Shown here: positions 1-64,000 of the stretch, one piece after another
How the letters are laid out: each line of letters opens with the position of its first letter
Numbering within the stretch: the stretch's first letter is position 1
Assembly: GCA_036644995.1 (NCBI GenBank)
Contig: JAVXOZ010000002.1
Span: 50,128-114,127, forward strand
DNA from: Clostridiales bacterium
GTDB lineage: Bacteria > Bacillota > Dehalobacteriia > UBA7702
DNA: 64,000 nt
Direction of reading: 5' to 3'
Notes under the pieces: generated by a model
What the model saw: only the letters and a program-made list of their open reading frames with translations
Database searches by the model: none
What the model was told of the DNA's origin: nothing
Translations under genes and position numbers: made by a program

Positions 1-1298
1 CCCGGTTATTAAACTATTGCTCATACCGGATTTGGCGGCTATTGCCTTAATGGTGGTACTGGCTGTAATATTAAATGTGCCGCTGTATTTTTTTGAGCCG
101 GTGGTGGGATTAGAGCCATCTGTGGTGTAGTAAATAGTTGCACCCGGTGTAGCACAGGTAATGGCAATGGTTTTAGCTCCTGAAATATCGGTGTGGCTTA
201 TTGTTGGGGTAGCAACGGTGGATACCACCACAGGGTTATCAATAATATAAATAAAGCCTAAAAAGATTTTACTTTTATACATGGAGTTTATATTCCCTGT
301 TTTGGTTAAAAAATTAGTGCCGCCATAGTGAGATTCGGATATGGTTATGGTGCCATCGCCGTTTACTTTTTCAACCACAGCAACGTGGCCTTGGTTGTGC
401 TCACCGTTATTTGCCCACACCGCCACAGCACCAAGTTGGGGGCTTTGCCCATAAGGATAGCAGCCATTGTTTTTGTTATAATCAAACCATTTTCCAGCAT
501 TGCCTGTGCATAGATTTGGGGCTTTACCTAAAATTTCGTAGGCTCTGCCATAGGCATAGGCGGTGCAGTTTGGCATACCGTAGCCACTTGCCCAAAATAT
601 GTTTTTAGTGCTGTAAAAATAGGGGTTGTTGGCAGCTGGAGCTTCTAATCTTGGTGAGTAATTTGTGGTACTGAGTGTGGATTTGCCGCTGCTGATTTGG
701 GCGGCGGATGTAGATACTAATGTGGTTTTTTTGGTATTTATATCGTAATTGTAATAATTGCCTTGGGCACAATAGCTTATGGTGTTGTTTTGCTGTAAGG
801 CAAAGGAACTGATTGCTTTTTTGGTTAAAACTTTGGTATCGCCACAATAAACCGTATCACCTTCAAGATAAAATATTTCCTTATCTTTAATGGCAAATGA
901 TGTGATTTTTCCTTCTATGGCAGTGTTCAAGCTCCACTGGTTGGTAGTGGGGTTTAAGGTTAAAATATCTGTATTATCACCATTGGGCACTGCGATGTAA
1001 GGTGTGTTTTCATAAATGGCAAAAGCGGTTGCAAAACCATTATAAACCATGGTAGTTGCACCGCTTGAGGTATCTGTAGCTATTAAATTATTTTGTTGAT
1101 TCAATGTATAATTAAGCCCATTTAAAGTAAGTTCTGTGCCGCTGTTGGCAATTTTTGCAGTTTGGGTATAAGATTCTGTTTTTTCAGGGGAATTTTCATC
1201 AGATGCCAACAAGGGTGTGCAAATACACACTATTGCCATGGCTAAAGCCACAAAAAAGCCAAATAAATGGTAATATGACAATCTTGAGATATTTTTCA
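1..1298 (-). CDS. Secreted CHAP-domain (cysteine/histidine-dependent amidohydrolase/peptidase) protein; N-terminal signal peptide, central repeats, C-terminal chitobiase/FN3-like tail; 3' end lies beyond the window
   Basis: My own minus-strand translation from ATG 1298 (RBS GGAGTAATTTT upstream) is open to position 1. It is absent from the ORF track because no stop falls in the window. Signal peptide MKNISRLSYYHLFGFFVALAMAIVCICTPLLA. CHAP catalytic region ...GMPNCTAYAYGRAYEILG...GHVAVVEKVNGDGTITISESHYGG. C-terminal ATIYYTTDGSNPTTGSKKYSGTFNITASTTIKAIA motif. Confidence 0.7.
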
Positions 1299-1383
1299 TT
1301 AAAATTACTCCTTTTTTGGAATTATTGTATAAATTAACATAATTGCAAAATCAATTACAGTATAAAACAAAATTCCTTATTTT

Positions 1384-3066
1384 TCAAGTATTTGCGAAAA
1401 ACTTAGCAAAAGGAGAATCCGCTTTGGTTAATTCTTCAAGGTTTCCTTTTTGTATAATGGTGCCGTTTTCCATGTAAATTATTTCATCGTATTGTTTAAG
1501 TACGGCTTCACTTATGATATGGGTAATGGTTATGAGGGTAAGCTCATCTTTGGTTAAAAGTGCTGTTTCAATTTCCATAGCTGTTTGGCGGTCTATGGCA
1601 GATGTGCCTTCATCTAAAATTAAAATTGGTGTTTTTTTCATTAATGCCCTTGCCACGGCGATGCGTTGGCGTTGCCCACCCGAAAGGTTGGAGCCGTTTT
1701 CCCCCACCGGTTCTTTTAAGCCGTTTTTGGTTTGGGGTAAAAATAAAGATACACCACTGTATTTTAAGGCATCTGCCCATTCCGCCTTTGTGTAATCTCC
1801 AAACATGGCAATGTTTTCACCGATGGTGGTATCAAACATATAAATATTTTGGTGGATAACTGCGGATAATTCTTGGGTTTTTGCAATATCCAAGGTGTGT
1901 AGTTCGGCGTTATCGTAAGATATTGAGCCGCTGTATTTTGGTGAATAAGCGGTAAGAAGTTTTATAAAGGTGGTTTTGCCGCAACCGCTGGGGCCTAAAA
2001 TGGCGTATTTTTTACCTTTTTCAAAAGTAATGTTTAAATCTTCAACAGCTTTATGGTTTTGGGTATAGCTGAAAGTTAAATTCTTCACAGCGATGTTTTG
2101 GGTAAATTGAGGTTTGGCAGTACCTTGAAAATTCGTATCCTTATAGTCTGTAAAATCATTTAATCTGTTAATAATTGGGGCTACACCTTTTATTTTGGGC
2201 AATATTTCCATCAGCATGATAATGGGCATCATAAAAGTGCCGCTTAGTTGCACTAAGGCAATGAGGGTGCCCACGGTTATGGAATTTTGCAGCACCAAAT
2301 ATGCCGCCACAAAAACCACAATCACTGTTATTAAGGATGAAAGCATGCCCGAAAGTCCTTCGTTTAAGGCAAAAAGTTTATCTGCTGCCAGCTTGGTATT
2401 GGCTGCGGTGGTATTTTCTTTGGAAAATTCCGCTTTGGTGTATGGTAAAACTTGAAAACAGCGGATAACCTCATAGCCTGAGAATAAGTCTTTGGCTTTG
2501 GCGGTAAAAGTTGAAAGCTGCTGTGATACCTTATCTTGTCGTTTCTCCAAGGCTTTGCCCAAGGCTATTGGCACAATAAACATTATAGCCATGCCCAAAA
2601 TTAAGCACCCTGTAACAATGGGGCTTAAATAAAGCAAAATTCCCAAGGTGGCAAGGAACATAACAATTAATTCTATGGCTGATAGCAGAGGGATAAGATA
2701 ATTTTCTTCAACCATTTTCACATCATTGGTTAAAGCCGAAAGGTAATCTGCGGTGTTAACCTCAGAAAAATCTTCGGGGTTGCGGTGCATTATTCCGTTA
2801 AACACATTGCTGCGTATTTTTTGGATTATATTCCGCAAGAGATATTTTCCCACCAAAGAGGCTGCATAGGCAACCAAGCAGAGAACTACCATATAAATAA
2901 CGGTAAATATTAAAACTTTATAAAAACCACTTAAATTTCCGGCTAAGGCTATATCTATAATCTTTTGTAAAATTATAGATATAAAAGCAGATGCCACCGA
3001 TGAAAAAGCACCTAAAATTATTGCCACTGCCAAAAGTAGTTTGTTTTCTTTTAAGTATCGTAACAT
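1384..3066 (-). CDS. ABC transporter, fused permease/ATP-binding protein (exporter type, 6 TM + NBD)
   Basis: 560 aa with an N-terminal TMD, Walker A GPSGCGKTT, ABC signature LSGGQRQRIAVARAL, Walker B ILILDEGTSAID. Confidence 0.9.
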   Translation of the reverse strand: MLRYLKENKLLLAVAIILGAFSSVASAFISIILQKIIDIALAGNLSGFYKVLIFTVIYMVVLCLVAYAASLVGKYLLRNIIQKIRSNVFNGIMHRNPEDFSEVNTADYLSALTNDVKMVEENYLIPLLSAIELIVMFLATLGILLYLSPIVTGCLILGMAIMFIVPIALGKALEKRQDKVSQQLSTFTAKAKDLFSGYEVIRCFQVLPYTKAEFSKENTTAANTKLAADKLFALNEGLSGMLSSLITVIVVFVAAYLVLQNSITVGTLIALVQLSGTFMMPIIMLMEILPKIKGVAPIINRLNDFTDYKDTNFQGTAKPQFTQNIAVKNLTFSYTQNHKAVEDLNITFEKGKKYAILGPSGCGKTTFIKLLTAYSPKYSGSISYDNAELHTLDIAKTQELSAVIHQNIYMFDTTIGENIAMFGDYTKAEWADALKYSGVSLFLPQTKNGLKEPVGENGSNLSGGQRQRIAVARALMKKTPILILDEGTSAIDRQTAMEIETALLTKDELTLITITHIISEAVLKQYDEIIYMENGTIIQKGNLEELTKADSPFAKFFANT

Positions 3067-3077
3067 TTTTTACCTCG

Positions 3078-4181
3078 TTATTTTAAAATAAAAGGGAAAT
3101 TATAGGTGTAATCTGTAAAATATTGGGCAAATAAATAAGCCGAGGGGTAGTTTTTGCCAATGGTAAAAACTGTGTAGCCTATATGGGCTGTGCCATTATC
3201 TCTTTGGGCAATGGCGGCTAAATCTCCATTTTGGGGAAAGTTATTTTCTTGGGTATAGTTTAAAGTGCAGTTCATGGGGTATTGAGATGTTTGAAAAAAG
3301 TATATTTTATTGCCTTTTTGGCACTTGATAGCTGTGATTGCTCTGGTGTTGTTAAATTCATCTTGGGCGGGATTCAATTTTTTGCGGTTTAATTTAAAAA
3401 CAGGGGTCTTGGGTGTGTTATCCGAATATGTGTAGGAAATAACTGTATCGGTTTTTTTCACTTTGGGGCGAAATTTTTCAACGGCAATGGGATTGTAGGA
3501 GATTGTGTTATTTTCTGTGTTCAAGGTGCACCAGCGGTTTTGCCAAATGGTGTAGCTTTGGTTTTTGTGGGTAAAAAATTCACCTGTGGTTTCCGTGGCT
3601 TCCGCTGTGCTTAAAAGCCCTTCTTTATCTACCAAAACTTGGTGAATAACCGTGTATTCGGAGAGGGAATTTTCAATTATTTGGATAAAGGTATTTTGAT
3701 TTTCCACAGCCAAAGCTATGCAGGGTGTTTTGGGGCGATTTTCAAATGGTAAAATAGTGCCGTATTCTTTAAAATTTAATTTATCCTTGACAATTAGCTG
3801 AGGGTTTTTTTCACCTTTTAGGGTGATAACGGCTGTTAGTGGGGTTTTTATGTGGTCTGGGTCTTTGTCAGTATATATTAAACCGTAAATATAGGTGGTT
3901 TTGGCTATTTTTGTTTTTACCCCATAGCCCAAAAATTCCCCTTCTTTGAGATAGGGGGCAACGGCGGTTGATAGCTTTTGGCTATCCTCGGTGAATAATA
4001 CGGTGGTAGCTTGTTTATCCTTGGTTTTTACTGGGGTTGAGGTGTGATTTGGGGTTTGGGCAGAGCTGTGTTTTGCTTTGTTGTTTTCATGGTAATCCGT
4101 ATTTTCATCGGTGCAGGCAACGGTAAAAAATAAGGATACCCCAATAAATATTATCAAAATAAATTGGTAAACATTTTTCAT
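3078..4181 (-). CDS. Lipoprotein of unknown function (lipobox FTVAC)
   Basis: 367 aa; signal peptide with lipobox Cys (MKNVYQFILIIFIGVSLFFTVAC). Sits 12 bp upstream of the ABC exporter on the same strand. No recognisable catalytic motif. Confidence 0.7.
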   Translation of the reverse strand: MKNVYQFILIIFIGVSLFFTVACTDENTDYHENNKAKHSSAQTPNHTSTPVKTKDKQATTVLFTEDSQKLSTAVAPYLKEGEFLGYGVKTKIAKTTYIYGLIYTDKDPDHIKTPLTAVITLKGEKNPQLIVKDKLNFKEYGTILPFENRPKTPCIALAVENQNTFIQIIENSLSEYTVIHQVLVDKEGLLSTAEATETTGEFFTHKNQSYTIWQNRWCTLNTENNTISYNPIAVEKFRPKVKKTDTVISYTYSDNTPKTPVFKLNRKKLNPAQDEFNNTRAITAIKCQKGNKIYFFQTSQYPMNCTLNYTQENNFPQNGDLAAIAQRDNGTAHIGYTVFTIGKNYPSAYLFAQYFTDYTYNFPFILK

Positions 4182-4237
4182 TGCGATATCCTTTCATATT
4201 TAATTGATGTTTTATGTAACCTTAAAGAATTGATGGT

Positions 4238-5008
4238 TTATGTAACTTTAAATAGTCTTTGGGCATTTTCTGTGGTAATTTGAGCCGCTTCCTCTGGGGA
4301 AATATCCCTTAGTTCCGCTATTTTTTCCGCCACAAACCGCACATATGCAGGTTCGTTGCGTTTGCCCCGATATTGCTTTGGGGTGAGGTAGGGGCAATCG
4401 GTTTCTATCACCAGTCTATCCAAAGGCATTTTTTTAACAATTATCGGTGTTTTTTTGGAATTGGCATAGGTTAAAGGCCCATCTACACCTATGTAAAAGC
4501 CCATTTTTATAATGGTTAAGGCATCCTCATAGCTGCCTGAATAACAGTGAAAAACACCTTTGTAGTCGTTTTTTTGCCGCTCCTCTTTGAGGATTTTTAA
4601 GGTGTCCGCCATGGCATCTCGGCTGTGGATTACAATGGGTAAACCCAATTTGTGGGCGAGATTCAGCTGCCTTTTAAAAACTATGGCTTGGATTTCTTTA
4701 TCGGTATCATCATAATGGTAATCCAAGCCTATTTCTCCTATTGCCACAACTTTGGGATTTTTTGCCCATTCTATAAGGCTTTCCTCCAAATCATCGCAAT
4801 AGGTGTGGGAATCGTTGGGGTGAACCCCTACCACAGCGTAAATGCCCTGATATTTTTCGGCAATTTCCACAGCGGATTTTGAGGTTTCCCAGTCGCAGCC
4901 CACTATATTCATACGCTCCACGCCATTTTTATGGGCATTTTCAATTACCTGCTCCATATCTTGGGCAAAAGCTTTATCGTTTATATGGCAATGGGTATCG
5001 TAAAGCAT
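4238..5008 (-). CDS. tatD: TatD-family metal-dependent hydrolase/DNase
   Basis: MLYDTHCHIND... with HxH metal ligands and the conserved TatD motifs. Immediately downstream of metG, as in Bacillus (metS-yabD). Confidence 0.9.
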   Translation of the reverse strand: MLYDTHCHINDKAFAQDMEQVIENAHKNGVERMNIVGCDWETSKSAVEIAEKYQGIYAVVGVHPNDSHTYCDDLEESLIEWAKNPKVVAIGEIGLDYHYDDTDKEIQAIVFKRQLNLAHKLGLPIVIHSRDAMADTLKILKEERQKNDYKGVFHCYSGSYEDALTIIKMGFYIGVDGPLTYANSKKTPIIVKKMPLDRLVIETDCPYLTPKQYRGKRNEPAYVRFVAEKIAELRDISPEEAAQITTENAQRLFKVT

Positions 5009-6981
5009 TATTTTACTCTGCCTCCGCTTTGAACTGCGTCTAAGGTGAGAATTTGCAAGTTTTCGCTGTCCGAGGCGGCTAAAATCATGCCTTGACTTTC
5101 AATGCCACGGAGCTTTGCGGGTTTTAAATTGGCAACCACCACCACATTTTTCCCCACTAAATCTTCTGGTGCGTAGTGTTGGGCAACCCCTGCCACCAGC
5201 TGCCTTTGTTCCTCACCAATTTTTATTTGCAGTTTTAAGAGTTTATCTGCACCTTCCACCTTTTCGGCTTCTAAAACAGTTGCCACTCTTAAATCTATTT
5301 TGGCAAAATCCTCAATGGATATTTCTTCTTTTGGACCTTCACTTTTGGCTTTTTTGGCTGCCCGTTCCGCTTCTTTTTTCGCTTTCTTTTCGGCTTTTAA
5401 TTTCGCTGCCTCTGCTTTTTGGGCATCGGCTTCTTCATCTTTAATCACTTCCAAGCGTGGGAAAATGGGTTCGCCACGGTCTACGGTGGTGTTTTCGGGG
5501 ATTTTTCCGTATTCTAAGCTATCCCAAGTTTGAATTTCCGTCTTTTCGCTGATGCCCAGTTGTGCCCAAACTTTTGCCGGGGTTTTGGGCATAAAGGGTG
5601 ATAGCATAATGGTGGAAAAACGCAGGGCTTCTGCCATGTTGTAGAGCACCGTTGCTAATTTAGCGGTATCTCCGTTTTTGTTTAAAGCCCAAGGAGCGGC
5701 TTCATCTATATATTTATTGGCTTTGCTTACGATTTTCCAAATCGCTGCCAAAGCGTTGTTAAATTCCAGTTTTTCCATGGCATCTGCCATTTCTTGGGGT
5801 ACGTTTTTGAAAAGTTCCATGAGTTCATCGTCAAACTCTGTTTTTTCTTGGGGTTGCAGCACTTTGCCGCCTTGAAATTTTTCCAGCATAGCTGTGGTTC
5901 TGCTTAAAAGATTGCCAAAGTCGTTGGCTAAATCCACATTTATGCGGCTGATTAAAATATCCTCGGAATAGTTGCCATCGCTGCCGAAAACAAATTCACG
6001 GAGCAGAAAATAACGCAAGGCATCGGTGCTGTATTTATCCGCCAAAACCATGGGGTCTACCACATTGCCTTTGCTTTTGGACATTTTGCCTTCGTTAACC
6101 AAAATCCAGCCGTGGGCAAAAACTTTTTTGGGTAGGGGCAAATCCAAAGCCATAAGCATAATGGGCCAAATAATGGTGTGGAAACGCACAATATCCTTAC
6201 CCACCAAATGCACATCTGCAGGCCAATATTTTTTGAATTTTTCATCATCTTCTTTGGTGTATCCCAAAGCGGAAATGTAGTTGGTAAGGGCATCCAGCCA
6301 AACGTAAATTACGTGTTTGGGGTCTTTGGGCACAGGTATACCCCAAGAAAAAGTGGTACGGGAAATGCTTAAATCATCCAGACCTTGTTTTACAAAATTA
6401 ATCATTTCATTTCTACGGGAAACAGGCTGTATGAAATCGGGGTTTTTATCTATATAATCCAAAAGACGTTGGGCATATTTTTCCATTTTGAAAAAATAGC
6501 TTTCCTCTTTAATTAAATCCACATTGCCGCCACAGTCGGGGCATTTGCCTTGACTATCCTTTATTTGGGTATCGGTGAAAAAGGTTTCGCAGGAAACGCA
6601 ATAGTGCCCTTGGTAGGAACCAAGGTAAATATCGCCCTGAGCTTGGAGTTTTTCAAAAATAGCCTGTACCACTTCTTCATGGCGAGGCTGGGTGGTGCGA
6701 ATAAAATCGTCGTAATCTATATCAAATTTGCCCCAAAGTTCCTGAAAAGTGGCGATGATGCCATCCACATATTTTAAAGGTTCCATATTGGCGGCTTCGG
6801 CACTGCGTTGGATTTTTTGACCGTGCTCATCGGAGCCTGTTAAAAAATAGGCATCATAACCACGCATTTTTTTGTAGCGTGTCATGGTATCTGCTGCCAC
6901 GGTGGTATAGCAATGGCCAATATGCAGGGTGGCACTGGGGTAGTAAATTGGGGTGGTAATATAAAAAGTGGGTTTAGACAT
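5008..6981 (-). CDS. metG: Methionyl-tRNA synthetase with C-terminal tRNA-binding (EMAP-like) domain
   Basis: 657 aa with HIGH (TLHIGH) and KMSKS motifs, a zinc knuckle CVSCETF...CPDCGG and a C-terminal tRNA-binding domain. Confidence 0.97.
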   Translation of the reverse strand: MSKPTFYITTPIYYPSATLHIGHCYTTVAADTMTRYKKMRGYDAYFLTGSDEHGQKIQRSAEAANMEPLKYVDGIIATFQELWGKFDIDYDDFIRTTQPRHEEVVQAIFEKLQAQGDIYLGSYQGHYCVSCETFFTDTQIKDSQGKCPDCGGNVDLIKEESYFFKMEKYAQRLLDYIDKNPDFIQPVSRRNEMINFVKQGLDDLSISRTTFSWGIPVPKDPKHVIYVWLDALTNYISALGYTKEDDEKFKKYWPADVHLVGKDIVRFHTIIWPIMLMALDLPLPKKVFAHGWILVNEGKMSKSKGNVVDPMVLADKYSTDALRYFLLREFVFGSDGNYSEDILISRINVDLANDFGNLLSRTTAMLEKFQGGKVLQPQEKTEFDDELMELFKNVPQEMADAMEKLEFNNALAAIWKIVSKANKYIDEAAPWALNKNGDTAKLATVLYNMAEALRFSTIMLSPFMPKTPAKVWAQLGISEKTEIQTWDSLEYGKIPENTTVDRGEPIFPRLEVIKDEEADAQKAEAAKLKAEKKAKKEAERAAKKAKSEGPKEEISIEDFAKIDLRVATVLEAEKVEGADKLLKLQIKIGEEQRQLVAGVAQHYAPEDLVGKNVVVVANLKPAKLRGIESQGMILAASDSENLQILTLDAVQSGGRVK

Positions 6982-7026
6982 TTTTTCTATCTCCTTCTTT
7001 AATCTTAAAATTTAACTTTTAAAAAA

Positions 7027-7866
7027 CTAATCTTCAAAAGTTAAGGGATAAATTTCGTTTTTTTTCATCCCGTATTTATCGGCTATAATTTGAGCGGCTA
7101 TTTTAGCTTTAACACCTTGTTCTGTTAAGGTATTTAGCTCTGTTTTCAATTTTTGGGGTGAGGGGATTTCCAAATTTTCGTTTTTGGGGGGTGGGGCAAT
7201 TACCAAAACCATCTCACCTTTTAATTCTGTATTTTCTGCCATTTCTATCATCGCCCCAAGGGGCATTCGGTAGTAGCTCTCATGGATTTTTGTTAATTCA
7301 CGGCATAAGGTGGCTTCCCTGTTGCCCAAAGCCGCAAAAATATCCGCCAAGTCCTTTGCCAGAGCGTGGGGAGCGATATATAAAATTAAGGTTGTGGGAA
7401 TTTTTTCTAAAATTGTTAAGCGCTCTTTGCGTTCTTTTTTTTGCTTGGGTAAAAACCCTTCAAAGGTAAAATAGCGGCAATCCTGTGCCGAGGCAGTTAA
7501 AGCAGAAAGCACCGCATTGCCACCGGGAATGGGGTGAATAGCCAAATTTTCCATAGCTGCGGCTTTAACTAAATCTTCCCCGGGGTCTGAAATTCCGGGG
7601 GTGCCTGCATCGCTAATTAAGGCGATGGATTTTCCCTCTTTTAGCAAGGTTAAAAATTCTTCACGGCGTTTTGCTGCATTGTGTTGGTGGTAGCTTACCA
7701 TAGGTGTTTTAATATTAAAATGGTGTAATAATATACCGCTGTGGCGAGTATCTTCGGCACCGATGAGGTCTACATTTTTTAATATTTCAATACCTCTTAT
7801 GGTCATATCCCCTAAATTGCCAATGGGGGTTGCCACCAAATACAAGCCGGGGTCTAATTCCGCCAT
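7027..7866 (-). CDS. rsmI: 16S rRNA (cytidine1402-2'-O)-methyltransferase
   Basis: LYLVATPIGNLGDMTIRGIEIL...IGAEDTRHSG tetrapyrrole-methylase fold typical of RsmI/YabC. Confidence 0.9.
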   Translation of the reverse strand: MAELDPGLYLVATPIGNLGDMTIRGIEILKNVDLIGAEDTRHSGILLHHFNIKTPMVSYHQHNAAKRREEFLTLLKEGKSIALISDAGTPGISDPGEDLVKAAAMENLAIHPIPGGNAVLSALTASAQDCRYFTFEGFLPKQKKERKERLTILEKIPTTLILYIAPHALAKDLADIFAALGNREATLCRELTKIHESYYRMPLGAMIEMAENTELKGEMVLVIAPPPKNENLEIPSPQKLKTELNTLTEQGVKAKIAAQIIADKYGMKKNEIYPLTFED

Positions 7867-8594
7867 GCTTTCTCCTTTAAAATCCTTTGGGTTTGTGGGG
7901 TTAATTCCCCATTTTTACAGTGTATTATTAAAGTTTCCTCTGTTGTTTGTGTGAGAGCAGAGGTTTTTATATATTCTAAAATTACTAAATATGGCTTTTT
8001 TTCCGCTTTGGATTTTAGCCATAAACGGCGATTTTCGGTAAATCCGCATTTTTTTGCCAAAGCCGTTGTTTCCTCTAAGCGTTGGGGTGGATAAGCCAAG
8101 GTTAAAGTGCCGTTATCCTTTAAAATTGCCCCACATTGTTGAAAAAATGTAGGACTGTCCCACTCTATTTCCACCTTTGCCATGGCTATTTTGGGGTTTT
8201 TTGGCAAGCGGCATTGATTTTTTTTGTAGTAGGGTGGGTTGGCTATTATCCCATGGAAAGCATTTTTGCCAAAGATTTTTTCTGCCTCCATGGCATTGCC
8301 TAAAACTACTTGGATATCGGTGTTGTTTTCCGCCATGTTGAATGTTGCCAAAGCTACATTTTCTGCATCTATTTCCAAGGCTGTAATTTGGGATAATGGG
8401 CTTTTTCCCTGTATTAGCAGGGGTAAAATGCCGTTGCCCGTGCCTATATCCAATATTTTGGGGTGATTATTGGGGTTGAAAAAGCAAGCTAAAATCACCG
8501 CATCCAAAGAAAAGCAAAAGCCTTTTTTATTTTGATAAAGGCTAAAGCCGCCCCAAATGAGGTCATCTTTACGAAGATTTTCGTTATTCTTCAT
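7854..8594 (-). CDS. SAM-dependent methyltransferase, tRNA1(Val) (adenine37-N6)-methyltransferase-like (YabB/YfiC family)
   Basis: DIGTGNGILPLL SAM motif and NPPY motif; positional equivalent of B. subtilis yabB. Confidence 0.8.
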   Translation of the reverse strand: MKNNENLRKDDLIWGGFSLYQNKKGFCFSLDAVILACFFNPNNHPKILDIGTGNGILPLLIQGKSPLSQITALEIDAENVALATFNMAENNTDIQVVLGNAMEAEKIFGKNAFHGIIANPPYYKKNQCRLPKNPKIAMAKVEIEWDSPTFFQQCGAILKDNGTLTLAYPPQRLEETTALAKKCGFTENRRLWLKSKAEKKPYLVILEYIKTSALTQTTEETLIIHCKNGELTPQTQRILKEKAWRN

Positions 8595-8892
8595 CTTTGT
8601 GGTTGTTTTCGGTGTTTTTTTCTTTTAATTTTTCTTTTTCCATAAAGGAAACGCAAAATAGGCATTCGCCTTCACGGACTTCCCCAAAGTGACTGGGACA
8701 AACGTGAAACCCTGCATCAAACAAGGCAAGTAGGTTGCTTTTGCCCGATACCGCCATATTTTTTTTGCGTATTATCGCCTGCATGGAGATGTTATCCGCT
8801 TCTAATTGTTCAACATATTTTCTAATAGTTGCCAATTCATCACCCATGGCTTTGATTTTTTCTTCCAACTCTAAAAGTGCTTGACCCAGCAT
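8584..8892 (-). CDS. yabA: DNA replication initiation-control protein YabA
   Basis: 102 aa; N-terminal coiled coil and C-terminal Zn-binding Cys/His cluster (HVCPSHFGE...CLFC). Conserved position between yaaT and yabB. Confidence 0.8.
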   Translation of the reverse strand: MLGQALLELEEKIKAMGDELATIRKYVEQLEADNISMQAIIRKKNMAVSGKSNLLALFDAGFHVCPSHFGEVREGECLFCVSFMEKEKLKEKNTENNHKDEE

Positions 8893-8917
8893 GGATTATC
8901 CCCCCTGTGCACAGTTT

Positions 8918-9634
8918 TTATTTATCTTCTACAATCTCTTTATTTAAGATTTCTTCCACAGGTAAATCTGCTTCTTTTTTTCTGACCGGTGGTACTACGG
9001 AATCGTCGTTTTCATATTTTAAGCAGCACATGAGTCTGCCGCAAATACCCGATATTTTCCCCGGATTTAAGGAGAGATTTTGGTGTTTTGCCATTTTGAT
9101 GGAAACAGGCTGAAACTCATCTAAAACGCTGTGACAGCACAGTACACGGCCACAAGAGGCTATGCCACCCAGCATTTTTGCCTCATCACGGACACCAATT
9201 TGTCTAAGCTCAATACGGGTGCGGAAAATTCCTGCCAAGTCCTTAACCAATTCCCGAAAATCCACTCTGCCATCGGCGGTGAAATAAAAGATGATTTTGC
9301 TTACATCAAAGGTATATTCCACATCTATAAGCTTCATTTCTAAATTATTGGCACGTATTTTTTCCAAACAAACTTTAAAGGCTTCCTTTTCCTTTTCCTT
9401 ATTTTCTTTGTTGGTGGCTTCATCTTCTTCGGTGGCTTTTCTCAGCACATCTTTTAAGGGCTGCACTACTTTGTTTTCACAAACTTCTCTTGGTGGTATA
9501 ACCACATTGCCAAATTCCACACCACGGGCTGTTTCCACTATTACGTTGTCGTGGAGTGCGATGTTGAAATTAACAGGGTTAAAATAATAAATTTTACCCG
9601 CTTGTTTAAAGCGGACACCTACAATGGTTTCCAT
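8918..9634 (-). CDS. ricT: PSP1-domain protein (YaaT/RicT, stage 0 sporulation/RNase Y regulator family)
   Basis: METIVGVRFKQAGKIYYFNP... PSP1 C-terminal domain; conserved holB-yaaT-yabA synteny. Confidence 0.85.
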   Translation of the reverse strand: METIVGVRFKQAGKIYYFNPVNFNIALHDNVIVETARGVEFGNVVIPPREVCENKVVQPLKDVLRKATEEDEATNKENKEKEKEAFKVCLEKIRANNLEMKLIDVEYTFDVSKIIFYFTADGRVDFRELVKDLAGIFRTRIELRQIGVRDEAKMLGGIASCGRVLCCHSVLDEFQPVSIKMAKHQNLSLNPGKISGICGRLMCCLKYENDDSVVPPVRKKEADLPVEEILNKEIVEDK

Positions 9635-9667
9635 AAAAAATCCTCTTTTTTCTTTAGGGTAGTGTGT

Positions 9668-10507
9668 TTAGTTTACCCTATTTTTTTCTTTTATTGCCAA
9701 AAATAAATTCTCGGCAACAAGGCGGGTTGTTAATTGATATTCCAAGTACATCATAGCTTTATTGGTTTCTTCCCAAAGCTTAAGTAGAATATCATCCCCA
9801 AATTCCGAACTATTTAAAAGATAAGCTGCTTCCCCTGTGTGGGAAACTCTATATCCGTAATTTCTGCTTAAAATTTCTGCCATGGCGGCGATGATGGTTT
9901 TTAGTTTTTCACGGTCTGTTTCTTTGTTTTTTTCTTTGGCGTAGGTTTCTGCGGTTAAAAGCAAATAATCCATATTGTTTTGGGGTAAGGAGGTTAAAAG
10001 TTCAAAGGCTTCCTCCAAATTTTCGCTTTTTAGGGTTTTTGCCTCGCCATTATATCGCAAAATACGGCAGCGGCTTTCAATGGTGGCCAAAGTTTTATCC
10101 CCATTGGTGGAAAGGAGTAAAAAAACGGTATTTTCCACGGGTTCTTCCAAGGTTTTTAATAGGGCATTGGCGCAAACTTCGGTTAATTTATCTGCATCTA
10201 TAATCATAAAAATGCGAAATTCCCCTTCTTGGGCGGAGAACTGCACTGTTTTTATTAAATCTCTTATTTGTTTTATTAAATATGTGGTTTTTTCCGGACG
10301 AATTACAGTGAAATCGCTGAAGCATTCATTTTTTCCCAAGGTGCAGGGGCGGCATTTGCCACAAGGCATTGAATTTTTAGGGTTTTTGCAATTTAGGCTT
10401 AAAGCAAAATCCATGGCATCTTTTAAAATCTCATCTTTTTCGCCGTATAGCAAATAAGCGTGGCTGATATTTTTTTCTTTTAGGTCTGTTTTTAATTCTT
10501 GGTGCAT
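9668..10507 (-). CDS. holB: DNA polymerase III delta' subunit
   Basis: HAYLLYG... clamp-loader AAA+ fold with Zn module CGKCRPC; overlaps tmk as in the Bacillus tmk-holB operon. Confidence 0.85.
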   Translation of the reverse strand: MHQELKTDLKEKNISHAYLLYGEKDEILKDAMDFALSLNCKNPKNSMPCGKCRPCTLGKNECFSDFTVIRPEKTTYLIKQIRDLIKTVQFSAQEGEFRIFMIIDADKLTEVCANALLKTLEEPVENTVFLLLSTNGDKTLATIESRCRILRYNGEAKTLKSENLEEAFELLTSLPQNNMDYLLLTAETYAKEKNKETDREKLKTIIAAMAEILSRNYGYRVSHTGEAAYLLNSSEFGDDILLKLWEETNKAMMYLEYQLTTRLVAENLFLAIKEKNRVN

Positions 10508-11130
10508 AAAAAAGGCTCCAATTTTTCTGCTATTTCGCTAAATACTTTTTTCGGGGTATTTTCGCCGTTTACTGTGATAATATTTTCACTTTTGGCTGCA
10601 AGAGCCGAATATCCTTGACGAACATCATTGAAAAAAATATTTTGTTCCTGTTCTAAACGGTCGGGCTTTTCTTGGCGGTTATTATTTATCCGCTCTCTAC
10701 CCTTTTCCGGGCTGATATCTATAACAATGGTGATATTTGGCTCTAAGCCTTGGGTTGCTAAATCGTTGAGTTTTTCAATGGTGGCAATATCTAAATTCCT
10801 GCCATAGCCTTGGTAGGCAATGGTGGATAATGTGTAGCGATCCGATATTACAACTTTGCCCATATCTAAATTGGGCAGGATAATTTCTTTTATATGCTGT
10901 GCTCTGTCTGCGGCGTAAAGCAGCAGCTCTGTAAGGTAGCTCATCCCTTTATTATCCCCATCCAGCAGTAAATTGCGGATTTTTTCCCCCAAAGCTGTGC
11001 CACCTGGCTCACGGGTTACCACAACCTCATAGCCTAAGCTTTGGCACCATTCTTTAACTTTGGTTATTTGGCAGGATTTACCGGCGCCGTCTATTCCCTC
11101 AAAGGCAATAAAAATACCTTGTTTTGTCAT
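10492..11130 (-). CDS. tmk: Thymidylate kinase
   Basis: MTKQGIFIAFEGIDGAGKS P-loop plus a DRY/LID region. Confidence 0.95.
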   Translation of the reverse strand: MTKQGIFIAFEGIDGAGKSCQITKVKEWCQSLGYEVVVTREPGGTALGEKIRNLLLDGDNKGMSYLTELLLYAADRAQHIKEIILPNLDMGKVVISDRYTLSTIAYQGYGRNLDIATIEKLNDLATQGLEPNITIVIDISPEKGRERINNNRQEKPDRLEQEQNIFFNDVRQGYSALAAKSENIITVNGENTPKKVFSEIAEKLEPFLCTKN

Positions 11131-11360
11131 ATCTGATTTCCTTATACTTCTATATATAGTTACTTCTAATTATTATCTCACAAGTTGAAAAAAAAGGCAA
11201 TGTTTTAAAGCTATATAGTAGTGATAGATTGTGTCGAAACCCAAGAAATTGACTTGAAAAAAGATTTAATATGATTTTAGGCTGTTTTTAAGCATAAATA
11301 TATACTAAAATCACGGTTAAACCCCAAGAATAAATTTGCTTAGAGTTTTTTTTAAGCTCC

Positions 11361-11389
11361 TTGTTCTTAGAAGAAAAAATTGGTATAAT
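11361..11389 (+). promoter_or_regulatory. Sigma-A-type promoter (TTGTTC -17- TGgTATAAT, extended -10) for the radical-SAM/argA-like/argH unit
   Basis: TTGTTC at 11361-66, 17 nt spacer, TGGTATAAT at 11381-89. RBS GAGGAG and ATG 11416 follow. Confidence 0.5.
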
Positions 11390-11415
11390 AAAAAGATAAA
11401 CTGAGGAGATTTTAT

Positions 11416-12555
11416 ATGAAAATGGAAAAAGAGTTGGAACAGTATCTAACTGCATCTATGACCAAATTAGTTAAAGATGTGCTAAAATCAACCTTGAAAA
11501 ACCCCAAAGAAACGGCTTTTTTGATTAAGAGCACTAAAAATATGGAAATTATGCACCAACGGCGAAAAGATATGGGGGATCGGGGCAATAATATACCCGG
11601 GTTTTTAATTGCCAGCATTACCAATGCCTGTAATTTATTTTGCAGTGGCTGCTATGCCCGTGCCAATGGTATGTGCAATGATGATGAAGCTGAGGCACTT
11701 TTAACTGCTGAGGATTGGGAATCTATTTTTTCCCAAAGTGCCAAAGTGGGGATTGCCTTTATCCTTTTGGCAGGTGGCGAGCCTTTGCTGCGTAAAGATG
11801 TGATTAAAACCGCCGCAAAATTTAAAGAAATTGTTTTTCCTGTTTTTACCAACGGTACAATTTTAGATGATGATTATTTGCGGTTCTTTGATGAAAACCG
11901 CAATATGGTGCCGATTTTAAGCTTGGAAGGAAATCATAAAGAAACCGATGAACGCCGAGGTAAAGGTGTTTATCAACGGCTATACCATAGCATGAGCGGC
12001 TTGAAAACAAATAAAATATTATTTGCTGCTTCCCTTACGGTTACTACGGAAAATATTGATAAAATAACTGCCGTGGAGTTCATTGAGAATTTGCAAAACC
12101 ATGGTTGCCGTGGAGTTTTATTTATAGAATATGTAGCCGTTGACGGCAAAACCCAAACTTTGGAAATTGATGAAAAAGGCCGTGAAAAATTGGAAAAACG
12201 TCAAGAATCTCTGCGTAAAAAATTCCCCGCCATGGTGTTTATTTCTTTCCCCGGTGATGAAAAACAAATGGGGGGTTGTTTGGCAGCGGGGCGAGGTTTT
12301 TTTCATATCAGTCCCCAAGGCAATGCCGAGGCTTGCCCATTTTCTCCCTTTGCAGATTGTAATTTAAAAGAGGTTTCCCTGTTGGAAGCCTTAAAATCAC
12401 CTTTTTTTGATATGCTGCGGCAGAAGCATTTGGTGGGTGGTGAACATAGTGGCGGCTGTGCTCTGTTTCAAAGAGAAGCCGAGGTTAAGGAGTGTTTAAA
12501 GGTGGCAAAATTGAATAAAACGTTGGAGGTGGAGCATGATTTACAGAAAAGCTAA
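11416..12555 (+). CDS. Radical SAM enzyme with C-terminal SPASM/twitch-like Cys cluster; unknown substrate
   Basis: CNLFCSGCY (Cx3Cx2C) at residues ~72-79, GGEPLL, and a C-terminal GGCLAAGRGFFHISPQGNAEACPFSPFADC. A ~70 aa N-terminal extension precedes the cluster. The stop overlaps the next gene by 20 nt. Confidence 0.8.
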   Translation: MKMEKELEQYLTASMTKLVKDVLKSTLKNPKETAFLIKSTKNMEIMHQRRKDMGDRGNNIPGFLIASITNACNLFCSGCYARANGMCNDDEAEALLTAEDWESIFSQSAKVGIAFILLAGGEPLLRKDVIKTAAKFKEIVFPVFTNGTILDDDYLRFFDENRNMVPILSLEGNHKETDERRGKGVYQRLYHSMSGLKTNKILFAASLTVTTENIDKITAVEFIENLQNHGCRGVLFIEYVAVDGKTQTLEIDEKGREKLEKRQESLRKKFPAMVFISFPGDEKQMGGCLAAGRGFFHISPQGNAEACPFSPFADCNLKEVSLLEALKSPFFDMLRQKHLVGGEHSGGCALFQREAEVKECLKVAKLNKTLEVEHDLQKS

Positions 12556-13003
12556 AATAGATGATGTGGAACAGATTTATCAGCTTATTATGGATTATGC
12601 CAATGAAGGGCTGATGTTGGCAAGACCACGGCAAGGGATTTATGCAGGTATCCGTGAATATATTGTAGGGGAAAATTCCACAGGTGAGGTGGTTGCCATT
12701 GGTGCTTTGCGGATTTTGTGGAGCGATTTGGCGGAAATTTGCTCCTTAGCTGTGCGTGAGCCTTATTTGAAAAAAGGGATTGGCAAAAAAATAGTTGAAT
12801 TACTGGAAAATGAAGCCGAGGATTTACGGATTCCCCAAATTTTTGCTTTAACCTATCAACAAGGGTTCTTCTTGAAATGCGGCTTTAATTCCGTGGAACA
12901 CAGTGCCTTGCCCCAAAAAGTTTGGCGTGATTGCATAGATTGCCCTAAGTTTCCTGATTGTGATGAGAAGGCGGTATTAAAAAATACTTCCCATAATGGG
13001 TGA
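12536..13003 (+). CDS. argA: GNAT N-acetyltransferase, short-form N-acetylglutamate synthase (S-NAGS/ArgA-like)
   Basis: 155 aa. The block VVAIGALRILWSDLAEICSLAV...GIGKKIVELL...IFALTYQQGFF is colinear with my recollection of mycobacterial short ArgA (GALHVLWSDLGEI...GIG..IV..LL). Lies immediately upstream of argH. Confidence 0.6.
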   Translation: MIYRKAKIDDVEQIYQLIMDYANEGLMLARPRQGIYAGIREYIVGENSTGEVVAIGALRILWSDLAEICSLAVREPYLKKGIGKKIVELLENEAEDLRIPQIFALTYQQGFFLKCGFNSVEHSALPQKVWRDCIDCPKFPDCDEKAVLKNTSHNG

Positions 13004-13268
13004 TAGCAGGGAAACTCCCCAAACTGAGACCGCTTATGTATTATATATACACTGCACGTCCTCATTTTGGTGTGTTCCCCTGTTCTAACCCATTCTTGAA
13101 AGTATTTTTGTTGCCCATAGGAGATAGCAGGGAAACTTTTTTGAAAGTATTTGTAGTGCCCAAAGCATATAATAAGGAAACTTTTTTAGCAAGGTTAACT
13201 TGTTTTAAAAATTTCCATATAAAATTTAAGATGATTTATTGGACAAGTTGTAATAACGGAGGTTTGTG

Positions 13269-14669
13269 ATGAAATTATGGGGTGGCAGATTTGCCAAAAA
13301 TAACGATGCTTTAATGGAAGATTTTCATTCTTCCATCACTTTTGATAAAAGACTTTTCGAAGAAGATATTACCGGTTCTTTGGCACATAGTGCCATGTTG
13401 GCAAAACAGGGAATAATTTCCTCTGATGAAGGGGAATTAATCCGCAAGGGACTAAAAGAAATTTTAGCCGATATTGCCAATGGCAATGTGGAATTTGATG
13501 TTAAAGCAGAAGATATCCACATGAATGTGGAAACCATGCTCATAGCCAAAATTGGCGATGTGGGTAAAAAACTGCACACAGGCAGAAGCAGAAACGACCA
13601 AGTGGCTTTGGATATCCATTTATATTTAAAGCACGAAACCGATGGGGTGCTGGTGTTATTGCAATCTTTGGAAGAAACCATATTGGCAATGGCAGAACAG
13701 CACACTCACACTGTTATGCCGGGATATACACATTTGCAAAAGGCACAGCCCATTTCTTTTGCCCATCACTTAATGGCATATTTTGAAATGTTTTTAAGGG
13801 ATATGGGGAGATTGCAGGATAGTAAAAAACGTTTGGATGTAATGGTTTTAGGCTCAGGTGCTTTGGCAGGTACTGTTTTTCCTTTGGATAGAGAATTTGT
13901 AAAAGAACAGCTGGGCTTTGCTGAAATTTCTCAAAATTCCATGGATGGTGTTTCCGACCGTGATTTTGCCTTGGAATTTTTGGCGGCGGCTGCCATGATT
14001 ATGATGCACCTTTCCCGTTTTTCCGAAGAAATAATTCTTTGGAGCACAGGGGAATTTGCTTTTGTAACCATGGATGATGGTTACAGCACCGGTTCTTCCA
14101 TTATGCCCCAGAAAAAAAATCCCGATGCCGCAGAACTTGTCCGTGGGAAAACAGGGAGAGTTTACGGGGATTTAATGGCTTTACTTACGGTGATGAAGGG
14201 GATTCCCTTAGCCTACAACAAGGATATGCAGGAAGATAAAGAGGCTTTGTTTGATGCTGTGGATACGGTGAAAAAATCTCTGATGATTTTTAAGCCCATG
14301 ATAGCTACAATGAAAATTAATAAAGAGCGGATGAGAGCCGATGCCGAAGGTGGTTTTATCAATGCCACAGATGCTGCGGATTATTTGGCAGAGCACGGTG
14401 TACCCTTCCGTGAAGCCCATGGAGTGGTGGGTTCTTTGGTTTTATATTGCGAAAAAGTGGGCAAAGCCTTAGGCGAGCTTACCCTTGAGGAATGGCAAAA
14501 ATTTTCACCGGTTTTTAAAGAGGATATATACAAATTTGTAAAAATTGAAAACAGCTTAAGCCGCCGAGATATTCCCGGTGGCCCTGCACCTGTTCAATGC
14601 GGAAAAGCCATAGTAAATGCCAAGGAGCGTTTAGCATATATGGTAAATGAAAATAAAGGAGTTAAATAA
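13269..14669 (+). CDS. argH: Argininosuccinate lyase
   Basis: MKLWGGRF... fumarate-lyase signature GSSIMPQKKNPD. Start taken at ATG 13269 (RBS GGAGG 7 nt upstream) rather than the GTG at 13266. Confidence 0.97.
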   Translation: MKLWGGRFAKNNDALMEDFHSSITFDKRLFEEDITGSLAHSAMLAKQGIISSDEGELIRKGLKEILADIANGNVEFDVKAEDIHMNVETMLIAKIGDVGKKLHTGRSRNDQVALDIHLYLKHETDGVLVLLQSLEETILAMAEQHTHTVMPGYTHLQKAQPISFAHHLMAYFEMFLRDMGRLQDSKKRLDVMVLGSGALAGTVFPLDREFVKEQLGFAEISQNSMDGVSDRDFALEFLAAAAMIMMHLSRFSEEIILWSTGEFAFVTMDDGYSTGSSIMPQKKNPDAAELVRGKTGRVYGDLMALLTVMKGIPLAYNKDMQEDKEALFDAVDTVKKSLMIFKPMIATMKINKERMRADAEGGFINATDAADYLAEHGVPFREAHGVVGSLVLYCEKVGKALGELTLEEWQKFSPVFKEDIYKFVKIENSLSRRDIPGGPAPVQCGKAIVNAKERLAYMVNENKGVK

Positions 14670-15772
14670 TGGAAAAAGCAAAAGTATATTATACTAATTT
14701 TCGCACTACCAATACAGAAAATCAGCCCCAAAAATTAGCACGGCTGATAAAAACAGCGGGTATGGAAACCATGGATTTTAAAAACAAATTTACCGCTATT
14801 AAAATACACTTTGGAGAATTGGGCAATTTAGCTTTTTTACGCCCTAATTATGCCAAGGTGGTGGCGGATATGGTTAAAGCAAACGGCGGCAAAGTATTTT
14901 TAACCGATAGCAATACCCTTTATGTGGGTAGCCGCAAAAACGCTTTGGATCATTTGGATACCGCTTATGAAAACGGTTACAGTCCTTTTTCCACAGGGTG
15001 CCATGTGATTATTGCCGATGGTTTGAAGGGTACAGATGAAATACTTGTGCCCATAGATGGGGAATATGTAAAAGAAGCAAAAATTGGCAGAGCCTTGATG
15101 GATGCGGATATAATTATCTCCCTTAACCACTTTAAAGGTCATGAATTCACAGGTTTTGGCGGTGCGTTAAAAAATATTGGCATGGGGGGTGGCTCCCGTG
15201 CGGGAAAAATGGAAATGCACAGCAATGGCAAACCCGTGGTGAAAGAGGAGCTTTGCACAGGCTGTAAAACCTGTTTAAAAAATTGTGCCAACGATGGCGT
15301 GGTTATAGAAAATAAAAAAGCTAAAATTATTGAAGAAAAATGTTTGGGCTGCGGCCGTTGTATTGGGGTTTGTCCTGAGGATGCCATGGTAGCCAATCTT
15401 AATGAAGCTAACGATATTTTGAATTGTAAAATTGCGGAATATACCAAAGCGATTATTAAAGATAAGCCCCATTTTCATATATCTTTGGTGGTGGATGTTT
15501 CACCATTTTGCGATTGCCATTCAGAAAATGATGTTGCCATTGTTCCCGATGTGGGTATGTTTGCCTCCTTTGACCCTGTGGCATTGGATATGGCTTGTGC
15601 CCATGCTGTAAATGCTCAACCTGCTATTTTGGAAAGCCGCTTGGGTGAAATGAAACATGAAAGTGATGACCACTTCCATAATAATCACCCCAGCACAGAT
15701 TGGCGGGCTTGTTTAAAGCATGGTGAAAAAATTGGCATTGGCAGCCAAAAATATGAATTGATTGAGATATAA
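14669..15772 (+). CDS. DUF362-domain protein with 2x[4Fe-4S] ferredoxin insert
   Basis: CTGCKTCLKNC and CLGCGRCIGVCP motifs inside a DUF362 fold; start overlaps the argH stop. Confidence 0.75.
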   Translation: MEKAKVYYTNFRTTNTENQPQKLARLIKTAGMETMDFKNKFTAIKIHFGELGNLAFLRPNYAKVVADMVKANGGKVFLTDSNTLYVGSRKNALDHLDTAYENGYSPFSTGCHVIIADGLKGTDEILVPIDGEYVKEAKIGRALMDADIIISLNHFKGHEFTGFGGALKNIGMGGGSRAGKMEMHSNGKPVVKEELCTGCKTCLKNCANDGVVIENKKAKIIEEKCLGCGRCIGVCPEDAMVANLNEANDILNCKIAEYTKAIIKDKPHFHISLVVDVSPFCDCHSENDVAIVPDVGMFASFDPVALDMACAHAVNAQPAILESRLGEMKHESDDHFHNNHPSTDWRACLKHGEKIGIGSQKYELIEI

Positions 15773-15828
15773 AAATAAGTGGGTTTTACAATTAGTTATA
15801 TTTGAAATTAGATATTTAAGGTAGGAAT

Positions 15829-17007
15829 ATGGAATATAGAAAAAATCCCAAAAACGGTGATAAGCTTTCTGTTTTAGGTTATGGCTGTATGCGATATACC
15901 AAAAAAGGCGGCAGTATCGACCAAGAAAAAGCAGAAAAAGAGATGCTCTACGCCTTGGAGCACGGGGTAAATTATTTTGATACCGCCTATGTTTACCGTG
16001 GCTGTGAAGTGGCATTGGGGAAGTTTTTAGCCAAAGGACATCGTAAAGATGTTTATATAGCCACAAAATTACCCCATTATCAGCTTAAAACCTTAGATGA
16101 TGCCCAGCGGATTTTTCAAGAGGAATTAAGCCGCTTGCAAACCGACTATATCGACTATTATTTAATCCATATGCTCACCGATGTGGCTGCTTGGCGCCGT
16201 TTGGAAAAAATGGGATTGGGAGATTGGCTGGAGCAAAAGGTTAAAAACGGAGAAATCCGCAATGTGGGTTTTTCTTATCACGGGGGAACCAAAGGCTTTA
16301 TTGATTTAATAGATGCTCACCCTTGGGATTTTGTGCAAATACAGTTTAATTATATGGACGAACATAGTCAAGCAGGGCTTAAAGGCTTGAAATATGCGGC
16401 GGCTCAAGATATCCCTGTGATAATAATGGAGCCTTTGCGTGGTGGGCGTTTAACTGTGGATTTGCCCCCAAAAGCCAAAGATATATTTGCCCAAGCCCAG
16501 CCGCCCAAAACAGCGGCGGAGTGGGGTTTGCGGTGGATTTGGAACCACCCCGAAGTTACCGTGGTGCTATCGGGAATGAACGATATTTCCCAAGTTACGG
16601 AAAATGTGGCAGTGGCAGATGTTGCTTTAGCTAATTCTTTAAGTGATGAGGAATTGGCTATTTTTCCAAGGGTGAAAGAGGCTATTGATAAATCCGTAAA
16701 AATACCCTGTACAGGGTGCGGTTACTGTATGCCCTGCCCTAAGGCCGTGGATATACCCAATGCTTTTCGTAGCTATAATGTGAGTTATAGCGATGGCTGG
16801 TATCACGGTATTCGGGAGTATTATATGGCTACCACTATGCGTACTAATCCTACCAATGCCGGTCTTTGTGTGCAATGTGGCAAATGTAAAAAACATTGCC
16901 CCCAAAGTATTAATGTGCCCGAAGAAATTTTGAAAGTACAAAAGAGAATGGAAAATCCCCTATATAAATTAGTGGCTAAGTTTTCTAAATATTTTGTGAA
17001 ATTTTGA
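15829..17007 (+). CDS. Aldo/keto reductase fused to a C-terminal 4Fe-4S ferredoxin domain
   Basis: N-terminal AKR fold (GYGCMRY, catalytic Y/K) plus C-terminal CTGCGYCMPCP and CVQCGKCKKHCP. Confidence 0.85.
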   Translation: MEYRKNPKNGDKLSVLGYGCMRYTKKGGSIDQEKAEKEMLYALEHGVNYFDTAYVYRGCEVALGKFLAKGHRKDVYIATKLPHYQLKTLDDAQRIFQEELSRLQTDYIDYYLIHMLTDVAAWRRLEKMGLGDWLEQKVKNGEIRNVGFSYHGGTKGFIDLIDAHPWDFVQIQFNYMDEHSQAGLKGLKYAAAQDIPVIIMEPLRGGRLTVDLPPKAKDIFAQAQPPKTAAEWGLRWIWNHPEVTVVLSGMNDISQVTENVAVADVALANSLSDEELAIFPRVKEAIDKSVKIPCTGCGYCMPCPKAVDIPNAFRSYNVSYSDGWYHGIREYYMATTMRTNPTNAGLCVQCGKCKKHCPQSINVPEEILKVQKRMENPLYKLVAKFSKYFVKF

Positions 17008-17057
17008 CAAATTTTCCATAATGGCGGATATGGAGAAAACTTAAAAAATTTACGGGT

Positions 17058-17181
17058 AGGCTGTTGATAAAGTCTGATATTCGGTAAAATCCCTTCCCAT
17101 CCACTGCCTATGCACATATAGGTACACTGCACAGTGGCTGTTCAGGGAGTTTTACCGAATCTAAGGCTTTCTTAACAGCCT
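17058..17181 (+). repeat. Interspersed ~124 bp imperfect-palindromic repeat, copy A
   Basis: AGGCTGTTGATAAAGTCTGATATTCGGTAAAATCCC...GGGAGTTTTACCGAATCTAAGGCTTTCTTAACAGCCT; terminal inverted repeats with a palindromic core. Followed by GACAATCTG. Bracketed by the 17 bp direct repeat TTAAAAAATTTACGGGT (17041-57 and 17194-210). Confidence 0.9.
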
Positions 17182-17310
17182 GACAATCTGCACTTAAAAA
17201 ATTTACGGGTTTATCTGCATTAAAGCACATTGCATCTCCATATTTTTAGGTTTTAGTGAGTTTAAGCTTTCTTAAATCTTTGGAATTTATGGATTATTGC
17301 TAAATTAAAT

Positions 17311-17351
17311 AAAAAATCCCGAAGAACCGTTTTGGTTTTTCGGGATTTTTT
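17311..17351. terminator. Bidirectional intrinsic terminator hairpin
   Basis: AAAAAATCCCGAAGAACCGTTTTGGTTTTTCGGGATTTTTT: a 10 bp stem flanked by A-run and T-run. Lies between the convergent AKR and hydrolase genes. Confidence 0.65.
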
Positions 17352-17490
17352 GGCGGAAAATTGCCATGTATTTAATTTTATATTAAGTTAAGTGATAAAG
17401 TGATTTTTTTTTAAGTTATCGGTAAATATTACAAATTTGTTTGGCTTTAATATGTGAAAATTTTAGATTTTAAAAAGCTGTTAAAAGGCT

Positions 17491-18354
17491 TTACCATTTA
17501 TTAAACCAGTCTACGGTGAGGTCAAAAGCATCTTTACGGGCTTTGGCACAGAGCTCGGGGAATTTGCGTTCGTTTTTTTGGGTTCGTGCCCAAGCTGTTA
17601 CCGGGGTTAAATAGTGGCTTGCTATATCAAAATTAACGTGTTTATATTCATAGGGGAAATTATTGGCTTTTAATCTATCCACAATGTGTTTTGCTCCGTA
17701 TTCTGAAGGCCACATATCATCTGTGGTGGTGGATAAAACCAAAACGTTGCCGTGAATTTTTTCCACGGGAATAATGGCTTCTTCGGGGATGGGGTGGGTA
17801 AAAAGCTCATCATAGCGATAGAGCATTAAAAGTTTACGCCCTTTCCATACACGCTTTATAAAATTCCAGCCTGCACAGCCCTTCATGTGAAAATAGGGCA
17901 ATGGACGGTTTTTATAGCTCCAAGATGAGGTTCTTATAGGGAATTTATACCATGTTACCCCTTCATAAATATAGCAACTGGGTGTAACCCCCACTACGCA
18001 GGTAATATCAGGGAAAAGTGTGGCGGAGGTTAAGGTTAGTTCTGTGCCCTTTGACCAGCCGTACATTCCTATTTTTTTTATTGTGCCATTTTGGTATTTT
18101 TTTAGCCAATTAACGGCATTTTCAATGTATTCTATGGGAATATTGGAAAGTTTATAGCTTAAACCCTTAACGTACCAATAGCCCACTGCCAAAGCAAAAA
18201 AACCATTTTCTGCCAATAATTTTGCTATGGTTTTGGCATTTTCAATACCGCCATCGCTGCCTGTAACAACTATTATGGCTTTATTTGTTTTGGTTTTTGG
18301 GGTAAACAAGGTACCCATAAATCCCTCTTTTTTTAAATCTATATCAAGACTCAT
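17491..18354 (-). CDS. Alpha/beta hydrolase, BAAT/acyl-CoA thioesterase C-terminal-domain family
   Basis: GWSKG nucleophile elbow and dienelactone-hydrolase-like fold. True start is ATG 18354 (MSLDIDL..., RBS GGGAGGT). The track's upstream extension to 18519 reads through repeat copy B. Confidence 0.8.
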   Translation of the reverse strand: MSLDIDLKKEGFMGTLFTPKTKTNKAIIVVTGSDGGIENAKTIAKLLAENGFFALAVGYWYVKGLSYKLSNIPIEYIENAVNWLKKYQNGTIKKIGMYGWSKGTELTLTSATLFPDITCVVGVTPSCYIYEGVTWYKFPIRTSSWSYKNRPLPYFHMKGCAGWNFIKRVWKGRKLLMLYRYDELFTHPIPEEAIIPVEKIHGNVLVLSTTTDDMWPSEYGAKHIVDRLKANNFPYEYKHVNFDIASHYLTPVTAWARTQKNERKFPELCAKARKDAFDLTVDWFNKW

Positions 18355-18459
18355 GAAAACTTTACCTCCCAAAAATAGTAGCTTTAATAAAAAGTCAAAA
18401 ATATTATAACATATTTTGTTTAGTAAGGATAGATAAGACTTTTTAAAATAGAAATCTTT

Positions 18460-18573
18460 AGGCTGTTTATAAAGTCTGATATTCGGTAAAATCCCTTCCC
18501 ACCCACTGCTTATGTACATCTAAGTATACTGCATAGCCGCTGCTCAGGGAGTTTTACCGAATCTAAGGCTTTC
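18460..18573 (+). repeat. Interspersed palindromic repeat, copy B
   Basis: AGGCTGTTTATAAAGTCTGATATTCGGTAAAATCCCTTCCCACCCACTGCTTATGTACATCTAAGTATACTGCATAGCCGCTGCTCAGGGAGTTTTACCGAATCTAAGGCTTTCTTAACAGCCT, with the right-hand extension ATCTTGCCAAAAAACTATGTTTTT. Confidence 0.9.
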
Positions 18574-18668
18574 TTAACAGCCTTACATCTTGCCAAAAAA
18601 CTATGTTTTTCAAAAATCTTTTTAATCACTCATTATTGGCTTGGGTATTTGGTAAAAGCCAAAGGAAT

Positions 18669-18731
18669 ATTCAGTGTTCTATATCTAACATTCAGTGTTC
18701 TATATCTAACATTCAGTGTTCTATATCTCAA
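18669..18731. repeat. Tandem direct repeat, 21 bp x 3 (ATTCAGTGTTCTATATCTAAC)
   Basis: Two exact copies plus one variant copy in the spacer between repeat copy B and the end of arcC. Confidence 0.9.
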
Positions 18732-18825
18732 TATGGGGAATGGTTTTTGTTTGGTAAAAAATATGGAATACAGCCGTGTGTAAATTTTTAAGGAATACAC
18801 TTTGGTATAAAGCATGGTAATGGAA

Positions 18826-18880
18826 AACCGCACCAAATTGATGTTGCCTATGTTTTATAATCATTGGCAATTTGGTGCGG
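18826..18880 (-). terminator. Hairpin downstream of arcC (13 bp stem CCGCACCAAATTG/CAATTTGGTGCGG, 27 nt loop)
   Basis: Perfect 13 bp inverted repeat 25 bp past the arcC stop; short T-run on the minus strand. Confidence 0.4.
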
Positions 18881-18904
18881 CTTGTAATCTATTTTAATTT
18901 AGTG

Positions 18905-19849
18905 CTATTGGATAATGCGAGTGCCGGATTCCCCTAAAATTGCTGCGGGAGCTTTTTCTAAAGAGGCAATTACCGCCACTCTGTTCTTGCCGCTTTTGGC
19001 AAAATCTATGGCGGCTTCTACCTTGGGTAGCATACTGCCAGGGGCAAAATGACCTTGGGCTATGTATGCTTCAGCCTCGGCTACGGTTATTTCTTTTAGC
19101 TCTTTTTCATCGGGTTTGCCAAAATTTATGGATACTCTGTCCACCGCTGTTAGTATAAAAAAGTATTCCGCATCCACCAAGGCTCCAAGCTTTGCTCCGG
19201 CAAAGTCTTTATCTATAACTGCGGCTACGCCTTGGTAGTGGTCTATGCTTTCTTTAATCACCGGTATGCCACCGCCGCCACAGGCTATAACCACAAATTC
19301 GTGGTCTAAAAGATTTAAAATGGAATCTTTTTCCACTATATTTTGGGGCTTGGGTGATGGTACCATGCGGCGATAGCCACGCCCTGCATCTTCCTTAAAT
19401 ACCATATGTGGGTATTTTTTCATTAAATCTTCGGCTTGGCTTTGGGTGTAATAAGCCCCAATGGGCTTTTGGGGGTTTTCAAAGGCAATGTCGTTTTTAT
19501 CCACTTCCACTTGGGTTACCACTGTGGCAACGTGCCAAGGCATATTTTGATTCCGCAGCTCCGCTAACAAGGCTTTTTGCAGGTGATAGCCTATGTAGCC
19601 TTGACTCATGGCGGCGCATTCCGCCAGTTCCATAGGTGGGATTTTTTCGGAATTTTCGCTGCCGTAATCAAAGGCATTTTTAATAACCCCAACTTGAGGG
19701 CCGTTGCCGTGGGTAAGTACTATTTCATAACCTTGGGCAATTAAGCCCACCAATGCCGGAGCGGCTATTTTTAATTTTTCCTGCTGTTCTTTGCCATCGT
19801 TGCCCAAGGCATTGCCACCTAAGGCAATTACAATTCTTGGTTCTTTCAT
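18905..19849 (-). CDS. arcC: Carbamate kinase
   Basis: MKEPRIVIALGGNALG... amino-acid-kinase fold. Start ATG 19849 with RBS TAAGGAGAAA; the track's longer ORF to 19957 extends into repeat copy C. Confidence 0.9.
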   Translation of the reverse strand: MKEPRIVIALGGNALGNDGKEQQEKLKIAAPALVGLIAQGYEIVLTHGNGPQVGVIKNAFDYGSENSEKIPPMELAECAAMSQGYIGYHLQKALLAELRNQNMPWHVATVVTQVEVDKNDIAFENPQKPIGAYYTQSQAEDLMKKYPHMVFKEDAGRGYRRMVPSPKPQNIVEKDSILNLLDHEFVVIACGGGGIPVIKESIDHYQGVAAVIDKDFAGAKLGALVDAEYFFILTAVDRVSINFGKPDEKELKEITVAEAEAYIAQGHFAPGSMLPKVEAAIDFAKSGKNRVAVIASLEKAPAAILGESGTRIIQ

Positions 19850-19916
19850 GTTTCTCCTTAATGGTCTGAAAATTTCCCTTAGAGCAATATCCTTCAGATT
19901 GATGAAAATTGCACTT

Positions 19917-20039
19917 AGGCTGTGGATAAAGTTTGCTATTGGGCAAAATCCCTTCATCGTGACTGCTTATGTACATCTAAGTACATAAGCAGACGCTGCT
20001 CGGGGAGTTTTACCGAATCTAAGGCTTTCTTATCAGCCT
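19917..20039 (+). repeat. Interspersed palindromic repeat, copy C (inside the agmatine deiminase operon)
   Basis: AGGCTGTGGATAAAGTTTGCTATTGGGCAAAATCCC...TGCTTATGTACATCTAAGTACATAAGCAG...GGGGAGTTTTACCGAATCTAAGGCTTTCTTATCAGCCT. Extension ...TTTTTGACAATCTG runs to 20075. Bracketed by the 20 bp direct repeat AGATTGATGAAAATTGCACT (19896-915 and 20076-095). Confidence 0.9.
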
Positions 20040-20133
20040 AATATCTTGGCAAAAAACTATGTTTTTGACAATCTGAGATTGATGAAAATTGCACTAACGG
20101 CTTTTAAATCTGTTGATAGTAATTGGTGTTATT

Positions 20134-21225
20134 TTATGGTCTGGGAATTTGCTGGGTAATGCAGTGGATATTGCCGCCGCCCAAGAGAATTTCTCTGGCA
20201 TATATCCCCACAATTTCACGGTTGGGGAAGCATTTTTTTAAGGTTTCTGCGGCTTTTTCGTCGTTGGGGTCTTTAAATTTGGGATAAATAACAGCATTGT
20301 TGCAAATGTAAAAATTTACATAAGATGCCGCTAAGCGATCTCCTTCAACTCTGGGGAGTGTGCCGTTTACTGCATCTACACCTTGACTTTCTTCTTCGGT
20401 GATGAGGATGGGTTTGGGTAGGAGCATTTTGTGCACGTTTAATTTTCTGCCTTTGGCATCGGTGGAATTTTCCAAAACCTTTAAGCAGTTGGCGGAAATT
20501 TCATATTGAGGGTCGTTTTTATCCTCTGTCCAAGCTAAAATAACTTCACCCGGAGCGGCATAGGAAAAAATATTGTCCACATGGCCATTGGTTTCATCAT
20601 TGTAGATGCCGTTTTTAAGCCAGATGATTTTTTCCAGTCCCAAGTATTCTTTAAGTGTGTTTTCAATTTCTTCTTTGGACATATGGGGATTTCTGCCTTG
20701 ACTTAAAAGGCATTCCTCCGTGGTAATTAAGGTGCCTTCACCGTCTGTGTGGATGCTGCCGCCTTCTAAAATAAATTCATCTAAAGGGTAGTAATTTAGC
20801 CGCTCCGCTTCGCAAACTTTTTGTGCCAAGGCATCATCTTTATCCCAAGGAAAATATAGTCCGTCCACTAAGCCGCCCCAAGCATTAAAACGCCAATCTA
20901 CACCACGGGTTTCTTTGCCGTTTACCACACAGGTAGGGCCGCAATCACGTACCCAAGCATCGTCATTGGCAATTTCTAAAACTCTGACGTTATAGGGGAG
21001 CATTCCACGGGCATTGGCATATTGATCGGAATTTACCGCCACTGTAACTTCTTCAAATTTGCTGATTGCCGTTGCTACCTCTGTGAATACTTTTTGGGCG
21101 GGTTTGCCACCTAAACGCCAGTTATCTGTGCGTTGGGGCCAGATGATATAAGTGCTTTGGTGGGGTTCAAATTCCCCGGGCATACGAAAACCGTCTGCTT
21201 TGGGGCTTGTTTCAAATGCTCTCAT
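20134..21225 (-). CDS. aguA: Agmatine deiminase
   Basis: 363 aa; porphyromonas-type peptidylarginine deiminase fold; WVRDCGP and a C-terminal [13 protein letters not shown] catalytic Cys motif. Confidence 0.9.
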
Positions 21226-22599
21226 TTATTTATCTCCTTTTTCAAGTTTTTTTACGCTTTGGGCGGCTATTATTTCACCGATGACAACAGCCAAAACCGT
21301 GCCTGCTAAAATCGGAATTTTTAAGCCCAGCTCCTCGGGGTCTAAGCTTAAGGGCACTGCACTTAAAACCGTGGCAATGATGAGTAAACCAAAGGGTACC
21401 CATGTCATTAAGGATAGCTTTACTTTGCCGCCGCTGATTTTAAAGGGTCTGTGGATATCCGGCTCGGTTTTGCGGAGCTTTAAAAATGCCGGGAAAATTA
21501 AAATATAGGAAATTAAAAGGGTAATCATATTTAAGGAAAAGAAGCTCCAAAATAAATCTTCACTGGGGATTAACGGCGCAGCTAAAACCATAACACTGGC
21601 TATTACCCCATTCATGATATTGGCACCCAAAGGCATTTTGTTCTTTTTATTTTCCGAGGCAAAAACCTTGGGCATACTTTTATCTTGGGCGGCATATTGT
21701 GCCACATAGTTTACACCCAAAGACCAAGAAATTGGGTTGGCAATAATGGTGTAAAGAAATACCAAACCAAAAAGCAGCAGTAAAATTCCTGAGGTTTGCC
21801 CTGTTAGCATCATAAAGCTTTCAATTAAGCCGTTGGATGTGGTTAAATTCTCCACAGGGATGGCTACGCTGATGCCAAATGCTGTTAATATATAAAAACC
21901 TGCAATGAGGCAACCGCCAATTATTATGGCTTTTGGTATGTCCTTGGCAGGGTTTTTCATATCACCTGCAAAGGTAGTTACCACCTCAAAGCCCATGAAA
22001 TTAAAGAGGATAACGGCGATGAATGAAAGGCTCATAATATCAAAGGATGGTAACATGGATTGTACGGTAAATTCATTGGCTACACCTTTGGTTAATGCCA
22101 CGTAGATACCTAATCCACCCAAAAGCAGCATAATACCTGCTTTGAAAAAAGCGGCGATGTTTAAAATCCATTTACTTTCGGAAACCGGGTAAAAGCTTAC
22201 ACCTACCACCAGCCAAATATATAGTAGCTGTATGGCTAAAATCCAAAATATGGGGATATCCCAACCGGTAATTTGCAGTAAAATATCGGTGAAGAGCACT
22301 GCCAAAGAACCCATCCACAGGGGAAAGTTAATATAATAATACCAAGCTACTCTGGAGCCCCATTTGTGACCAAAGGCTCTTTTTACCCAATCGTAAATTC
22401 CCCCTTCATCTTCATAGGTGGTGCCCAATTCTGCGGATATTAAGCCATAAGGCAGAAAAAAGCCGATGAGGAGCACCAGCCACCAGAAAAATTGAGCGTT
22501 GCCTATTACCGCAGCAGGAGCCGCACTCTCCACCACCAAAACAATGCAAACTGCGGCTAATACTGCATCAAATAGGCGAAATTCTTTCTTTTTGGACAT
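21226..22599 (-). CDS. aguD: APC-family amino acid permease, putative agmatine:putrescine antiporter
   Basis: 457 aa, 12-13 TM APC fold; sits between ptcA and aguA. Confidence 0.75.
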   Translation of the reverse strand: MSKKKEFRLFDAVLAAVCIVLVVESAAPAAVIGNAQFFWWLVLLIGFFLPYGLISAELGTTYEDEGGIYDWVKRAFGHKWGSRVAWYYYINFPLWMGSLAVLFTDILLQITGWDIPIFWILAIQLLYIWLVVGVSFYPVSESKWILNIAAFFKAGIMLLLGGLGIYVALTKGVANEFTVQSMLPSFDIMSLSFIAVILFNFMGFEVVTTFAGDMKNPAKDIPKAIIIGGCLIAGFYILTAFGISVAIPVENLTTSNGLIESFMMLTGQTSGILLLLFGLVFLYTIIANPISWSLGVNYVAQYAAQDKSMPKVFASENKKNKMPLGANIMNGVIASVMVLAAPLIPSEDLFWSFFSLNMITLLISYILIFPAFLKLRKTEPDIHRPFKISGGKVKLSLMTWVPFGLLIIATVLSAVPLSLDPEELGLKIPILAGTVLAVVIGEIIAAQSVKKLEKGDK

Positions 22600-22611
22600 T
22601 CAAAAGCCCCC

Positions 22612-23622
22612 TTAGAATATTTCTGCCAATAAGGCGTCAATTTTATGTTTTGCGGTGTGAATGGCATATTCCGCAGGGTTGGCAACGCCCAAAAGATATA
22701 CAAGAATTGCCCGCATTGCGGTTAAGCGGTTTTCTGCTTGGTCAAAGGCAATGGAATGGGCACCATCCAAGGCTTCATCTGTAATTTCTTCCCCACGGGA
22801 GGCAGGCAGGCAGTGGAGCAATTTTACTGTGGGTTTGGCTTTTTTCAGCATATCCTCGGTAACTTGGAATTTTGGCATGAAGATGTTTAAGCGTTCTTCC
22901 TTGGATAATTCCGCATTGTAAAGCCCATACCAAACATCGGTGTATATGAAATCTGCACCTTCCAGTGCGGTATCTGCATTATCCGAAAGGGTAAAAGACC
23001 CACCGGAAATTTTGCAGTTTTCTTTGGCAATTTCTTGAAATTCATTATTTAATTGGTGGGTATTAGGGCCAAACTGGGTGAAGTGCATACCCATTTTAGT
23101 GGTAATCATTGCGGTGGAAGCACAAACCTGGGTGGCATCACCCACAAATACTATTTTTAAATCGTTAAACCGTGCATTGGCAGGTTTGTGCTCAAAAATT
23201 GTGGTGATATCCCCAATTTCTTGGGTGGGATGGTTGTAATCGGACATGGCATTTATCACAGGGATGGTGGCGTGTTGTGCTAAACCTGCCACTGTTTTAT
23301 GCTGATCTACCCTTGCCATGATGATATCCACCAACCGAGAGAGGACACGGGCGGTATCCTCCATGGTTTCGTGGCCCCCTAATTGGATTTGCCCCGGTGC
23401 CAGATATTGGGCATGGCCCCCTAATTGAGTCATTGCTGTTTCAAAGGAAACCCTGGTGCGTGTGGAGCTTTGCTCAAAAACCATGCCCAAAGTTTTGTTT
23501 GCCAAAAGTGGCGGATAGTAACCATCTTTTATGGATTTTTTTAAACCTACACCTAAATGAATCATTTTTAAAATGTCCTGCTTGGTGTAATCTTTTGTGG
23601 TGACTAAATCTTTTTGTTTCAT
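22612..23622 (-). CDS. ptcA: Putrescine carbamoyltransferase (ornithine carbamoyltransferase family)
   Basis: STRTRVSFE carbamoyl-phosphate motif, HPTQ and HCLPA motifs. Start ATG 23622 (MKQKDL..., RBS GGAGG); the track ORF to 23727 is an upstream extension. Context with aguD-aguA-arcC favours PTC over OTC. Confidence 0.65.
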
Positions 23623-23865
23623 AATAACCTCCAATTTCTTTTGGTTAATATACCCATAGAATTGTGGTTTATGTAAAAGAGAAGTGGGACTTTTTGACAA
23701 AAAATTAAAGCAAGAAAGACTTGCCAAGAAAAGTACTTTATGCTAAACTGTGTTTTGTAATGAGGCATACATGAAGTGTGCTCGATATAGTTTATAAATC
23801 CTTTTGATAGATAAACTTTGGTACCTATCTCGGAAAAGTTAAATATTGTATAAATATGTGAAGTA

Positions 23866-23900
23866 TGGAGCTTCCTCTTTTTGAGGGAGCTCTTTTTTAT
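23866..23900 (+). terminator. Intrinsic-terminator-like hairpin + T-run within the 5' leader of the ABC importer operon (candidate attenuator)
   Basis: GGAGCTTCCTCTTTTTGAGGGAGCTC followed by TTTTTTATT, 30 nt upstream of the SBP ATG. No upstream plus-strand gene. Confidence 0.45.
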
Positions 23901-23929
23901 TAATTAATGTAAATTTAAGGAGAGAAAAA

Positions 23930-25543
23930 ATGAAAAAGAAACTGTTACTTGTATTATGTTGTGTATTTGCCTTGGTGGCATTTACAGCTTGCGGTGGTGG
24001 GGGTAAGGATGCTGATACTGCCAAAAATGATGGTTCTACTGTTACCGTGGCTATGGGGGTTAATTCCGAGCCTACGGCAGGGTTTGACACATCTGCCAAC
24101 TGGGGATGTGCAGAACATTGCCATGAGCCATTGATTCAAAGTACCTTGGTAAACACCGATAAAGACATGAATATTGTTAATGATTTGGCAACGGAATATG
24201 GGGTTAGTGACGATTTATTAACTTGGACATTTAAAATCCGTGATGATGTGAAATTCACCGATGGGGAAGCACTCACCGCCAAAGATGTTGCTTTTACCTT
24301 TAACACCATTAAAAATTCCAAAAATTCCGAATTGGACTTGGAAATGATGGATAAAGCCGTGGCAGTGGACAATACCACCGTGGAATTGCAATTAAACAAA
24401 CCTTTTAACGCTTTACTTTATTCCGTGGCTGTGGTTGGGATTATGCCTGAACACGCTTATGGTAAAGATTATGCGGAAAATCCCATCGGTTCAGGGAGAT
24501 ATATGCTGGAACAATGGGATAAAGGGCAACAGATTATTTTAAAAGCCAACCCGGATTATTATGGTGAAGCACCTAAAATGAAAAAAGTTATAGTGGTATT
24601 TATGGCAGAAGATGCAGCTTTGGCTGCGGCTAAAAAAGGTGAAGTTGATATTGCCTACACTGCCGCCACATACAGCGACCAAAAAATTGACGGCTATAAA
24701 TTAGAAGCAGTAAAATCCGTGGACAGCCGTGGTATTTCCTTACCCACAGAACCAGCAGGTGGCACTAAAACAGAGGATGATGTAACCTATAAGGTGGGTA
24801 ATAATGTAACCTCAGATTTGGCTATTCGTCAAGCTATGAACTATGCTGTGGACCGTGAAGCTATGATGCAGAATGTGCTCAATGGCTATGGTACTGTGGC
24901 TTACAGCGTATCCGATGGTATGCCTTGGTCATCCCCGGATATGAAAGTGGAAACTGATGTGGAAAAAGCAAAAACTATTTTAAAAGATGGCGGTTGGGTT
25001 GATGGCGATGGCGACGGCATTTTGGAAAAAGATGGTCAAAAAGCTGAATTTACCTTGTATTACAGTGCCGATGATTCTGTGCGCCAAGGTATTGCCGCTG
25101 AATTTGCCAATCAAATGAAAAATATAGGTATAAATATTACATATAAAGGTGCAAGCTGGGATGATCTTTACCCCCATCAATACAGTGATGCCGTGGTTTG
25201 GGGTTGGGGTGCCAACTCCCCTGCGGAAACCTATAATCTTTATTACAGCAAAGGCTGGGGCAACTTCCCCTGCTACAACAGCGAAACTGTGGATAAATAT
25301 TTGAACCAAGCACTATCCACCAAAAATATTGAAGATTCCTATGAATTATGGCAAAAAGCACAGTGGGACGGAAAATCCGGTGTTGCTCCCCAAGGTGCGG
25401 CTACCTGGGTTTGGTTTGGCAATGTGGATCACCTGTATTTTACCCGTGAAGGATTAAATATCGGGGAACAAAAATTACATCCCCATGGTCATGGTTGGTC
25501 TTTGGTTAACAATGTGGATACTTGGACTTGGGAAACCAAATAA
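23930..25543 (+). CDS. ABC transporter substrate-binding lipoprotein, family 5 (Opp/Dpp/Nik type)
   Basis: 537 aa; lipoprotein signal MKKKLLLVLCCVFALVAFTAC; SBP_bac_5 fold. Confidence 0.9.
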   Translation: MKKKLLLVLCCVFALVAFTACGGGGKDADTAKNDGSTVTVAMGVNSEPTAGFDTSANWGCAEHCHEPLIQSTLVNTDKDMNIVNDLATEYGVSDDLLTWTFKIRDDVKFTDGEALTAKDVAFTFNTIKNSKNSELDLEMMDKAVAVDNTTVELQLNKPFNALLYSVAVVGIMPEHAYGKDYAENPIGSGRYMLEQWDKGQQIILKANPDYYGEAPKMKKVIVVFMAEDAALAAAKKGEVDIAYTAATYSDQKIDGYKLEAVKSVDSRGISLPTEPAGGTKTEDDVTYKVGNNVTSDLAIRQAMNYAVDREAMMQNVLNGYGTVAYSVSDGMPWSSPDMKVETDVEKAKTILKDGGWVDGDGDGILEKDGQKAEFTLYYSADDSVRQGIAAEFANQMKNIGINITYKGASWDDLYPHQYSDAVVWGWGANSPAETYNLYYSKGWGNFPCYNSETVDKYLNQALSTKNIEDSYELWQKAQWDGKSGVAPQGAATWVWFGNVDHLYFTREGLNIGEQKLHPHGHGWSLVNNVDTWTWETK

Positions 25544-25820
25544 ATTAACCAAATATATTACAGTAATTTGTGATACAATGGCATAATTATTAAGTAGACA
25601 TCTGAATTTAATCAATCTATAATAAACTTAAACTATGTTAAATTATTTTGAAAAGACTTTGGGCTTTTGAAAAATATGATAATAGGTAAATTCGCCAATC
25701 CCACCTTGCTTATGCACAATAAAGCACACAGCAAGTTTTAGGGTTGGCGTGTTTCCCTGTTTTAGGCTTAAGCCAAAACGCACCACTTGTATGATTGCAT
25801 TTTGTAGGACGAGGTTATTT

Positions 25821-26819
25821 ATGAATACCAAATATATTTTGGGCTTTGTGGGCAAAAACGTAATAAAGGCGATAACACTTCTTTTAGGGGTAAGTATTGT
25901 TGCCTTTATTCTCGTTTCCTTATCACCCATAGACCCTGTGCAAATGAATGTTGGCTCCACAGCTTATAATAATATGAGTGGGGAAAAAAAAGCACAGTTG
26001 GAATCTTACTGGGGGGTTGATACACCACCTGTGGAACGCTATGTTAATTGGGCTACGGATTTTATCAAAGGGGATATGGGGATTTCCTTGCGGTATAATG
26101 CCCCTGTTTCCGAGGTTATAGGGCATAAATTTTTAAATTCTATATTGCTAATGTCCATTGCTTGGGTGCTCTCCGGGGTATTTGGGTTTTTGCTGGGTAT
26201 AATTTCCGGGGTTTACCGAGGGCGGCTGCCTGATAAAATAATCAAGGGCTATGCCCTAACCTTGGCAAGTACCCCCACATTTTGGTTTGCCCTTTTGATG
26301 CTTATGGTATTTTCGGTATTTTTGGGGTGGTTTCCCTTTGGGATGAGTGTGCCCATTGGGGTAAGTGCCGCAGATGTAACTATATTTGATGGTTTGCAGC
26401 ATTTAATTTTGCCTGCTATTACTTTAAGTATTGTGGGGGTTGCCAATATTACCCTGCATACCAGAGAAAAAATGATTGATATTATGGAAAGCGATTATTT
26501 CCTTTTTGCTGTGGCTCGTGGTGAAAAAAAATGGAGCATTATCAAAAACCATGGTTTACGGAATATTCTTTTACCGGCAATGACCTTGCAATTTGCCTCT
26601 ATCAGTGAAATTTTTGGTGGTTCGGTATTGGTGGAACAGGTTTTTTCCTATCCCGGATTGGGTCAAGCTGCTATTACCGCAGGTTTGGGCGGGGATGTTT
26701 CCCTGTTATTGGGCATTGCGGTGGTAAGTGCGGCAATGGTATTTACCGGTAATCTCATTGCCAATGTATTATACGGGGTTATTGACCCCAGAATCAGAAG
26801 GGGGCAATTAAATGGCTAA
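25821..26819 (+). CDS. ABC transporter permease (OppB/DppB/NikB-like)
   Basis: 6 TM with the EAA-loop region. Start ATG 25821 (MNTKYILGF...) rather than the track's 25749. Confidence 0.9.
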   Translation: MNTKYILGFVGKNVIKAITLLLGVSIVAFILVSLSPIDPVQMNVGSTAYNNMSGEKKAQLESYWGVDTPPVERYVNWATDFIKGDMGISLRYNAPVSEVIGHKFLNSILLMSIAWVLSGVFGFLLGIISGVYRGRLPDKIIKGYALTLASTPTFWFALLMLMVFSVFLGWFPFGMSVPIGVSAADVTIFDGLQHLILPAITLSIVGVANITLHTREKMIDIMESDYFLFAVARGEKKWSIIKNHGLRNILLPAMTLQFASISEIFGGSVLVEQVFSYPGLGQAAITAGLGGDVSLLLGIAVVSAAMVFTGNLIANVLYGVIDPRIRRGQLNG

Positions 26820-27687
26820 TTCAACATTTGTTCCCTCTGTTCCCATTTTGGCGGAGGCAAAAAGACCTCGATTTAATCAGCGTAAAAAAACCATATTTAT
26901 ATTTAGTTTTGCCGTGGCGTTTTTGGCGTTTATTACTGTGGCAGGTCTTTTATTGAAAGAAACCGCAATGTTTACGGACTTTGCCCAAAAGAATTTGGCA
27001 CCTACTTTTTCCCATATATTCGGCACAGATAGAATGGGCAGGGATATGCTTGCCAGAACCATAAAAGGTTTATCCACCAGTATACTCATTGGTTTATTGG
27101 CATCTTCTGTTAGTGCTGTTATAGCTGCTATTTTAGGTACTATGGCGGCTACCATGGGTAAAAAGGTTGATGGTGCAATTACTTGGTTTATAGATTTAAT
27201 GATGGGGATTCCCCATATTGTGCTTTTGGTTTTAATTTCCTATGCTATCGGTAAAGGTTTTTGGGGTGTTACCATCGGGGTGGCAATTACCCACTGGCCA
27301 AGTCTTGCCCGTGTTATCCGTGGTGAGATATTGCAAATTAAAGAATCACCTTATGTTAAGGTTGCGGCTCGCTTAGGGCAAAATCCCTTAAAAATTGCCA
27401 TAAAACATATGATTCCCCATATTTTCCCTCAATTTTTAGTGGGCTTGGTGCTGTTGTTTCCCCATGCGATTCTCCATGAAGCCTCGGTTACTTTTTTAGG
27501 CTTTGGTTTATCACCGGAGCAGCCTGCTATTGGGGTTATTTTATCCGAAAGTATGTCCTATCTTTCCACAGGTATGTGGTGGTTGGCATTTTTCCCGGGT
27601 TTGGCTTTGATTCTTACCGTGGTGCTATTTGATATGGCAGGTGGCAGCTTGCGTAAGCTTATAGACCCATATAGTGCACAGGATTAA
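26812..27687 (+). CDS. ABC transporter permease (OppC/DppC/NikC-like)
   Basis: 291 aa; BPD_transp_1 fold; start overlaps the upstream permease stop. Confidence 0.9.
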   Translation: MANSTFVPSVPILAEAKRPRFNQRKKTIFIFSFAVAFLAFITVAGLLLKETAMFTDFAQKNLAPTFSHIFGTDRMGRDMLARTIKGLSTSILIGLLASSVSAVIAAILGTMAATMGKKVDGAITWFIDLMMGIPHIVLLVLISYAIGKGFWGVTIGVAITHWPSLARVIRGEILQIKESPYVKVAARLGQNPLKIAIKHMIPHIFPQFLVGLVLLFPHAILHEASVTFLGFGLSPEQPAIGVILSESMSYLSTGMWWLAFFPGLALILTVVLFDMAGGSLRKLIDPYSAQD

Positions 27688-27703
27688 GGGGAGGTAGATA
27701 AAA

Positions 27704-28714
27704 ATGAGTTGTTTGGACAAAAGACACGTTTTAGAAATAGAAGATCTTTCCATCTCCTTTACTCAATATGAAAAAGGTTTAAAACAAATAGATTTACAGG
27801 TTATTTCCAATCTTAATGTATCGGTGCATGAAGGGGAAATAGTGGCGGTGGTGGGTGCCAGTGGCTCGGGAAAAAGCTTACTTGCCCATGCGGTGCTGGG
27901 ACTTTTACCACCCAATGCCAATGTACAGGGAAAAATATATTTTGATGATGAATTGATGAGTGCGGAGCGGATAAAAGAGCTGCGTGGTGAAAATATCGCT
28001 TTGGTACCCCAAAGTGTTAATTATCTGGACCCTTTAATGAAAGTTGGCAGACAAGTGCGGAAAAGCAGAAGGGATAAGCAGTTTGTAAATGCCCAACAAG
28101 ATTTATTTAAACGCTATGATTTGGATAAACGCACCGATGAGCTGTTTCCCTTTGAATTATCCGGTGGTATGGCTCGTAGGGTGCTTTTATCCTCTGCTTT
28201 GATGGAAAGCCCACAGCTTATTATTGCTGATGAACCAACCCCAGGTATGCACCTTTCTTTGGCTAAAAAAGCCATGGCGGATTTTCGCAAATTTGCCAAT
28301 GAAGGCAATGGGGTTTTGCTCATTACCCACGATATTGAATTGGCTTTTGAGGTGGCGGATCGCATTGCTGTTTTTTATGCAGGAACCACTGTGGAAGAAG
28401 CAAAAATAGAAGATTTTAAAAGCGAAGAAACCTTGCGACATCCCTACACCAAGGCTTTATGGCGAGCTTTGCCCCAAAATGGTTTTCAGGCATTGCCGGG
28501 AAATCAACCCTATGTGAAGGATATGCCACGGGGTTGCCCTTTTGCGCCCAGATGCAGTGAATTTACCCCGGAATGTGAAGGGGAGATACCCTTAAAAATT
28601 GTGCGTTGCGGTACTGTGCGTTGTATTCATGGTGACCCTGCCGAGGTTCATCAGCATCATCAGCATGGAGATAAATTCCACCATCATCATGGAGGGGAGT
28701 GTCATTCAGAATGA
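27704..28714 (+). CDS. ABC transporter ATP-binding protein (OppD/NikD-like) with His-rich C-terminal tail
   Basis: Walker A GASGSGKS, signature LSGGMARR, and the C-terminal tail HGDPAEVHQHHQHGDKFHHHHGGECHSE. Confidence 0.9.
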   Translation: MSCLDKRHVLEIEDLSISFTQYEKGLKQIDLQVISNLNVSVHEGEIVAVVGASGSGKSLLAHAVLGLLPPNANVQGKIYFDDELMSAERIKELRGENIALVPQSVNYLDPLMKVGRQVRKSRRDKQFVNAQQDLFKRYDLDKRTDELFPFELSGGMARRVLLSSALMESPQLIIADEPTPGMHLSLAKKAMADFRKFANEGNGVLLITHDIELAFEVADRIAVFYAGTTVEEAKIEDFKSEETLRHPYTKALWRALPQNGFQALPGNQPYVKDMPRGCPFAPRCSEFTPECEGEIPLKIVRCGTVRCIHGDPAEVHQHHQHGDKFHHHHGGECHSE

Positions 28715-29334
28715 TTTTAGAAGCTAAAAATATTACATATGGCTATAAAAAAAATCAAGAGCCGGTGATAAAAAACTTTAACCTTGTGGCAAAAAGTCAA
28801 GAGCGGGTAGGGATTTTAGCTCCCAGCGGCTTTGGGAAAACCACACTTTGCCAACTGTTATCGGGATATTTGTATCCCAACAGCGGTGAGGTGCTTTTAG
28901 ATGGTAAACCATTGCCCAAAAAAGGTTATTGCCCTGTACAAATGATATGGCAACATCCGGAAAGAGTGGTAAATCCCCGTATGCGTATGGGGGATACCTT
29001 GGAAGAAGGCTTTGAAATTTCATCACGGATAATTGAAGGCTTGGGTATTGAAAAAGATTGGTATAATCGCTATCCCGGGGAAATTAGCGGTGGGGAAATG
29101 CAGCGGTTTTGTATTGCCCGTGCCTTGGGTGAAAAAACAAAATTTATCTTAGCAGATGAAATAAGCACCATGCTGGATTTGATTACCCAAAGCCAAATTT
29201 GGAATTTTTTACTCCAAGAAGTTGAAGAACGAGGTATTGGACTTATTGCGGTAACCCACAGCGATTCCTTAATGAACAGAGTGGCAACGAGAATAGTTAA
29301 TTTAGACAGCAATATTGAACAAGATTTGATATAA
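28711..29334 (+). CDS. ABC transporter ATP-binding protein (OppF/NikE-like, short form)
   Basis: Walker A APSGFGKTT, signature ISGGEMQRF. ATG 28711 with RBS GGAGGGGAG preferred over the GTG at 28699. Confidence 0.85.
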   Translation: MILEAKNITYGYKKNQEPVIKNFNLVAKSQERVGILAPSGFGKTTLCQLLSGYLYPNSGEVLLDGKPLPKKGYCPVQMIWQHPERVVNPRMRMGDTLEEGFEISSRIIEGLGIEKDWYNRYPGEISGGEMQRFCIARALGEKTKFILADEISTMLDLITQSQIWNFLLQEVEERGIGLIAVTHSDSLMNRVATRIVNLDSNIEQDLI

Positions 29335-29483
29335 AACCTCGGATTGTAAAAGATATGATGTGAAATTGTGTGGCAAAAAAATCCCTGAGGTTAAAATTGC
29401 TTATTATTGACTTTTTCGGGGAAAATTGATTTTATCCATAGTATTTACAGCTATTTACAGTATGTGCGAGGCTTTTTTGATAA

Positions 29484-29566
29484 GTAATTAAAATAATGCA
29501 ATATATCGTAATTAACAATATATCGTAATTAACAATATATCGTAATTAAAATAATGCAATATATCC
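29484..29566. repeat. Tandem direct repeat, 17 bp x 3 (CAATATATCGTAATTAA), flanked by TAATTAAAATAATG
   Basis: Three exact units at 29499-29549 between convergent genes; iteron-like. Confidence 0.9.
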
Positions 29567-29725
29567 CAAAATAGCAGAATTAAAATTTTATATGATAAAA
29601 AAATCCGAATAGGCATTGGTTTTCACCTTTGCTTATTTGGATTTTATTATATTTTTAGCCTTATAATTGAGAGGGAATTTTAGGATAAGTTATTTGATTA
29701 TGGCACTATATTTAAGTTTTTTAGG

Positions 29726-30616
29726 TTAATTTTTCGCTGTTTTTGCGGTGCTTGGGAATATTTGCAAGAGCACAACAGCGGCTATAATGGCAATACTGCC
29801 TAAAATTTGACTCACTGTGAGTATCTCTCCCAAAAAAACAGCGGCTAAAATAAGACCAAAGCCAGGTTCTGTGGATGCGGCAATACCTACTTGACCAGGG
29901 GTTAAAAATCTCAAGCCACGGGCATAAAAAATAAATGCCAAAATGTAAGGTACTATGGTTGAGGATATTTGCAGAGCTTCTGTGGCTGTGGGTAAACTTT
30001 GGGGCGGCTGAAAACACAACATAATAGTGTAACCCACAGCGGAACATAAAAAGCTGTAAAAGGTGATGGTGAAAGAGGAATATTTGGTGGTAATCCCCTT
30101 GATGGTAATGGCATATGCTGCGGCACCCACCGCTGCACCAAGAGCTAAAAGCACACCTATAAAGGATATTTGTCCCAAGGTGGCAGTGAAAATATTTAAG
30201 GTTAAAATAATCCCAAAAAAAGTAAGCCCCAAGGCTATGGCAATTATTTTGGTTATGGGTTCTTTAAACACAAATATAGAGGCAACCACTACCATGGAGG
30301 GGTAAGTATACAGTAAAATAATGGCAATGGAAATATCTAAATATACAAGGCTGAAAAAATAACCCGCAGAATATAAAAACATAACAATCCCTGCAAAAAC
30401 AATGGTTTTTATATCTTGGATTTCCACTTTAAAAAGTTTTTTGTTGATAATAAACACAACCAAGCCCAAAACCACGGCACAGCCTGTGTTTCTGAGAAAA
30501 ACTGTAAATAATGGTGCAAGACCGGAGTTTAACAGGGCTTTGCTTAAAATCCCTGTGAGGGCATAACAAAAGCTGGATGCTAAAACCAGACTGAGCCCCT
30601 GAAAATTTTTGTTCAT
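29726..30616 (-). CDS. DMT-superfamily (EamA) transporter
   Basis: 296 aa, 10 TM, two EamA domains. Confidence 0.85.
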   Translation of the reverse strand: MNKNFQGLSLVLASSFCYALTGILSKALLNSGLAPLFTVFLRNTGCAVVLGLVVFIINKKLFKVEIQDIKTIVFAGIVMFLYSAGYFFSLVYLDISIAIILLYTYPSMVVVASIFVFKEPITKIIAIALGLTFFGIILTLNIFTATLGQISFIGVLLALGAAVGAAAYAITIKGITTKYSSFTITFYSFLCSAVGYTIMLCFQPPQSLPTATEALQISSTIVPYILAFIFYARGLRFLTPGQVGIAASTEPGFGLILAAVFLGEILTVSQILGSIAIIAAVVLLQIFPSTAKTAKN

Positions 30617-31566
30617 AGTGTACTATTTGTAACCTTTCTGTTTTTAGGATTTATTTTATCTATAAGCCATTGCCCTTTTTCCATAAATACCACTCCGCCC
30701 AAAACTAAAATACAACCGCAAAATTGCCATGGGGTTAAGGTTTCACCTAAGATAACTATTGCCATGGTAACGCTGAATACAGGGTCTAAGGTAACTACCA
30801 AGCTGGCTTCTCCTGCCCCAATATATTGCATACAAACTATGTAAAGTGAATATGCAGTTAAGCCCACCAGTGCCACAATAAAAATAATACCCATGAGCTT
30901 GGGTGTCCAATTAAATGTAGCTATTTTGGGGATGCCGACCACAAAAAATATGGGGAAGGCGATGAAATAACCCCAAGAATTTACCGTCCATCCGGAATAG
31001 CTGCGGCTGAGTTTTGCTGCCACAATGGTAAATAATGAGCCAAAAAGACCCGAAGCCAACCCAATAATTAAGCCAAAAATAACCGAAGGAATCCCAAATA
31101 CTTTAAAGGTACTCCCCGCTGCAACACTGCCAATTTTAAATACTTCTATAATTAAAATTACACCCATAAATGCCATGAATGTGGCAATTATTTTAGGGGT
31201 GGTGAGTGGTTCTTTTAACATTACCCGAGAAAGCAAAACCGTGAAAACAGGTAATGTGTAAAGTAAAACCGTGGCAATGGCGGCATCTATATAATAAAGT
31301 GCACAATAGTTGGTGATGGAGGATAATGCTATACAAGAACCATAGGCAATAAATAAGGGCAAATCTTTTTTCTTGATATTAAAAACATCCCGAGCAAAAA
31401 ATATAGCGTATAATAGCACTAAAATTCCGGGTATCATCCCACGGCAACACACCACTACTTGCCAAGGAAAGCCCGTGCCGTAAAGGAGTTTACCCAGTAT
31501 GGGACCCATGGAATAAGCTAAAGCAGATAGCAAACAAAGCGTTATGCCTTTTTGTTTGTTTTTCAC
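30613..31566 (-). CDS. DMT-superfamily (EamA) transporter, tandem paralogue
   Basis: 317 aa, two EamA domains; 4 bp overlap with the downstream paralogue. Confidence 0.85.
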   Translation of the reverse strand: MKNKQKGITLCLLSALAYSMGPILGKLLYGTGFPWQVVVCCRGMIPGILVLLYAIFFARDVFNIKKKDLPLFIAYGSCIALSSITNYCALYYIDAAIATVLLYTLPVFTVLLSRVMLKEPLTTPKIIATFMAFMGVILIIEVFKIGSVAAGSTFKVFGIPSVIFGLIIGLASGLFGSLFTIVAAKLSRSYSGWTVNSWGYFIAFPIFFVVGIPKIATFNWTPKLMGIIFIVALVGLTAYSLYIVCMQYIGAGEASLVVTLDPVFSVTMAIVILGETLTPWQFCGCILVLGGVVFMEKGQWLIDKINPKNRKVTNSTL

Positions 31567-31722
31567 TGTAATTTCTCCTTTTTTTTTGCTTTTTTTAACT
31601 ACGAATTATAGTATATCACTTTATATATAAAATGGTAGATAAAAATGAAAATTTTCATTGAAAACCCAAGGAAATTTGTTTATACTTATATATTATAGAA
31701 ATAATTAAAAAGAGGTGTGTTT

Positions 31723-32466
31723 ATGAATCCCATTGCTTTTACCATTGGGGGTTGGCCTGTGCGTTGGTACGGAATATCAATTGCCACAGCATTATTGCTG
31801 GGGGTTTTTTTAGCTACTTATCTGGGAAAAAAGCGTGGTCTCAACGAGGATAACCTGTGGACTATGGTTCTTTGTGCCATACCTGTTGCAGTTATTGGCT
31901 CCAGAATATATTACGTTATTTTTGAATGGTCCCACTATGCTGATAATTTGTGGGAAATTTTTGCCATTTGGCACGGCGGTTTAGCTATCCACGGTACAAT
32001 TATTGGCGGCACTTTAGCGGTTATTTGCTGCTGTTTGTATTATAAAATGGACTTTTTTGAGGTTGGGGATTGCTTTGCCCCTGCCTTGGTTTTGGGCCAA
32101 GCTATTGGCAGGTGGGGAAATTATTTTAACGGTGAGGCACATGGCTATGCCACGGATTTACCCTGGGCAATTAATGTGGATGGGGTGATGGTGCACCCTA
32201 CATTTTTGTATGAATCTTTATGGGATTTGGGGATATTTATTTTGCTGATGGTTCTGTTTAAAAAGAATAAACAGCGGGGAAATTTGGTTTTGATTTATTT
32301 AATGCTTTATTCCGTTGGGCGTTTTTTTATAGAAGTTTTGCGTACCGATAGCTTGATGATAGGGTTTTTGCGTCAGGCTCAGGTTTTTAGCATTACTTTG
32401 TTTGTGGTGGCTTTGGCTGTTTATATTTACCGCAATTTTTATAAGGCAAAAAAAGGTTTAAAATAA
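31723..32466 (+). CDS. lgt: Prolipoprotein diacylglyceryl transferase
   Basis: MNPIAFTIGGWPVRWYGI... with the Lgt signature (GGLAIHG). Confidence 0.9.
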   Translation: MNPIAFTIGGWPVRWYGISIATALLLGVFLATYLGKKRGLNEDNLWTMVLCAIPVAVIGSRIYYVIFEWSHYADNLWEIFAIWHGGLAIHGTIIGGTLAVICCCLYYKMDFFEVGDCFAPALVLGQAIGRWGNYFNGEAHGYATDLPWAINVDGVMVHPTFLYESLWDLGIFILLMVLFKKNKQRGNLVLIYLMLYSVGRFFIEVLRTDSLMIGFLRQAQVFSITLFVVALAVYIYRNFYKAKKGLK

Positions 32467-32541
32467 ACTAAAAAGTGGAATAATCATTAAGGAAGTCGGC
32501 TTTTTATAATTTTTTATTGAAAAGTCGGAGTTTAATATGAA

Positions 32542-33036
32542 ATGTATAATATATATTTAATCGGATTGATGGGGTCGGGGAAAACTGCCATTGGCAAAAT
32601 TTTGGCAAAAAAAATTCACCGTCGCTTTGTGGATACCGATGGAAAAATAGAAAAAGAATATAACTTGCCTGTGGCAAAGATTTTTGCCAACATGGGGGAG
32701 GCTGCCTTTCGTGATAAAGAAACCGAGGTTCTGCGTGATTTATCTAAGCGGAAAAACCGAGTGGTTTCCACGGGTGGTGGTGCTGTTTTGCGTAAAGAAA
32801 ACATTGATTTAATGAGAAAAAGCGGCAAGGTAATTTGGCTGAAACGTCGCCCGGAATTAATATTAACCGGTACACGGATTCATTTGCGACCCCTATTGGC
32901 AAAAGACCCCAATAAAATTTACGATATTGCCATAGAGAGAGAGCCTCTCTATGAAGCAGCCTGCGATTTTGTGGTAATAAACGAAGGCGATAAACATAAA
33001 ACCGTAGCGGACATATTAAAAAAGCTGCGAAAATAG
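32542..33036 (+). CDS. aroK: Shikimate kinase
   Basis: LIGLMGSGKT P-loop; 164 aa SK fold. Confidence 0.9.
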   Translation: MYNIYLIGLMGSGKTAIGKILAKKIHRRFVDTDGKIEKEYNLPVAKIFANMGEAAFRDKETEVLRDLSKRKNRVVSTGGGAVLRKENIDLMRKSGKVIWLKRRPELILTGTRIHLRPLLAKDPNKIYDIAIEREPLYEAACDFVVINEGDKHKTVADILKKLRK

Positions 33037-33346
33037 GTTTAAAGAACCCTTATTCAGTAACTAAAACCGAAAAAGTATTAAATTAAATACAGAGATTAAC
33101 ATAGTACGAGTTCTATTTTAGTAAAGAAACCCAATCTCCTCCCACCGCAGCAGGGGGAAGTTTGAAGGGGGAGAAGCTCCCACCTTCATTATACTAATAG
33201 CAAAAATCTTCGAAATCGGCAAAAGAATTTTTTGGATTTTATTAAAAAAGCTGCGAAAATAAAAAGGAATTTTGTCGCTTTTTTAGGTCTTTTTTCCCTC
33301 TGATTTATATATAATTTATATAAACATAATTGGTCGGAGGGTGCTT

Positions 33347-33601
33347 ATGAATTGGGAAGATAGCTTTTACCCTTTGGTTGCCGGGAGTTTTCACCGATTG
33401 CCCGAAGAAATAAACGAAAATACTCGCTTTAAAAAAGATTTAAAAGTGGATTCCTTGGGCTTTTTGGAAATGATTTTAAATGTGGAATGCTATTATCACT
33501 GTGTTTTAGATGATGAGCTTTTGTCTTTGGTTATCACTGTGGGTGATTTAAAAAGACTTTTAGGTAGAAAAATAGCAGGAATGGTTGGAGTTTATGAGTG
33601 A
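33347..33601 (+). CDS. Acyl-carrier-protein-like small protein (DSL phosphopantetheine-attachment-like motif, Ser36)
   Basis: 84 aa; KKDLKVDSLGFLEMILNVE with Ser at position 36 as in ACP/DltC; RBS GGAGG precedes ATG 33347. Confidence 0.55.
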   Translation: MNWEDSFYPLVAGSFHRLPEEINENTRFKKDLKVDSLGFLEMILNVECYYHCVLDDELLSLVITVGDLKRLLGRKIAGMVGVYE

Positions 33602-34862
33602 TATTTTAAATAAAAAATACCATATAGCCATTATTGGCGGTGGTGCTTCGGGGCTGGCAGCGGCTATTGCTGCGAAAAAAACAGCCACGGCGGATTTATC
33701 CGTGGCTGTTTTTGAACGACAACTTAGAGTGGGGAAAAAATTGATAGCCACAGGCAATGGACGCTGCAACTATACCAATGTGAGTACCAAAGCCGAAAAT
33801 TATAATTTTTCTGCCCGAGAATTTGCAAAAATTGCCTTATCTAAATTTACACCGGAAAATAATATCTCCTTCTTTGAAAAATTGGGGATTTATCCTGATT
33901 ATGAGGAAAATGGCAAGGTTTACCCTTATAGTCACCAATCATCATCCTTCGTGGATGTGCTGCGGTTCAGTGCTGAAAACTTGGGCATTGAAATAATAAC
34001 CGAAACTGAGGTACAAGCTGTAAAACCCCATGGCATCTACTTTAAAGTCGCCACTGATATGGGGGATTTTGAAGCGAAAAAAGTTATTTTTGCCACAGGT
34101 GGCATGGCTTCCCCGGATTTGGGGGGCACCGTTAAAGGCTATAATTTGGCAAGGAGTATGGGGCACAGTGTTGGTGATTTATCACCTGCATTGGTTCAGA
34201 TTAAAACCGAAAATGATCTGCCCAAATCTTTAAAAGGTATAAAATTTTGGGGTAATGCCACTTTGAAATCCGCAGATAAAATTTTAGGAGAAGAACAAGG
34301 GGAAATATTATTTGCGGAATATGGGCTTTCGGGTTTGCCTATTTTGCAGCTTTCCTGCTATTTGGTGGGACAGCCCTTGGGGGATGTTTGGGTTTTTTTG
34401 GATTTTTTCCCTAAAATCAGTAAAAATGAATTAATCGAAATACTTAAGGAACGTCAAAAATTATTGGGACATTTGACTTTGGAAAATTATTTTACGGGAT
34501 TTATGAATAAAAAAACAGCCCAGCTTTTACTGAAACGCATTTTGGACAGGCAGTTGAGTTTTAAGGTTGAGGATTTATCTACAGAGGATATTTTCCGCAT
34601 AGCTTCAGGGGTAAAAGGGTTTAAATTAGCTGTGCAGGGTGTTACCGGTTGGAAAAATGCCCAAGTTACCGCCGGTGGTGTGGCAACCGCTGAGGTGTTT
34701 AATGAGAGTATGGAAAGTAAAATTGTACAGGGCATATATTTTTGCGGTGAATTGTTGGATGTTAATGGAGATTGCGGCGGCTTTAATTTGCAATGGGCTT
34801 GGAGCAGCGGTAGGCTCAGTGGAGAAAGTGCGGTAAAGGCATTGGGTATGGAAAATGATTAG
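33594..34862 (+). CDS. HI0933-family FAD flavoprotein (aminoacetone-oxidase-like NAD(FAD)-utilising dehydrogenase)
   Basis: IAIIGGGASGLAAAIAA Rossmann motif; HI0933-like fold. Start ATG 33594 overlaps the end of the ACP-like gene by 8 nt. Confidence 0.85.
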   Translation: MSDILNKKYHIAIIGGGASGLAAAIAAKKTATADLSVAVFERQLRVGKKLIATGNGRCNYTNVSTKAENYNFSAREFAKIALSKFTPENNISFFEKLGIYPDYEENGKVYPYSHQSSSFVDVLRFSAENLGIEIITETEVQAVKPHGIYFKVATDMGDFEAKKVIFATGGMASPDLGGTVKGYNLARSMGHSVGDLSPALVQIKTENDLPKSLKGIKFWGNATLKSADKILGEEQGEILFAEYGLSGLPILQLSCYLVGQPLGDVWVFLDFFPKISKNELIEILKERQKLLGHLTLENYFTGFMNKKTAQLLLKRILDRQLSFKVEDLSTEDIFRIASGVKGFKLAVQGVTGWKNAQVTAGGVATAEVFNESMESKIVQGIYFCGELLDVNGDCGGFNLQWAWSSGRLSGESAVKALGMEND

Positions 34863-36432
34863 AATAGATGAAATAAAGCTTCCTATAAATTATAGCGATG
34901 TTGATTTGTATAATGCCGTTGCCAAACGGCTTAAATCTAAAGTGGGACAATTTAAAAATGTAAAATTGGTGCGGAAGTCCATGGATGCCCGAAAAAAAGA
35001 GCAAATTCACTTTGTGGTAGGGGTAACCTTGGATTTTGTGGGAAATGAAGATAAAAAGATTAAGCAGCTAAAAGATAAGAAAATAACTAAAGCTGTAAAT
35101 TTCTCCTATAAAATGCCCATGGTGGATTATGGTGGCAGATATAGACCTGTGGTGGTTGGTGCAGGGCCATGCGGTATATTTGCCGCTTTGGTTTTAGCTG
35201 AAGCAGGGCTTAAACCCTTGGTGATTGAAGGTGGCAAAGATGTTGTTGAGCGTAAAAAAGATGTGGAAAACTTTTGGCAAAAGGGGCTTTTTTCACCTTC
35301 CAGCAATGTGCAATTTGGTGAAGGTGGTGCAGGGGCTTTCTCCGATGGGAAGTTAACCACAGGCACTAAGGATTTGCGGCATCGCCGTATTTTGGCGGAT
35401 TTTGTTAAAGCCGGAGCACCTGAAGAAATATTGTATTTAGCCAAACCCCATATAGGCTCGGATAATTTACCACATGTGGTGGAAAATTTGCGGCGGCGCA
35501 TAGAGAATTTGGGTGGGGAATATCGTTTTTCTACTTTGTTAAAGGACATAATTGTGGAAAAAAATGCCGTTACAGGTATTGTGGTGGAAAGTGATTTGGG
35601 TACGGAAACTTGGGATTGCGACCGCTTGATTTTGGCTTTGGGGCACAGTGCCCGTAATACATATGAAATGCTATACAGCCATGGTGTGGCTATGGAGCCC
35701 AAGGCTTTTTCCTTGGGAGTTCGTATTGAACACAGCCAAAGTGCAATAAATATTGCTCAATTTGGGGTAGATGAATTTGGGGCGGCGGATTATAAATTGG
35801 CGGTGCATTTGCCCAATGGTCGCTCCGCTTACACTTTTTGTATGTGCCCCGGTGGGGTTGTGGTTGGTGCAGCATCGGAAAATGGTGGTGTGGTAACCAA
35901 CGGCATGAGTGTTTTTGCCCGAGATGGAGTAAATGCCAACAGTGCTTTGTTAATTGGGGTTACGCCCCAAGATTTTCCCGGGGAGGAGCCTTTGGCGGGA
36001 ATGCGGTGGCAAAGGGATATTGAGGCAAAAGCTTTTTTGGCAGGGGGCGGTGATTTTGGGGCACCATGCCAAAGATTAGGGGATTTTATGGAGTATCGTC
36101 CCAGTTTGAGCTGTGGAAAAATTTTGCCTACATATTTACCACGGGTGCAAATGGGAGAGGTTGCTTCTTGTCTTCCTGATTTTATTGGCGAGAGCATTGC
36201 CATGGCTATACCGCTATTGGCAGCTAAGCTAAAAATATTTGATGACCCCGATGCTTTGCTTACCGCACCGGAAACACGCAGCTCTGCCCCTGTGAAAATT
36301 CTTAGAGATGAAGGTGGGGAAAGCAGTATAAAGGGGCTTTACCCAGCAGGGGAAGGCAGTGGCTATGCAGGTGGTATTATGTCCTCGGCGGCGGATGGCT
36401 TGAAAATTGGAGAAAATGTTTTAAAATTTTAA
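34855..36432 (+). CDS. COG2509-type FAD-dependent dehydrogenase
   Basis: N-terminal ~90 aa domain, then VVVGAGPCGIFAALVLAEAG FAD motif; overlaps the upstream flavoprotein by 8 nt. Confidence 0.85.
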   Translation: MIRIDEIKLPINYSDVDLYNAVAKRLKSKVGQFKNVKLVRKSMDARKKEQIHFVVGVTLDFVGNEDKKIKQLKDKKITKAVNFSYKMPMVDYGGRYRPVVVGAGPCGIFAALVLAEAGLKPLVIEGGKDVVERKKDVENFWQKGLFSPSSNVQFGEGGAGAFSDGKLTTGTKDLRHRRILADFVKAGAPEEILYLAKPHIGSDNLPHVVENLRRRIENLGGEYRFSTLLKDIIVEKNAVTGIVVESDLGTETWDCDRLILALGHSARNTYEMLYSHGVAMEPKAFSLGVRIEHSQSAINIAQFGVDEFGAADYKLAVHLPNGRSAYTFCMCPGGVVVGAASENGGVVTNGMSVFARDGVNANSALLIGVTPQDFPGEEPLAGMRWQRDIEAKAFLAGGGDFGAPCQRLGDFMEYRPSLSCGKILPTYLPRVQMGEVASCLPDFIGESIAMAIPLLAAKLKIFDDPDALLTAPETRSSAPVKILRDEGGESSIKGLYPAGEGSGYAGGIMSSAADGLKIGENVLKF

Positions 36433-36477
36433 AATGTCTCTTGTGTAAAACAAGAAACACGGTTACAATATATATAT

Positions 36478-36600
36478 AGGCTGTGGATAAAGTTTGATAT
36501 TTGGCAAAATCCCTTCCCACCCACTGCTTATGTACATATAGGTACACTGCACAGTGGCTGTTCAGGAGTTTTACCGAATCTAAGCCTTTCTTAACAGCCT
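36478..36600 (+). repeat. Interspersed palindromic repeat, copy D
   Basis: AGGCTGTGGATAAAGTTTGATATTTGGCAAAATCCC...GGAGTTTTACCGAATCTAAGCCTTTCTTAACAGCCT + GACAATCTGA. Confidence 0.9.
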
Positions 36601-36696
36601 GACAATCTGAATTATATAAGGTTACGCAAATTTTTTAGAAACCTAATAACTGTTTTAATTGCTAACTAAAACCAAATATTTGATATGAGGTGATTT

Positions 36697-36867
36697 TATG
36701 AAAAAATTTATTGGTATTCTCTTGGGAGTGTTGGCATTGTGTGTTTCTGTGGCGGCATTTATCTATGTTTTTAATGATAAGGAATGTTGCCCCTGTAAAA
36801 AGGTAAAAGAATTTTTCACCGAAAAAGATTTCACTGTTCTTCCTATGGAAGAGGATGCTGAGGTTTA
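36697..36867 (+). CDS. Small (56 aa) single-TM protein with CCxC motif
   Basis: MKKFIGILLGVLALCVSVAAFIYVFNDKECCPCKKVKEFF...; RBS GAGGTG 7 nt upstream. Below the track's length cutoff. Ends 8 bp before the K+ channel gene. Confidence 0.45.
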
Positions 36868-36874
36868 ATTTTAG

Positions 36875-37660
36875 GTGAATAATACATTTCCGTGGAAGCA
36901 ATTACAAATGCCCTATGAATTTTTAATGGCGGTTCTTGCTTTTATAAACTTATATTTTTATTATTTTGAATTTACCGGCGCATTGGATCCTCAAGGGGTT
37001 GAGGTGGCTCATGTTATTGATATTGCTACGATTGTGATTTTTTCCCTTGATTATTTAGTGCGGCTTTATTTAGCCAAAGATAAAAAACATTATTTACGGC
37101 ACAATGTTTTGGACCTTATTGCTTTGATTCCTTTAAATCCTGTATTTAGAGGGGCAAGGCTGTTTCGTTGTGTGGTGCTTTTTGCCAGATTTTTTAAAAG
37201 GCTCCGTTCTTTTAGTTCGGTAAATATGTTTCTTTATGTTTCTTTTGGCACTATTGTTGTGCTTTTAACCTCGGCTTTATTGGTGGCTCCCTTGGAAGGA
37301 ATGACTTTTTTTGAAGGAATTTGGTGGGGGGTTGTAACCATAGCCACTGTGGGATATGGGGATTTTATTCCTGTTACCACTCCGGGGCGGATAATTGCCA
37401 TGGTTTTAATGTTTACCGGTATTGGTTTTTTGAGTTTTTTAACAGGTACTGTTACCACCCATTATGTAAATGCCCGTATGGAAAGGGTGAGTATTCATTC
37501 CCAGCGTGGCATTATAAAGCATTATCAAAAACAACTTTATCATTTTGATGATATGACGGGTAAGGATATAGATGATATGTGCCATGCTTTAAATGCCTTG
37601 AAAAGCCAAGATTTAAAGGAAAAGGCGGCTAAGGAAAAGCCTAAAACCATTGGTGACTGA
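36875..37660 (+). CDS. Voltage-sensor-type 6TM potassium channel (TVGYGD selectivity filter, S4 with R every third residue)
   Basis: Pore VVTIATVGYGDFIPVT; S4-like RGARLFRCVVLFARFFKRLRS. Confidence 0.85.
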   Translation: MNNTFPWKQLQMPYEFLMAVLAFINLYFYYFEFTGALDPQGVEVAHVIDIATIVIFSLDYLVRLYLAKDKKHYLRHNVLDLIALIPLNPVFRGARLFRCVVLFARFFKRLRSFSSVNMFLYVSFGTIVVLLTSALLVAPLEGMTFFEGIWWGVVTIATVGYGDFIPVTTPGRIIAMVLMFTGIGFLSFLTGTVTTHYVNARMERVSIHSQRGIIKHYQKQLYHFDDMTGKDIDDMCHALNALKSQDLKEKAAKEKPKTIGD

Positions 37661-37881
37661 TTATTTTAGATTTTAACAAATTCTGGTATTGAGATAAAAC
37701 TTTGAGTTTTTTGAAATATAATATGGAAAAGATAAGGAAATTGCAGTTTTTGGGAATTTGTCGGTATATGTGATTTTATAAAGCTATGGGTAAAATATTT
37801 GGTTTATTGGTCTATATATAAGGAAGAAAAAAATAAATAATTATATTGGGGTTGCCCAGAGTCCACTTGAGTTTTTTATTG

Positions 37882-37946
37882 AAGTGAATCCTTTTCATTA
37901 GACATATGTTTTGTTTAACGAAAGGGATTCACTTTAATTTTTATTT
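37882..37946 (+). terminator. Intrinsic terminator-like hairpin (13 bp stem AAGTGAATCCTTT/AAAGGGATTCACTT) + T-rich tail
   Basis: Inverted repeat followed by TAATTTTTATTT; ~220 bp downstream of the channel gene. Confidence 0.45.
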
Positions 37947-38074
37947 AGGGGCTTTTTTATGGTTAAATAAAGGGTAAAGCCATATTTTTTAATATTAAGA
38001 AGTGATGCAATAATAGAGTAAGGCATATTTTTTATTTAAGGGTATAATTTGGCAATAATTGGAGAACATAATTT

Positions 38075-38445
38075 AGGCTTTGGATAAAGTCTGATATTCG
38101 GCAAAATCCCTTCATCGTGACCGCTTATGTACATTTAAGTACACTGCACGTCCCCGATTCCGTGAGTTTTGCCGAATCTAAGCCTTTCTTCAAAGCCTAT
38201 GATTAGGATAAAGTCTGATATTCGGCAAAATCCCTTCATCGTGACCGCTTATGTACATTTAAGTACACTGCACGTCCCCGATTCCGAGAGTTTTACCGAA
38301 TCTAAGCCTTTCTTCACAGCCTATGATTAGGATAAAGTCTGATATTCGGCAAAATCCCTTCTCAGCCACTGCTTATGTACATCTATGTACACTGCATAGC
38401 CGCTGCTCAGGGAGTTTTGCCGAATCTAAGCCTTTCTTAACAGTC
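38075..38445 (+). repeat. Three tandem copies (E1 38075-38198, E2 38205-38321, E3 38328-38445) of the interspersed palindromic repeat, immediately upstream of the rpoB promoter
   Basis: Each unit is ~120 bp (AGG(CTTTGG)ATAAAGTCTGATATTCGGCAAAATCCC...GAGTTTT(A/G)CCGAATCTAAGCCTTTCTT(C/A)A(A/C)AGCCT). Units are separated by ATGATT. The last is followed by GACAATCTGA. Confidence 0.9.
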
Positions 38446-38504
38446 TGACAATCTGAGAACATAATTTTGACTGTTTTATTTTTTTAAGTTTTTTAAGATT
38501 AAGG

Positions 38505-38533
38505 TTGACAATTTTGCTTAGTAATGGTATTAT
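38505..38533 (+). promoter_or_regulatory. Sigma-A promoter for rpoB-rpoC (TTGACA -17- TGgTATTAT)
   Basis: Perfect -35 TTGACA (38505-10), 17 nt spacer, extended -10 TGGTATTAT (38525-33); ~200 nt leader to the rpoB ATG. Confidence 0.6.
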
Positions 38534-38740
38534 ATTATAATGCCTTATTTATACAATAGGTACAATAGGCATTGAAATTTGATAATTTTCCATGAGGTGG
38601 CTGTCCGGTTTTATTAAGGCTAATTGCCAATGAAACAATTTCTCGGGCTTGCGGTAAGGCGAGAAATGGACACTTCGGGGTCTTGCGGTAAGGCTTTGAA
38701 AAGTCTCTCTTAATTAAATATTTGAGAGGTGGTTTGCTAC

Positions 38741-41700
38741 ATGTCTAATGACGGACTTGGAGTGATAAAGCGAAGAGATTATTCCAGAATCAAAGAAGTC
38801 CTGGAAATGCCTGATTTGATTGAGATACAAAAGCGATCATATCAGTGGTTTTTGGATGAAGGGCTGAAAACGATTTTTGAGGATATTTCTCCTATTCAAG
38901 ATTTTACGGGTAAAATGTCTTTGGAATTCATTGACTATGCCTTGGGCGAAGAAAAGTATAGTGTGGAAGAATGTAAAGACAGGGATTCTACCTATGCCGC
39001 ACCTTTAAAGGTTAAGGTTCGCTTAATCAATAAGGAAACAGGCGAAGTTAAAGAACAAGAAGTGTTTTTGGGGGATTTCCACCTGATGACAGACCGTGGC
39101 ACCTTTATTGTTAATGGTGCAGAGCGTGTTATTGTTAGCCAGTTGGTGCGTTCACCCGGTGTTTATTTAAGTCACAATAAAGATTCTAACAGTGGTGCGG
39201 ATATTTATGGTGCTACCATTATACCTAACCGTGGTGCTTGGTTGGAATATGAAACCGATGCTGCAGGTTCTATTTATGTAAGAATAGACAGAACCAGAAA
39301 ACTCCCTGCCACTGTTATTTTAAGAGCAATGGGTTTGGGTAGTGATGAAGAAATTTTGGCTCTATCCGGGGATAATCCCCATGTTATTGCTACTTTGGAA
39401 AAAGATAGCACCAATAACGAATCTGAAGCCTTGATTGAAATTTATAAAAAATTACGCCCCGGTGAGCCACCAACTGTGGATTCGGCTCGCAGTCTTTTAT
39501 ACACCCTTTTCTTTGACCCCAAACGTTATGATTTGGGCAATGTGGGTCGCTATAAATTGGATAAAAAATTAGGCCATGGCATTTTTAAAAGAATAAATGC
39601 CGAAGGCAAAGTTTGGGATGATGAAACCCAAGCATACCTTGATTATGAAGGCAATATCGAAAAAGTGCGGAATGATTATATTAAATATTTAACCCGTGCT
39701 GACATTTTTGAAACCTTTAAAAAGTTTTTACTCTTGATGGATGGTGTTTTAGAACCTGATGACATCGACCATTTGGGCAATCGCCGCTTACGTTGCGTAG
39801 GTGAGTTATTGCAAAATCAATTCAGAATCGGGCTTTCCCGTATGGAAAGAGTAGTTAAGGAAAGAATGACTATTCAAGATACTGAATCTATTACCCCTCA
39901 GGTTTTAATTAATATTCGCCCTGTGGTGGCAGCTTTAAAAGAATTTTTTGGTTCCAGCCAGTTATCCCAATTTATGGACCAAAATAATCCCTTGGCTGAA
40001 TTAACACACAAACGTCGTCTTTCTGCACTGGGCCCCGGTGGTCTTTCTCGGGAAAGGGCAGGGTTTGAGGTTCGTGACGTTCACCATTCTCACTACGGCA
40101 GAATGTGCCCCATTGAAACCCCTGAAGGTCCTAATATTGGGCTTATTGGCTCCTTGAGTACATTTGCTCGGATTAATACCTATGGCTTTATTGAAACTCC
40201 TTATCGTAAAGTTGATAAGGAACTAAATGTGGTTACAAAAACCATTGATTATCTTACTGCGGATGTGGAAGATAATTATGTTGTAGCCCAAGCCAATGAA
40301 CCTTTGGATGCCGAAGGTCACTTTGAACATGAAAGGGTTAATGTGCGTTTTGGGCATGAAATTACTTCTATGCCCCCGAACCGTGTTGACTATATGGATG
40401 TTAGTCCTAAGCAGGTTATTTCTGTTGCTGCTGGGCTTATTCCTTTCTTGGAACATGATGATGCCAACCGTGCTTTGATGGGTGCTAATATGCAACGTCA
40501 GGCTGTTCCCCTTTTGCGTACCGAAGCTCCTTTTGTGGGCACGGGGTTAGAAGGTAAAACTGCGGTTGATTCCCGTGTTGTGGAAGTGGCTAAAGAAGCC
40601 GGTGTTATCCATCGGGTTGATGGGGACACCATTGTGGTAAAACATGAAGATGGCTCTTTAGAGGAGCATCATCTTTCTAAATACAAACGCTCCAACCAAG
40701 GAACTTGCGTAAACCAACGTCCCATTGTGCACAAAGGTGCAGTGGTGGAAAAAGGGCAGGTTTTGGCTGATGGCCCTGCCACAGACCGTGGGGAGTTGGC
40801 ACTTGGACGCAATGTGGTTATTGCCTTTATGACATGGGAAGGCTATAACTATGAAGATGCTATACTTTTAAGTGAAAAATTAGTGAGAGATGATTATTTC
40901 ACCTCTATACATATTGAAGAATACGAGTGCGATGCCCGTGATACCAAGCTTGGCCCTGAAGAAATAACTCGGGATATTCCCAATGTTGGGGATGAAATTT
41001 TAAAAGATTTGGACGCCAGCGGTGTTATCCGCATTGGTACAGAGGTGCGTTCCGGTGATATTTTGGTAGGAAAAGTTACACCCAAGGGTGAAACAGAGCT
41101 TACTGCGGAAGAACGCTTGCTCCGTGCGATATTCGGTGAAAAAGCCAGAGAAGTTAGGGATACATCTTTACGTGTTCCCCATGGTGAAAATGGTAAAGTT
41201 GTTGATATTAGGGTATTTACCAGAGCCAATGGTGATGAGCTTTCCCCCGGGGTTAATAAGCTTGTTCGTGTTTATGTAGCACAGAAACGTAAAATTTCTG
41301 TTGGTGATAAAATGGCAGGTCGCCATGGTAATAAAGGGGTGGTATCACGTATACTTCCCGAAGCTAATATGCCTTTTCTTCCCGATGGTACCCCTGTTGA
41401 TATCGTGCTGAATCCTCTTGGTGTTCCCTCTCGTATGAACATTGGGCAGGTTTTGGAGTGTCACTTGGGTTGGGCTGCTAAAAATTTGGGTATCCATGTG
41501 GCTACCCCGGTGTTTGACGGTGCTAACGAAGAAGATATTGTGGGTGCTTTGGAAGAAGCCGGTTTGGATTACACCGGTAAAACTATATTGAGGGATGGCC
41601 GTACCGGTTTGCCCTTTGATAACCCCGTTACCGTTGGTATTATGTATATGCTGAAGCTTCACCATCTTGTGGATGATAAAATTCATGCTCGTTCTACTGG

Positions 41701-42313
41701 CCCTTATTCCCTCGTTACCCAGCAGCCATTGGGCGGTAAAGCTCAGTTTGGCGGACAGCGTTTCGGCGAAATGGAAGTTTGGGCTTTAGAAGCCTATGGT
41801 GCTGCTTATACCTTACAGGAAATTTTAACGGTAAAATCCGATGACGTGATTGGTCGTGTTAAAACTTATGAAGCCATTGTTAAAGGTGAAAATGTTCCCG
41901 AACCCGGTCTTCCGGAATCCTTTAAGGTTTTAATTAAAGAATTACAAAGCTTGTGCTTAGATGTTAAAGTATTATCTGCCAATGATGAAGAGATTGAAAT
42001 TCGTGACCTTGACGATGATTTAGATATTCCCAATGAACGTATGGATTATAATGAAGATTTGACCAAGGGGGGCGGTTCTCGTTTCCGTGCCGACGCTGCT
42101 GTTGTAGTAGATGAAACCGGTGAGGAAATAGGAAACTTTGAAAACTCTGATGATAATGACGCTGCTGATGAAAATATGTCCTTAAATGAAATGGAGGATA
42201 TTGATATTGACATTGACGCAGATTTGGATGTTTTAGAAGGATTGGGCCTTGACGACAGTGATTTGGATGAATTAGTTCTCGACGATATTGACACTGTGGA
42301 TGATGACCTTTAA
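38741..42313 (+). CDS. rpoB: DNA-directed RNA polymerase beta subunit
   Basis: [42 protein letters not shown] aligns with the Bacillus RpoB N-terminus. ATG 38741 after RBS GAGAGGTGG. Long acidic C-terminal tail. Confidence 0.97.
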
Positions 42314-42350
42314 TGCCGAGCTAATCCGGGAATGAAGGGAGATATGACCA

Positions 42351-45300
42351 TTGATAGATGTAAGAAATTTTGATCGTATGCGTATTGGCCTTGCCTCTAA
42401 AGAACAGATTTTAGAGTGGTCTTACGGTGAGGTTAAAAAACCTGAAACAATAAATTATAGAACACTAAAACCCGAAAGGGACGGACTTTTTTGTGAACGC
42501 ATATTCGGACCCCAAAAGGACTGGGAATGTCATTGCGGTAAATATAAAAGAGTTCGTTATAAAGGCGTTGTTTGCGAACGGTGCGGCGTGGAAGTAACCC
42601 GTGCCAAGGTGCGTAGAGAACGTATGGGCCATATTGAATTGGCCGCCCCTGTATCACACATTTGGTATTTTAAAGGTATTCCCAGCAGAATGGGGCTTTT
42701 ATTGGATATGTCCCCCCGTTCTTTGGAAAAAATTCTCTATTTTGTTTCTTATGTGGTTTTGGATAGCGGCGAAACTCCGTTGGTTAATAAACAACTCCTC
42801 ACAGAAACCGAATACAGAGAAGCCAGAGATGAATACGGTGATGGATTTAAAGCCGGCATGGGTGCTGAAGCCGTAAAAGATATGCTAAAATCCCTTAATT
42901 TGGAATCTTTGGCCAAGGAATTAAGAGATGAATTTAAGGAAGTTACCGGTCAACGCCGTATTCGTGCCATTCGTCGCTTAGAAGTGGTGGAAGCCTTTTT
43001 AAGCTCCGGGAATAAGCCTGAATGGATGGTTCTTGATGTGGTGCCGGTTATTCCTCCGGAAGTTCGCCCCATGGTGCAGTTGGACGGCGGCAGATTTGCC
43101 ACATCTGACTTAAACGACCTTTACAGAAGGGTTATTAACAGAAATAACCGCTTAAAAAGACTTTTGGATTTAGGCGCACCGGATATTATTGTGCGGAATG
43201 AAAAACGTATGCTTCAAGAAGCAGTTGATGCTTTGATAGATAATGGCCGCCGTGGTCGCCCTGTGACAGGCCCCGGGAACAGACCTTTGAAATCTTTGAG
43301 TGATATGCTTAAAGGTAAGCAAGGGCGTTTCCGCCAAAACTTACTGGGTAAACGTGTGGACTATTCCGGTCGTTCCGTTATTGTGGTTGGTCCGGAATTA
43401 AAAATGCACCAATGCGGTTTACCTAAGGAAATGGCTTTGGAGCTTTTTAAACCATTTGTAATGAAATGCTTGGTTAAAGATGGCTTGGCACATAATATTA
43501 AAAGTGCAAAACGCATGGTTGAGCGGGTTCGCCCCGAGGTTTGGGATGTTTTGGAAGAAGTAATTAAAGACCATCCCGTACTTTTAAACCGTGCACCTAC
43601 ACTTCATAGATTGGGTATTCAGGCTTTTGAGCCTACACTGGTTGAAGGCAGAGCTTTGCAGATACATCCTTTGGTTTGTACTGCTTACAATGCGGACTTT
43701 GACGGTGACCAAATGGCTGTACACGTACCTTTATCTGCGGAAGCCCAAGCTGAAGCTCGTTTGCTTATGCTTTCTTCTTATAATATTCTCAACCCCAAAG
43801 ACGGTCATCCCGTTGCTGTGCCTACCCAAGATATGGTTCTTGGCTCCTATTATCTTACGGCTTTAAGCGAAGGAGCTAAGGGTGAAAACAAATGCTATTG
43901 CAGCTTTGATGAAGCTTTTATGGCATATCAAAACGACGACCTTGACCTTCATGCTGAAATTGAAATCATTAAGCCCAAAGAATGGGATTATATGATGGTT
44001 AAAAAGCAAAGGGTTGAATTTGAAAAACGTGAAAACGGTTTATTTAACCGTGTGCGTACCACTGTTGGCAGAATGATTTTCAATTATAATATTCCTATCC
44101 CCAGAGAAATGGGTTACTATAATTGTGAGATTGATAAAAAGACTTTGGGTAATATCGTGGATCGCTGTTATCGCATTATGGGTATTTCCAAAGCCGCAAA
44201 TTTACTGGATGGGATTAAATCCATGGGTTATTCCACTTCTACCCAAGCAGGTATCACCGTTGGGTTGCAGGATATTAAAGTTCCAGCCAGAAAAAAAGAA
44301 ATTATGGCTACTGCGGATAAAGACGTAGCTGTGGTTGAAGATTTGTTCCGCCGTGGTTTAGTTACGGAAAATGAACGTTATAATAAAGTTATTGAAATTT
44401 GGACTGCTGCCACCGATGAAGTTACCGGCGAATTGATGGGAAGCCTTGATAAATTTAATCCTATTTATATGATGGCAAATTCCGGTGCCCGTGGTAATGT
44501 TCAGCAAATTCGACAACTGGCAGGTACCCGTGGTTTGATGGCTGACCCATCCGGAAAAATCATTGACTTACCAATTAAAGCTAACTTCCGTGAAGGCCTT
44601 AATGTTTTGGAATTCTTTATTTCCACACATGGTGCCAGAAAAGGGTTGGCAGATACTGCATTGCGTACCGCCGACTCCGGTTATTTAACACGCCGTCTTG
44701 TTGACGTTGCCCAAGAAGTTATTGTAAGGGAAGATGATTGCGGTTGCACAACGGGTATTTGGGTTGAAGAAATACCCAATATCGAACCCCTTTCCGAACG
44801 TGTGGAAGGCAGAGTTGCTGCGGCTGATTTGATTAATGAGCATACCGGCGAAGTTATTGTTGCCGCCGGTGAGGAGTTCTTGGATACTCATCTACCTATT
44901 ATTGATGCTTATATGGCAACCTTACCTCCGGAAAAACGCACTGTAAATATTCGCTCGGTGCTGACCTGCAAGAGCCGTTATGGTGTTTGTAAAAAATGCT
45001 ATGGCAGAAATCTTGCCACCGGTTCCATGGTTGATATCGGTGAAGCTGTTGGTACCATTGCCGCTCAATCCATTGGTGAGCCGGGTACTCAGTTAACCAT
45101 GCGTACTTTCCATACCGGTGGTGTTGCCGGTGATGATATTACTCAAGGTTTGCCCCGTGTTGAAGAATTGTTTGAAGCCAGAAAACCGAAATTCCAAGGT
45201 TTGCTAACGGAAGTTGACGGTACTGTGCATTTGGAAGATTATAAAAATCAACGCAAAATTATCATTATGGATAAAGGTGAAGAAAAAGCAGCTTATTTGG

Positions 45301-46037
45301 CTCCTTACAATTCCCGCATCAAGATTAAAGAAGGGGATTTTGTGGAAGCCGGTGATGTTTTGACCGAAGGTTCCATTAACCCCCATGATGTATTGAAGGT
45401 TAAAGGGGTAAAAGGTGTTCACCAATATTTATTACAGGAAGTTCAAAGTGTTTACCGTTTGCAAGGTGTTGATATCAACGATAAACATATTGAAATAATG
45501 GTTCGCCAAATGTTGAAAAAGGTGCGCATTGAAGAAACCGGCGATGGTGATATGCTACCCGGTGCTTTGGTGGATGCCAATGGCTTCGAAAAGAAAAATG
45601 AAGAACTCATTGCCCAAGGTTTGGAACCTGCCACTGCTTCCCCTGTTTTACTGGGTATTACCAAGGCGGCTTTGGCTACGGAATCCTTCCTTTCTGCGGC
45701 ATCTTTCCAAGAAACCACTCGTGTTTTAACCGATGCCGCCATTAAAGGCAAAGTTGATCCCTTAATCGGTTTGAAAGAAAATGTTATTATCGGTAAATTA
45801 ATTCCTGCGGGCACCGGTATGCATTGTTATCGTGATGTGGAAATTCAAAGTATCGAAGAAAGCTTGGCAGGCCCTGCTGTGGTTATTGAAGAAGAAGGTG
45901 CCCTTGGTGAAGTAATTCAGGAAGGTGCCCAAAGCGTGATATCCGAGAATATTGAGACTGTTGTACCCGAAAAAATAGGGGAAATAGGCGAGATTGATCC
46001 CGGTGAAATATTGCTTGACAATAAAACCTTAGAGTGA
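42351..46037 (+). CDS. rpoC: DNA-directed RNA polymerase beta' subunit
   Basis: TTG start; [54 protein letters not shown], Zn motifs, NADFDGD catalytic loop. Confidence 0.97.
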
Positions 46038-46097
46038 TATACTAATCCATGCGCCTTTTCTATGGTGGGTGAACTCTGCCATTTTAGGAGGTAAAAT

Positions 46098-46340
46098 ATG
46101 GATTATGATATTATTCGCACTGCCAAGAAGGTAGTGGGAACAAAACAAACCATGAAGATGGTTGAAAAACACCTGTGTAACAGGGTAATTATAGCGGATG
46201 ATGCACGGCCGGAAATCCTCGCTCCGTTGCTTTCACTTTGTGAAAAAAACGGAGTTGAGGTTCTGACTGTGGATAGCATGGATTTTTTAGGCGAGCTTTG
46301 TGGCATAAAAATCGGTGCGGCATCAGCCGGAATTATATAA
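46098..46340 (+). CDS. ybxF: Ribosomal protein L7Ae-family protein (YbxF-like)
   Basis: 80 aa L7Ae/L30e fold between rpoC and rpsL, as in Bacillus. Confidence 0.85.
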   Translation: MDYDIIRTAKKVVGTKQTMKMVEKHLCNRVIIADDARPEILAPLLSLCEKNGVEVLTVDSMDFLGELCGIKIGAASAGII

Positions 46341-46399
46341 ATTTTTGTCAATATTTAACAAATTATAAAATATTTAAACTATTGTGAGGAGGTGGAATT

Positions 46400-46789
46400 T
46401 TGCCTACAATTAGCCAATTAGTTCGGAACAGCAGAAAGGTCATAGAAAAGAAATCTACTGCACCTGCATTAAAAGAATGCCCCCAAAAACGTGGTGTTTG
46501 TACCAGAGTGTATACAACTACACCTAAAAAACCTAACTCTGCTTTGAGAAAAGTTGCCAGGGTTCGTCTTACCAATGCGATGGAAGTTACCGCTTATATA
46601 CCCGGCATCGGTCATAATCTCCAAGAGCACTCGGTTACCCTTATTCGTGGCGGCAGGGTCAAAGACCTTCCCGGTGTTCGTTACCATATAATTCGTGGTA
46701 CACTGGATACCGCAGGTGTTGCCGATCGTGGACATTCACGTTCTAAATACGGAACAAAACGTCCTAAAGCCAAAGCAGCAAAGAAATAA
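46400..46789 (+). CDS. rpsL: 30S ribosomal protein S12
   Basis: TTG start; [13 protein letters not shown]..., [11 protein letters not shown]. Confidence 0.97.
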
Positions 46790-46793
46790 GTAA

Positions 46794-47297
<504 letters not shown>

Positions 47298-47327
47298 ATC
47301 GGCGTCAGCGTAAGTTGGAGGAAATCA

Positions 47328-49394
47328 ATGAGACAGTATAGCCTCGAGAAAACGAGAAATATCGGTATCATGGCTCACATCGATGCCGGTAAAACGACTA
47401 CAACTGAAAGAATGTTGTATTACACAGGTAGAGTTCATCGTATTGGTGAAACACATGACGGTTCTGCCACCATGGATTACATGGCACAAGAACAAGAACG
47501 TGGCATTACCATTACCTCTGCTGCTACTACCTGTATTTGGAAAGATCATAGAGTTAACATTATAGACACACCCGGACATGTGGACTTCACCGTAGAGGTA
47601 GAACGTTCTTTAAGAGTTCTTGATGGAGCTGTTGCGGTATTTTGTTCTGTTGGTGGTGTTGAGCCCCAATCTGAAACAGTTTGGCGTCAAGCAGACCGTT
47701 ATGGAGTTCCCAGAATTGCCTTTATTAACAAAATGGATCGTGTTGGTGCGGATTTTTATCGTGGTGTCAACATGATAAGGGAAAGATTGGGAGCACACGC
47801 TGTGCCCATTCAGATTCCCATTGGTTCTGAAGAAGATTTTAGCGGAATTATTGATTTAATCAGTATGGAAGCCGATATTTTTGAAGGCGAAAAAATTGTT
47901 GAACATATGCCTATTCCCGATGATATGAAAGAAAAGGCAATGGAATCCAGGGAAGAAATGCTTGAATCTTTATCTGAATATGATGATGATTTAATGGAAA
48001 TGGTTTTGGATGAGAAAGAAATTTCTTCTGAAAAAATTATGGATGTTATCAGAAAAGCTACCATAGCTGTGCAGATGACTCCTGTTCTTTGTGGTTCTGC
48101 TTTCAAAAATAAAGGTGTTCAACCTTTACTTGATGCTATTATAGAATACTTACCTTCACCTTTGGATGTGCCCGCTATCACCGGTTTTGACCCCGATAGT
48201 GAGGAAGACACTGTGAGAGAAGCTTCAGATGATGAACCTTTCAGTGGCTTGGCATTTAAAATTGTGGCTGACCCCTTTGTTGGTAAGCTTACATTCTTCC
48301 GTGTTTATTCCGGCAGCTTAAAGAGCGGTTCTTATGTTTATAATTCCAGTAAGGATAAAAAAGAACGTATTGGTCGCCTTTTGCAAATGCATGCTGAAAA
48401 AAGAGAAGATATTGATGAATGTTTTTCCGGTGATATTTTAGCCGCAGTTGGCTTGAAATTCACCACCACAGGCGATACTCTTTGTTCATACGATCATCCT
48501 GTAATTTTGGAAAGTATGGATTTTCCTGAACCGGTTATCGATATTGCTATCGAACCTAAAACCACCGCAGATCAGGAAAAAATGAGTTTAGCTTTACAAA
48601 AATTATCTGAAGAAGATCCCACATTCCGTGTACATACAGATACAGAAACCTGTCAAACCATTATTTCCGGTATGGGCGAATTGCACTTGGAAATTATTGT
48701 TGACCGCTTACTGAGAGAATACAGAGTAGACGCCAATGTTGGTAAACCCCAGGTTGCTTATAGAGAAACCATTAGGAAAGTATCTAAAGCAAATACTAAG
48801 TTTGCTCGGCAGAGTGGTGGTCATGGTCAATATGGTCATTGCGTTGTGGAATTTTCACCCCAAGAACCCGGTGAAGGTTTCCTCTTTGAAAGCAAAATCG
48901 TTGGTGGTGTGGTTCCCAAGGAATTTATTCCCCCCATCGAAGCCGGGATCAAAGAAGCAATGCAGAATGGTGTTTTAGCAGGATTCCCTGTTGTAGATAT
49001 AAAAGCCACCTTGGTAGATGGCTCTTACCATGAAGTTGACTCTTCGGAAATGGCCTTTAAAATTGCAGGCTCTATGGCTTTTAAAGAAGCTGCTAATAAA
49101 GGTCAACCCGTTTTATTAGAACCCATATTCAAATTGGAAGTCGTTGTTCCTGAAGAATATATGGGTGACGTTATTGGTGATATCAATTCCCGTCGTGGAC
49201 GCCTTGAAGGTATGGAAGCATTGAATAATATGCAAACTATCCGTGGGTTTGTTCCTCTTTCCGAAATGTTTGGATATGCCACAGATTTGCGCTCTAAAAC
49301 TCAAGGTAGAGGCACTTATGTTATGCAGTTTGCACATTACGAAGAGGTACCCAAAAATATCGCTGAAACTGTTATCGAAAAATATAAAGGTTAA
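47328..49394 (+). CDS. fusA: Elongation factor G
   Basis: [16 protein letters not shown]-domain; 688 aa. Confidence 0.97.
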
Positions 49395-49446
49395 TTTTAA
49401 ACTTTCAATATTATTTTAAAAGAATTCCTTAAGGAGGAAAATTACA

Positions 49447-50649
49447 ATGGCTAAACAAAAGTACGAAAGAACAAAACCCCATGTAAACATCGGCACTATT
49501 GGTCACGTTGACCATGGTAAGACCACCTTAACCGCTGCAATCACCACCTGTATAGCAACAGCCGGTGGCGCAGAATTAAGAAGTTATGCCGATATTGATG
49601 CTGCTCCCGAAGAAAGAGAACGTGGTATCACAATTAACACAGCTCACGTTGAATATGAAACCGAAGCTCGCCATTATGCTCACGTTGACTGCCCCGGCCA
49701 TGCTGACTATGTTAAAAACATGATTACCGGTGCTGCTCAAATGGACGGTGCAATCTTGGTTGTATCCGCTGCTGATGGTCCTATGCCTCAAACCCGTGAA
49801 CATATCCTCTTGGCTCGCCAAGTTGGTGTTCATTATATCGTAGTATTCTTAAATAAAGCTGACCAAGTTGACGATGAAGAATTGATGGAATTGGTAGAAA
49901 TGGAAGTTCGTGAATTATTGAACGAATATGATTTCCCCGGTGACGATATTCCCATTGTATCCGGTTCCGCTTTAAAAGCCGGCGAATGTGCTTGCGGCAA
50001 AAGAGATTGTCAATGGTGCGGTCCTATCTGGAAATTAATGGACGAAGTTGATGCTTATATCCCCACACCCGAACGTGATATGGACAAACCTTTCTTGATG
50101 CCTATTGAAGACGTTTTCACCATTACCGGTCGTGGTACAGTTGTAACCGGTAGAGTTGAACGTGGTCAAGTTAAGATTGGTGATAACATTCAAATCGTTG
50201 GTTTATCCGAAGAACCCAAAGCTACTGTTTGTACCGGCGTAGAAATGTTCCGCAAAATGATGGATTACGCTGAAGCCGGCGACAATATTGGTTGCTTGCT
50301 CCGTGGTATTGAACGTAAAGAAGTTGAACGTGGTCAGGTATTGGCTAAACCCGGTACCATTCATCCTCATACCAAATTTGAAGGTGAAGTTTACGTATTA
50401 ACCAAAGAAGAAGGCGGACGTCATACTCCTTTCTTCAATGGATACAGACCCCAGTTCTATTTCAGAACAACTGATGTTACCGGTGTTGCAAACCTTCCTG
50501 AAGGCGTTGAAATGGTAATGCCCGGTGATAACATCAAAATGACCATTGAATTGATTACCCCCATTGCTATTGAAGAAGGTTTACGCTTCGCTATTCGTGA
50601 AGGCGGCAGAACCGTTGGCTCCGGTGTTGTATCCGGGGTTATCGAATAA
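49447..50649 (+). CDS. tuf: Elongation factor Tu (with a CxCx5Cx2C insertion in domain 1)
   Basis: [27 protein letters not shown]; the insertion is ...[33 protein letters not shown]... Confidence 0.97.
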
Positions 50650-50668
50650 TAGTATTGTAAAGAATTGG

Positions 50669-50700
50669 CCCGGAGAGGGCTTAGACCTTCTCCGGCATTT
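50669..50700 (+). terminator. Hairpin immediately after tuf (10 bp stem CCGGAGAGGG/CCTTCTCCGG); weak or absent U-tract
   Basis: Inverted repeat 20 nt past the tuf stop. Possibly a partial terminator or stabiliser ahead of the S10 operon leader. Confidence 0.3.
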
Positions 50701-50922
50701 CCCTGCTTGGGTATTGCCCTTGCAGATAATAAATAACCGCCTGATAAGCAATGATGTGAGAGATTGCGTTGCAAGTATCGTACCTGCACTTTTGAGCACC
50801 GCTGTTGGGAATTGATTCCTTGTTGAACTTACATGAACTTAATGGCATGGCAAAAGTAAACAACGGTAACTTTCACTGAGCGAGTCTGGCAATCGGGCGA
50901 AATAGGAGGTTAAGACTTTAAC

Positions 50923-51231
50923 ATGGCACAACAAAAAATAAGAATTAAATTAAGAGCTTTCGACCATAAGCTTCTCGACCAATCGGCAGAAAGAATTGTG
51001 GAAACCGCCAAAAAAACCGGTGCTACAATTTCCGGACCCATTCCGCTGCCTACCGAGAAGAGTATTTATACGATTTTGCGTTCTCCTCACGTTAACAAAG
51101 ATTCACGTGAACAATTTGAAATGAGAACCCACAAAAGATTAATCGATATTATGAATGCATCTTCCAAAACCGTGGATTCGCTTATGCGTTTAGATCTCCC
51201 CACCGGGGTAGATATTGAAATAAAGCTGTAA
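50923..51231 (+). CDS. rpsJ: 30S ribosomal protein S10
   Basis: [21 protein letters not shown]... Confidence 0.97.
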
Positions 51232-51330
51232 AAATCATGATGTTTGTCTAAGGGTATTTGAAAATGCCCAAAAATACAGGCGAGCAATGTCGGGAAACCG
51301 GCACCTACGAATGGAAAGAGAGGTGTAACC

Positions 51331-51960
51331 ATGACACAGAAGGTCATTATGGGGAAAAAAGTTGGAATGACTCAGATTTTCGCTGAAGATGGAAAAATCA
51401 TTCCCGTTACCGTTGTTGAAGCGGCCCCCAGTGTCATCGTACAAATCAAAAAAGAAGCCACTGATGGTTATCAGGCTATTCAGTTGGGTTTCGACACATT
51501 AAGAGCAAGCTTAGTAAATAAACCGCAAAAAGGTCATTTTGCTAAAGCAGACAAAGAACCTACCCGCTACTTGAGAGAGTTCCGTGTGGAGGATGCTGCC
51601 CAATATACTTTGGGTCAGGAGTTCACCTTGGAACAATTTGCAGAAGGCGAAAAAATTGACGTAACCGGCACCTCAAAGGGTAAAGGTTTTTGTAGTACCA
51701 TTAAAATATGGCATTTTGCCCGAGGCCCTATGAGTCATGGCTCCAAGAATCACCGTAGACCTGCTTCTGCCGGTGCAAAGGGTCCTGCCAGAGTTTTTAA
51801 AGGCAAAAAATCCCCGAAACGCCATGGTAATTACAGAGTTACCATACAAAATTTAGAAGTAGTAAAAGTGGTTCCGGAAAACAACCTTCTTTTGATTAAA
51901 GGTTCCATTCCCGGAGCGAAAAAATCCTTAGTCATCGTGAGAAATGCAGTAAAAGCATAA
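51331..51960 (+). CDS. rplC: 50S ribosomal protein L3
   Basis: [11 protein letters not shown]... 209 aa. Confidence 0.97.
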
Positions 51961-51988
51961 GTGATTAAGACGGAAAGGAGGAGAATAA

Positions 51989-52612
51989 ATGCCTAATATT
52001 AAGGTTTACAACATGGACGGCAATGAAGTTGGCGAAATGGAACTTAGCGCTGCTGTCTTTGAAGCTAAAGTTAATATTCCCTTAATGCACCAAGCCGTTG
52101 TTAACACATTGGCCTCGGAAAGAAGGGGAACCCACGAAACAAAAACCAGAAGCTACGTATCCGGTTCTACCAAAAAACCATGGAGACAAAAAGGTACAGG
52201 TCGTGCTCGTGTTGGTACTCGCACAAACCCTGTATGGACCGGTGGCGGTATTGCTTTTGGTCCTCATCCCAGAGAATATGGTTTCAAAATGCCGAAGAAA
52301 ATGCGTAAAGCAGCTTTGCGTTCGGCTTTGACCGATAAATTTAACTGTGGCGATATACTCGTTTTTGAGGATTTTGCTATGGAAGCTCCCAAAACCAAAT
52401 TTGTAACTGAAATTTTGAAGAAATTTGAAGTTAATAATGCACTTTTTGTTTTGGGTGAATTTGATGAAAATATTGTAAAAAGCGTAAGAAACATCAACGG
52501 TGTTTGCCCTGTGGAATTTACAGGGATAAATGTTTACAATGTTTTGGGTTCAAAAAAACTCATTATGACCAAGGCTGCCATAGCCAAGGTTGAGGAGGTG
52601 CTTGGTTCATGA
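51989..52612 (+). CDS. rplD: 50S ribosomal protein L4
   Basis: 207 aa L4/L1e family. Confidence 0.97.
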
Positions 52613-52893
52613 GAGAGTATGATATTTTAGTGAAACCTTTGGTTTCAGAAAAGTCCATGATGCTCATGGCTGAAAACAAGTATTCCTTTGAAGTTGCAAA
52701 GAATACTAATAAAATTGAAATTAAGAACGCCGTGGAAAAAATGTTTGATGTTAAGGTTGAAAACGTTACCACCAGGACTATCCGTGGCAAGATTAAAAAG
52801 CAAGGCCGTTATGAAGGTAAAAGACCCGATAAGAAAAAGGCCATTGTAACCCTGAAAGACGGCGACAAAATTCAAGTTTTTGAAGGCCTATAA
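52609..52893 (+). CDS. rplW: 50S ribosomal protein L23
   Basis: 94 aa; 4 nt overlap with rplD. Confidence 0.95.
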
Positions 52894-52911
52894 TTAAGGA
52901 GGAGTAAAAAA

Positions 52912-53736
52912 ATGGGAATTAAAAAATACAATCCGACTTCTCCGGGTCGCCGGGGAATGACGGTTTCCACCTTCGAGGAAATTACTAAGACAGAGCCTGA
53001 AAAAAGCCTGACTGTTCCCTTGAAAAACAAAGGTGGTAGAAACAACCAAGGTCGTATGACCATGCGTCACCAAGGTGGCGGACATAAAAGATTATATCGT
53101 ATAATTGATTTTAAAAGAAATAAAGATCAAATACCGGCAAAAGTTGCCGCCATCGAATATGATCCTAATCGTACGGCTAATATAGCATTATTACATTATT
53201 TAGACGGTGAAAAAGCATATATATTAGCTCCTCAAGGCTTAAAAGTTGGGGATACAATTATTTCCGGTGCCGGTGCTGATATTAAAGTTGGTAACGCAAT
53301 GCCGTTAATCAACGTTCCCGTTGGTACCTATGTTCATAATATTGAGCTTTACCCCAAAGGCGGAGCAAAAATGGTTCGTTCTGCAGGAGCAGGAGCTCAG
53401 TTAATGGCAAAAGAAGGCAATTATGCCACACTCCGTTTACCCTCAGGCGAAATGCGTATGGTGCGAGTTGAATGCAAAGCTACCATTGGTCAGGTGGGTA
53501 ATGAAGATCAGGAAAACATTACTATCGGTAAAGCCGGTCGCAACCGTTGGAAAGGCATTCGCCCTGCCAACCGTGGTGTTGTAATGAATCCCTGTGACCA
53601 TCCCCATGGTGGTGGTGAAGGTCGTTCGCCGGTTGGTCGTGCGCCTGTAACCCCTTGGGGCAAACCTGCACTTGGTGCTAAAACCCGCAACAAGAAAAAA
53701 GCTTCTAGCAAGTTAATTGTTAAGGCAAGAGGATAA
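52912..53736 (+). CDS. rplB: 50S ribosomal protein L2
   Basis: 274 aa; [17 protein letters not shown]. Confidence 0.97.
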
Positions 53737-53757
53737 TAGGAGGAAGGAGGCAAATAA

Positions 53758-54042
53758 ATGGCCAGATCACTTAAAAAAGGCCCTTATTGCGAAGCCAAAC
53801 TTTTGGCTAAGGTGGAGAAGATGAACGAAGACAATGACAAACAGGTCATCAAAACCTGGTCTCGTCGTTCCACCATCTTCCCTCAAATGATTGGGCATAC
53901 CATTGCAGTCCATGACGGCAGAAAACATGTACCCGTTTATGTAACCGAAGATATGGTGGGACATAAACTTGGTGAATTTGTTTCTACTCGCATGTTCAGA
54001 GGACATGGCAGTCATACGGAAAGGTCCACTGCTTTGAAATAA
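53758..54042 (+). CDS. rpsS: 30S ribosomal protein S19
   Basis: [16 protein letters not shown]... Confidence 0.97.
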
Positions 54043-54066
54043 GCCGTGCGAAGGAGGTAAGTATTC

Positions 54067-54405
54067 GTGGAAGTTAAAGCAATAGCGAAACACATTCGGA
54101 TTTCTCCCCGCAAGGTTAGATACGTTGCCGATTTGGTACGTGGTAAGCGTGTGGAAGAAGCCCGTGGTATTTTAAAATTAATCCCTAATCGTGGGGGAGT
54201 TCCCGTAATGAAAGTTTTGAACTCTGCCGTTGCAAACGCAGAGCATAATAATGATATGAGCGAAGATGATTTGTTCATTAAAAAGATTTTCATCGATGAA
54301 GGTGTTACCTGGAAGCGGATTAAGCCCCGTGCTATGGGTAGAGCCGATCGCATGTTTAAAAGAACCTGCCACATCACTGTGGTTGTAAGCGAGAAGGAGG
54401 ACTGA
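54067..54405 (+). CDS. rplV: 50S ribosomal protein L22
   Basis: GTG start; [18 protein letters not shown]. Confidence 0.95.
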
Positions 54406-54407
54406 GC

Positions 54408-55073
54408 GTGGGTCAGAAAGTAAATCCCAAAGGGTTTAGAATTGGCGTCATCCGAGATTGGGATAGCCGTTGGTATGCCCGTAAAGAATATTCTGATTAT
54501 CTTTTAGAAGATTATAAAATCAGAAAATATTTAAAAGCAAAGCTCTACACTTCCGGCATTTCCCGCATTGAAATCGAACGTGCCGCAGGTCGTGTCAAAG
54601 TAAACATCTTTACTGCAAAACCCGGTATTGTAATCGGTCGCGGTGGTACCGAAGTTGAAGCGTTAAAAGTTAAATTAGAAAAAATGACCGGCAAAAAGGT
54701 CAACATCTATATTAACGAAGTTAAAAAGCCGGAGTTAGATGCTCAATTAGTCGCTGAAAGCGTAGCATCTGCTTTGGAAAAGAGAATTGGTTTCAGAAGA
54801 GCTATGAAGCAATCTGTTGGTCGTACCATGCGTCTTGGCGCAGGGGGCATAAAATTGATGGTAGCCGGTCGTTTGGGCGGAGCAGAAATTGCTCGCAGCG
54901 AATGGGTGAGTGAAGGGAAAGTTCCACTTCACACATTAAGAGCAAACATTGATTATGCCACCGCAGAAGCTAACACCACCTATGGTAAAATCGGCGTTAA
55001 ATGCTGGATTTACAAAGGTGAAATTCTTCCTGAAAGGGTTGCTCCCAAAAAAGTGGAAGGGGGCGAAAGATAA
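54408..55073 (+). CDS. rpsC: 30S ribosomal protein S3
   Basis: GTG start; [14 protein letters not shown]... Confidence 0.97.
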
Positions 55074-55501
55074 TGTTGTTACCTAAAAGAGTAAAGCATC
55101 GTCGTCAGCACCGTGGCTCCATGAAAGGGAAAGCTACCAAGGGTAATTTCATTGCCTATGGTGAATATGGTATGCAGGCTGTTGAATGCGGATGGATTAC
55201 CAGCCGCCAGATAGAAGCAGCCCGTATTGCGATGACTCGTTACATGAAGAGGGGCGGAGATGTTTGGATTAAAATATTCCCTCACAAACCTGTAACCGAA
55301 AAACCCGCTGAAACCCGTATGGGTAGTGGTAAAGGTTCTCCGGAATATTGGGTAGCAGTGGTAAAGCCCGGCCGTGTTATGTTTGAAGTAAGCGGTATTG
55401 ATGAGGCTACTGCCAGAGAAGCTATTCGTTTGGCCCAGCATAAATTGCCTGTCAAAAGCAAATTTATTAAACGTGAAGAGATAGGCGGTGATGCAGAATG
55501 A
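55073..55501 (+). CDS. rplP: 50S ribosomal protein L16
   Basis: [15 protein letters not shown]... Confidence 0.97.
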
Positions 55502-55701
55502 AAATGAAAGAAATCAATGAGATGACCCAAGAGGAACTCGGTAGAAAAATTGAGGACTTAAAAAGTGAGCTTTTTAACTTACGTTTTCGTTTGGCAACCG
55601 GTCAGTTGGATAATCCCATGGTAATTAAAGAAGTAAAAAGAAATATAGCCAGAGTAAAAACAGTAATAAGAGAACGCGAACTCACCGGAAAAGAGTTCTA
55701 A
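55498..55701 (+). CDS. rpmC: 50S ribosomal protein L29
   Basis: 67 aa. Confidence 0.95.
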
Positions 55702-55721
55702 CGGAAGGAGGATAACACCGC

Positions 55722-55982
55722 ATGGAAAGAAATGGAAGAAAGGTGCGGATTGGGCAAGTGGTCAGCGATAAAATGGATAAAACCATTGTTGTACGTGTTG
55801 AAACTAAAATCCGGCATCCTCTTTACGGTAAAATCGTAAAAACCAGCAAGAAGTATAAAGCCCATGATGAAAATAATGAAGCCAGAATAGGCGACCTCGT
55901 TAAAATGATGGAAACCCGTCCTATGTCTAAAGACAAAAGATGGCGTTTAATTGAAATTACCGAGAAAGCCCCGATAGTCTAA
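55722..55982 (+). CDS. rpsQ: 30S ribosomal protein S17
   Basis: 86 aa. Confidence 0.95.
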
Positions 55983-56010
55983 GGGCAGAGAAGAAAGGGG
56001 GCAACCTGAA

Positions 56011-56382
56011 ATGATTCAACAAGAAACAAGACTCAAAGTCGGCGACAACACCGGCGCAAAAGAGCTTCTTTGTATTAAAGTTTTAAGCGGCGGCGGCGGA
56101 CATAGCTTTGCTACTGTTGGAGATGTTATCGTTTGTGCTGTTAAACATGCAACACCCGGTAGCGTTGTAAAAAAAGGCGAGGTAGTTAAAGCTGTCATCG
56201 TGAGAACCAAGAAAGAAATTCGGCGTCCTGATGGATCTTATATTCGTTTTGACCAAAATGCTGCTGTTATTATTAAAGATGACGGTCAGCCCAGAGGCAC
56301 ACGCATCTTTGGCCCAGTTGCCAGAGAGCTCCGGGATAAGAACTACATGAAAATTGTATCTTTGGCGCCGGAAGTACTGTAA
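56011..56382 (+). CDS. rplN: 50S ribosomal protein L14
   Basis: [18 protein letters not shown]... Confidence 0.97.
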
Positions 56383-56390
56383 TTTAGGAG

Positions 56391-56729
56391 GTGGACGCTT
56401 TGGCTTACGCCAAAACTCATATTCGTAAAGATGATAAGGTAATGATAATTACCGGTAAAGATGCCGGAAAAACCGGCAAAGTCATCCAAGTGCTTCCCGG
56501 AAAGGGTAAAGTGATTGTGGACGGTGTCAATATTGTAAAAAGACACACTAAGCCCACTCAGAGTAACCCCCAAGGTGGCATTATGGAGAAACCCGCAGCT
56601 ATAGACGCATCCAATGTGATGCTTTATTGCGGAAAATGTAAAAAAGTAACGAGAATACAGATGAAATCACTTAGCGATGCAGCAAACGTACGTGTTTGTA
56701 AACATTGCGGTGAAGTCTTCGATAAGTAA
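56391..56729 (+). CDS. rplX: 50S ribosomal protein L24 (the real start may be the in-frame TTG at 56400)
   Basis: KOW motif ...[19 protein letters not shown]; RBS AGGAGGTGG at 56386-94. Confidence 0.93.
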
Positions 56730-56752
56730 CTAAGGGAAAGGAGGCATTTTCA

Positions 56753-57295
56753 GTGGCAAGACTTAAAGACAAATATGCCAGCGATATTATTCCCGCTCTC
56801 AAAGAAAAGTTTGGTCATTCCAACGTAATGGAAGTTCCTAAACTTGCTAAAGTTGTTATCAACATGGGAATGGGCGAAGCTATTGCCAATCCCAAAGCTA
56901 TGGACGCTGCGGTTGCGGATTTAATGAAAATTACAGGTCAAAAACCTATTATTACCAAAGCAAAAAAATCCGTTGCTGCATTTAAAGTAAGAACCGGTAT
57001 GCCCATTGGCATTAAGGTTACTTTGAGAGGCGATAGAATGTATGAATTTACCGACCGTCTTGTATCCGTGGCATTGCCCCGTGTACGTGACTTTAAGGGA
57101 ATATCCCCTAAAGCATTTGATGGCCGTGGTAACTATACACTTGGTTTGAAAGAACAATTAATCTTCCCGGAAATTGAATATGATAAGGTAGACCGTTTAC
57201 GTGGCATGGAAGTATGCTTTGTAACATCTGCTAAAACCGATGAAGAAGCCAAGGAATTATTGAAATTGATGGGGATGCCCTTTGCGGCTAATTAA
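56753..57295 (+). CDS. rplE: 50S ribosomal protein L5
   Basis: GTG start; MARLKDKY... Confidence 0.97.
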
Positions 57296-57318
57296 TCCCC
57301 TACTTAGGAGGAACCAAA

Positions 57319-57504
57319 GTGGCGAAAAAATCAATGATCGCAAAACAAGGGCGTGAGCCCAAGTATTCTGTGCGTGGATATAACCGTTGTAAAATTTGCG
57401 GACGTCCCCACGCCTATATGCGTAAATTCGGTATTTGCCGGGTTTGCTTCAGAGAGTTGGCTTACAAGGGAGAAATTCCCGGTGTAACCAAGTCAAGCTG
57501 GTAA
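57319..57504 (+). CDS. rpsZ: 30S ribosomal protein S14 type Z (zinc-binding)
   Basis: 61 aa; CKICGRPH...CRVC. Confidence 0.95.
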
Positions 57505-57526
57505 GAACCGGAAGGAGGTAAAGTTA

Positions 57527-57925
57527 ATGGTCATGACAGATCCCATTGCCGATTTCCTTACCAGGATTCGCAATGCAAACACTGTTTATATGGAAAAGGT
57601 GGAAATTCCCGCCTCAAAAACTAAAATGAATTTGGCCAAAATCCTCAAAGAGGAAGGCTATATCAACGATGTTGAATACATCGAAGATGGAAAACAAGGC
57701 TTTATACGCCTCTATTTAAAATATGGCAACAATCGGGAAAGAGTTATTACCGGATTGAAAAGAATAAGCCGTCCCGGTTTAAGAGTATATGCTAAGAGCG
57801 ACGTCGTACCCAGAGTATTGGGTGGACTTGGAATTGCTGTAATTTCCACTTCTCGTGGTCTTATGACAGATAAAGAAGCGAGAGCTGCCGGAACCGGTGG
57901 CGAAGTTATGTGCTATATTTGGTAG
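57527..57925 (+). CDS. rpsH: 30S ribosomal protein S8
   Basis: [17 protein letters not shown]... Confidence 0.97.
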
Positions 57926-57960
57926 AATCAGTGATATAAACTCAATTTTGGAGGTGCAAT

Positions 57961-58506
57961 ATGTCTCGGATAGGCAAAATGCCGGTGGCAGTCCCCGCTG
58001 GAGTTAAAATCACTTTGGAAGATCACCACATTACTGTGGAGGGTCCCAAAGGGAAACTTGAAAGGGATTTTCACCCCAATATGGCCGTTAAAGTGGAAGA
58101 TGGGGTTCTTACTGTAGAACGTTCTTCCGAAAGCAATGAAGATCGTGCTTTGCATGGTTTGACCCGTGCTTTAATTAACAATATGGTCGTTGGTGTGGAC
58201 ACCGGATTTAAAAAAGATTTAGAATTGGTAGGCGTTGGTTACCGTGCCGCCAAACAAGGGAACAACCTGGTATTAACCGTAGGTTACTCCCACCCAGTTG
58301 AAATGACACCTGATGAAGGTTTGAACGTGGAAGTACCTGTTCCTACCAAAATCAGCATTTCAGGTGCTGACAAAGAAATGGTTGGAGCATTTGCTGCTAA
58401 CGTAAGAAAAGTCAGACCCCCGGAACCTTATAAAGGTAAAGGGATTAAATATGCAGATGAAATTATTAAACGCAAAGCCGGTAAAGCCGGTGTTAAAGGC
58501 GACTAA
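57961..58506 (+). CDS. rplF: 50S ribosomal protein L6
   Basis: [17 protein letters not shown]... Confidence 0.97.
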
Positions 58507-58523
58507 GGAAAGGAGAGCTTGTT

Positions 58524-58886
58524 TTGTATAAAGCATATAATCGTAGTGCTGTTCGGATTAAAAAGCATAGAAGTATCAGAATTAGATTATCAGGTACCGC
58601 AGAATGTCCTCGTTTGGCTGTATATCGCAGTGCAAAGAACATCTATGCTCAAATCATCGATGATGTAGCCGGCAAAACTTTAGTGGCAGCTTCTTCCTTG
58701 GATGCTTCACTTAAAGCAAATTACGGCGGCAATGTGGAAGCATCTGCTGCTGTCGGTAAACTCATTGGCGAGAAGGCTCAAGAAAAAGGTATTAAAGCAG
58801 TGGTTTTTGATCGTGGTGGAAACATTTACCATGGTCGTATAAAAGCCCTGGCTGATGGTGCCCGTGAAGCCGGACTCGAATTCTAA
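58524..58886 (+). CDS. rplR: 50S ribosomal protein L18
   Basis: TTG start; ...[16 protein letters not shown]... Confidence 0.95.
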
Positions 58887-58905
58887 GAGTATAGGAGGGA
58901 AATAG

Positions 58906-59415
58906 ATGTCCAGAATTGACGCCAGCAATCTCGAATTAACCGAACAAATCGTCAATATCAACCGTGTCGCAAAGGTTGTTAAGGGTGGTCGTCGTTTCAG
59001 TTTTAGCGCACTTGTTGTTGTTGGAGACGGAAACGGTCACGTGGGATTTGGCTTAGGAAAAGCCGGAGAAGTCCCCGAAGCCATCAGAAAATCCATTGAA
59101 GATGCGAAAAAGAATTTGATATATGTTCCTATTGTAAACTACACTCTTCCACATGAAACCATCGGCCGTTTTGGCGCAAGCAGAGTTTTATTAAAACCTG
59201 CTGCACCCGGTACCGGTGTTATCGCAGGCGGCCCTGTACGTGCCGTTTTGGAAGCAGTTGGTATACGTGATATTTTAACTAAATCCTTAGGCTCCAATAA
59301 TGCCATTAATATGGTATCCGCAACATTTGCCGGTCTTGCTGAAATGCGTACCGCAGAGCATGTTGCGAAATTGAGAGGCAAATCCGTCAAGGAAATCTTG
59401 GGTCAGGAGGAGTAA
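58906..59415 (+). CDS. rpsE: 30S ribosomal protein S5
   Basis: 169 aa. Confidence 0.97.
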
Positions 59416-59419
59416 TATC

Positions 59420-59605
59420 ATGGCAAAAATTAAGATTACCCTTGTTAAAAGTGTGATTGGTTATAGTGAACAGCAGCGTAGAACTGTTAAGTCTTTAGGA
59501 CTTAAGAAAACTAACAGCTCTGTTATTCAAGAAAATACCCCTGATATTGTAGGGAAATGTAATAAAATCAGCCATCTCTTGAAGGTTGAAGAAGTTGAGG
59601 CCTAA
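59420..59605 (+). CDS. rpmD: 50S ribosomal protein L30
   Basis: 61 aa. Confidence 0.95.
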
Positions 59606-59627
59606 GCAGCCGAGGAGGTAAGTAATT

Positions 59628-60065
59628 ATGAATTTAAGCGACTTAAAACCGGCTGCCGGATCTAAACAGGAAACAACACGTAAAGGTCGTGGTATCGGTT
59701 CCGGTTTAGGTAAAACCTCCGGTAGAGGTCATAAAGGTCAGAAATCTCGTTCAGGCGGCGGTGTTCGCCCGGGTTTTGAAGGTGGTCAAATGCCTCTTCA
59801 AAGAAGAATACCTAAAAGAGGTTTCACAAATATTTTCCGCAAGGATATTGCAACAGTATCTTTAGGTGATTTAAATATCTTTGAAGCTAATGCTGTAATT
59901 ACCCCGGAAACCCTTTGGGAAGCAGGCCTTGTAGGTCAATGTGATGGTGTGAAGATTCTTGCCAATGGCGAAATCGAAAAAGCACTTACTTTCCAATATA
60001 TTAAATGCAGCAAAAATGCATTGGATAAAATTGAAGCCGCAGGTGGTAAAGTAGAGGTGATGTAA
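59628..60065 (+). CDS. rplO: 50S ribosomal protein L15
   Basis: 145 aa; [19 protein letters not shown]. Confidence 0.97.
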
Positions 60066-60066
60066 T

Positions 60067-61317
60067 ATGCTTTCTACCATTAAAAACGCTTTTAAGGTAG
60101 AAGAAATCCGTGGTAAGATCATTTTTACATTGTTAATGTTTTTATTGTTCCGTATTGGTGCACATATTCCCGCACCCGGAATTGATGCCGCAGTTTTAGA
60201 AGATTTATTTAGCCAAAATATTTTTGGTTTTATTGATGTAATATCCGGTGGTGCGTTTAAAAATATTAGTATATTTGCCATGGGCATTATGCCATACATT
60301 AATGCTTCCATTATCATGAATTTATTGACCATTGTTATCCCTTACTTTGAACGTCTTTCCAAGGAAGGACCTGAAGGTAAGAAAAAAATGGCTCAAATCA
60401 CTCGCTATGGTTGTGTAGTTCTGGGCTTTGTTCAAGCTGTTGCCATGTCTTTCTATTTGAAACCTGCTTTATTAGATTACAATTTCTTTAGTGTATCTAT
60501 GTTGGTTATCTCATTGACTGCTGGTACTGCACTACTTATGTGGATGGGTGAAATGATTACTGAAAAAGGTATTGGGAATGGTATTTCCTTAATCATCTTT
60601 GCAGGTATCGTTTCTCGTTTACCATCGGGTATCACCTATATTGTTCAATCCCTTCGCTCCGGCGAAACTAATTTCTTTGCAGTTTTGGCATTTCTTGTTT
60701 TGGCTATTATCATTATTGTTGGTATTATCTATATTCAGGAAGGTCAGCGTAGAATACCGGTGCAATACGCCAAGCGTGTTGTGGGTAGAAAAGTTTATGG
60801 TGGTCAAAGCACCTTTATTCCCTTGAAAGTAAACCAAGCAGGCGTTATTCCCATTATCTTTGCCATGTCTTTATTGATGTTGCCGCAGTTGTTGGCATCG
60901 TTATTTCATGGTCCCGTGGGAACTACCATTGCCAGTTGGTTTAATAACAGTCACCCTGTATATATGATCCTTGACTCATTACTTATTTTCTTCTTTGCTT
61001 ATTTTTACACCGCTGTAACATTCAGCCCTGTGGATGTAGCAGATAATATGAAGAAAAACGGTGGATTTATTCCGGGTATTCGTCCCGGTAGACCTACTGC
61101 GGAATATATTGATAGGATTCTCACCAGATTAACTTTGGCGGGTGCATTTTTCTTGGCGTTTATCGCTTTATTGCCTAATTTAATGTCCGCGGCGACCGGG
61201 CTTAATGTAAGCTTTGGTGGTACATCTTTATTGATTGCCGTCGGTGTTGCCTTAGATACCATGAAGCAATTGGAAAGCCAGATGCTCAATCGTAACTATC
61301 AAGGATTTATGAAATAA
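60067..61317 (+). CDS. secY: Preprotein translocase subunit SecY
   Basis: 416 aa, 10 TM, SecY signature. Confidence 0.97.
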   Translation: MLSTIKNAFKVEEIRGKIIFTLLMFLLFRIGAHIPAPGIDAAVLEDLFSQNIFGFIDVISGGAFKNISIFAMGIMPYINASIIMNLLTIVIPYFERLSKEGPEGKKKMAQITRYGCVVLGFVQAVAMSFYLKPALLDYNFFSVSMLVISLTAGTALLMWMGEMITEKGIGNGISLIIFAGIVSRLPSGITYIVQSLRSGETNFFAVLAFLVLAIIIIVGIIYIQEGQRRIPVQYAKRVVGRKVYGGQSTFIPLKVNQAGVIPIIFAMSLLMLPQLLASLFHGPVGTTIASWFNNSHPVYMILDSLLIFFFAYFYTAVTFSPVDVADNMKKNGGFIPGIRPGRPTAEYIDRILTRLTLAGAFFLAFIALLPNLMSAATGLNVSFGGTSLLIAVGVALDTMKQLESQMLNRNYQGFMK

Positions 61318-61329
61318 GGAGGAGAACCC

Positions 61330-61977
61330 ATGAGATTAGTATTGTTAGGACCTCCGGGAGCCGGCAAAGGCACCCAGGCTGCTTCATTGGTTGATAAATA
61401 TAATATAGTTCACATCTCTACCGGAGATTTGCTTCGTGCAGCGGTTAAAGAGGGTACCCCTTTGGGCTTAGAAGCTAAAGGGTATATGGAATCGGGACAA
61501 TTAGTTCCCGATAGCCTTATCCTCGGACTGATGGAAGAAAGAATTCGGAAGGAAGATTGCCAAGAGGGTTTCCTTTTGGATGGCTTTCCCAGAACTCCGG
61601 CTCAAGCTGATGCTTTAGCTGAGATGTTAAAAAAATTGGGTCAAGAACTTGATGCAGTATTAAACATTGATGTTCCTTCAGAAAAATTGATGGAACGCTT
61701 GACCGGTCGTCGGGTTTGCAAAAGCTGCGGCGCAACATATCACAAGGTATTTAATCCTTCGGCAAAGGGTGAAAGCTGTGAAAAATGCGACAGTGCTCTT
61801 TACCAACGTGCAGACGACACCGAAGAAACAGTTAAAGCTCGTTTGGATGTTTACCAAAATCAGACTGCTCCCCTCATTGCCTATTATACAAATGTAAGTT
61901 TGATTAAAAATATCAATGGGGATCAGAATATTACAAAAGTTTTGGAAGATATTGCCAGTGCCTTAGGAGGCAAATAA
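61330..61977 (+). CDS. adk: Adenylate kinase (zinc-lid Cys4 type)
   Basis: GPPGAGKGTQA; CKSCGATYH...CEKCD. Confidence 0.97.
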   Translation: MRLVLLGPPGAGKGTQAASLVDKYNIVHISTGDLLRAAVKEGTPLGLEAKGYMESGQLVPDSLILGLMEERIRKEDCQEGFLLDGFPRTPAQADALAEMLKKLGQELDAVLNIDVPSEKLMERLTGRRVCKSCGATYHKVFNPSAKGESCEKCDSALYQRADDTEETVKARLDVYQNQTAPLIAYYTNVSLIKNINGDQNITKVLEDIASALGGK

Positions 61978-62726
61978 TGATCATCATTAAAAACAAGGAA
62001 CAAATTGCAAAAATGAGAGACGCAGGCAAAATAGTTGCTGAGGTCTTGGAACTGATGAAAGAAAGTGTAAAACCCGGCATTTCAACTTACGAGTTGGATC
62101 AAATTGCCGAGAAATACATTATTAAAAGCAAGGCGATTCCTACTTTTAAAGGCTATGGCGGTTTTCCCGGTTCTATTTGTGCTTCTTTAAATGAGGAAGT
62201 CGTTCATGGGATACCTCGTCCCGACAGAATTTTACACGATGGAGATATTATCAGTGTAGATGTTGGTGCAACCTTTCGCGGCTATGTGGGTGATGCAGCG
62301 AGGACTTTTCCTGTGGGCGTAATCACCCAAGAGAATGCTCGACTCATTGAAGTGACCAAACAATCATTTTTTGAAGGTTTACAAAAGGCAAAAGCCGGTA
62401 ATCGTTTAGGCGATATTTCCCATGCGGTTCAAAAATATGTAGAAAGACATGGCTATTCTGTTATTCGTGATCTTGTGGGCCACGGAGTTGGCGAAAACAT
62501 GCACGAAGATCCCAGTGTTCCTAATTACGGCAAAAGCGGAAGAGGAATTAGATTGGCATCAGGCTTAGTGCTTGCGGTGGAACCCATGGTTGCCGCCGGC
62601 CACTATGCACTTAACCAGCTTAGTGATAATTGGACTTATGTTACGATAGATGGCTCAATGACGGCTCATTACGAAAACACGTTTGCTATCACTGATGGCG
62701 AGCCCGAGATTTTGACTCGGCTGTAA
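61977..62726 (+). CDS. map: Methionine aminopeptidase type I
   Basis: 249 aa; metal ligands D/D/H/E/E. Confidence 0.95.
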   Translation: MIIIKNKEQIAKMRDAGKIVAEVLELMKESVKPGISTYELDQIAEKYIIKSKAIPTFKGYGGFPGSICASLNEEVVHGIPRPDRILHDGDIISVDVGATFRGYVGDAARTFPVGVITQENARLIEVTKQSFFEGLQKAKAGNRLGDISHAVQKYVERHGYSVIRDLVGHGVGENMHEDPSVPNYGKSGRGIRLASGLVLAVEPMVAAGHYALNQLSDNWTYVTIDGSMTAHYENTFAITDGEPEILTRL

Positions 62727-62739
62727 AGGAGTGGTTTTA

Positions 62740-63021
62740 TTGCAGTGGTTATTAGGTCAGATGGTTACTTCCAAACAAGGGAGAGATCATGGACACCACT
62801 ATGTCATCGTTAAAACAGAGGATAAATGCTGTTTTTTGGCAGACGGCAGGAAAGCTGCTGTTGTTAACCCTAAGAAGAAGAATTATAAGCATTTACAAGG
62901 AACTTTAACCTATTCAAAGGAAATTGGTGAGAAATTGATTTTAAATCAGTTGCCCACCGATGCTGAGGTTAGAGAATTCCTTAACAATCATTGGCCGAAA
63001 AACGGACAGAAGGAGGAGTAA
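62740..63021 (+). CDS. KOW-domain RNA-binding protein commonly found between map and infA in Firmicutes
   Basis: The track ORF begins at GTG 62731; TTG 62740 has better RBS spacing (AAAGGAG). Confidence 0.7.
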   Translation: MQWLLGQMVTSKQGRDHGHHYVIVKTEDKCCFLADGRKAAVVNPKKKNYKHLQGTLTYSKEIGEKLILNQLPTDAEVREFLNNHWPKNGQKEE

Positions 63022-63024
63022 ACC

Positions 63025-63243
63025 ATGTCTAAGCAAGATGCTATTGAAGTAGAAGGCAAAGTTATTGAACCGTTGCCCAATGCCATGTTTACTGTGGAGT
63101 TGGAAAACGGGCACAGAGTGCTCGCACATGTTTCCGGAAAAATCCGTATGAATTTCATTCGTATTCTGCCCGGAGATAAAGTTACTATTGAATTGAGTCC
63201 CTATGATTTAACCAGGGGACGTATTGTATATCGCTTTAAATAA
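63025..63243 (+). CDS. infA: Translation initiation factor IF-1
   Basis: [22 protein letters not shown]... S1-like fold. Confidence 0.97.
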
Positions 63244-63275
63244 ACATTTAAGCTAAGGGAAAAGGAGGCATTACC

Positions 63276-63389
63276 GTGAAAGTTCGCTCTTCGGTAAAAC
63301 CAATCTGCGAAAAATGCAAAATCATTAAAAGAAATGGGACTGTAATGGTCATCTGCAAAAATCCCAAGCATAAACAAAAACAAGGATAA
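63276..63389 (+). CDS. rpmJ: 50S ribosomal protein L36
   Basis: My translation from GTG 63276: [37 protein letters not shown] (37 aa, Zn-ribbon C..C...C....H). Below the track's length cutoff. Confidence 0.9.
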
Positions 63390-63430
63390 TTTTGAGTTTT
63401 TAGATATCGTATTGGAGGTGCATGGAATAA

Positions 63431-63799
63431 ATGGCACGTATTGCTGGAGTTGACTTACCCCGTGAAAAAAGGGTTGAAATTGGTTTAACTTATATTTTCG
63501 GAATTGGTCTTCCCACTTCTCAAAAAATATTGGCACAAGCCGGTGTTGATGGGAATATTCGGGTAAAAGACCTTACCGAAGAAGATGTTGACAATTTAAG
63601 AAATATTATCACTAACGGTTATATGGTTGAAGGCGATCTCAGAAGAGATACAGCTTTAAACATTAAACGTTTAATGGAAATTGGCTGTTATCGTGGTATC
63701 CGCCATCGTCGTGGTTTACCCGTTAGAGGTCAAAAAACTAAAACTAACGCACGTACCCGTAAAGGGCCTAAACGTACTGTTAGCAGTAAGCGTAAGTAA
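63431..63799 (+). CDS. rpsM: 30S ribosomal protein S13
   Basis: [26 protein letters not shown]... Confidence 0.97.
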
Positions 63800-63819
63800 G
63801 GAAAGGAGGACTTGATTCA

Positions 63820-64000
63820 TGGCCAGAAGACAAACGAGAAGAAGAAGAGAGAAGAAAAACATTGAATTTGGTGTAGCTCATATCAATTCTACTTTTAATA
63901 ATACAATTATCGTAATTACCGATAAAGCAGGGAATGCGATTTCTTGGTCCAGTGCCGGTAGTTCCGGGTTTAAAGGTTCCAGAAAAAGCACTCCTTTTGC
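63820..64000 (+). CDS. rpsK: 30S ribosomal protein S11 (5' partial; continues beyond the window)
   Basis: My translation from ATG 63820: [60 protein letters not shown]... Confidence 0.9.

Follow-up and report, generated by a model that had tools for sequence, protein, structure and literature searches.

Short N-acetylglutamate synthases (S-NAGS) adjoin or are fused to argininosuccinate lyase in the argGH-(A) operon of Thermus thermophilus, in Deinococcus, and as the ArgH(A) fusion of Moritella/Vibrionaceae (PMC1382215, PMC4490483). We analysed a window of 64,000 nt from a Clostridiales bacterium and found a locus that resembles these systems in that a single-domain ArgA-like GNAT gene adjoins argH, which pairs the opening step of arginine synthesis with the final one. 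The published cases back the original prediction, made from the sequence, which called it reasonable to find an S-NAGS beside argH. The present locus differs from them in its order (GNAT then argH, not argH then GNAT), in the lack of argG, in the radical SAM (rSAM) gene upstream and Fe-S oxidoreductase genes downstream, and in an invariant CxxCPKFPxC tail of the Bacillota GNAT. For the rSAM protein, the closest described enzymes are of the twitch type, like SkfB (PDB 6efn), which have a partial TIM-barrel rSAM core and, after it, a shortened SPASM domain (the 'twitch' element) that carries the CX9-15GX4C hairpin and a single auxiliary cluster. BtrN and MoaA are further enzymes of this type. 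The regulatory system closest to the wider rSAM neighbourhood is the OhrR-controlled organic hydroperoxide response of the Bacillus/Xanthomonas type. We suggest that the window probably carries a mosaic operon (Table 1), in which an S-NAGS and ArgH arginine module is co-transcribed with an unrelated, redox-associated rSAM gene. The rSAM-GNAT-argH order is specific to one lineage, and nothing in it supports a new step of the arginine pathway.

Table 1. Features of the operon, with positions counted from the first letter of the window
Feature	Position	Strand	Remarks
Putative operon promoter	11361..11389	+	TTGTTC, 17-nt spacer, TGgTATAAT (extended -10); sequence reading
SD of rSAM gene, GAGGAG	11404-11409	+	3' of putative promoter
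Radical SAM (rSAM) gene	11416..12555	+	379 aa; uncharacterised twitch-type family (predicted)
rSAM/GNAT overlap junction	12525..12555	+	GNAT SD and start inside last rSAM codons
GNAT gene	12536..13003	+	155 aa, single-domain, S-NAGS-like
124-nt tandem repeat	12990..13185	+	strain-variable, internal inverted repeat; starts in last GNAT codons
argH, argininosuccinate lyase	13269..14669	+	466 aa from ATG 13269; TIGR00838
DUF362 protein with 2x[4Fe-4S] ferredoxin insert	14669..15772	+	PF04015 182 bits; Fer4 families matched too
Aldo/keto reductase (AKR), C-terminal 4Fe-4S dicluster domain	15829..17007	+	PF00248 133 bits; Fer4_9/Fer4_17 matched too

The reading frames described in the original prediction (rSAM of 379 aa, GNAT of 155 aa, argH running to 14669) are all in place, as are the motifs that it quoted (CNLFCSGC, GGEPLL and GALRILWSDLAEI). 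A 99% identical NCBI protein and hundreds of homologues at 45–63% identity indicate that rSAM is a real gene, and GNAT was likewise judged real. The gene 3' of GNAT is argH, as had been proposed (TIGR00838, 648.8 bits versus a cut-off of 279.5; Lyase_1 and ASL_C2 both present), with 80–82% identity to the argH of relatives. Its start is most likely ATG 13269, with GGAGG 6 nt upstream and as called in the same-species locus L012; the mechanical ORF begins at GTG 13266, a less likely start. The DUF362 start overlaps the argH stop. This gene is present only in the window species and is absent between argH and AKR in the relatives L014, L017 and L109, where AKR orthologues (63–67% identical) follow argH; AKR is the last gene of a conserved GNAT-argH-AKR block. 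AKR-Fer4 paralogues are common in anaerobes; one such paralogue (27% identical) lies 5 kb away in L011. Besides its two arginine genes, the operon encodes three proteins (rSAM, DUF362 and AKR), each of them an Fe-S protein.

A single promoter beside the divergent tmk gene would drive all five genes. The architecture of the putative promoter (CTTGTTmT...TGTTATAAT) recurs beside tmk in L014, L017 and the rSAM-less locus L109. In a generic sigma-70 and terminator scan, counts were indistinguishable from those of shuffled sequence; the putative promoter is missing from the scan list because its -35 element is weak. The ARG box of the ArgR/AhrC arginine regulon, which we take to be TGAATWWWWATTCA-like, was not found with up to two mismatches in either candidate promoter region (11131-11415, 13004-13268). 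Over the whole window there were six ARG-box-like matches (chance mean 11.9), counted with the same consensus, which may not fit this lineage; hence the absence of an ARG box is weak evidence for the mosaic reading given above.

We took an S-NAGS to be a single GNAT domain of 150–180 aa with homology both to classical NAGS, in its NAT domain, and to Rv2747 of M. tuberculosis. The GNAT protein has all of these properties, in line with the original prediction. It matches NF005840 (PRK07757; 195 bits versus a cut-off of 154), a model named just 'N-acetyltransferase', its closest PDB match is the short NAGS Rv2747 (5yge, E 1.6e-19, residues 2–131), and it is similar to the NAT domain of ngNAGS (E 2.8e-6). 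A further match (102 bits) is to residues 466–610, the C-terminal portion, of the ArgH(A) fusion model NF008964. With Rv2747 (PDB 5yge, 5yo2, 6add) the protein shares the single GNAT domain and an LHVLWSDLGEI core, and an index count, made on the assumption that the 2r8v chain bears a tag of 20 residues, puts its R30 opposite R316 of N. gonorrhoeae NAGS. It differs from Rv2747 in genomic context, in its score for the curated 'amino-acid N-acetyltransferase' equivalog NF005921 (Rv2747 type; 111.6 bits, below the cut-off of 180), and in a Cys-rich C-terminal tail beyond the alignment end at residue 131. This tail carries CxxCPKFPxC, part of a 4-Cys motif that is invariant in the family (alignment A3) and apparently undescribed for Bacillota S-NAGS-like GNATs in the literature that we found. 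No NF005840 member with measured activity was found in PMC1382215 or PMC4490483. By homology, the GNAT would make N-acetylglutamate from acetyl-CoA and glutamate, the first step of arginine synthesis, and ArgH would cleave argininosuccinate in the last.

The rSAM protein is a member of the radical SAM superfamily (PF04055, 49.5 bits versus a Pfam cut-off of 29.5). Its CX3CX2C motif (C72/C76/C79, CNLFCSGC) and its GGE-type SAM-binding motif (G120-G121-E122-P123, part of GGEPLL) are invariant in 33 homologues (alignment A1). The same alignment shows C87, C288, C307 and C348 to be invariant and C231 nearly so; within the C-terminal region, invariant cysteines are limited to C288, C307 and C348. 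We defined a full SPASM domain by seven cysteines (CX9-15GX4C ... CX2CX5CX3C ... C), two auxiliary clusters and a PF13186 score above cut-off, and a twitch element as a truncated SPASM with the CX9-15GX4C hairpin and cysteines enough for one auxiliary cluster. Of the twitch/SPASM-like Cys cluster originally proposed, the twitch part stands: the hairpin motif is present as C288-x13-G302-x4-C307, together with C348 and C87. The full SPASM part falls, with 14.8 bits for PF13186 (cut-off 21.5) over a C-terminal fragment only and with CX2CX5CX3C absent. From this cysteine pattern we predict a twitch-type enzyme with one auxiliary cluster. The SAM-cleaving [4Fe-4S] cluster would sit on CX3CX2C and the auxiliary one on C288/C307/C348 plus C87 or C231.

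An AF2 model of the protein (pLDDT 82) places a beta-hairpin at 303–316. Its best fold match is SkfB (6efn, TM 0.60), which is also the best match by sequence and profile, at an identity of only ~23%. The family differs from SkfB in the lack of a peptide substrate context, in a helical N-terminal extension of 58 residues (1–58, two long helices in the model), and in the invariant C87 right after the CX3CX2C loop. In an HMM search of the 379-aa protein, no NCBIfam model reached its cut-off (best PapB, 72 bits versus 340; StsB, 68 versus 625; SkfB, 54 versus 300). Members of its sequence cluster bear just the name 'radical SAM protein' in their sources. The locus draws attention to a very conserved family for which there is neither a curated model nor literature; it has hundreds of members, seven invariant cysteines and a mean column identity of 60%. 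PADLOC gave nothing for the neighbour genes of rSAM and, for rSAM itself, just a generic similarity of the core to pVip (52 bits); an anti-phage role was rejected.

We compared the locus with ~100 related loci. The rSAM-GNAT-argH linkage was found only in the same-species MAGs L012 and L013 and in the relatives L014, L015, L017, P0004 and P0123, the last two apparently on one shared 20,262-nt contig. All of these loci lie in metG..yabA-PSP1-holB-tmk synteny, and the full order rSAM-GNAT-argH-AKR is limited to a narrow clade with tmk/holB synteny and rSAM identities of 57–63%. Among the other rSAM loci (44–58% identity; Bacillota and Methanocorpusculum), none of 98 has this GNAT or argH within 5–8 kb. 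The GNATs upstream of rSAM in L063, L072 and L080 are not orthologues of the window GNAT (no tblastn match at 1e-6); their frequency (three of ~85 rSAM loci) is the chance expectation for such a common fold. No rSAM-GNAT fusion occurs among the best 120 homologues, all of 355–394 aa. Many Bacillota carry members of the GNAT family in other surroundings. The gene immediately precedes argH in the window, L014, L017, L109 and L103, is 3.3 kb from argH in Dehalobacterium, and has no argH linkage in Thermincola. In L103 and L104, GNAT-argH occurs without rSAM (GNAT 66% identical, indexed in 317 blocks of the collection; a common lineage).

Synteny and promoter are shared by loci L109 and L110, in which tmk faces GNAT-argH-AKR with no rSAM in the slot; tblastn found no rSAM remnant there even at E ≤ 10. 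From the pairwise identities of tmk, holB, GNAT and argH we derived the topology (window,(L109,(L014,L017))). The most parsimonious account of it would be that rSAM was lost from the slot in the nested lineage while the arginine module persisted. This distribution gives no support to a dedicated link between rSAM and arginine synthesis, as raised by the original prediction: the genes are linked in a single narrow syntenic clade only, and the linkage was lost in L109 and is absent from the 98 other rSAM loci. Conserved linkage elsewhere, on which the prediction had staked itself, is largely lacking; the rSAM did not fall into a well-characterised family, because its family is uncharacterised. 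Among the three roles suggested for the enzyme (modifying an arginine-pathway metabolite, making a cofactor, or an unrelated co-regulated function), the last fits best. The consequence for arginine biosynthesis is small, since the S-NAGS-argH pairing is known and the evidence is against a new radical SAM step.

The 20-nt overlap of the rSAM and GNAT reading frames is real: the GNAT start ATG at 12536, with a GGAGG SD at 12525–12529, precedes the rSAM stop TAA at 12553–12555. The overlap is 4 nt in L014 and 8 nt in L017. This geometry suggests that the two genes are probably translationally coupled. The retention of a start/stop overlap across relatives diverged to ~60% identity could reflect selection for stoichiometric co-expression, a point against the mosaic reading. 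As this locus illustrates, a conserved overlap inside one clade can mimic functional coupling, and a sister lineage that has lost the upstream gene exposes the mimicry.

Elsewhere, the family keeps different company. Unbiased clustering of rSAM neighbours returned OhrR-like MarR regulators (15 loci; NF052638, 153 bits), a glutathione peroxidase (14 loci; PF00255) and a flavodoxin-like protein (eight loci); TetR regulators, nitroreductases, an EFR1-type ferredoxin and MBL-rubredoxin fusions were found as well. A thiol peroxidase, an OhrR-like MarR regulator of the one-Cys type (motif QLCFPLYA) or both accompany rSAM in ~18 related loci. Gene order is variable, and the MarR/glutathione peroxidase loci form ~6 groups at 75% rSAM identity. 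Overall, about one third of rSAM loci have a redox-stress neighbourhood; many others have unrelated contexts, and in many genomes the rSAM gene is solitary. Compared with the OhrR response, the peroxidase of these loci is a glutathione peroxidase homologue and not Ohr, and the window itself has no MarR or glutathione peroxidase gene beside rSAM. We know of no radical SAM enzyme in OhrR-type regulons, and a literature search for one in OhrR, MarR or glutathione peroxidase operons found nothing relevant. The recurrent OhrR/glutathione peroxidase/flavodoxin/nitroreductase neighbourhood offers a testable starting hypothesis. Speculatively, these loci might point to a large unnamed twitch-type family of anaerobic Bacillota, passed to some methanogens, that takes part in an organic-peroxide or electrophile stress response under OhrR-like or TetR control, beside glutathione peroxidase and fed by flavodoxin or ferredoxin. 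Such an enzyme might catalyse an undescribed radical repair or detoxification reaction, and its fusion into the S-NAGS-argH operon would here tie arginine synthesis to that response; we hold this broader proposal only tentatively.

We considered three other readings of the operon. Under one of them, rSAM and the Fe-S AKR (here with the DUF362-ferredoxin) would form a redox module for reductive detoxification or repair, with GNAT-argH merely lying between. AKR orthologues (47–54% identical) are found directly beside rSAM in three other lineages, L029, L045 (25-nt gap) and L101, whose rSAM proteins are only ~60% identical to one another; by our own estimate, chance would place a single-copy gene beside rSAM ~0.06 times in ~85 loci. 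The Fe-S character of all three non-arginine genes and the redox proteins among the other neighbours of the family point the same way. However, L109 keeps GNAT-argH-AKR without rSAM, and AKR therefore needs no rSAM at this locus. Most rSAM loci lack AKR, the three AKR-adjacent loci may stem from a single ancestral event, and paralogues of this kind abound in anaerobes. We regard the module as rather unlikely, and an ancestral rSAM-AKR pair with GNAT-argH inserted between, weakened by L109, is kept as a lower-probability rival.

Less probable still is a true rSAM-GNAT coupling, in which rSAM would make or modify a glutamate- or arginine-related amino acid or cofactor that GNAT acetylates, or would modify the GNAT or ArgH protein. 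It accords with the overlapping frames and internal SD conserved in the clade, the invariant 4-Cys motif of the GNAT family, a weak resemblance (41 bits) of GNAT to ArsN2, a resistance acetyltransferase, and the very high Km for glutamate and proposed protein partners of the M. tuberculosis short NAGS (PMC4490483, PMC1382215). This is countered by the 0/98 count outside the clade, by GNAT-argH without rSAM, by the loss from the slot in a nested lineage, and by the lack of fusions and the many other contexts of the GNAT family. That rSAM crosslinks a ribosomal peptide as a RiPP maturase, like SkfB, SuiB or CteB, is very improbable, even though the maturases PapB, StsB, SkfB, SuiB and CteB come closest to it in NCBIfam and the PDB. 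The PapB/StsB/SkfB-type scores are 5–9 times under the family cut-offs, no PqqD/RRE domain was found in rSAM even at E ≤ 10, the N-terminus being predicted as two long helices, no plausible precursor peptide ORF lies upstream, and the homologues are not accompanied by any conserved small ORF, transporter or protease. The frequent solitary occurrence of the gene also argues against a maturase, and we rejected this identity. We thus return to the mosaic operon: a widespread, highly conserved rSAM that would act outside the arginine pathway, with peroxide/electrophile stress regulators and low-potential electron carriers as its recurrent partners elsewhere, would in the present clade have come to head the GNAT-argH-AKR operon. 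From this position it would share a transcript with GNAT, probably with coupled translation, but not a substrate. Within the clade, the enzyme might nevertheless touch arginine or glutamate chemistry through a moonlighting activity.

The 262-nt spacer between GNAT and argH, originally read as a leader, turned out to be mostly filled by a strain-variable 124-nt tandem repeat. Rfam matched no family over the whole 64-kb window, hence no known riboswitch, T-box or leader occupies the spacer. The repeat is absent from relatives, in which GNAT and argH are 3–8 nt apart. It is present in 1.2 copies in the window, 2.2 in L012 and at least three in L013. Inverted-repeat arms at 12980–13028 and 13061–13109 form a hairpin, and the RNA fold of 12975–13270 has a predicted energy of -75.4 kcal/mol (z = -3.5).

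The original prediction placed a radical SAM gene (rSAM), a short N-acetylglutamate-synthase-like (S-NAGS-like) gene (GNAT) and argH side by side, and ORF calls recovered all three exactly at the positions claimed. The GNAT ATG (12536) lies 20 nt ahead of the rSAM stop codon (TAA, 12553–12555) and is preceded by GGAGG at 12525–12529, a geometry that permits translational coupling, which we infer. The identity of argH is unambiguous (649 bits versus a cut-off of 279.5); its start is most likely ATG 13269, because GGAGG lies 6 nt 5' and this start gives 466 aa, as called in the same-species locus L012. Upstream, tmk, holB, a PSP1-domain gene and yabA occupy the opposite strand. MAGs matching the window include GCA_036648935.1 ('Clostridiales bacterium'). 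The DUF362 gene, which carries a 2x[4Fe-4S] insert, separates argH from the aldo/keto reductase gene (AKR) in this species only; in relatives argH leads directly to AKR.

Features of the argH region and of the nearby minus-strand cluster (window positions)
Feature	Position	Strand	Remarks
rSAM ORF	11416–12555	+	379 aa
GNAT ORF	12536–13003	+	155 aa
argH ORF	end 14669	+	TIGR00838
DUF362/2x[4Fe-4S] gene	14669–15772	same as argH	3' of argH; start overlaps argH stop
Aldo/keto reductase with 4Fe-4S dicluster tail	15829–17007	same as argH	3' of DUF362 gene
Carbamate kinase-like AA_kinase, agmatine deiminase (PAD_porph)	in 18905–23727	–	Pfam, through L012
Amino-acid permease, carbamoyltransferase-like gene	in 18905–23727	–	judged from sequence by eye

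As predicted, the label 'S-NAGS-like' holds for the GNAT by homology: it passes NF005840 (NCBIfam; PRK07757, 'N-acetyltransferase'; 195 bits versus a cut-off of 154), and among solved structures it best matches the M. tuberculosis short NAGS (5yge, E 1.6e–19, residues 2–131), with the NAT domain of N. gonorrhoeae NAGS (ngNAGS) second. Scores fall under cut-off for the Rv2747-type model NF005921 (112 versus 180) and for the GNAT part of the ArgH(A) fusion model NF008964. An index count, in which the 2r8v chain is taken to bear a 20-residue tag, matches R30, invariant in the family, to ngNAGS R316. Four Cys are invariant in the family (C115, C133, C136 and C142, '...VWxxCxxCPKFPxC'; 21/21 aligned members), the last three lying past the end of the HMMER alignment to Rv2747, the M. 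tuberculosis S-NAGS; the set may form a metal or redox site. Within it, CxxCPKFPxC is a C-terminal motif of Bacillota S-NAGS-like GNATs. We found no published account of the four-Cys motif. A short NAGS adjoining argH is a known arrangement (PMC1382215, PMC4490483), and GNAT-argH in the window is a new example of it.

The interval between GNAT and argH, previously read as a 262 bp leader, proved instead to be a strain-variable 124-nt tandem repeat (12990–13185) starting within the last GNAT codons (CCCATAATGGGTGA...). It is present in 1.2 copies in the window, 2.2 in L012 (9575–9848) and at least 3 in the second same-species locus, L013 (8811–9387), where an assembly gap blocks an exact count. 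Within each unit is an inverted repeat whose arms measure 49 nt, and the predicted RNA fold of the region is more stable than that of shuffled sequence (z = –3.5). No Rfam match and no ARG box were found in the spacer. Since L014, L017 and L109, which represent related species, lack the repeat, it is a recent, species-specific insertion and not a conserved regulatory leader; it may affect read-through into argH.

The HMM searches proposed for the 379-aa protein returned only generic Pfam matches (Radical_SAM and Fer4_12), and all 67 NCBIfam matches were far under cut-off (top, PapB, 72 bits versus 340). In an alignment of 33 homologues (mean column identity 60%), C72/C76/C79, C87, C288, C307 and C348 are invariant and C231 nearly so. 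C288-x13-G-x4-C307 corresponds to the first half of the SPASM motif, the CX2CX5CX3C half is absent, and the Pfam SPASM score stays under threshold (14.8 bits versus 21.5). Of the Cys cluster originally described as twitch/SPASM-like, the twitch-like part therefore stands and the second SPASM half does not, with one auxiliary cluster predicted. In an AlphaFold2 model (pLDDT 82), a two-helix extension precedes the rSAM barrel at the N-terminus and a hairpin follows it at the C-terminus; the best fold matches are SkfB (TM 0.60), SuiB, CteB and anSME, in agreement with PDB sequence and profile searches. A defence role was considered and rejected, the only defence-system signal being a generic resemblance of the core to pVip.

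The rSAM family has many members (at least 592 confirmed metagenome stretches; the best 120 protein matches each exceed 427 bits). Among the 104 rSAM loci collected, the order tmk <-> rSAM-GNAT-argH-AKR is kept in L012 and L013 and in three relatives (L014, L015, L017; rSAM 60–63% identical), in which rSAM and GNAT overlap by 4–8 nt and GNAT and argH are just 3 nt apart. None of the 98 other loci (44–58% identical; including Acetobacterium bakii, Oscillospiraceae, various Bacillota MAGs and three Methanocorpusculaceae archaea) has GNAT or argH within 5–8 kb flanks. Members of the GNAT family are frequent in Bacillota. Those of L103 and L104 (66% identity; sequence indexed in 317 collection blocks) directly precede argH and have no rSAM upstream, the Dehalobacterium member is 3.3 kb away from argH, and the one in Thermincola is solitary. 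The combination that drew attention is real yet confined to one clade, and an arginine-pathway role for rSAM is unsupported. The orthologues of the three archaeal MAGs (L003, L009, L022), which adjoin a Na+/H+ exchanger-TrkA gene, are 53–54% identical to the window protein, as near as most Bacillota copies, which suggests that the gene moved horizontally between Clostridia and methanogens.

Most informative are two further loci, L109 and L110, which have the order tmk <-> GNAT-argH-AKR (GNAT 72% identical to that of the window), with neither rSAM nor an rSAM remnant. With the window they share synteny on both flanks (metG to tmk; Mntp, DUF3786 and an Fe-dependent repressor) and a promoter-like element (TTGTTA, 17–18 nt, TGTTATAAT). 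Pairwise identity values for tmk, holB, GNAT and argH put L109 nearer than the window to L014 and L017; hence the history would most simply be loss of rSAM from the slot in the L109 lineage, while the arginine module and AKR stayed.

We consider it probable that the operon is a mosaic, in which rSAM would be a passenger heading GNAT-argH in one clade. An alternative is that rSAM and AKR form a redox module with the arginine pair embedded. An AKR-Fer4 orthologue (47–54% identical to that of the window) directly adjoins rSAM in L045 (2872–5154), L101 (842–3140) and L029 (5021–7074), and we retain this explanation because such adjacency exceeds chance; however, L109 shows that AKR can do without rSAM at this locus, and we regard a redox module as unlikely. 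The L029 AKR appears frameshifted or truncated. True cooperation between rSAM and GNAT, to be set beside their overlapping frames and their separation outside the clade, seems more doubtful still. Least probable is a RiPP maturase: neither a PqqD/RRE domain in rSAM nor a candidate precursor ORF was found.

Beyond the mosaic operon, the more interesting question is the function of this conserved, unnamed twitch-rSAM family. We surveyed three genes per side at all rSAM loci, clustered without prior labels. The largest clusters were MarR regulators of a one-Cys, OhrR-like type (15 loci; top NCBIfam match OhrR, 153 bits, under the 200 cut-off), which carry an N-terminal QLCFPLYA cysteine motif, and glutathione peroxidases (GPx; 14 loci; PF00255, 126 bits), followed by a small flavodoxin-like protein (8 loci; weak Flavodoxin_3/5 matches) and TetR regulators (5 loci). 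Smaller groups comprised TM1586-type and classical nitroreductases, flavodoxin_4, EFR1-type flavodoxin-ferredoxin fusions and MBL-rubredoxin fusions. The 18 loci with MarR and/or GPx (L034, L037, L039, L041, L044, L050, L053, L058, L060, L061, L066, L068, L073, L077, L086, L089, L092 and L093) form six groups at 75% rSAM identity, 13 falling in one group, and their order varies (MarR-GPx-rSAM, GPx-MarR-rSAM, MarR-rSAM-GPx). A nitroreductase or flavodoxin is often also present. About one third of rSAM loci outside the clade have at least one neighbour of the kinds listed; in many others the surroundings are unrelated (rSAM follows FTHFS or an ABC transporter, or is solitary). These neighbourhoods point to a link with peroxide or electrophile stress and low-potential electron carriers, and suggest a radical SAM enzyme within an organic-peroxide stress regulon of anaerobes. 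No description of such a link was found in the literature searched.

Downstream of AKR, 129-nt repeats (17057–17185 and 18459–18587, 91% identical), each with an internal palindrome of 32-nt arms, flank a BAAT_C/DLH-like hydrolase gene (minus strand, 17491–18519). With a third, partial copy at 38075–38106, they resemble a dispersed palindromic (REP/MITE-like) element. A 21-nt unit (AAYATTCAGTGTTCTATATCT) occurs three times in tandem at 18666–18728, between the hydrolase and carbamate kinase-like genes. The latter belongs to an apparent agmatine deiminase pathway cluster, that is, arginine-related catabolism near the argH operon but divergent from it.

Follow-up and report, generated by a model that had tools for sequence, protein, structure and literature searches.

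A small palindromic element with long, variable target-site duplications in an uncultured Clostridiales species

The direct repeat that brackets copy A, a 124-bp palindrome with a short tail, is the true target-site duplication of a 153-bp insertion. Copy A is best read, at a probability of roughly 0.7, as a small MITE-like element, non-coding and non-autonomous, that inserted recently; its target would be cleaved with a variable stagger and in a structure-sensitive way. Coordinates given without a contig handle are those of the window, the whole stretch of 64,000 nucleotides that was analysed. Copy A consists of the following parts.

17039..17057 (+), left target-site duplication; 17 bp certain (17041-17057), 19 bp counting AC.
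17058..17181 (+), 124-bp imperfect palindrome, AGGCTGTTGATAAAG…CTTTCTTAACAGCCT (nhmmer E = 5e-40).
17182..17191 (+), short tail, GACAATCTG plus C, from alignments; GAYAATCTG in other copies.
17192..17210 (+), right target-site duplication; exact repeat.

The 17-mer TTAAAAAATTTACGGGT has two matches in the window, at 17041-17057 and 17194-17210, even when up to two mismatches are allowed (0.11 expected); none of 100 shuffles reached two matches, and none of 300 shuffles gave as good a repeat in the test of the flanks. The initial annotation, which had reported an exact 17-bp repeat around the 124-bp palindrome and its tail (insert of ~136 bp), was correct in coordinates, size and description. 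Between the repeats lie the palindrome and then the tail GACAATCTG(CAC); if AC is assigned to the target and not to the tail, the repeat takes its 19-bp form, ACTTAAAAAATTTACGGGT, at 17039-17057 and 17192-17210. The outer arms of the palindrome measure 32 nt and are 84% complementary, and its folding energy is -60.2 kcal/mol (z = -6.3 on the plus strand, z = -5.5 on the minus strand). On the minus strand, tail and right arm (17158-17186) together form a -35/-10-like pair, TTGTCA-17 nt-TAGATT, that faces into the palindrome and is conserved at this position in other short-tail copies; in a promoter/terminator scan, promoter-like sites in the element region were not in excess of shuffles.

Empty sites were sought among contigs that code for an identical copy of the 392-aa protein with its end at 17007. 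Two filled alleles (L001, L002) were identical to the window, and a third contig (L003), which stops just within copy A, was counted as filled. In two independent assemblies from related strains, MAG GCA_036658495.1 (L004) and a Logan assembly of SRR25820361 (L005), the 392-aa gene is followed by a single 17/19-mer without the element, and this single repeat runs directly into TTATCTGCATTAAAGC…. The spacer 3' of the gene is 332 nt in L004 versus 484 nt in the filled alleles, and the filled allele exceeds the empty one by exactly the element and one repeat copy, that is, 153 bp. Either an insertion mechanism generating long duplications or pre-existing short tandem repeats had been proposed at the outset; the empty sites decide for the former, as each holds one 17/19-mer, the opposite of two 17-mers without the element, and a pre-existing tandem repeat is thereby excluded at copy A. 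The empty alleles differ from each other by single bases and represent two flanking haplotypes, whereas the filled alleles are all identical, which indicates a recent, derived insertion and fits an origin of copy A on one haplotype. Among all loci, copy A is the one with an empty-site control: for copies B, C and D, searched through their neighbouring proteins, no empty site was found, the contigs either carrying the copy or stopping inside the repeat.

Seven units of the palindrome are present in the window at five loci (A, 17058; B, 18460; C, 19917; D, 36478; E1-E3, 38075-38446), together with more distant relatives.

18460..18613 (+), copy B with long tail; palindrome 18460-18583; antisense to the flanking minus-strand genes.
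19896..20095 (+), copy C; palindrome 19916/7-20040; long tail 20041-20075.
36478..36609 (+), copy D with short tail GACAATCTG; in all strains examined.
38062..38467 (+), locus E, three tandem units, 38075-38198, 38199-38322 and 38323-38446; tail 38447-38455.
12993..13102 (+), related second palindrome family; core GACCGCTTATGTA…TACACTGCACGTCC (nhmmer E = 2.5e-9).
25662..25758 (+), divergent relative of the palindrome family (E = 4.8e-6).

Copy C is enclosed by a perfect 19-20-bp duplication, AGATTGATGAAAATTGCACT (19896-19915 and 20076-20095). The tandem array E, with a period of 124, has a single perfect 12-13-bp duplication, (G)AGAACATAATTT, round the whole array (38062/3-38074 and 38455/6-38467). 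At copy B a possible 8-bp duplication, AAATCTTT (18452-18459 and 18614-18621), is doubtful, and copy D shows no convincing flanking duplication, TATATA only.

The genes around the window copies are housekeeping genes: argH, an aldo-keto reductase with Fe-S domains, arcC and aguA (copy C lies between these two minus-strand genes), and further an ornithine carbamoyltransferase, an oligopeptide ABC transporter, rpoB/rpoC and ribosomal proteins; no transposase is found among them. Locus E sits upstream of rpoB, in a stretch of ~1 kb before that gene which is free of ORFs (37661-38728). The gene upstream of rpoB encodes a potassium-channel-like protein, not rplJ/rplL, and in one MAG (L092) it is split into two called genes. 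The palindrome at 12993-13102 has its apical core in common with E1/E2 and differs in its outer arms; the stop codon of ORF 12536-13003 falls within the palindrome. After it, upstream of argH (12993-13187), two 45-nt tandem units repeat part of the left arm (CCCAT/AAG…GATAGCAGGGAAACT). Divergent hairpin repeats of similar design (ATAAAG…GG-AAA…GCYTATG…) occur on the same strand at 18800-18885 and 25662-25758. The interval from copy B to arcC contains a perfect tandem repeat (18669-18728) with 2.9 copies of the 21-bp unit ATTCAGTGTTCTATATCTAAC; one unit fewer is found at the locus in a sister MAG (L008), so its copy number is polymorphic.

In all copies the element starts with (T)AGGCTG, the palindrome closes on CAGCCT, and the tail ends in GAYAATCTG, often followed by A; the left end reads TAGGCTGTKGATAAAG and the right end, in reverse complement, (T)CAGATTGTC. 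Element length is 134-160 bp. Tails are short, 9-10 nt (GACAATCTG), at A, D and E3, and long, ~35 nt (GAYATCTTGSCAAAAAACTATGTTTTTGACAATCTG), at B and C, where ~26 nt (…ATCTTGSCAAAAAACTATGTTTTT) precede the short form. Because the long tail starts and finishes with near-repeats (GAYATCT / GACAATCT), the short tail seems, from these sequences, to have arisen from the long one by slippage deletion. Terminal inverted repeats are present, but the right end bears the unpaired 9-35 nt of the tail in addition. No truncated copies were seen among 19 loci, save at contig ends, and no copy carries an A-rich terminal tail. Six-frame translations of the element are interrupted or lack a start codon. Rfam gave no match in the window at gathering score and chance-level matches only on the element (E of at least 0.3). 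Across 13 copies the arms are nearly invariant, so that in a covariation analysis selection on an RNA is not separable from a DNA inverted repeat.

Further copies were obtained by translating the element and searching a protein collection for spurious ORFs called inside copies. Four 'hypothetical proteins' led to four further contigs of the same species (L094, 10001-10126; L096, 10001-10174; L108, 1-191; L109, 2501-2671), and look-ups at the window edges added two more (L099, L101). With a profile of the palindrome, copies were found at 19 loci in ~142 kb of one uncultured Clostridiales species, a sample of ~5% of one genome in which four contigs had been picked via ORFs called inside elements; a copy density of this order implies a few hundred copies per genome. 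Exact-pattern scans of GTDB species genomes, JGI metagenomes (two patterns) and IMG/VR returned no copies, and BLASTN against plasmids and phages found none either. The closest rpoB in GTDB, from uncultured Firmicutes/Bacillota, is ~81% identical, and none of 80 rpoB loci from relatives has an element copy; the range of the family seems to be limited to one uncultured lineage. In public MAG annotation, 'hypothetical proteins' of 41-62 aa are mere translations of the repeat. MAG and Logan contigs end inside copies (L003, L009, L010, L091, L099, L108), which shows that the repeat fragments assemblies. Some 4.5-5 kb beyond the right end of the window (L101, 14470-14890), an array of ~19-nt units, AGCATGGCAGAATCTAATA / AGCTTAGCAGAATATAGAA, follows rplQ; the length of this array differs in three MAGs (spacers of 728, 513 and 589 nt), and L101 has a run of N there.

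The flanks of all copies (19 loci, ~142 kb) were inspected for duplications. By eye, 14 of 18 complete loci have a locus-specific flanking repeat and four do not; of ten loci put to a shuffling test, eight had a significant repeat, each beyond all 300 shuffles. For L101, L099, L108 and L109 the duplications come from inspection of the flanking sequence, and boundaries are ambiguous by 1-2 nt.

Copy A: 17-19 bp, perfect; empty site verified.
Copy C: 19-20 bp, perfect.
Array E: 12-13 bp, perfect; one repeat for all three units.
L096, pair at 9859 and 10049: 9 bp, perfect; one repeat for both units.
L108rc:287: 21 bp, perfect.
L108rc:4419: 21 bp, perfect.
L096:6404: 10 bp, 1 mismatch.
L101:20173: 19-20 bp, 1 mismatch.
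L109rc:1387: 16-18 bp, 2 mismatches.
L099rc:3596: 24-26 bp, 2-3 mismatches.
L094: 27 bp, 4 mismatches.
L096:379: 33 bp, 6 mismatches.
Copy B: 8 bp, doubtful.
L099, tandem pair: flanking repeat not assessable, as it runs off the contig end.
Copy D, L096:13112, L109rc:10112 and the variant at L108rc:1782: no flanking repeat.

Duplications thus range from 8 to 33 bp, six of them perfect (9, 12-13, 17-19, 19-20, 21 and 21 bp). Copies other than A, too, have flanking repeats of their own, and the length is not fixed at the 17-20 bp noted initially but spreads over 8-33 bp. The two composites, the L096 pair (9859/10049) and the triple array E, each lie inside a single duplication, which fits a free pairing of ends, in which any left end would move as one piece with any right end. 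On the reverse strand of L109 (~1340-1600), the duplicated 16-18 nt (TGCACCTTYGTGYATT) pair with either an upstream or a downstream segment, and these alternative pairings resemble alternative terminator/antiterminator hairpins.

At six loci (L101, L099rc:3596, L108rc:287, L108rc:4419, L094, L096:379) the duplicated segment is a stem-loop, with the feet of the stem 0-2 nt from the 5' and 0-4 nt from the 3' boundary of the duplication. Duplication length follows hairpin size, from 19 to 33 bp. Several of the duplicated stem-loops are textbook intrinsic terminators with a T-run, e.g. TCGGTGCCACAAAGGCACCGT|TTTTGTTTGG; the insertion point at hairpin targets is the 3' foot of the hairpin, directly ahead of the T-run, and the result is a hairpin without T-run to the left of the element and a complete terminator to the right. 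A rule by which every duplication is a hairpin was rejected: the targets with short duplications (A, C, E, L096 b+c, 6404, B) fold no better than shuffles. Hairpins thus affect how far apart the two target joints lie, without being required. In older hairpin duplications the differences between the two copies are partly paired, e.g. GCTCCCG/CGGGAGC versus GCTCCCC/GGGGAGC at L094, a pattern that intra-strand templated repair in quasi-palindromes would give. For the mismatched duplications of hairpin type (L094, L096:379, L099) another origin is in principle possible.

At all 19 loci the direction from palindrome to tail lies on the strand of positive GC skew (G-rich), whatever the orientation of neighbouring genes; the two-sided probability is ~4e-6 if the loci are independent. 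This strand is also that of rpoBC, the ribosomal operons and gyrBA, and it was called leading from GC skew and gene orientation, not from a mapped origin. Copies B and C keep to it within a minus-strand operon (arcC-aguA), other copies lying in convergent or divergent intergenic regions, so that the bias follows the replication strand and not local transcription.

From these observations we infer staggered cleavage with fill-in, an enzyme acting in trans and a coupling to the replication fork. The enzyme would join the defined ends of the element to a target opened by staggered breaks, and repair synthesis over the stagger would produce the flanking direct repeat. In unstructured AT-rich DNA the stagger would vary between 8 and 21 bp; at an inverted-repeat target, e.g. 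an intrinsic terminator, each foot of the stem-loop would receive one of the two breaks, the hairpin would be duplicated in its entirety (19-33 bp), and hairpin plus T-run would be restored downstream of the element. Insertion would be strand-specific relative to replication, from palindrome to tail along the G-rich leading strand. That the stagger jumps to the full length of the stem-loop points to recognition or cutting of a target that is extruded or single-stranded, a state in which the two feet are neighbours.

Neither a transposase or other candidate enzyme nor a longer element or parent IS with the same ends was seen in the ~142 kb surveyed, and a screen of unannotated neighbour genes for nuclease or transposase domains gave nothing relevant. 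A stand-alone GIY-YIG protein of 85 aa (L108, 8410-8667; Pfam E = 9e-21) is encoded ~160 nt from a divergent copy; it is of a widespread stand-alone type, with nothing to indicate a functional link. Besides the lack of an enzyme gene in this survey, other observations count against staggered cleavage of a MITE-like element as proposed here. The ends are not a simple inverted-repeat pair, with 9-35 extra nt on the right, and are not of the TG…CA/TGT kind that is typical of DDE elements; and duplication length is far more variable than in any characterised MITE, with four loci lacking a clear duplication.

It is a tentative thought, with the odds against it but worth keeping in view, that the mechanism is one undescribed for bacterial repeats, specific for the replication strand, with breaks or re-priming points set by the feet of stem-loops and carried out by HUH or Cas1-like enzymes or by target-primed copying at the fork. 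If this were true, the family would be a new class of mobile element, not a MITE of the DDE type, and whole terminators would be copied on both sides of it.

Rather unlikely, in our estimate, is replication-coupled copying without a classical DDE transposase, in which a single-stranded form of the element, DNA or RNA, would be copied into the chromosome at the fork, either through target-primed synthesis or through a template switch by the nascent strand. In the template-switch scheme the nascent strand would leave at the T-run 3' of the hairpin, copy the element and re-anneal upstream; with the fresh hairpin folded, re-annealing would occur at its 5' foot, and the target would be copied twice. 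Duplication of a whole hairpin is what slippage on a nascent-strand hairpin predicts, and the absolute strand bias relative to GC skew (19/19 loci), the T-rich target at the insertion point, the asymmetric 3' tail with its defined end and the foldability of the entire element as a single strand agree with such a scheme, as does the variable duplication length, known from target-primed retrotransposition. Against it, both ends are precise in all copies, which is unexpected for pure template switching; microhomology at the junctions is at most 1-2 nt, the chance level; neither 5'-truncated copies nor an A-rich tail were seen; and no reverse transcriptase or HUH gene is present in the DNA surveyed.

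For copy A itself, the element might be old at the site and the empty alleles precise deletions by recombination between the 17/19-bp repeats, which we consider improbable. A palindrome enclosed by long perfect direct repeats is prone to slippage deletion, and polarity is not fixed by an outgroup, as no close relative was found in the searches. Two distinct empty haplotypes facing one uniform filled haplotype speak for insertion, however, as does the perfection of the copy A repeats, unlike those of the older loci L094 and L096:379; and even with deletion the repeat would still originate as a target duplication.

Very improbable is an integrase of the Cas1/casposase kind, or another that recognises junctions, attacking both borders of a palindrome and leaving hairpin-element-hairpin in the manner of repeat-spacer-repeat. 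The six duplications that are stem-loops bounded at their feet have the geometry of the repeat duplicated in CRISPR spacer integration. At least seven loci, however, have non-folding duplications of 8-20 bp; casposon duplications are of a fixed 14-15 bp, unlike the variable ones here; the strand bias would be unexplained; and no cas1-like gene is present in the DNA surveyed. The idea that the direct repeats predate the element, which would have landed in a short tandem duplication, or are att-like cores borne by the element, draws on nothing beyond the bare presence of repeats and can practically be set aside: the first form is refuted for copy A by the single repeat in the empty alleles, and the second fails since a repeat sequence that is different at every locus cannot be element-borne.

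The way a transposable element cuts its target is read chiefly from its target-site duplications, which in bacteria have a short, constant length for each enzyme. Duplications of 8-33 bp, hairpin-sized where the target is a terminator hairpin and on one replication strand, point to an unusual integration geometry. The family could help to explain the variable repeats of IS1549/IS1634, and it could show how insertions beside terminators spare them, as the duplication rebuilds hairpin and T-run downstream. On the practical side, repeats of the element break MAG assemblies and produce spurious 'hypothetical protein' calls.

Known MITE families make a short duplication of fixed length, TA or 2-9 bp. 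Like MITEs and palindromic intergenic repeats, the element has young copies with target duplications and insertions that are polymorphic between strains; with Correia/NEMIS, ERIC, RUP, bcr1 and RPE it has in common that it is small, non-coding, AT-rich, intergenic, multi-copy and able to form a long hairpin. It differs from known MITEs in its duplication of 8-33 bp or of a whole hairpin, its one-sided tail and its complete replication-strand bias; the earlier judgement that it is not typical of known MITEs holds, with duplications of 8-33 bp that often comprise the whole target hairpin. Under the generic definition of a MITE (PMC10969869), the element is below 500 bp, lacks coding capacity, has terminal inverted repeats and has a target-site duplication verified by an empty site; the autonomous parent IS with matching ends that the definition places in the same or a related genome was not seen in the ~142 kb surveyed.

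IS200/IS605-type elements insert 3' of a fixed tetra- or pentanucleotide without duplication, and group IIC introns insert just 3' of intrinsic terminators. IS200/IS605 derivatives, REP/REPIN and group IIC introns resemble the element in hairpin use, strand bias or terminator association, the strand bias relative to replication being common to IS200/IS605; none of IS200/IS605 derivatives, REP/REPIN and class C group II introns is known to make target duplications. An IS200/IS605-type element was rejected on account of the varying left flanks (GGGT, CACT, ATTT, GCTT, AATT, GATA and CGTC among others) and the duplications, and a group II intron or other structured RNA because no Rfam family matched and no intron-like RNA was found. 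REP sequences are described in PMC3733652 as 20-40 bp long with GTAG/CGTC heads; a REP/REPIN mobilised by a RAYT was rejected, as the palindrome is 124 bp, has no GTAG/CGTC head and is flanked by duplications. Of the traits of a SINE-like, target-primed retroelement, the variable duplication is present here, and an A-rich 3' tail and truncated copies are absent from the 19 loci.

The IS1202 family, with IS1549/IS1634 among the nearest precedents, has very long duplications, in a size range common to many copies here; they are fixed per subgroup at 5-6, 16-17 (ISTde1) or 27-28 bp (IS1202), the ends start with 5'-TGT, and the ISTde1 subgroup occurs in Firmicutes (bioRxiv 10.1101/2022.12.17.520857). 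A derivative of this family was rejected, the ends here being (T)AGGCTG / (T)CAGATTGTC, not TGT, and the perfect duplications varying from 9 to 21 bp within one family. The closest behavioural precedent is IS1549/IS1634, the only characterised bacterial elements reported with long variable direct repeats (8-514 bp), for which no mechanistic model is given; within the IS1634 family these are reported for two members only, most having 5-6 bp (PMC2266710). The long variable duplication is common to both, whereas IS1549/IS1634 are autonomous elements of 1.5-2 kb with a DDE transposase and the present element is small, with no such transposase found in ~142 kb. Compared with the IS1634 end consensus, C-----YT, the right end read inward, CAGATTGT, has C at position 1 and G, not Y, at position 7, and the left end does not fit. 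Set beside these systems, the element is a lineage-restricted, recently active, high-copy hairpin element with long, variable, often hairpin-sized duplications and a replication-strand orientation.

Follow-up and report, generated by a model that had tools for sequence, protein, structure and literature searches.

A lineage-restricted family of hairpin-forming intergenic repeats in an uncultured Clostridia species, probably a non-autonomous transposon

Introduction

Non-autonomous transposons of the MITE type are known from several bacteria, among them the Correia elements of Neisseria, RUP of Streptococcus pneumoniae and ERIC of enterobacteria; they make short target duplications of fixed length (e.g., TA) and are found in both orientations. 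The family described here, in a window of 64,000 nt (the whole stretch of DNA analysed) and in other contigs of the same species, resembles them in being ~100-150 bp long, non-coding and lineage-restricted, in having arms that fold as one hairpin, target duplications and intergenic copies in tens to hundreds. It differs from them in duplications that vary from 8 to 35 bp, in the duplication of whole hairpins and in a single orientation relative to the replication strand, and its sequence is similar to nothing searched.

PMC3317919 and PMC2853133 describe IS1630 of Mycoplasma fermentans (IS30 family) as having 27-bp terminal inverted repeats and as targeting inverted repeats of variable sequence, which it duplicates (16-26 bp), and a replication-linked orientation bias was reported in ten families of IS among the Firmicutes, IS30 included (PMC3971601). 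IS1630 is the closest behavioural analogue of our family; the likeness is one of behaviour only, IS1630 being an autonomous insertion sequence of 1.2-1.4 kb that encodes its transposase, whereas the element here is gene-free. IS1272 and TnSha1 of staphylococci (IS1182 family) use the stems of terminator hairpins as insertion sites and show no specificity for primary sequence (PMC4923244); however, IS1272 deletes part of the hairpin, makes no duplication and is found in both orientations, in contrast to the duplicated hairpin and fixed orientation here. Members of IS200/IS605 are strongly biased in their orientation with respect to replication (PMC3971601), and with the PATE and REPIN elements they share a dependence on folded hairpins, but the absence of target duplication, the short hairpins and the fixed 4-5-nt target of these systems are not found here.

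Results

The first-pass annotation of the window had claimed seven intergenic copies of one repeat, all on the plus strand. All seven are indeed present there, with slightly corrected boundaries; the last three form an array whose second and third units start at 38199 and 38323 instead of 38205 and 38328. Each arm pattern, searched with up to 3 mismatches, matches exactly these seven sites, all on the plus strand, against 0 expected from 100 shuffles. Two divergent members, the long form of the tail and the flanking target duplications had been overlooked. The members are as follows.

Member x, 12983-13106 (region 12983..13182), plus strand: divergent; 73.8 bits on the plus strand and 36.7 on the minus; followed at 13093-13182 by two 45-bp internally deleted mini-units.
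Copy c1, 17057..17190, plus strand: hairpin 17057-17181, short tail GACAATCTG 17182-17190; 148 bits; perfect 19-bp direct repeat ACTTAAAAAATTTACGGGT at 17039-17057 and 17192-17210.
Copy c2, 18459..18619, plus strand: hairpin 18459-18583, long tail module with degenerate end; between two minus-strand genes (BAAT_C-family hydrolase, carbamate kinase); no clear flanking duplication found.
Copy c3, 19916..20075, plus strand: hairpin 19916-20039 with perfectly palindromic core, 27-nt module 20040-20066, then GACAATCTG 20067-20075; perfect 20-bp direct repeat AGATTGATGAAAATTGCACT at 19896-19915 and 20076-20095; between the minus-strand agmatine deiminase and carbamate kinase genes.
Member y, 25659-25777, plus strand: divergent; 33.3 bits on the plus strand and 9.5 on the minus; between an oligopeptide-binding-protein gene and the first permease gene.
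Copy c4, 36477..36609, plus strand: hairpin 36477-36600, short tail 36601-36609; short imperfect AT-rich flanking repeat of ~8-10 bp.
Array c5-c6-c7, 38074..38455, plus strand: head-to-tail units 38074-38198, 38199-38322 and 38323-38446 (124-bp period) with a single tail at 38447-38455; perfect 13-bp direct repeat GAGAACATAATTT around the whole array, at 38062-38074 and 38455-38467; between a terminator-like hairpin and a strong promoter-like site upstream of rpoB.

The full element is an imperfect hairpin of ~125 nt with a one-sided tail, 125-160 bp in all, and its ends read AGGCTGTTGATAAAG... and ...CTTTCTTAACAGCCT. Its left and right arms are distinct from each other; the terminal inverted repeats, annotated as ~30-35 bp, were measured as arms of 32-33 nt with 84-85% complementarity. 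As had been proposed, either strand folds as a single long hairpin (z-scores -3.8 to -9.3), while the core, said to be palindromic in some copies, is a perfect palindrome only in c3 among the window copies. Outside the right arm extends a tail of 9-36 nt, which in its full form consists of an optional 27-nt module with a small hairpin and then GACAATCTG; the long tail runs in the order ATCTTG, small hairpin, CAATCTG and is often reduced to GACAATCTG. This short tail, described as following most copies, stands immediately 3' of c1, c4 and c7; in c3 it comes only after the module, and in c2 it is degenerate. In the arms, 19 of 41 pairs are changed on both sides (10.1 +/- 2.0 in shuffles, none of 500 reaching 19), and 85% of cells are paired, compared with 34-46% when the partners are slid. 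The parts best conserved across subfamilies and species are the apical core and a 3x3 internal loop (GAU/CUA); member x, for example, keeps the architecture, this loop and the core of the main family, with stems altered in a compensatory way. None of the six frames offers coding capacity, and the apparent conserved peptides are, as suspected, genuine six-frame artefacts, their frames being interrupted in several copies by stops or by 1-nt indels.

Direct repeats of 10-35 bp, specific to each locus, flank the element at 7 of 11 loci, whereas an exact repeat of at least 8 bp was present at only 2 of 3000 random control positions. Besides the three perfect repeats in the window (19, 20 and 13 bp at c1, c3 and the array), locus L098a is flanked by a 24-25-bp repeat with 22-23 identical positions, L014a by one of about 28 bp and L013a by one of about 35 bp, and L013b and the L013c-d pair have flanking repeats of 10-12 bp. 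At L013a, L014a and L098a a whole terminator-like hairpin is duplicated foot to foot. The duplication length is thus variable, from 8 to 35 bp, which is atypical for a MITE. In the same species, an unrelated 205-bp insertion without inverted ends likewise carries a duplication, of 21 bp.

The co-orientation of the copies regardless of gene direction, already seen in the window, proved to be real and to exceed what had been claimed: at 14 of 14 same-species loci (13 if the array at the end of L098 is c5 itself) one and the same element strand lies on the strand that is rich in G and serves as the lagging-strand template, and it does not follow the neighbouring genes. These loci include sites in minus-strand operons (c2, c3, L098) as well as convergent or divergent intergenic regions; the c2, c3 and L098 copies are antisense to their operons, and c4 and y are sense. 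Significance had also been attached to a position next to essential genes, which finds no support. Copies are dispersed among core genes, e.g., rpoB and gyrB; the elements occupy any available intergenic space, and the dense ribosomal operons at 46-64 kb hold none.

Further copies had been called for, and 10 or 11 additional units were found in other same-species contigs (five in L013, one in L014, three in L098, and variants in L004 and L002), the count depending on whether one of the three L098 units is c5 itself; the density in same-species DNA is ~1 element per 8 kb. Copies at different loci are 77-94% identical, thus giving no sign of very recent activity. Among metagenome-assembled genomes (MAGs) of ~99% identity no insertion polymorphism of the family was found, and the sole difference was the copy number of the array, which has 2 units in one MAG (L002).

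In sister species, with a carbamate kinase 78-79% identical to the one here, only 18 bp separate aguA from arcC, compared with 285 bp here with c3, and the c4 spacer is an element-free 137 bp (contig L105) compared with 266 bp here, its alignment running through the point of insertion. The element is lacking from the c3 and c4 positions in the sister contigs L104 and L105, so that no individual copy is conserved. The family itself is present there: a right end with a long tail lies at the end of L105, two divergent units lie in L106 and L107, and the sister-lineage members keep the motifs CTGATA, TCTAAG, CTTTCTTAA and ATCTG.

The family is confined to one uncultured Clostridia lineage. The remark that it is not a recognised named element holds across Rfam, plasmids, phages, GTDB, JGI and IMG/VR. 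No plasmid sequence matched the element; phage sequences gave only chance-level 22-24-nt matches (E = 6), and GTDB genomes, JGI metagenomes and IMG/VR nothing above chance. An Rfam RNA family was rejected, with 0 matches at the gathering threshold in the whole window; at E<=1 or E<=10 the regions holding copies gave only weak, unrelated matches, and the sole one overlapping an element (38193-38218, 16.4 bits, E = 7) is due to chance.

Other candidate identities were also rejected. A REP or REPIN element with RAYT does not agree with a hairpin of ~125 nt (vs ~20-40 nt), target duplications and the lack of a RAYT gene in ~120 kb; for a PATE derived from IS200/IS605, only the orientation bias agrees, duplications being present and the left flanks sharing only a T. 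Integron attC sites have R'' (RYYYAAC) at the 5' end and R' (GTTRRRY) at the 3' end and lie in cassette arrays next to intI, whereas here, on either strand, the left arm contains GTT and the right arm AAC, which is the reverse, and copies are dispersed among core genes with target duplications. As for an intrinsic terminator, no copy received a terminator-like call, and the hairpin is followed by GACAATCTG, not by a U-tract.

Discussion

A MITE, a REP/BOX-like element and a structured sRNA had been offered as readings of these repeats; our results back the first and not the REP-like one. The family is probably a non-autonomous transposon (MITE) moved in trans by a hairpin-targeting transposase, since the copies are dispersed, have inverted-repeat arms and no coding capacity, are flanked by duplications not due to chance and, at the c3 and c4 positions, are missing from sister-species contigs. 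Small non-coding size, terminal inverted repeats, target-site duplication and presence or absence at orthologous sites are all found here. In such a scheme, the two arms would serve as left and right ends bound by a transposase encoded elsewhere in the genome, which would place the element in AT-rich DNA between genes, preferably at the feet of terminators and other sequences that form hairpins. Widely and variably staggered cuts in the two strands would be repaired with duplication of 8-35 bp of target, at times a complete hairpin. Insertion, or survival after it, would be coupled to replication-fork polarity, so that the same strand would always be the lagging-strand template. Since ~120 kb of same-species DNA held no transposase, integrase or reverse-transcriptase gene, nor any longer element with the same ends, the enzyme acting in trans is purely what we infer, as are its family, its cut geometry and the cause of the polarity.

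Several features sit less easily with a MITE: the palindrome spans the full length and not the termini alone, the ends are asymmetric with a tail on one side only, the strand bias, at 100%, goes beyond what most DDE insertion sequences are reported to show, neither insertion polymorphism among the MAGs nor a sign of very recent activity was found, and the conserved core and 3x3 loop exceed the needs of transposase-binding ends and would fit recognition of a folded single strand. Such recognition is at the heart of a quite unlikely alternative, in which the family would be an HUH/Y1 element of single-stranded DNA, like PATEs derived from IS200/IS605 or REPINs moved by RAYT, with the folded hairpin on the lagging-strand template as substrate and a cleavage site in the 9-nt tail. 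The same strand is on the G-rich, lagging-strand template at every locus, a signature of IS200/IS605 (PMC3971601), the dyad symmetry is full-length with internal and apical loops conserved as if the folded strand were recognised, and the right boundary lies at a fixed 9 nt past the hairpin foot. However, these families make no target duplication, whereas perfect 13-20-bp and whole-hairpin duplications are found here; the left end is preceded by a T only and by no conserved tetra- or pentanucleotide, REP and IS200 hairpins are 3-4 times shorter than this one, the lagging-strand-template strand folds less stably in 17 of 17 units (DNA parameters), and no Y1 transposase gene was seen in ~120 kb of same-species DNA.

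That the element is a structured one retained for a role at the RNA level, its old mobility now secondary, is unlikely; it may then be a stabiliser of mRNA 3' ends, a processing site or an insulator where transcription passes through it, or a minus-strand sRNA from an internal or tail promoter. Folding is indeed very stable on both strands, more so on the minus strand in 13 of 17 units (RNA parameters), the GAU/CUA loop and apical core are kept while the stems co-vary across subfamilies and species, and copy y lies between binding-protein and permease genes, which is a classical REP-type site. A promoter-like TTGTCA-17-TAGATT is present on the minus strand of short-tail copies, but such matches are no commoner than in shuffled sequence and the spacing in the tail varies in sister species (17, 19 and 20 nt). 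Orientation, moreover, tracks the replication strand and not local transcription, the c3 and c4 positions are element-free in the sister species, no U-tract follows the hairpin and no Rfam family matches. Highly improbable, in our estimate, is an unconventional integrase, whether SINE-like target-primed reverse transcription of the hairpin RNA or a Cas1- or casposase-like attack on both feet of a palindrome. The variable duplications of 8-35 bp, the 3' tail on one side only, the unrelated 205-bp insertion with its own duplication and the palindromic target duplicated foot to foot would agree with it. CRISPR spacer integration duplicates the repeat, which the foot-to-foot duplication of hairpins resembles. 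Against it, neither a reverse transcriptase nor a Cas1 gene was present in ~120 kb of same-species DNA, copies truncated at the 5' end are lacking, as is any A-rich or templated 3' end, and the duplications are already explained by a conventional analogue, IS1630.

In conclusion, the elements are an ordinary kind of selfish DNA, in an unusual variant form, and a non-autonomous transposon remains the probable reading. We give little chance to a further reading, in which the folded single strand would be recognised at the fork and an undescribed mechanism would attack both feet of the target hairpin on the lagging-strand template. If true, it would jointly explain why the loop and core are conserved, the polarity absolute, the tail one-sided and terminator hairpins duplicated foot to foot, and would represent a new mode of transposition, either lying between the hairpin-duplicating DDE insertion sequences and the HUH elements or driven by an integrase of the reverse-transcriptase or Cas1 type.

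Members of the repeat family in the window and elsewhere

The first-pass annotation had claimed at least seven co-oriented copies of a ~120-bp palindromic repeat, and sequence reading together with repeat detection confirmed seven (c1 to c7), all on the plus strand. A covariance model built from 13 units identified two extra members in the window, here named x and y.

Members of the repeat family in the window
12983-13106, plus strand: member x (covariance model, 73.8 bits on the plus strand, 36.7 on the minus strand)
17057-17181, plus strand: copy c1
18459-18583, plus strand: copy c2
19916-20039, plus strand: copy c3
25659-25777, plus strand: member y (covariance model, 33.3 bits on the plus strand, 9.5 on the minus strand)
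36477-36600, plus strand: copy c4
38074-38446, plus strand: copies c5-c7, three 124-bp units head-to-tail

With up to three mismatches allowed, each arm pattern matched at the seven copy sites only, always on the plus strand, and gave 0 matches in shuffled sequence. Exact-protein look-ups related the window to MAGs labeled "Clostridiales bacterium" (GCA_0366...) and to Logan assemblies SRR25820361-67, at 98-100% identity; GTDB held no close species representative, the best match of a flanking FAD-dependent protein being 53% identical.

The search for further copies that had been proposed at first pass found them on other contigs of the species. A plus-frame pseudo-peptide from the repeat led to two mis-called ORFs and through them to 40 kb of new same-species DNA on two contigs, while the concatenated minus-frame and plus-frame-2 pseudo-peptides, used as a protein query, gave no match. 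Contig L013, where the repeats adjoin gyrB and gyrA, carries five units at four loci, L014 carries one unit, and L098, whose sequence runs ~8 kb further left than the window, has one unit on its own and an array of two; the contigs behind all these extra copies are short-read MAG or Logan assemblies, prone to breaking at these repeats. Element density is ~1 per 8 kb, with no copies in the packed ribosomal operons at 46-64 kb or in the 7.5 kb further on.

The terminal unit of L098 is 100% identical to c5. Together with contig L004, this unit more likely reflects a repeat-induced assembly join than recent transposition, and its identity to c5 was therefore left out as evidence of activity. As a side observation on L004 4440-4900 and L098 9598-9898, the ion-channel/c5 region runs on in one MAG contig into an array for which another contig gives a site downstream of bioD, ~8 kb left of the window. 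The linkage may be genuine, through rearrangement, or a mis-assembly caused by the repeats; L004 and the L098 end are probably repeat-induced joins.

Conserved anatomy and fold

Alignment of the 13 units showed that the full element starts with T-AGGCTG, runs as a hairpin up to CAGCCT and continues into a one-sided tail (left end TAGGCTGTTGATAAAGTCTGATA..., right end ...TCTAAGSCTTTCTTAACAGCCT plus tail). The arms measure 32-33 nt and are 84-85% complementary, and both strands fold as a single long imperfect hairpin, with z-scores of -3.8 to -9.3. The long tail, GACATCTTG-CCAAAAAACTATGTTTTT-GACAATCTG, is present in 6/13 units and forms a small A/T hairpin between the near-repeats ATCTTG and AATCTG; five of the 13 keep GACAATCTG alone, as expected if a deletion between these near-repeats had occurred, and array-internal units have no tail.

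Conservation extends to the imperfections of the palindrome: a 1x1 mismatch, a 3x3 internal loop (5'-GAU / 5'-CUA) and an asymmetric apical region, CTTATGTAC-loop-GTACACTGCA. In member x the stem sequences are almost wholly different, with the pairing, the GAU/CUA loop, the apical core and the TCTAA..TTCTT motif all kept. Among eight diverse members, changes on both sides were found in 19/41 pairs, against 10.1 +/- 2.0 in shuffled alignments, a count reached by 0/500 shuffles; in the same alignment paired cells amounted to 85%, against 34-46% when partners were slid. The minus strand was the more stable in 17/17 units with DNA parameters (the copies being related, this counts as one observation and not as 17 independent ones) and in 13/17 with RNA parameters. 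Counts of G-U versus A-C pairs, compared between the two strands, did not discriminate between them. Following x, two 45-bp tandem mini-units (13093-13182), each joining a right-arm end to a left-arm start, look like internally deleted copies, judging by their sequence.

The pseudo-peptides seen earlier in the six-frame track proved, as suspected, to be artefacts of repetition with broken frames: the one long open frame ends at a stop in copies carrying GGTAAAATCCC, and 1-nt indels shift it in c3 and c4.

Target duplications and element-free sites

Most loci are bounded by direct repeats whose sequence differs from locus to locus.

Flanking direct repeats by locus (lettered L-names are units on the corresponding contigs)
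c1: 19 bp, perfect
c3: 20 bp, perfect
c5-c7 array: 13 bp, perfect
L098a: 24-25 bp, 22-23 positions identical
L014a: ~28 bp
L013a: ~35 bp
L013b and L013c-d: 10-12 bp
c4: ~8 bp
c2 and L013e: no clear flanking repeat

As a control, exact repeats of at least 8 bp occurred at 2/3000 random positions, one of the two being c1 itself. At L013a, L014a and L098a the duplicated segment is an entire terminator-like hairpin, foot to foot, with the T-run missing in the left copy and kept in the right copy. A hairpin also lies immediately 3' of the tail in several other copies: in L013c, at the end of sister-species contig L105 and in unit 1 of sister-species contig L106.

Carbamate kinase, at 76-79% identity, led to contigs of sister species, on which the local gene order is kept; Logan runs ERR13284230, ERR14654798 and SRR16951081 represent these species. 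The aguA-arcC spacer measures 18 bp there, against 285 bp here, where it holds c3; at the position of c4, L105 has a 137-bp spacer without the element that aligns through the insertion point. The family is present elsewhere in these lineages: L105 ends in ...TAACAGCCT plus the long tail, adjoining the terminator of an oligopeptide-binding-protein gene, and two divergent units with conserved motifs are found on L106 and L107. Since the c3 and c4 sites are element-free in the sisters and copies lie at other places, the family is old in the clade and sited differently in different species. Members of the species share every locus checked and differ only in array copy number (2 versus 3 units); copies at different loci are 77-94% identical.

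Orientation follows replication

At 14/14 same-species loci (seven in the window, two on L098, four on L013 and one on L014; 13 if the L098 end array is c5) the same strand of the element lies on the strand of positive GC skew, and sister contigs behave likewise, L105 clearly and L106 weakly. With respect to the local genes, c2, c3 and the copies of L098 are antisense (the operons there being on the minus strand), c4 and y run in sense, and others lie between convergent or divergent genes. Moreover, the opp-arc segment of the window is inverted with respect to the sister species, and its copies still follow the chromosome-wide orientation. Because genes run both ways and the copies of the inverted segment keep their orientation, polarity tracks replication and not transcription; the G-rich strand would have the sequence of the lagging-strand template.

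The inversion (window ~17400-29400 compared with L104/L105) affects the block from the opp operon to carbamate kinase, comprising ornithine carbamoyltransferase, a permease and agmatine deiminase, relative to the LGT...ion-channel block. The sister contigs lack the BAAT_C-family hydrolase gene that lies between c1 and c2 here.

Searches for a known identity

The element had not been recognized as a named one at first pass, and searches of Rfam and of sequence databases gave no real match. Rfam returned 0 families at the gathering threshold over the full window; in the regions holding copies, searches at E<=1 or E<=10 gave nothing relevant. The exact right-arm pattern had 0 matches in GTDB species genomes, IMG/VR and JGI metagenomes, where a looser right-end pattern gave only chance matches in coding sequence, without hairpin context. 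By blastn, a copy matched no plasmid and, among phages, only 22-24-nt chance stretches (E = 6); the covariance model and three nhmmer profiles found no match in 80 diverse Clostridia genomes (1.26 Mb).

Several identities were rejected. An attC site is contradicted by the order of the GTT and AAC boxes and by the target duplications, and the defining features of an intrinsic terminator, a protein-coding gene and a CRISPR-like array are absent. A promoter-like motif in the tail is no commoner than by chance and does not keep its spacing in sister species.

Neighboring features

Between the c5-c7 array and rpoB there is a near-consensus promoter-like site (38505-38533; TTGACA, 17 nt, TATTAT and an upstream TG), which places the array upstream of the likely rpoB promoter and not in the leader. 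Ribosomal-protein leader RNAs often sit in rpoB/rpoC and ribosomal operons; rpoB, rpoC and the S10, spc and alpha operons of the window are without an Rfam family at gathering score. Downstream of the ion-channel gene, a pair of 27-nt inverted arms with a T-run after them (37878-37938) looks from its sequence like a terminator unrelated to the family, and its database matches were chance hits to miRNA models only.

A strain-polymorphic 205-bp insertion (33036-33240), present in the window, L003 and L005 and missing from L001, is flanked by a perfect 21-bp direct repeat, ATTAAAAAAGCTGCGAAAATA, that includes the shikimate-kinase stop codon. It has no inverted ends and is single-copy in all DNA examined; Rfam gave only rliB, far below threshold (19.4 bits versus a gathering score of 40, E = 0.087). 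Finally, 7 kb right of the window end (~13015-13300 of L100 and L101), a 19-bp tandem-repeat array with units like GCATAGCAGAATCTAATAA lies between rplQ and an ECF-transporter ATPase gene, and differs by 76 bp between two MAGs.

A MITE-like family and its alternatives

The family is genuine, lineage-restricted and MITE-like. Of the options raised at first pass, a MITE, a REP/BOX-like element or a structured sRNA, the MITE is favored by the target duplications and the element-free sister sites, and a REP sequence is ruled out by size and duplications. We consider it fairly probable that the element is a non-autonomous transposon moved in trans by a transposase; none was found in ~120 kb of same-species DNA, and we infer its family, how its cuts are placed and what causes the polarity. 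Direct behavioral precedents exist: for hairpin targeting, IS1272 (IS1182 family), which targets terminator hairpins (PMC4923244), and for orientation bias, ten IS families, IS30 included, in which a bias linked to replication is described specifically in Firmicutes (PMC3971601).

The dyad symmetry over the full length and the conserved internal loop and apical core exceed what end binding needs, which keeps two alternatives alive. A role at the RNA level is one of them; it is unlikely, given that the c3 and c4 positions are element-free in sister species, that orientation is linked to replication and that terminator and promoter signals are no more frequent than chance. A single-strand (HUH-type) mechanism draws on the same symmetry and on a loop and core conserved across subfamilies and species, but target duplications and the lack of a fixed target motif contradict it, and it too is unlikely. 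A non-autonomous transposon thus conceived is ordinary in kind and unusual as a variant, atypical for a MITE in three ways: its duplications are long and variable and take in whole hairpins, its strand polarity is absolute, and its internal structure is conserved.

Significance

In practical terms, the family causes breaks and false joins when genomes of these organisms are assembled from short reads: contigs L003, L005-L008, L098 and L105-L107 end at its repeats and L004 is chimera-like. It also yields spurious "hypothetical proteins" in MAG annotations (predicted proteins P0001 and P0002).

Should our reading hold, an uncultured Clostridia lineage carries a MITE family at high density (~1 per 8 kb), with a genome-wide total of probably a few hundred copies, in which three unusual properties come together: target duplications that vary in length and can copy whole terminators, complete replication-strand polarity and a strongly conserved internal structure. 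The family would then serve as a compact natural substrate for work on target choice and cleavage by hairpin-targeting transposases, and likewise on the coupling of transposition to the replication fork of Firmicutes.

Follow-up and report, generated by a model that had tools for sequence, protein, structure and literature searches.

The spacer between aguA and arcC very probably contains an inserted small, non-coding, non-autonomous mobile element, here called copy C, and the 20-bp direct repeat that brackets it can with the same confidence be read as the target-site duplication of that insertion. The spacer is 284 bp long and occupies positions 19850-20133 of the window (the whole 64-kb stretch of DNA analysed), with copy C inside it. 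Direct reading of the sequence and a pattern search placed the perfect 20-mer AGATTGATGAAAATTGCACT at both borders of copy C (Table 1). With up to three mismatches allowed, these were its only two matches in the 64 kb, and the two-match outcome was obtained in none of 100 dinucleotide-preserving shuffles. The 160 bp between the 20-mers (19916-20075) consist of a repeat copy and a tail that ends in TTTTTGACAATCTG. At the centre of the core stands a perfect hairpin, GCTTATGTAC-ATCTAA-GTACATAAGC, and the tail closes with ACAATCTG, which repeats the right-arm terminus ACAGCCTN in degenerate form and constitutes the true right end of the element. The initial annotation had described a perfect 20-bp repeat around a 160-bp element in this spacer, and sequence reading, pattern search and NCBIfam confirmed that description. 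Its statement that copy C lies antisense to the operon was likewise borne out when the family consensus orientation, taken as the plus strand and opposite to that of the operon, was set against the minus-strand genes.

Table 1. Copy C, other copies with their flanking repeats, and the neighbouring genes. Positions are those of the window; L numbers denote loci fetched from outside it.
Feature	Position	Strand	Sequence or flanking repeat	Repeat length	Basis
Left (arcC-side) probable target-site duplication of copy C	19896..19915	+	AGATTGATGAAAATTGCACT	20 bp, perfect	sequence read, pattern search
Copy C core, imperfect ~125-nt palindrome	19916..20039	+	TAGGCTGT...ATCAGCCT		repeat finding, alignment, nhmmer profile
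Copy C long-form tail	20040..20075	+	AATATCTTGGCAAAAAACTATGTTTTTGACAATCTG		
Right (aguA-side) probable target-site duplication of copy C	20076..20095	+	AGATTGATGAAAATTGCACT	20 bp, perfect	sequence read, pattern search
Empty allele at site C, as reconstructed (predicted)			...CCTTCAGATTGATGAAAATTGCACTAACGG...		
Copy A, short tail	17039..17210 with flanking repeats; element ~17058-17191	+	ACTTAAAAAATTTACGGGT at 17039-17057 and 17192-17210	19 bp, perfect	
Copy B, tail long but truncated; interval between arcC and the hydrolase gene downstream	18452..18621	+	AAATCTTT at 18452-18459 and 18614-18621	8 bp	
Copy D, short tail	36477..36609	+			
Tandem array E, F, G, head-to-tail, upstream of rpoB (flanks of the array as a whole)	38063..38467 with repeats; array 38074-38455	+	AGAACATAATTT at 38063-38074 and 38456-38467	12 bp	
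Diverged relative, same orientation	12992..13103	+			nhmmer, E 3e-9
Diverged relative, same orientation	25662..25757	+			nhmmer, E 7e-6
Copy in L011			AAAGGTGC[G/C]TTTAGCACCTTTT	22 bp, 1 mismatch	
Copy in L017			AGC[G/A]TAGCAGATTAACTACTAC[C/G]CT	25 bp, 2 mismatches	
Copy in L019			ATCA[C/T]AACAAAGTTGTGATAA	21 bp, 1 mismatch	
First copy in L026			bidirectional terminator CCCTTACT...AGTAAGGGCT between convergent genes	~32 bp, 6 mismatches	
Second copy in L026			A[T/C]CTATATG[C/G]T	11 bp	
Composite in L026			TATTTTG(TAGT)	7-11 bp	
arcC, carbamate kinase, gene downstream of the spacer	18905..19849	-			NCBIfam
aguA, agmatine deiminase, gene upstream of the spacer	20134..21225	-			NCBIfam
Amino-acid/polyamine antiporter	21226-22599	-			NCBIfam
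ptcA, putrescine carbamoyltransferase	22612-23727	-			NCBIfam

Copy C belongs to a family of about 20 copies at 16 loci, whose members are non-coding elements of 135-160 bp. Each copy is built of a ~125-nt imperfect palindrome, YAGGCTGT...ACAGCCT, followed by a tail, which is either short (GACAATCTG, copies A, D and G) or long, with about 26 extra nt ahead of the same GACAATCTG (B, C and several others). Every complete copy ends on the right in ...CAATCTG (CAAGCTG in two) and starts on the left with N-AGGCTGT. The outermost ends of the element form inverted repeats, YAGGCTGT against CAGATTGT, the reverse complement of ACAATCTG; the YAGGCTGT left end has a further counterpart in the inner right arm, ACAGCCT, and the core as a whole is an inverted repeat. 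Aligned over 16 copies, the consensus hairpin comprises 38 pairs with 94.4% of cells paired, and 12 of these pairs show compensatory changes, while slid controls were paired at 42% or less and none of 500 shuffles reached the values of the hairpin. No reading frame through the element is conserved across copies, and Rfam gave nothing at gathering thresholds over the window and nothing at E <= 1 over 19800-20200.

Seven good copies at five loci of the window (with A at 17057 and B at 18459) and two diverged copies at two more were identified by repeat finding, alignment and an nhmmer profile built from the copies. Outside the window, the species has 11 further copies on other contigs, and a single one was found in Peptococcaceae bacterium UBA7702. 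Copies E, F and G repeat with a 124-nt period and have no tail or duplication between units. Their array is situated in a long non-coding region and is closely followed downstream by a strong TTGACA-17-TATTAT promoter-like site and rpoB; a similar two-unit array is found at the end of contig L017 (9620-9898). The tail of copy C contains a perfect TTGACA hexamer at 20064-20069 that faces outward, as does the right end of other long-tail copies; no matching -10 hexamer follows it at copy C.

Apart from a single Peptococcaceae metagenome-assembled genome (MAG), the family was found only in one uncultured 'Clostridiales bacterium', in its MAGs as well as its read assemblies. The sample comprised MAGs named 'Clostridiales bacterium' and the Logan assemblies of SRR25820361-SRR25820368, which were reached by exact-protein matches. 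The next AguA relative is only 85% identical and carries diverged copies with the same long-tail architecture. As an exact pattern, the element core was absent from the GTDB species genomes and the JGI metagenomes. A relaxed pattern gave one genuine full-length copy, that of Peptococcaceae bacterium UBA7702, in which the arms are changed in a compensatory way; the other matches were short and were judged to be chance. A scan of a viral collection returned chance matches only, and blastn against plasmid and phage collections returned no match. When a spurious ORF running through the tandem array was compared with the protein database, one new locus, L026, was obtained, and it holds five copies. 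No transposase or autonomous partner was seen among the called genes in about 150 kb of the species (the window and the fetched loci).

Other short repeats occur near the copies. A 45-nt tandem repeat (13096-13187, 2 copies) directly follows the diverged relative at 12992 and re-uses its left-arm motif GATAGCAGGGAAACT. Between arcC and copy B, the perfect 21-bp tandem repeat ATTCAGTGTTCTATATCTAAC is present in 2.9 copies (18669-18728), and its unit number varies by strain, with 3 in the window and L002, 2 in L003 and L028, and 1 in L027. A 19-nt minisatellite, approximately AGCAGAATNTAATAAGCTT, lies downstream of rplQ just outside the window (L019 14470-14900). Its unit number differs in three MAGs, with spacers of 727, 512 and 588 bp, and the length polymorphism of the rplQ-ecfA spacer between MAGs is due to this minisatellite and not to an element copy. 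An identity of the family with integron attC-like sites was dropped, as core-site motifs did not fit and the copies are dispersed among housekeeping genes.

The flanks were compared at every complete copy. Ten insertions have locus-specific flanking repeats of about 8 to 34 bp, and their sequence is different each time. The initial annotation had spoken of a duplicated target at copy C and of a repeat far longer than a classical target-site duplication. The first reading is supported by the differing long repeats at the other copies and by the empty site of copy A, and the remark on length was correct and applies to the family as a trait. A convincing duplication is missing at two or three copies, namely D, the L026 copy at 13111-13251 and, less clearly, B. 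The hairpins on the two sides of that L026 copy differ from each other, an arrangement that recombination between copies would be expected to leave. Elsewhere in L026 (6353-6402), a 20-21-bp direct repeat, GTGTTTTTT(T)ATCTATATG[G/C]T, with a 12-nt gap (CAGTGGGTGCAG) lies directly left of an element copy, and it could mark a spot at which an insertion had earlier occurred and been excised.

Comparison of strains provided an empty site for copy A. In the divergent strain L027 (GCA_036648935.1), which was reached via an AguA variant of the same 90% cluster, site A has no element and exactly one 19-mer, with flanks that are otherwise identical. The repeats are thus not pre-existing tandem duplications; they were made by insertion, or removed together with the element by recombination between them. 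The empty state of site A need accordingly not be ancestral; it could have arisen by a precise deletion between the 19-mers. GCA_036648935.1 also lacks copy B.

For site C, assemblies of the species were reached through their exact AguA and ArcC proteins and through the AguA variants of the 90% cluster. None of the nine has an empty site there, since each either contains the element or is interrupted within it, so that copy C predates A and B or has become fixed. The element and both 20-mers are present in L002, L003, L006 and L028, and contigs L001, L004, L005, L029 and L030 break inside the element beside a 20-mer (L001 within the 20-mer). The 4-bp aguA-arcC spacer of the 85% relative is uninformative on the pre-insertion sequence at C. 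In GCA_036648935.1, site C (L027 4093-4389) has a short tail, ten N inside the element, and a tail-side flank, CGAGCAGTAAAAATTGCACT, which replaces the 20-mer and repeats only its distal 11 nt. Since the junction is normal in two further assemblies that carry this AguA variant, we treated that of L027 as a later rearrangement or an assembly problem. Beyond copy B, L028 (5605-5860) enters a different neighbourhood, with an AI-2E transporter gene that is elsewhere located after gyrA; either element copies recombined and caused a rearrangement here, or the repeat was misassembled.

An insertion in the middle of an operon raises the alternative that the hairpin is mainly a selected regulatory RNA of the agu operon, acting on processing, stability or attenuation of arcC relative to aguA, with the 20-bp repeat being incidental. 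Co-transcription of copy C in the agu operon mRNA is plausible from the sequence, because neither promoter-like sites on the operon (minus) strand of the spacer nor terminator-like sites on the minus strand over 18300-20400 were predicted. Copy C does not show the GC-rich stem followed by a U-run that an intrinsic terminator would have on the minus strand, and arcC keeps a strong AAGGAG ribosome-binding site of its own, as read from the sequence. The agu mRNA would then carry a long antisense-copy hairpin between aguA and arcC. This RNA is predicted to fold well: the minus-strand spacer RNA has a folding energy of -72 kcal/mol (z = -4.4), and about -47 kcal/mol is calculated for the core hairpin alone. 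Strand asymmetry of folding, which might have distinguished a role as RNA or single strand from that of a double-stranded inverted repeat, was inconsistent over the family, the minus strand folding more stably in 8 of 11 copies and G-U pairs occurring on both strands. Palindromic repeats of other bacteria (REP, ERIC, Correia) affect mRNA stability, and by analogy a role of copy C in agu mRNA processing or stability is possible. Copy C is moreover kept in every strain seen, while A and B are polymorphic. Against a mainly regulatory origin, the same element occurs at many unrelated intergenic sites and in either orientation to genes, it has no Rfam match, and no terminator-like or promoter-like site is predicted on the operon strand. 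Also, in the closest other species (L007, AguA 85% identical) aguA and arcC are separated by 4 bp (7098-7103) with no such structure. We therefore consider this alternative unlikely as the main explanation. Element and one copy of the duplication account for 180 bp of the 284-bp spacer, and judging from the 4-bp spacing in L007, the 104-bp spacer that preceded the insertion would itself be a lineage-specific gain.

The reading of copy C as an inserted mobile element leads to the question of how the copies were joined to their targets, on which the ends, targets and orientation of the family bear. Four of the ten duplications are end-to-end hairpins with stems of 7-12 bp (each P <= 0.002 against intergenic segments of the same length), one of them a bidirectional terminator between convergent genes in L026, so that the joints often coincide with the two bases of a target stem. 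The 20-mer of copy C is not a hairpin, and a model confined to hairpin targets leaves the insertion of copy C unexplained. Duplications start with A in 9 of 10 cases and end with T in 8 or 9 of 10, a twofold-symmetric A...T preference that is expected if the same reaction acts on both strands. No microhomology was found at either element end when all flanks were compared. A composite in L026 (9857-10184) is made of two copies enclosing an unrelated hairpin, ATGTTCCCCATTGCTTTACAATGGGGAATCTC, with one short outer repeat, and it looks as though it had moved as one unit, carrying a former target hairpin; its single outer repeat therefore indicates that the outer ends are what is recognised and that an outer left and an outer right end can act together. 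Finally, the element lies on the strand with positive GC skew (G-rich, leading) at 16 of 16 loci, the Peptococcaceae MAG locus included, with local genes running either way relative to it, and chance would give this outcome about once in 30,000. As all copies share the G-rich strand, we infer that integration or retention may be coupled to the direction of replication.

Some of these features could also be produced by template switching, in which a nascent strand would have left the spacer, copied the hairpin element elsewhere and returned upstream, thereby copying the 20 bp a second time. A long duplicated segment of variable length, the over-representation of fork-stalling hairpins and palindromes among the targets, and a strict strand bias with respect to GC skew all fit such a replication-linked process. 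Yet the left and right termini are identical in every copy whatever the donor context, and the element ends share no microhomology with the sequences where a switch would start or land; the combination of constant ends, variable flanks and absent microhomology argues against template switching. Copy-choice would also not be expected to give a symmetric A...T preference or a two-copy composite with an internal hairpin and a single outer duplication. The template-switch signature that the initial annotation had offered as the other reading of the 20-mers is for these reasons unsupported; symmetric enzymatic strand transfer fits the constant termini, the lack of microhomology and the A...T symmetry better than copy-choice, which we regard as quite improbable.

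RNA-mediated retro-insertion, a SINE-like target-primed reverse transcription with the tail as the priming end and variable second-strand nicking, is less probable still. It would account for duplications that vary from 8 to 34 bp next to an asymmetric 3' tail, which resemble the footprints of target-primed reverse transcription, and the element does fold stably as RNA. No reverse transcriptase is located nearby, however, and there is neither an A-rich or other priming tail nor a series of 5' truncations. Like those of DNA transposons, the termini are related inverted sequences (YAGGCTGT and ACAATCTG in reverse complement), the target preference is the symmetric A...T, and the copies take both orientations to local transcription and one orientation to GC skew. 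Site-specific recombination, with the 20-mers as attL/attR cores common to element and target, is the least credible of all, since direct repeats of 11-25 bp around an insert are typical of integrases but the flanking repeat here differs in sequence at every locus, which already contradicts this reading, is not part of the element consensus, and is present at empty site A as ordinary local sequence.

Taken as an insertion by enzymatic strand transfer, copy C would have arisen as follows. An enzyme supplied in trans would recognise both conserved ends of the element and join them to the two target strands at staggered positions, preferably 5' of an A in either strand. Once the single-stranded gaps were repaired, the stretch between the joints would be duplicated, with a variable stagger of about 8 to 34 bp. 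At a small palindrome or terminator, joints at the two stem bases would lead to duplication of the whole hairpin, and such a target may be engaged as an extruded hairpin or cruciform, in which the two bases would be brought side by side. Taken together, the observations agree with an integration that is transposase-like and specific for the element ends, has a flexible stagger, and possibly involves extruded hairpins and a coupling to replication direction. A variable stagger is unlike the product of a conventional compact DDE transpososome. Tentatively, and with less than even confidence, we therefore raise a structure-recognising new mode of integration, in which joints would be made at the bases of hairpins or cruciforms or at a flexible distance, terminators would be duplicated and one replication strand used, by an enzyme outside the known MITE-mobilising transposase families.

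By structure, the family conforms to the definition of miniature inverted-repeat elements (MITEs), in that it is small, multi-copy and non-coding, has terminal inverted repeats, and shows flanking duplications and an empty site (copy A). It departs from the usual fixed duplication length, as duplications of 8, 11, 7-11, 12, 19, 20, 21, 22, 25 and ~32 bp were found. Like Correia/NEMIS, ERIC/IRU, RUP and bcr1, which are MITEs or foldback repeats, it is about 130-160 bp in size, non-coding and bounded by terminal inverted repeats; it likewise forms a stable long stem-loop with compensatory changes, is intergenic and also found within operons, and shows target duplications and strain polymorphism. 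The Correia target duplication is TA. Those of bcr1 and IMU are 5 bp (PMC3184786). In contrast to these short fixed duplications of known MITE families, those of the present family span about 8 to 34 bp and often comprise a whole target hairpin, and it further differs from them by its single orientation with respect to GC skew and by an asymmetric tail with a second degenerate terminal motif. Literature searches yielded no bacterial MITE for which long variable duplications, or the duplication of whole terminators, had been described.

Documented bacterial precedents for long variable duplications are IS1549/IS1634 and, after these, restriction-modification units, with IS1634/IS1549 being nearest in behaviour. 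The direct repeats made by IS1549 and IS1634 are long and vary from 8 to 514 bp, and no mechanistic model was given for them (PMC2266710); the direct repeats of the present family are similarly long and variable in length across insertions. Unlike this family, IS1549 and IS1634 are autonomous elements of 1.5-2 kb that encode a DDE transposase, and no such gene was found here. No terminus matching theirs was found either, although the published consensus, C-----YT, is too weak for a comparison with YAGGCTGT / CAGATTGT. In the literature examined, no link of IS1634/IS1549 to hairpin targets or to a replication strand is reported.

The family also resembles REPIN/REP (RAYT) and IS200/IS605-type elements, which are extragenic, hairpin-forming non-coding repeats that can occur in tandem arrays. 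IS200/IS605 transposition proceeds through single-stranded DNA and is biased to one replication strand, and the orientation bias seen here might suggest a strand bias of this kind. REPIN/RAYT and IS200/IS605 insert next to a fixed short motif and do not duplicate their target. In the present family, by contrast, duplications are usual, copy A has an empty site, and no fixed tetranucleotide was observed in the flanks. Neither a RAYT nor a TnpA gene was seen among the called genes of the window and the fetched loci.

Cas1-type integration, as in CRISPR spacer acquisition and casposons, offers another likeness, since its staggered joints lie far apart and yield a long duplicated segment, for example a palindromic CRISPR repeat. 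Casposon duplications measure 14-15 bp, and a cruciform has been proposed for Cas1-type integration. Cas1-type duplications are of fixed length for each system, and those of restriction-modification units exceed 30 bp and surround multi-kb gene cassettes. Unlike both systems, the present insertions involve no cas1 or restriction-modification genes, and the insert is a 135-160-bp hairpin with defined ends. Two papers link Cas1 integration to transposition (PMC4940900, PMC5137440), and restriction-modification units have been described to insert with long target duplications of variable length by an unexplained route (PMC2853133).

The presence of this family explains why assemblies of the source organism break at element sites. 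Insertions have reshaped operon structure, as the aguA-arcC junction is 4 bp in the relative and a 284-bp structured spacer here, and an insertion can double a terminator. The outward TTGACA at the ends of long tails could create hybrid promoters at other sites. The length of a target duplication is normally a fixed signature of the transposase, so that duplications of 8-34 bp, hairpin targets and a single facing point to an unusual integration geometry, one already noted in IS1634 and IS1549, and there is a real chance that the integration mechanism is new. The many short and easily compared insertion sites of this family, some of them polymorphic, are a place where that mechanism could be worked out.

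Follow-up and report, generated by a model that had tools for sequence, protein, structure and literature searches.

The window, a 64-kb stretch of DNA from a Clostridiales bacterium, carries three tightly packed genes on its forward strand. The first of these (33347..33601), with an ATG start and a TGA stop at 33599-33601, encodes a protein of 84 aa whose N-terminus, as translated from the window, reads MNWEDSFYPLVAGSFHRLPEEINENTRFKKDLKVDSLGFLEM..., and it is preceded at a distance of 5 nt by a Shine-Dalgarno sequence, GGAGGG (33336..33341, forward strand); GGAGG- or GAGGTG-like sequences also precede the starts of related genes in homologous loci. Its end overlaps by 8 nt, at ATGAGTGA, the gene for a 422-aa HI0933-type FAD flavoprotein (33594..34862, ATG at 33594, stop TAG at 34860-34862) belonging to COG2081, the family of BaiN, RdsA and aminoacetone oxidase. 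This gene in turn overlaps by 8 nt, at ATGATTAG, the gene for a 525-aa FAD protein of the COG2509/VP0956 type, consisting of DUF8436 and FAD-depend_C (34855..36432, ATG at 34855).

Besides the two flavoprotein genes, the neighbours of the small gene are lgt, aroK, a K+ channel gene and rpoB. A spacer of 310 nt lies between aroK and the small gene and contains a terminator-like hairpin, GCGAAAAT...ATTTTGTCGC followed by TTTTTT (33253..33284, forward strand), which is seen in the sequence and, on RNA folding of positions 33037-33346, in both the MFE and the centroid structures (z = -2.8). The hairpin probably splits aroK from the operon of the three genes in this genome, this being a weak call because it is absent from the output of the consensus scanner; the scan for consensus promoters and terminators found nothing exceeding shuffled expectation, and a check of the 310-nt leader for Rfam families and riboswitches gave only a sub-threshold match to rliB (E = 0.11). 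No bai operon and no fab/acpP locus are present in the 64-kb window, so that the earlier description of the cluster as sitting apart from the fab/acpP locus holds only in the sense that there is none within 64 kb. Likewise, no genes for a PPTase, acyl-ACP ligase, acyltransferase, ketosynthase or thioesterase were found in the window or in ten related loci. The AcpS gene is usually located elsewhere in the genome.

The 84-aa protein matches the PP-binding family PF00550 over residues 12-71 with 24.1 bits against a gathering score of 20.8 (E = 4.4e-5), while the NCBIfam ACP models remain far below their cut-offs (best 34.3 bits against 66, and 28.9 against 70.45 for TIGR00517); the housekeeping AcpP equivalogs compared were TIGR00517, PRK00982 and PRK12449, with cut-offs of 66-106. 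The AF2 model is a four-helix bundle (pLDDT 85.2, pTM 0.75) with helices at residues 3-13, 36-50, 56-59 and 65-82, and the top 50 Foldseek matches to it in the PDB are all ACPs (TM 0.62-0.80, probability 1.00). The candidate 4'-phosphopantetheine attachment residue, Ser36 in the motif KVDSLGFLEM (codon TCC, 33452..33454, forward strand), lies at the N-terminus of helix II, which starts at this residue, and aligns to the attachment Ser of E. coli AcpP (33% identity over 46 residues). The sequence-only reading had stressed that this Ser stands exactly at position 36; the alignment bears out the residue, although the count includes the initiator Met and the number as such carries no weight. The resemblance to ACPs far exceeds chance, because a generic-ACP HMM run over all ORFs of at least 50 aa in the window picks out only the 84-aa ORF (E = 9e-14) and the predicted four-helix bundle matches ACP structures.

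For the HI0933-type protein, profile matches spanning the Rossmann domain and the inserted barrel/H2TH domain were obtained with PF03486 (234.3 bits, cut-off 50), PF22780 (77.8 bits, cut-off 27) and TIGR00275 (384.3 bits, cut-off 183.8), and its PDB matches are 2I0Z, 3V76, 9X7Q, 4CNJ and 2GQF (E = 1e-43 to 7e-51). The COG2509-type protein scores 222 bits with PF21688, an identical protein carries PF28550 (DUF8436) among precomputed matches, and the alignment to PDB 3NLC (VP0956) extends across residues 1-523 (E = 3e-148). The earlier reading was therefore accurate as to what lies at the locus: the small ORF with its motif, both 8-nt overlaps and both flavoprotein assignments were confirmed, and the two checks that it proposed for the small protein, a PP-binding HMM match and a four-helix ACP fold, both came out positive.

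Relatives of the 84-aa protein were recovered by an exhaustive phmmer search followed by a profile search, a word-indexed search with the single sequence having returned only the query itself. They make up a rare subfamily, not described before, which comprises about 40 clusters and has the signature T-R-F-[KR]-[KR]-D-L-K-x-D-[SAT]. Its members score 81-126 bits in the profile search as compared with at most 61 for generic ACPs; for the window protein itself the subfamily HMM gives 106.6 bits and a generic ACP HMM 45.3. A scan of JGI metagenomes added one further true subfamily locus (L101), six other matches being generic ACPs. In all ten distinct loci (L087-L101 and the window) the subfamily gene lies directly 5' of an HI0933-type gene, with junctions of -23, -17, -8, -8, +4, +4, +8 and +119 nt, and the small protein is retained beside flavoprotein genes in other genomes at 34-54% identity. 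This arrangement persists across loci whose AroK proteins share just 48-61% identity, and the dN/dS values of the subfamily genes are 0.16-0.26. The 84-aa ORF is thus a genuine, conserved gene encoding an ACP-fold protein. Neither a missing ACP fold nor a lack of conservation beside the flavoproteins, two findings that would have refuted the earlier reading, was observed.

In every locus carrying the ACP-like gene, aroK is located 5' of it, usually directly and otherwise two genes away. The gap between them is 10-62 nt, as compared with the 310 nt and the terminator-like hairpin of the window, and in one case (L093) it reaches 1401 nt with aroE on the opposite strand in between. The HI0933 gene of that same locus is frame-shifted. 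In another (L094) an intact ACP-like ORF precedes an HI0933 sequence that is distributed among three frames and has no COG2509 gene after it; both loci come from MAGs of the same study and the frameshifts may be assembly errors. The ACP-bearing loci are all from a single clade of uncultured Clostridia of the gut and rumen and share the upstream aroK, and synteny by descent is therefore not fully separable from functional linkage.

Residue 36 is variable in the subfamily: of the 40 members, 27 have Ser, seven Ala, five Thr and one Lys, so that the putative attachment residue is absent from 13. It is retained in most of the deep branches and was lost in roughly three lineages, a pattern that would fit a holo-ACP function which is ancestral and still prevalent; the Thr found in some members may reflect only helix N-capping. 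Two of the members lacking Ser (P0093 and P0079) retain the order aroK-ACP-HI0933 with overlapping genes, and a pair of such loci, L098 (Ala) and L100 (Thr), gives a dN/dS of 0.18. Invariant across the 40 members are Asp31, Leu32, Lys33, Asp35 and Glu47, of which the equivalents of Asp35 and Glu47 in ACPs contribute to recognition by AcpS and by partner proteins. The invariant Lys takes the place of Gly33 of canonical ACPs, Asp38 is replaced by Gly in the window copy, and the median net charge of the subfamily is -4.4 as compared with -10.4 for canonical ACPs.

Examination of the flavoprotein genes elsewhere gives a different picture from that of a three-gene cassette. Of 76 informative Clostridia loci, 62 have an HI0933 gene adjoining a COG2509 gene, 60 of them in the order HI0933 then COG2509 and two in the reverse order. 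An ACP-like ORF upstream of HI0933 was looked for in 80 loci of COG2509 homologues by tblastn, ORF listing and HMMs; there was none within about 6 kb in any locus, and none among the 4854 ORFs of these loci. A census of downstream genes gave no family in more than four of 105 neighbours, and the genes upstream of the pair are equally varied, with no conserved neighbour. Fusions of an ACP to HI0933 or COG2509 proteins are absent among the multi-domain matches, which are generic tandem ACPs, an NRPS-like ligase-acyltransferase or hexapeptide transferases. When the HI0933 proteins of loci with and without the ACP-like gene were compared, no obvious docking patch or basic residues specific to the clade emerged: those from ACP-bearing loci are set apart by nothing more than an insertion of one residue and a few hydrophobic changes, all confounded by phylogeny. 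The HI0933/COG2509 pair is a widespread stand-alone two-gene module, to which the ACP-like gene is a clade-restricted add-on.

It had been proposed that a tethering protein and two flavoenzymes together form a small pathway modifying a carrier-bound substrate. The occurrence of the pair in 62 of 76 loci, with an ACP-like ORF in none of 80, contradicts the notion of such a cassette as a unit, and the pathway itself is weakened by the variable Ser, by the absence of loading and release genes from the loci examined and by the fact that the pair stands alone. The co-occurrence of the three genes, which the earlier reading named as a check, is real in one direction only: the ACP-like gene always accompanies HI0933 (10/10 loci), although the pair does without it. 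The statement that both flavoprotein families are widespread is likewise sound as regards the pair, but the description of them as functionally uncharacterised is right only in part, since BaiN, aminoacetone oxidase and RdsA are known from the HI0933 family and the pair has a name in work on bile acids.

We favour, with moderate confidence, an explanation in which the small protein, peculiar to its lineage and translated together with the HI0933-type flavoprotein, serves the latter as a non-covalently bound accessory partner. The three genes would form one co-translated operon, in which the second and third are the local copy of the two-gene flavoenzyme module widespread in Clostridia and the first a diverged acpP-like paralogue gained by one clade between aroK and the HI0933-type gene and retained there under purifying selection. 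Its product would be a stoichiometric partner of the HI0933-type flavoprotein, whether as accessory subunit, as adaptor or as modulator, and may dock through the conserved acidic side of helix II, with Asp35, Glu41 and Glu47, and through the turn Asp31-Leu32-Lys33, which is particular to the subfamily; we infer physical binding, this choice of flavoprotein partner and any effect on catalysis. Since Ser is absent from a third of the relatives, a bound helper subunit is likelier than a substrate carrier. Ser36 of the window copy could be phosphopantetheinylated, but this modification is not what the subfamily overall conserves.

That the small protein is a true carrier is somewhat unlikely. Ser36 would then be loaded by a housekeeping AcpS or Sfp, and a thioester substrate (e.g., a 2-enoyl or other unsaturated acyl group) would be processed by the HI0933-type and then by the COG2509-type enzyme, the members without Ser being secondary losses with a changed function. 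The retention in the window protein of D-S-L at the start of helix II, the prevalence of Ser including in most deep branches, the invariance of Asp35 and Glu47 and the translational coupling of the small gene to the flavoprotein gene would all agree with such a role, and the reduction of an ene beside a carbonyl, as in the HI0933 family, would suit an enoyl-thioester (PMC11317573). The members lacking Ser, however, preserve synteny, gene overlap and selection, the substitutions at Gly33 and Asp38 depart from canonical ACPs, and genes for loading, a PPTase or release were found in no locus examined. Moreover, the same pair lies without an adjacent ACP in 62 loci, which implies that its substrate is not intrinsically ACP-bound. 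The specific proposal of a dedicated holo-carrier presenting a phosphopantetheine-tethered unsaturated acyl or other thioester substrate to BaiN/BaiO-type enzymes is unlikely.

It is quite improbable that the job of the small protein is unrelated to the flavoproteins (concerning, e.g., aroK and the shikimate pathway or some other partner) and that its position is synteny inherited within the clade. The constant presence of aroK upstream, the confinement of the ACP-bearing loci to one clade and the two loci in which the HI0933 gene is broken or frame-shifted, one of them with an intact ACP-like ORF and without COG2509, all speak for such a separate role, although these frameshifts may be assembly errors. 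The ACP-like gene is nevertheless coupled to HI0933 (overlaps of 8-23 nt, gaps of 4-8 nt) and not to aroK (gaps of 10-62, 310 and 1401 nt), and we know of no role for an ACP in the shikimate pathway. Finally, a decaying acpP duplicate or a functionless chance ORF, which the low NCBIfam AcpP scores, the rarity of the family and the variable Ser might suggest, is highly improbable, being contradicted by the data on selection and conservation (an intact frame with five invariant residues across divergent lineages, and the low dN/dS) as well as by the good Shine-Dalgarno sequence and the confident fold prediction.

Genes of the HI0933 and COG2509 types are direct neighbours in a very large fraction of Clostridia, and BaiN- and BaiO-like genes are routinely tallied as "bile-acid genes" in microbiome surveys, while experiments have failed to assign BaiO a bile-acid function. 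A small co-translated protein that always accompanies the HI0933-type gene in one clade provides an experimental handle on this pair, since finding it apo, holo or acylated would indicate the substrate class or exclude a thioester substrate. Should it be a holo-carrier, the native substrate class of the BaiN/BaiO-type pair would be pantetheine or CoA thioesters, and the ACP-less majority would use CoA esters or the housekeeping ACP. If it is an accessory partner, as we prefer, the subfamily is a clean natural case of an ACP fold leaving its prosthetic group behind while still being selected, and bears on how ACPs get recruited as structural subunits.

Among known systems, the pair is the one named baiN-baiO in the bile-acid literature (PMC6521386, PMC9645264, PMC10936602). 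In Clostridium scindens (CLOSCI_00523/00522) the gene directly after the HI0933-family gene encodes a flavoprotein of about 60 kDa, as in the window; this second gene is annotated as "NAD(FAD)-utilizing dehydrogenase" and the adjacency is kept across Clostridiales and in Eggerthella (PMC6521386, PMC10936602). BaiO would appear to be of the COG2509 type, judging by its size (61-62 kDa), annotation and position. Unlike the window pair, baiN-baiO has no ACP-like gene described with it. BaiN reduces 3-oxo-delta4,6 bile acids in vitro and BaiO is without bile-acid activity (PMC9645264); neither supported CDCA 7-alpha-dehydroxylation (PMC10936602), a part for BaiO in bile-acid 7-alpha-dehydroxylation has not come to light, and cholate does not induce baiN (PMC10936602, PMC9645264, PMC6521386).

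BaiN, aminoacetone oxidase and RdsA, an rRNA dihydrouridine synthase, are members of the HI0933 family, whose characterised chemistry is mainly the NADH/FAD-dependent reduction of C=C conjugated to a carbonyl (PMC11317573), the substrates being 3-oxo-delta4,6-steroids for BaiN and the uridine C5=C6 in 23S rRNA for RdsA. RdsA (YhiN), the E. coli 23S rRNA dihydrouridine-2449 synthase, shares with the window HI0933-type protein the PF03486/COG2081 family and a three-domain architecture; it depends on FAD and NADH, and the PF03486 family is explicitly non-isofunctional (PMC11317573). Unlike the window genes, RdsA works alone, without a COG2509 or ACP partner. No clear orthology can be assigned to the HI0933-type protein because its PDB relatives score alike (153-177 bits). 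VP0956 of Vibrio parahaemolyticus (PDB 3NLC, COG2509), with which the window 525-aa protein aligns over its full length, is a structural-genomics entry without an assigned function, and nothing on function was found in the literature on COG2509, 3NLC, VP0956, PF21688 or DUF8436.

The enoyl-ACP reductase FabK and the acyl-ACP dehydrogenases are flavoenzymes that reduce or oxidise thioester-tethered acyl groups on ACP, and would be the functional analogue of the three window genes if the carrier explanation were correct. Their TIM-barrel FMN or ACAD folds are, however, unrelated to the FAD fold with two dinucleotide-binding domains found in the window, and these systems have loading and condensing enzymes alongside and an invariant attachment Ser, in contrast to the window genes. 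With AcpP (PF00550; E. coli, PDB 1L0H) the 84-aa protein has the same four-helix fold, its model superimposing on the H. pylori and E. coli ACPs with TM 0.75-0.78 and an rmsd of 1.4-2.2 A, and it shares the D-S-L motif opening helix II and the equivalents of Asp31, Leu32, Asp35 and Glu47. It differs from AcpP in the loss of the attachment Ser from 13 of 40 relatives, in the invariant Lys replacing the Gly before the motif, in the far less acidic character of its subfamily and in being encoded beside flavoprotein genes and not fab genes.

In the window, three packed plus-strand genes are present as the sequence-only reading had described them: an 84-aa ORF (33347-33601) preceded at a distance of 5 nt by a GGAGGG Shine-Dalgarno sequence and carrying Ser36 within the motif KVDSLGFLEM, a 422-aa gene (gene 2, 33594-34862) whose ATG overlaps the small-ORF stop by 8 nt (ATGAGTGA), and a 525-aa gene (gene 3, 34855-36432) whose ATG overlaps the stop of gene 2 by 8 nt (ATGATTAG). 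The families that had been guessed for them (ACP-like, HI0933-type and COG2509-type) agree with the profile results for all three: gene 2 matches HI0933_like (234 bits) with its barrel/H2TH domain and TIGR00275 (384 bits), while gene 3 matches FAD-depend_C (222 bits) and DUF8436, and the uncharacterised structure 3NLC/VP0956 aligns with it over the full length (E = 3e-148). The flanks are of housekeeping type: lgt and aroK precede the three genes, and a small membrane ORF, a K+-channel gene and rpoB/rpoC follow them. None of the annotated genes of the 64-kb window is of the fab, PKS, NRPS, PPTase or acyl-ligase type.

The downstream ORF of 56 aa (36698-36868, plus strand; MKKFIGILLGVLALCVSVAAF...ECCPCKK) is predicted to encode a small membrane protein and is directly followed by the channel gene (Ion_trans_2, 36875-37660); among the related loci carrying the ACP-like gene, L097 has a 56-aa ORF in the same place, 42% identical to it, and L087, L091 and L095 have small ORFs of 51-70 aa after the COG2509 gene. 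Elsewhere in the window, an Opp/Nik-type ABC ATPase (27704-28714, plus strand) ends in a His-rich C-terminal tail (...HGDPAEVHQHHQHGDKFHHHHGGECHSE), a composition which suggests that the transporter may bind or sense a metal (nickel or cobalt), and an apparent agmatine-deiminase pathway cluster (18905-23727, minus strand) comprises genes for a carbamoyltransferase (OTCace domains), an amino-acid permease, a PAD_porph agmatine deiminase and an AA_kinase-family, carbamate kinase-like protein.

The small ORF is a real ACP-like gene. It scores 24.1 bits against the PP-binding profile, above the gathering score of 20.8, and is the sole match to a generic ACP HMM among all window ORFs (E = 9e-14). 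The four-helix ACP fold that had been anticipated was recovered in an AF2 model built with 40 homologues (pLDDT 85, pTM 0.75), in which helix II begins exactly at Ser36, and the best 50 Foldseek matches of this model in the PDB are acyl carrier proteins throughout, with TM up to 0.80 and the best of them at rmsd 1.4-2.2 A. Aligned with E. coli AcpP, the protein is 33% identical over 46 residues and places Ser36 opposite the attachment Ser. Its assignment as an AcpP orthologue was rejected, NCBIfam ACP equivalogs scoring at most 34 bits against cut-offs of at least 66.

phmmer, run exhaustively against 1.84 billion representatives, returned 72 matches, and a profile search set about 38 clusters of a distinct subfamily (81-126 bits) apart from generic ACPs (at most 61 bits); no dedicated Pfam or NCBIfam model for this subfamily was found. 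In an alignment of 40 members, Asp31, Leu32, Lys33, Asp35 and Glu47 are invariant and Thr26, Arg27, Leu40, Leu44, Asp56, Leu59 and Gly66 nearly so. Canonical ACPs differ in having Gly in the motif DLGxDSL, where the subfamily has its invariant Lys, and in being far more acidic (median net charge -10.4 vs -4.4). At the attachment position 27 members have Ser, seven Ala, five Thr and one Lys, so that the Ser is replaced in 13/40; 11 replacements fall within one group sharing DLKMD[AT]VDF, and the others, P0002 (Thr) and P0008 (Lys), lie outside it. Two further proteins from the homologue search, P0005 and P0009, are secreted or lipoprotein-like and contain ACP repeats in tandem, three in each, of which the last lacks the attachment Ser (DLEMDEVD, DLGMDDLI), a further case of ACP repeats drifting from the prosthetic-group site.

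Genomic context was retrieved for ten distinct subfamily loci, and the co-occurrence expected by the sequence-only reading was found on the ACP side: an HI0933-type gene directly follows the ACP-like gene in all ten, with junctions of -23, -17, -8, -8, +4, +4, +8 and +119 nt, and a COG2509-type gene comes next wherever the contig goes on and the HI0933-type gene is intact. In L094 (5276-6500), HI0933 sequence downstream of an intact ACP ORF is split over three frames, with no COG2509 gene after it, and in L093 (5242-6500) it is frame-shifted; these loci are from two MAGs of one study (GCA_040766505.1 and GCA_040766525.1), and either gene decay or assembly indel errors could account for the split genes. 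Identities to the window proteins (AroK 48-61%, HI0933 42-53%, COG2509 54-58%, ACP 34-54%) indicate that the organisms are deeply diverged, and dN/dS of the ACP gene is 0.16-0.26. Members with Ala36 (P0093, L098) and Thr36 (P0079, L100) lie in the corresponding place in the locus, with a 17-nt overlap into the HI0933 gene, and the dN/dS between them is 0.18. The pairing with the HI0933-type gene is thus invariable and often translationally coupled within one clade, and the attachment Ser has been lost in a third of the subfamily with synteny and selection retained. We give about an even chance to a conserved role in protein-protein contact rather than covalent carriage, with the small protein as partner of the HI0933-type flavoprotein; it would be produced in step with that enzyme and would dock via helix II and the DLK turn.

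The flavoprotein pair also occurs without the ACP. Scanning GTDB representative genomes with gene 3 gave 80 loci (49-53% identity), mostly from Oscillospiraceae, Acutalibacteraceae and other Clostridia, in which an HI0933-type gene adjoins the COG2509-type gene in 62 of the 76 informative loci (60 upstream and two downstream, the reversed order being that of L045, Pelotomaculum, and L086, Sporotomaculum), none of the 4854 ORFs is ACP-like, and no other neighbour is conserved, those remaining being unrelated between loci. The pair is thus a module that is widely conserved and sufficient in itself, the ACP-like gene being an addition confined to one clade, and from this side the proposed cassette built round a carrier does not hold. 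One Oscillospiraceae MAG (L018) carries a further COG2509-like gene (7595-8965) directly downstream of the main one; its product is a distant paralogue, 25% identical to that of the window. For the Ser-bearing window copy, a true carrier role has in its favour that most lineages retain the Ser and that an enoyl-thioester would suit the chemistry of the family, ene-reduction beside a carbonyl, but we consider it less likely than the partner role given the Ser-less members under intact synteny and selection, the lack of loading or PPTase genes nearby and a flavoprotein pair that works without an ACP elsewhere.

Less probable again is a role linked to aroK, or to something other than the flavoproteins, in which case the ACP-like gene would owe its position to descent. 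Although aroK lies directly upstream in nearly all subfamily loci, the coupling is to HI0933, and in the window a spacer of 310 nt (33037-33346; 10-62 nt in most related loci) divides the two genes, containing a terminator-like hairpin (33253-33278) followed by a T-run, and a TATAAT (33310-33315); its fold is more stable than that of shuffled sequence (z = -2.8), and it has no Rfam match. That the small ORF is dead is essentially excluded.

The subfamily, confined to a small clade, represents an ACP fold whose prosthetic-group site has degenerated and which has been recruited to an already known enzyme pair. We found no literature description of an ACP-like protein linked to HI0933/BaiN-type or COG2509-type flavoproteins and nothing on COG2509/VP0956 function; the value of the small protein lies in offering an experimental handle on the real activity of BaiN/BaiO-type enzymes. 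PF03486/COG2081 is a non-isofunctional family whose characterised members include BaiN, a 3-dehydro-bile-acid delta4,6-reductase, a weak aminoacetone oxidase and RdsA (renamed from E. coli YhiN), which forms dihydrouridine 2449 of 23S rRNA in an FAD/NADH-dependent reaction (PMC11317573). Both D2449 and D2500 are present in C. sporogenes, which lacks a gene of the YhiN cluster (PMC11317573). The gene that comes after baiN (CLOSCI_00523) in C. scindens is CLOSCI_00522, 'baiO', encoding a 61-62 kDa 'NAD(FAD)-utilizing dehydrogenase', and the pairing is kept in Clostridiales and Eggerthella (PMC6521386); we infer that BaiO is COG2509-type, judging by how large it is, how it is annotated and where its gene lies. 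BaiO was inactive on bile-acid intermediates (PMC9645264; PMC12065433). In vitro, CDCA 7-alpha-dehydroxylation was supported by neither BaiN nor BaiO, and bile acids did not induce baiN (PMC10936602). Genes 2 and 3 of the window have the arrangement of baiN-baiO, an HI0933-family gene and then an adjoining flavoprotein gene, and the adjacency seen here looks like that published pairing, yet extends far more widely than bile-acid metabolism.
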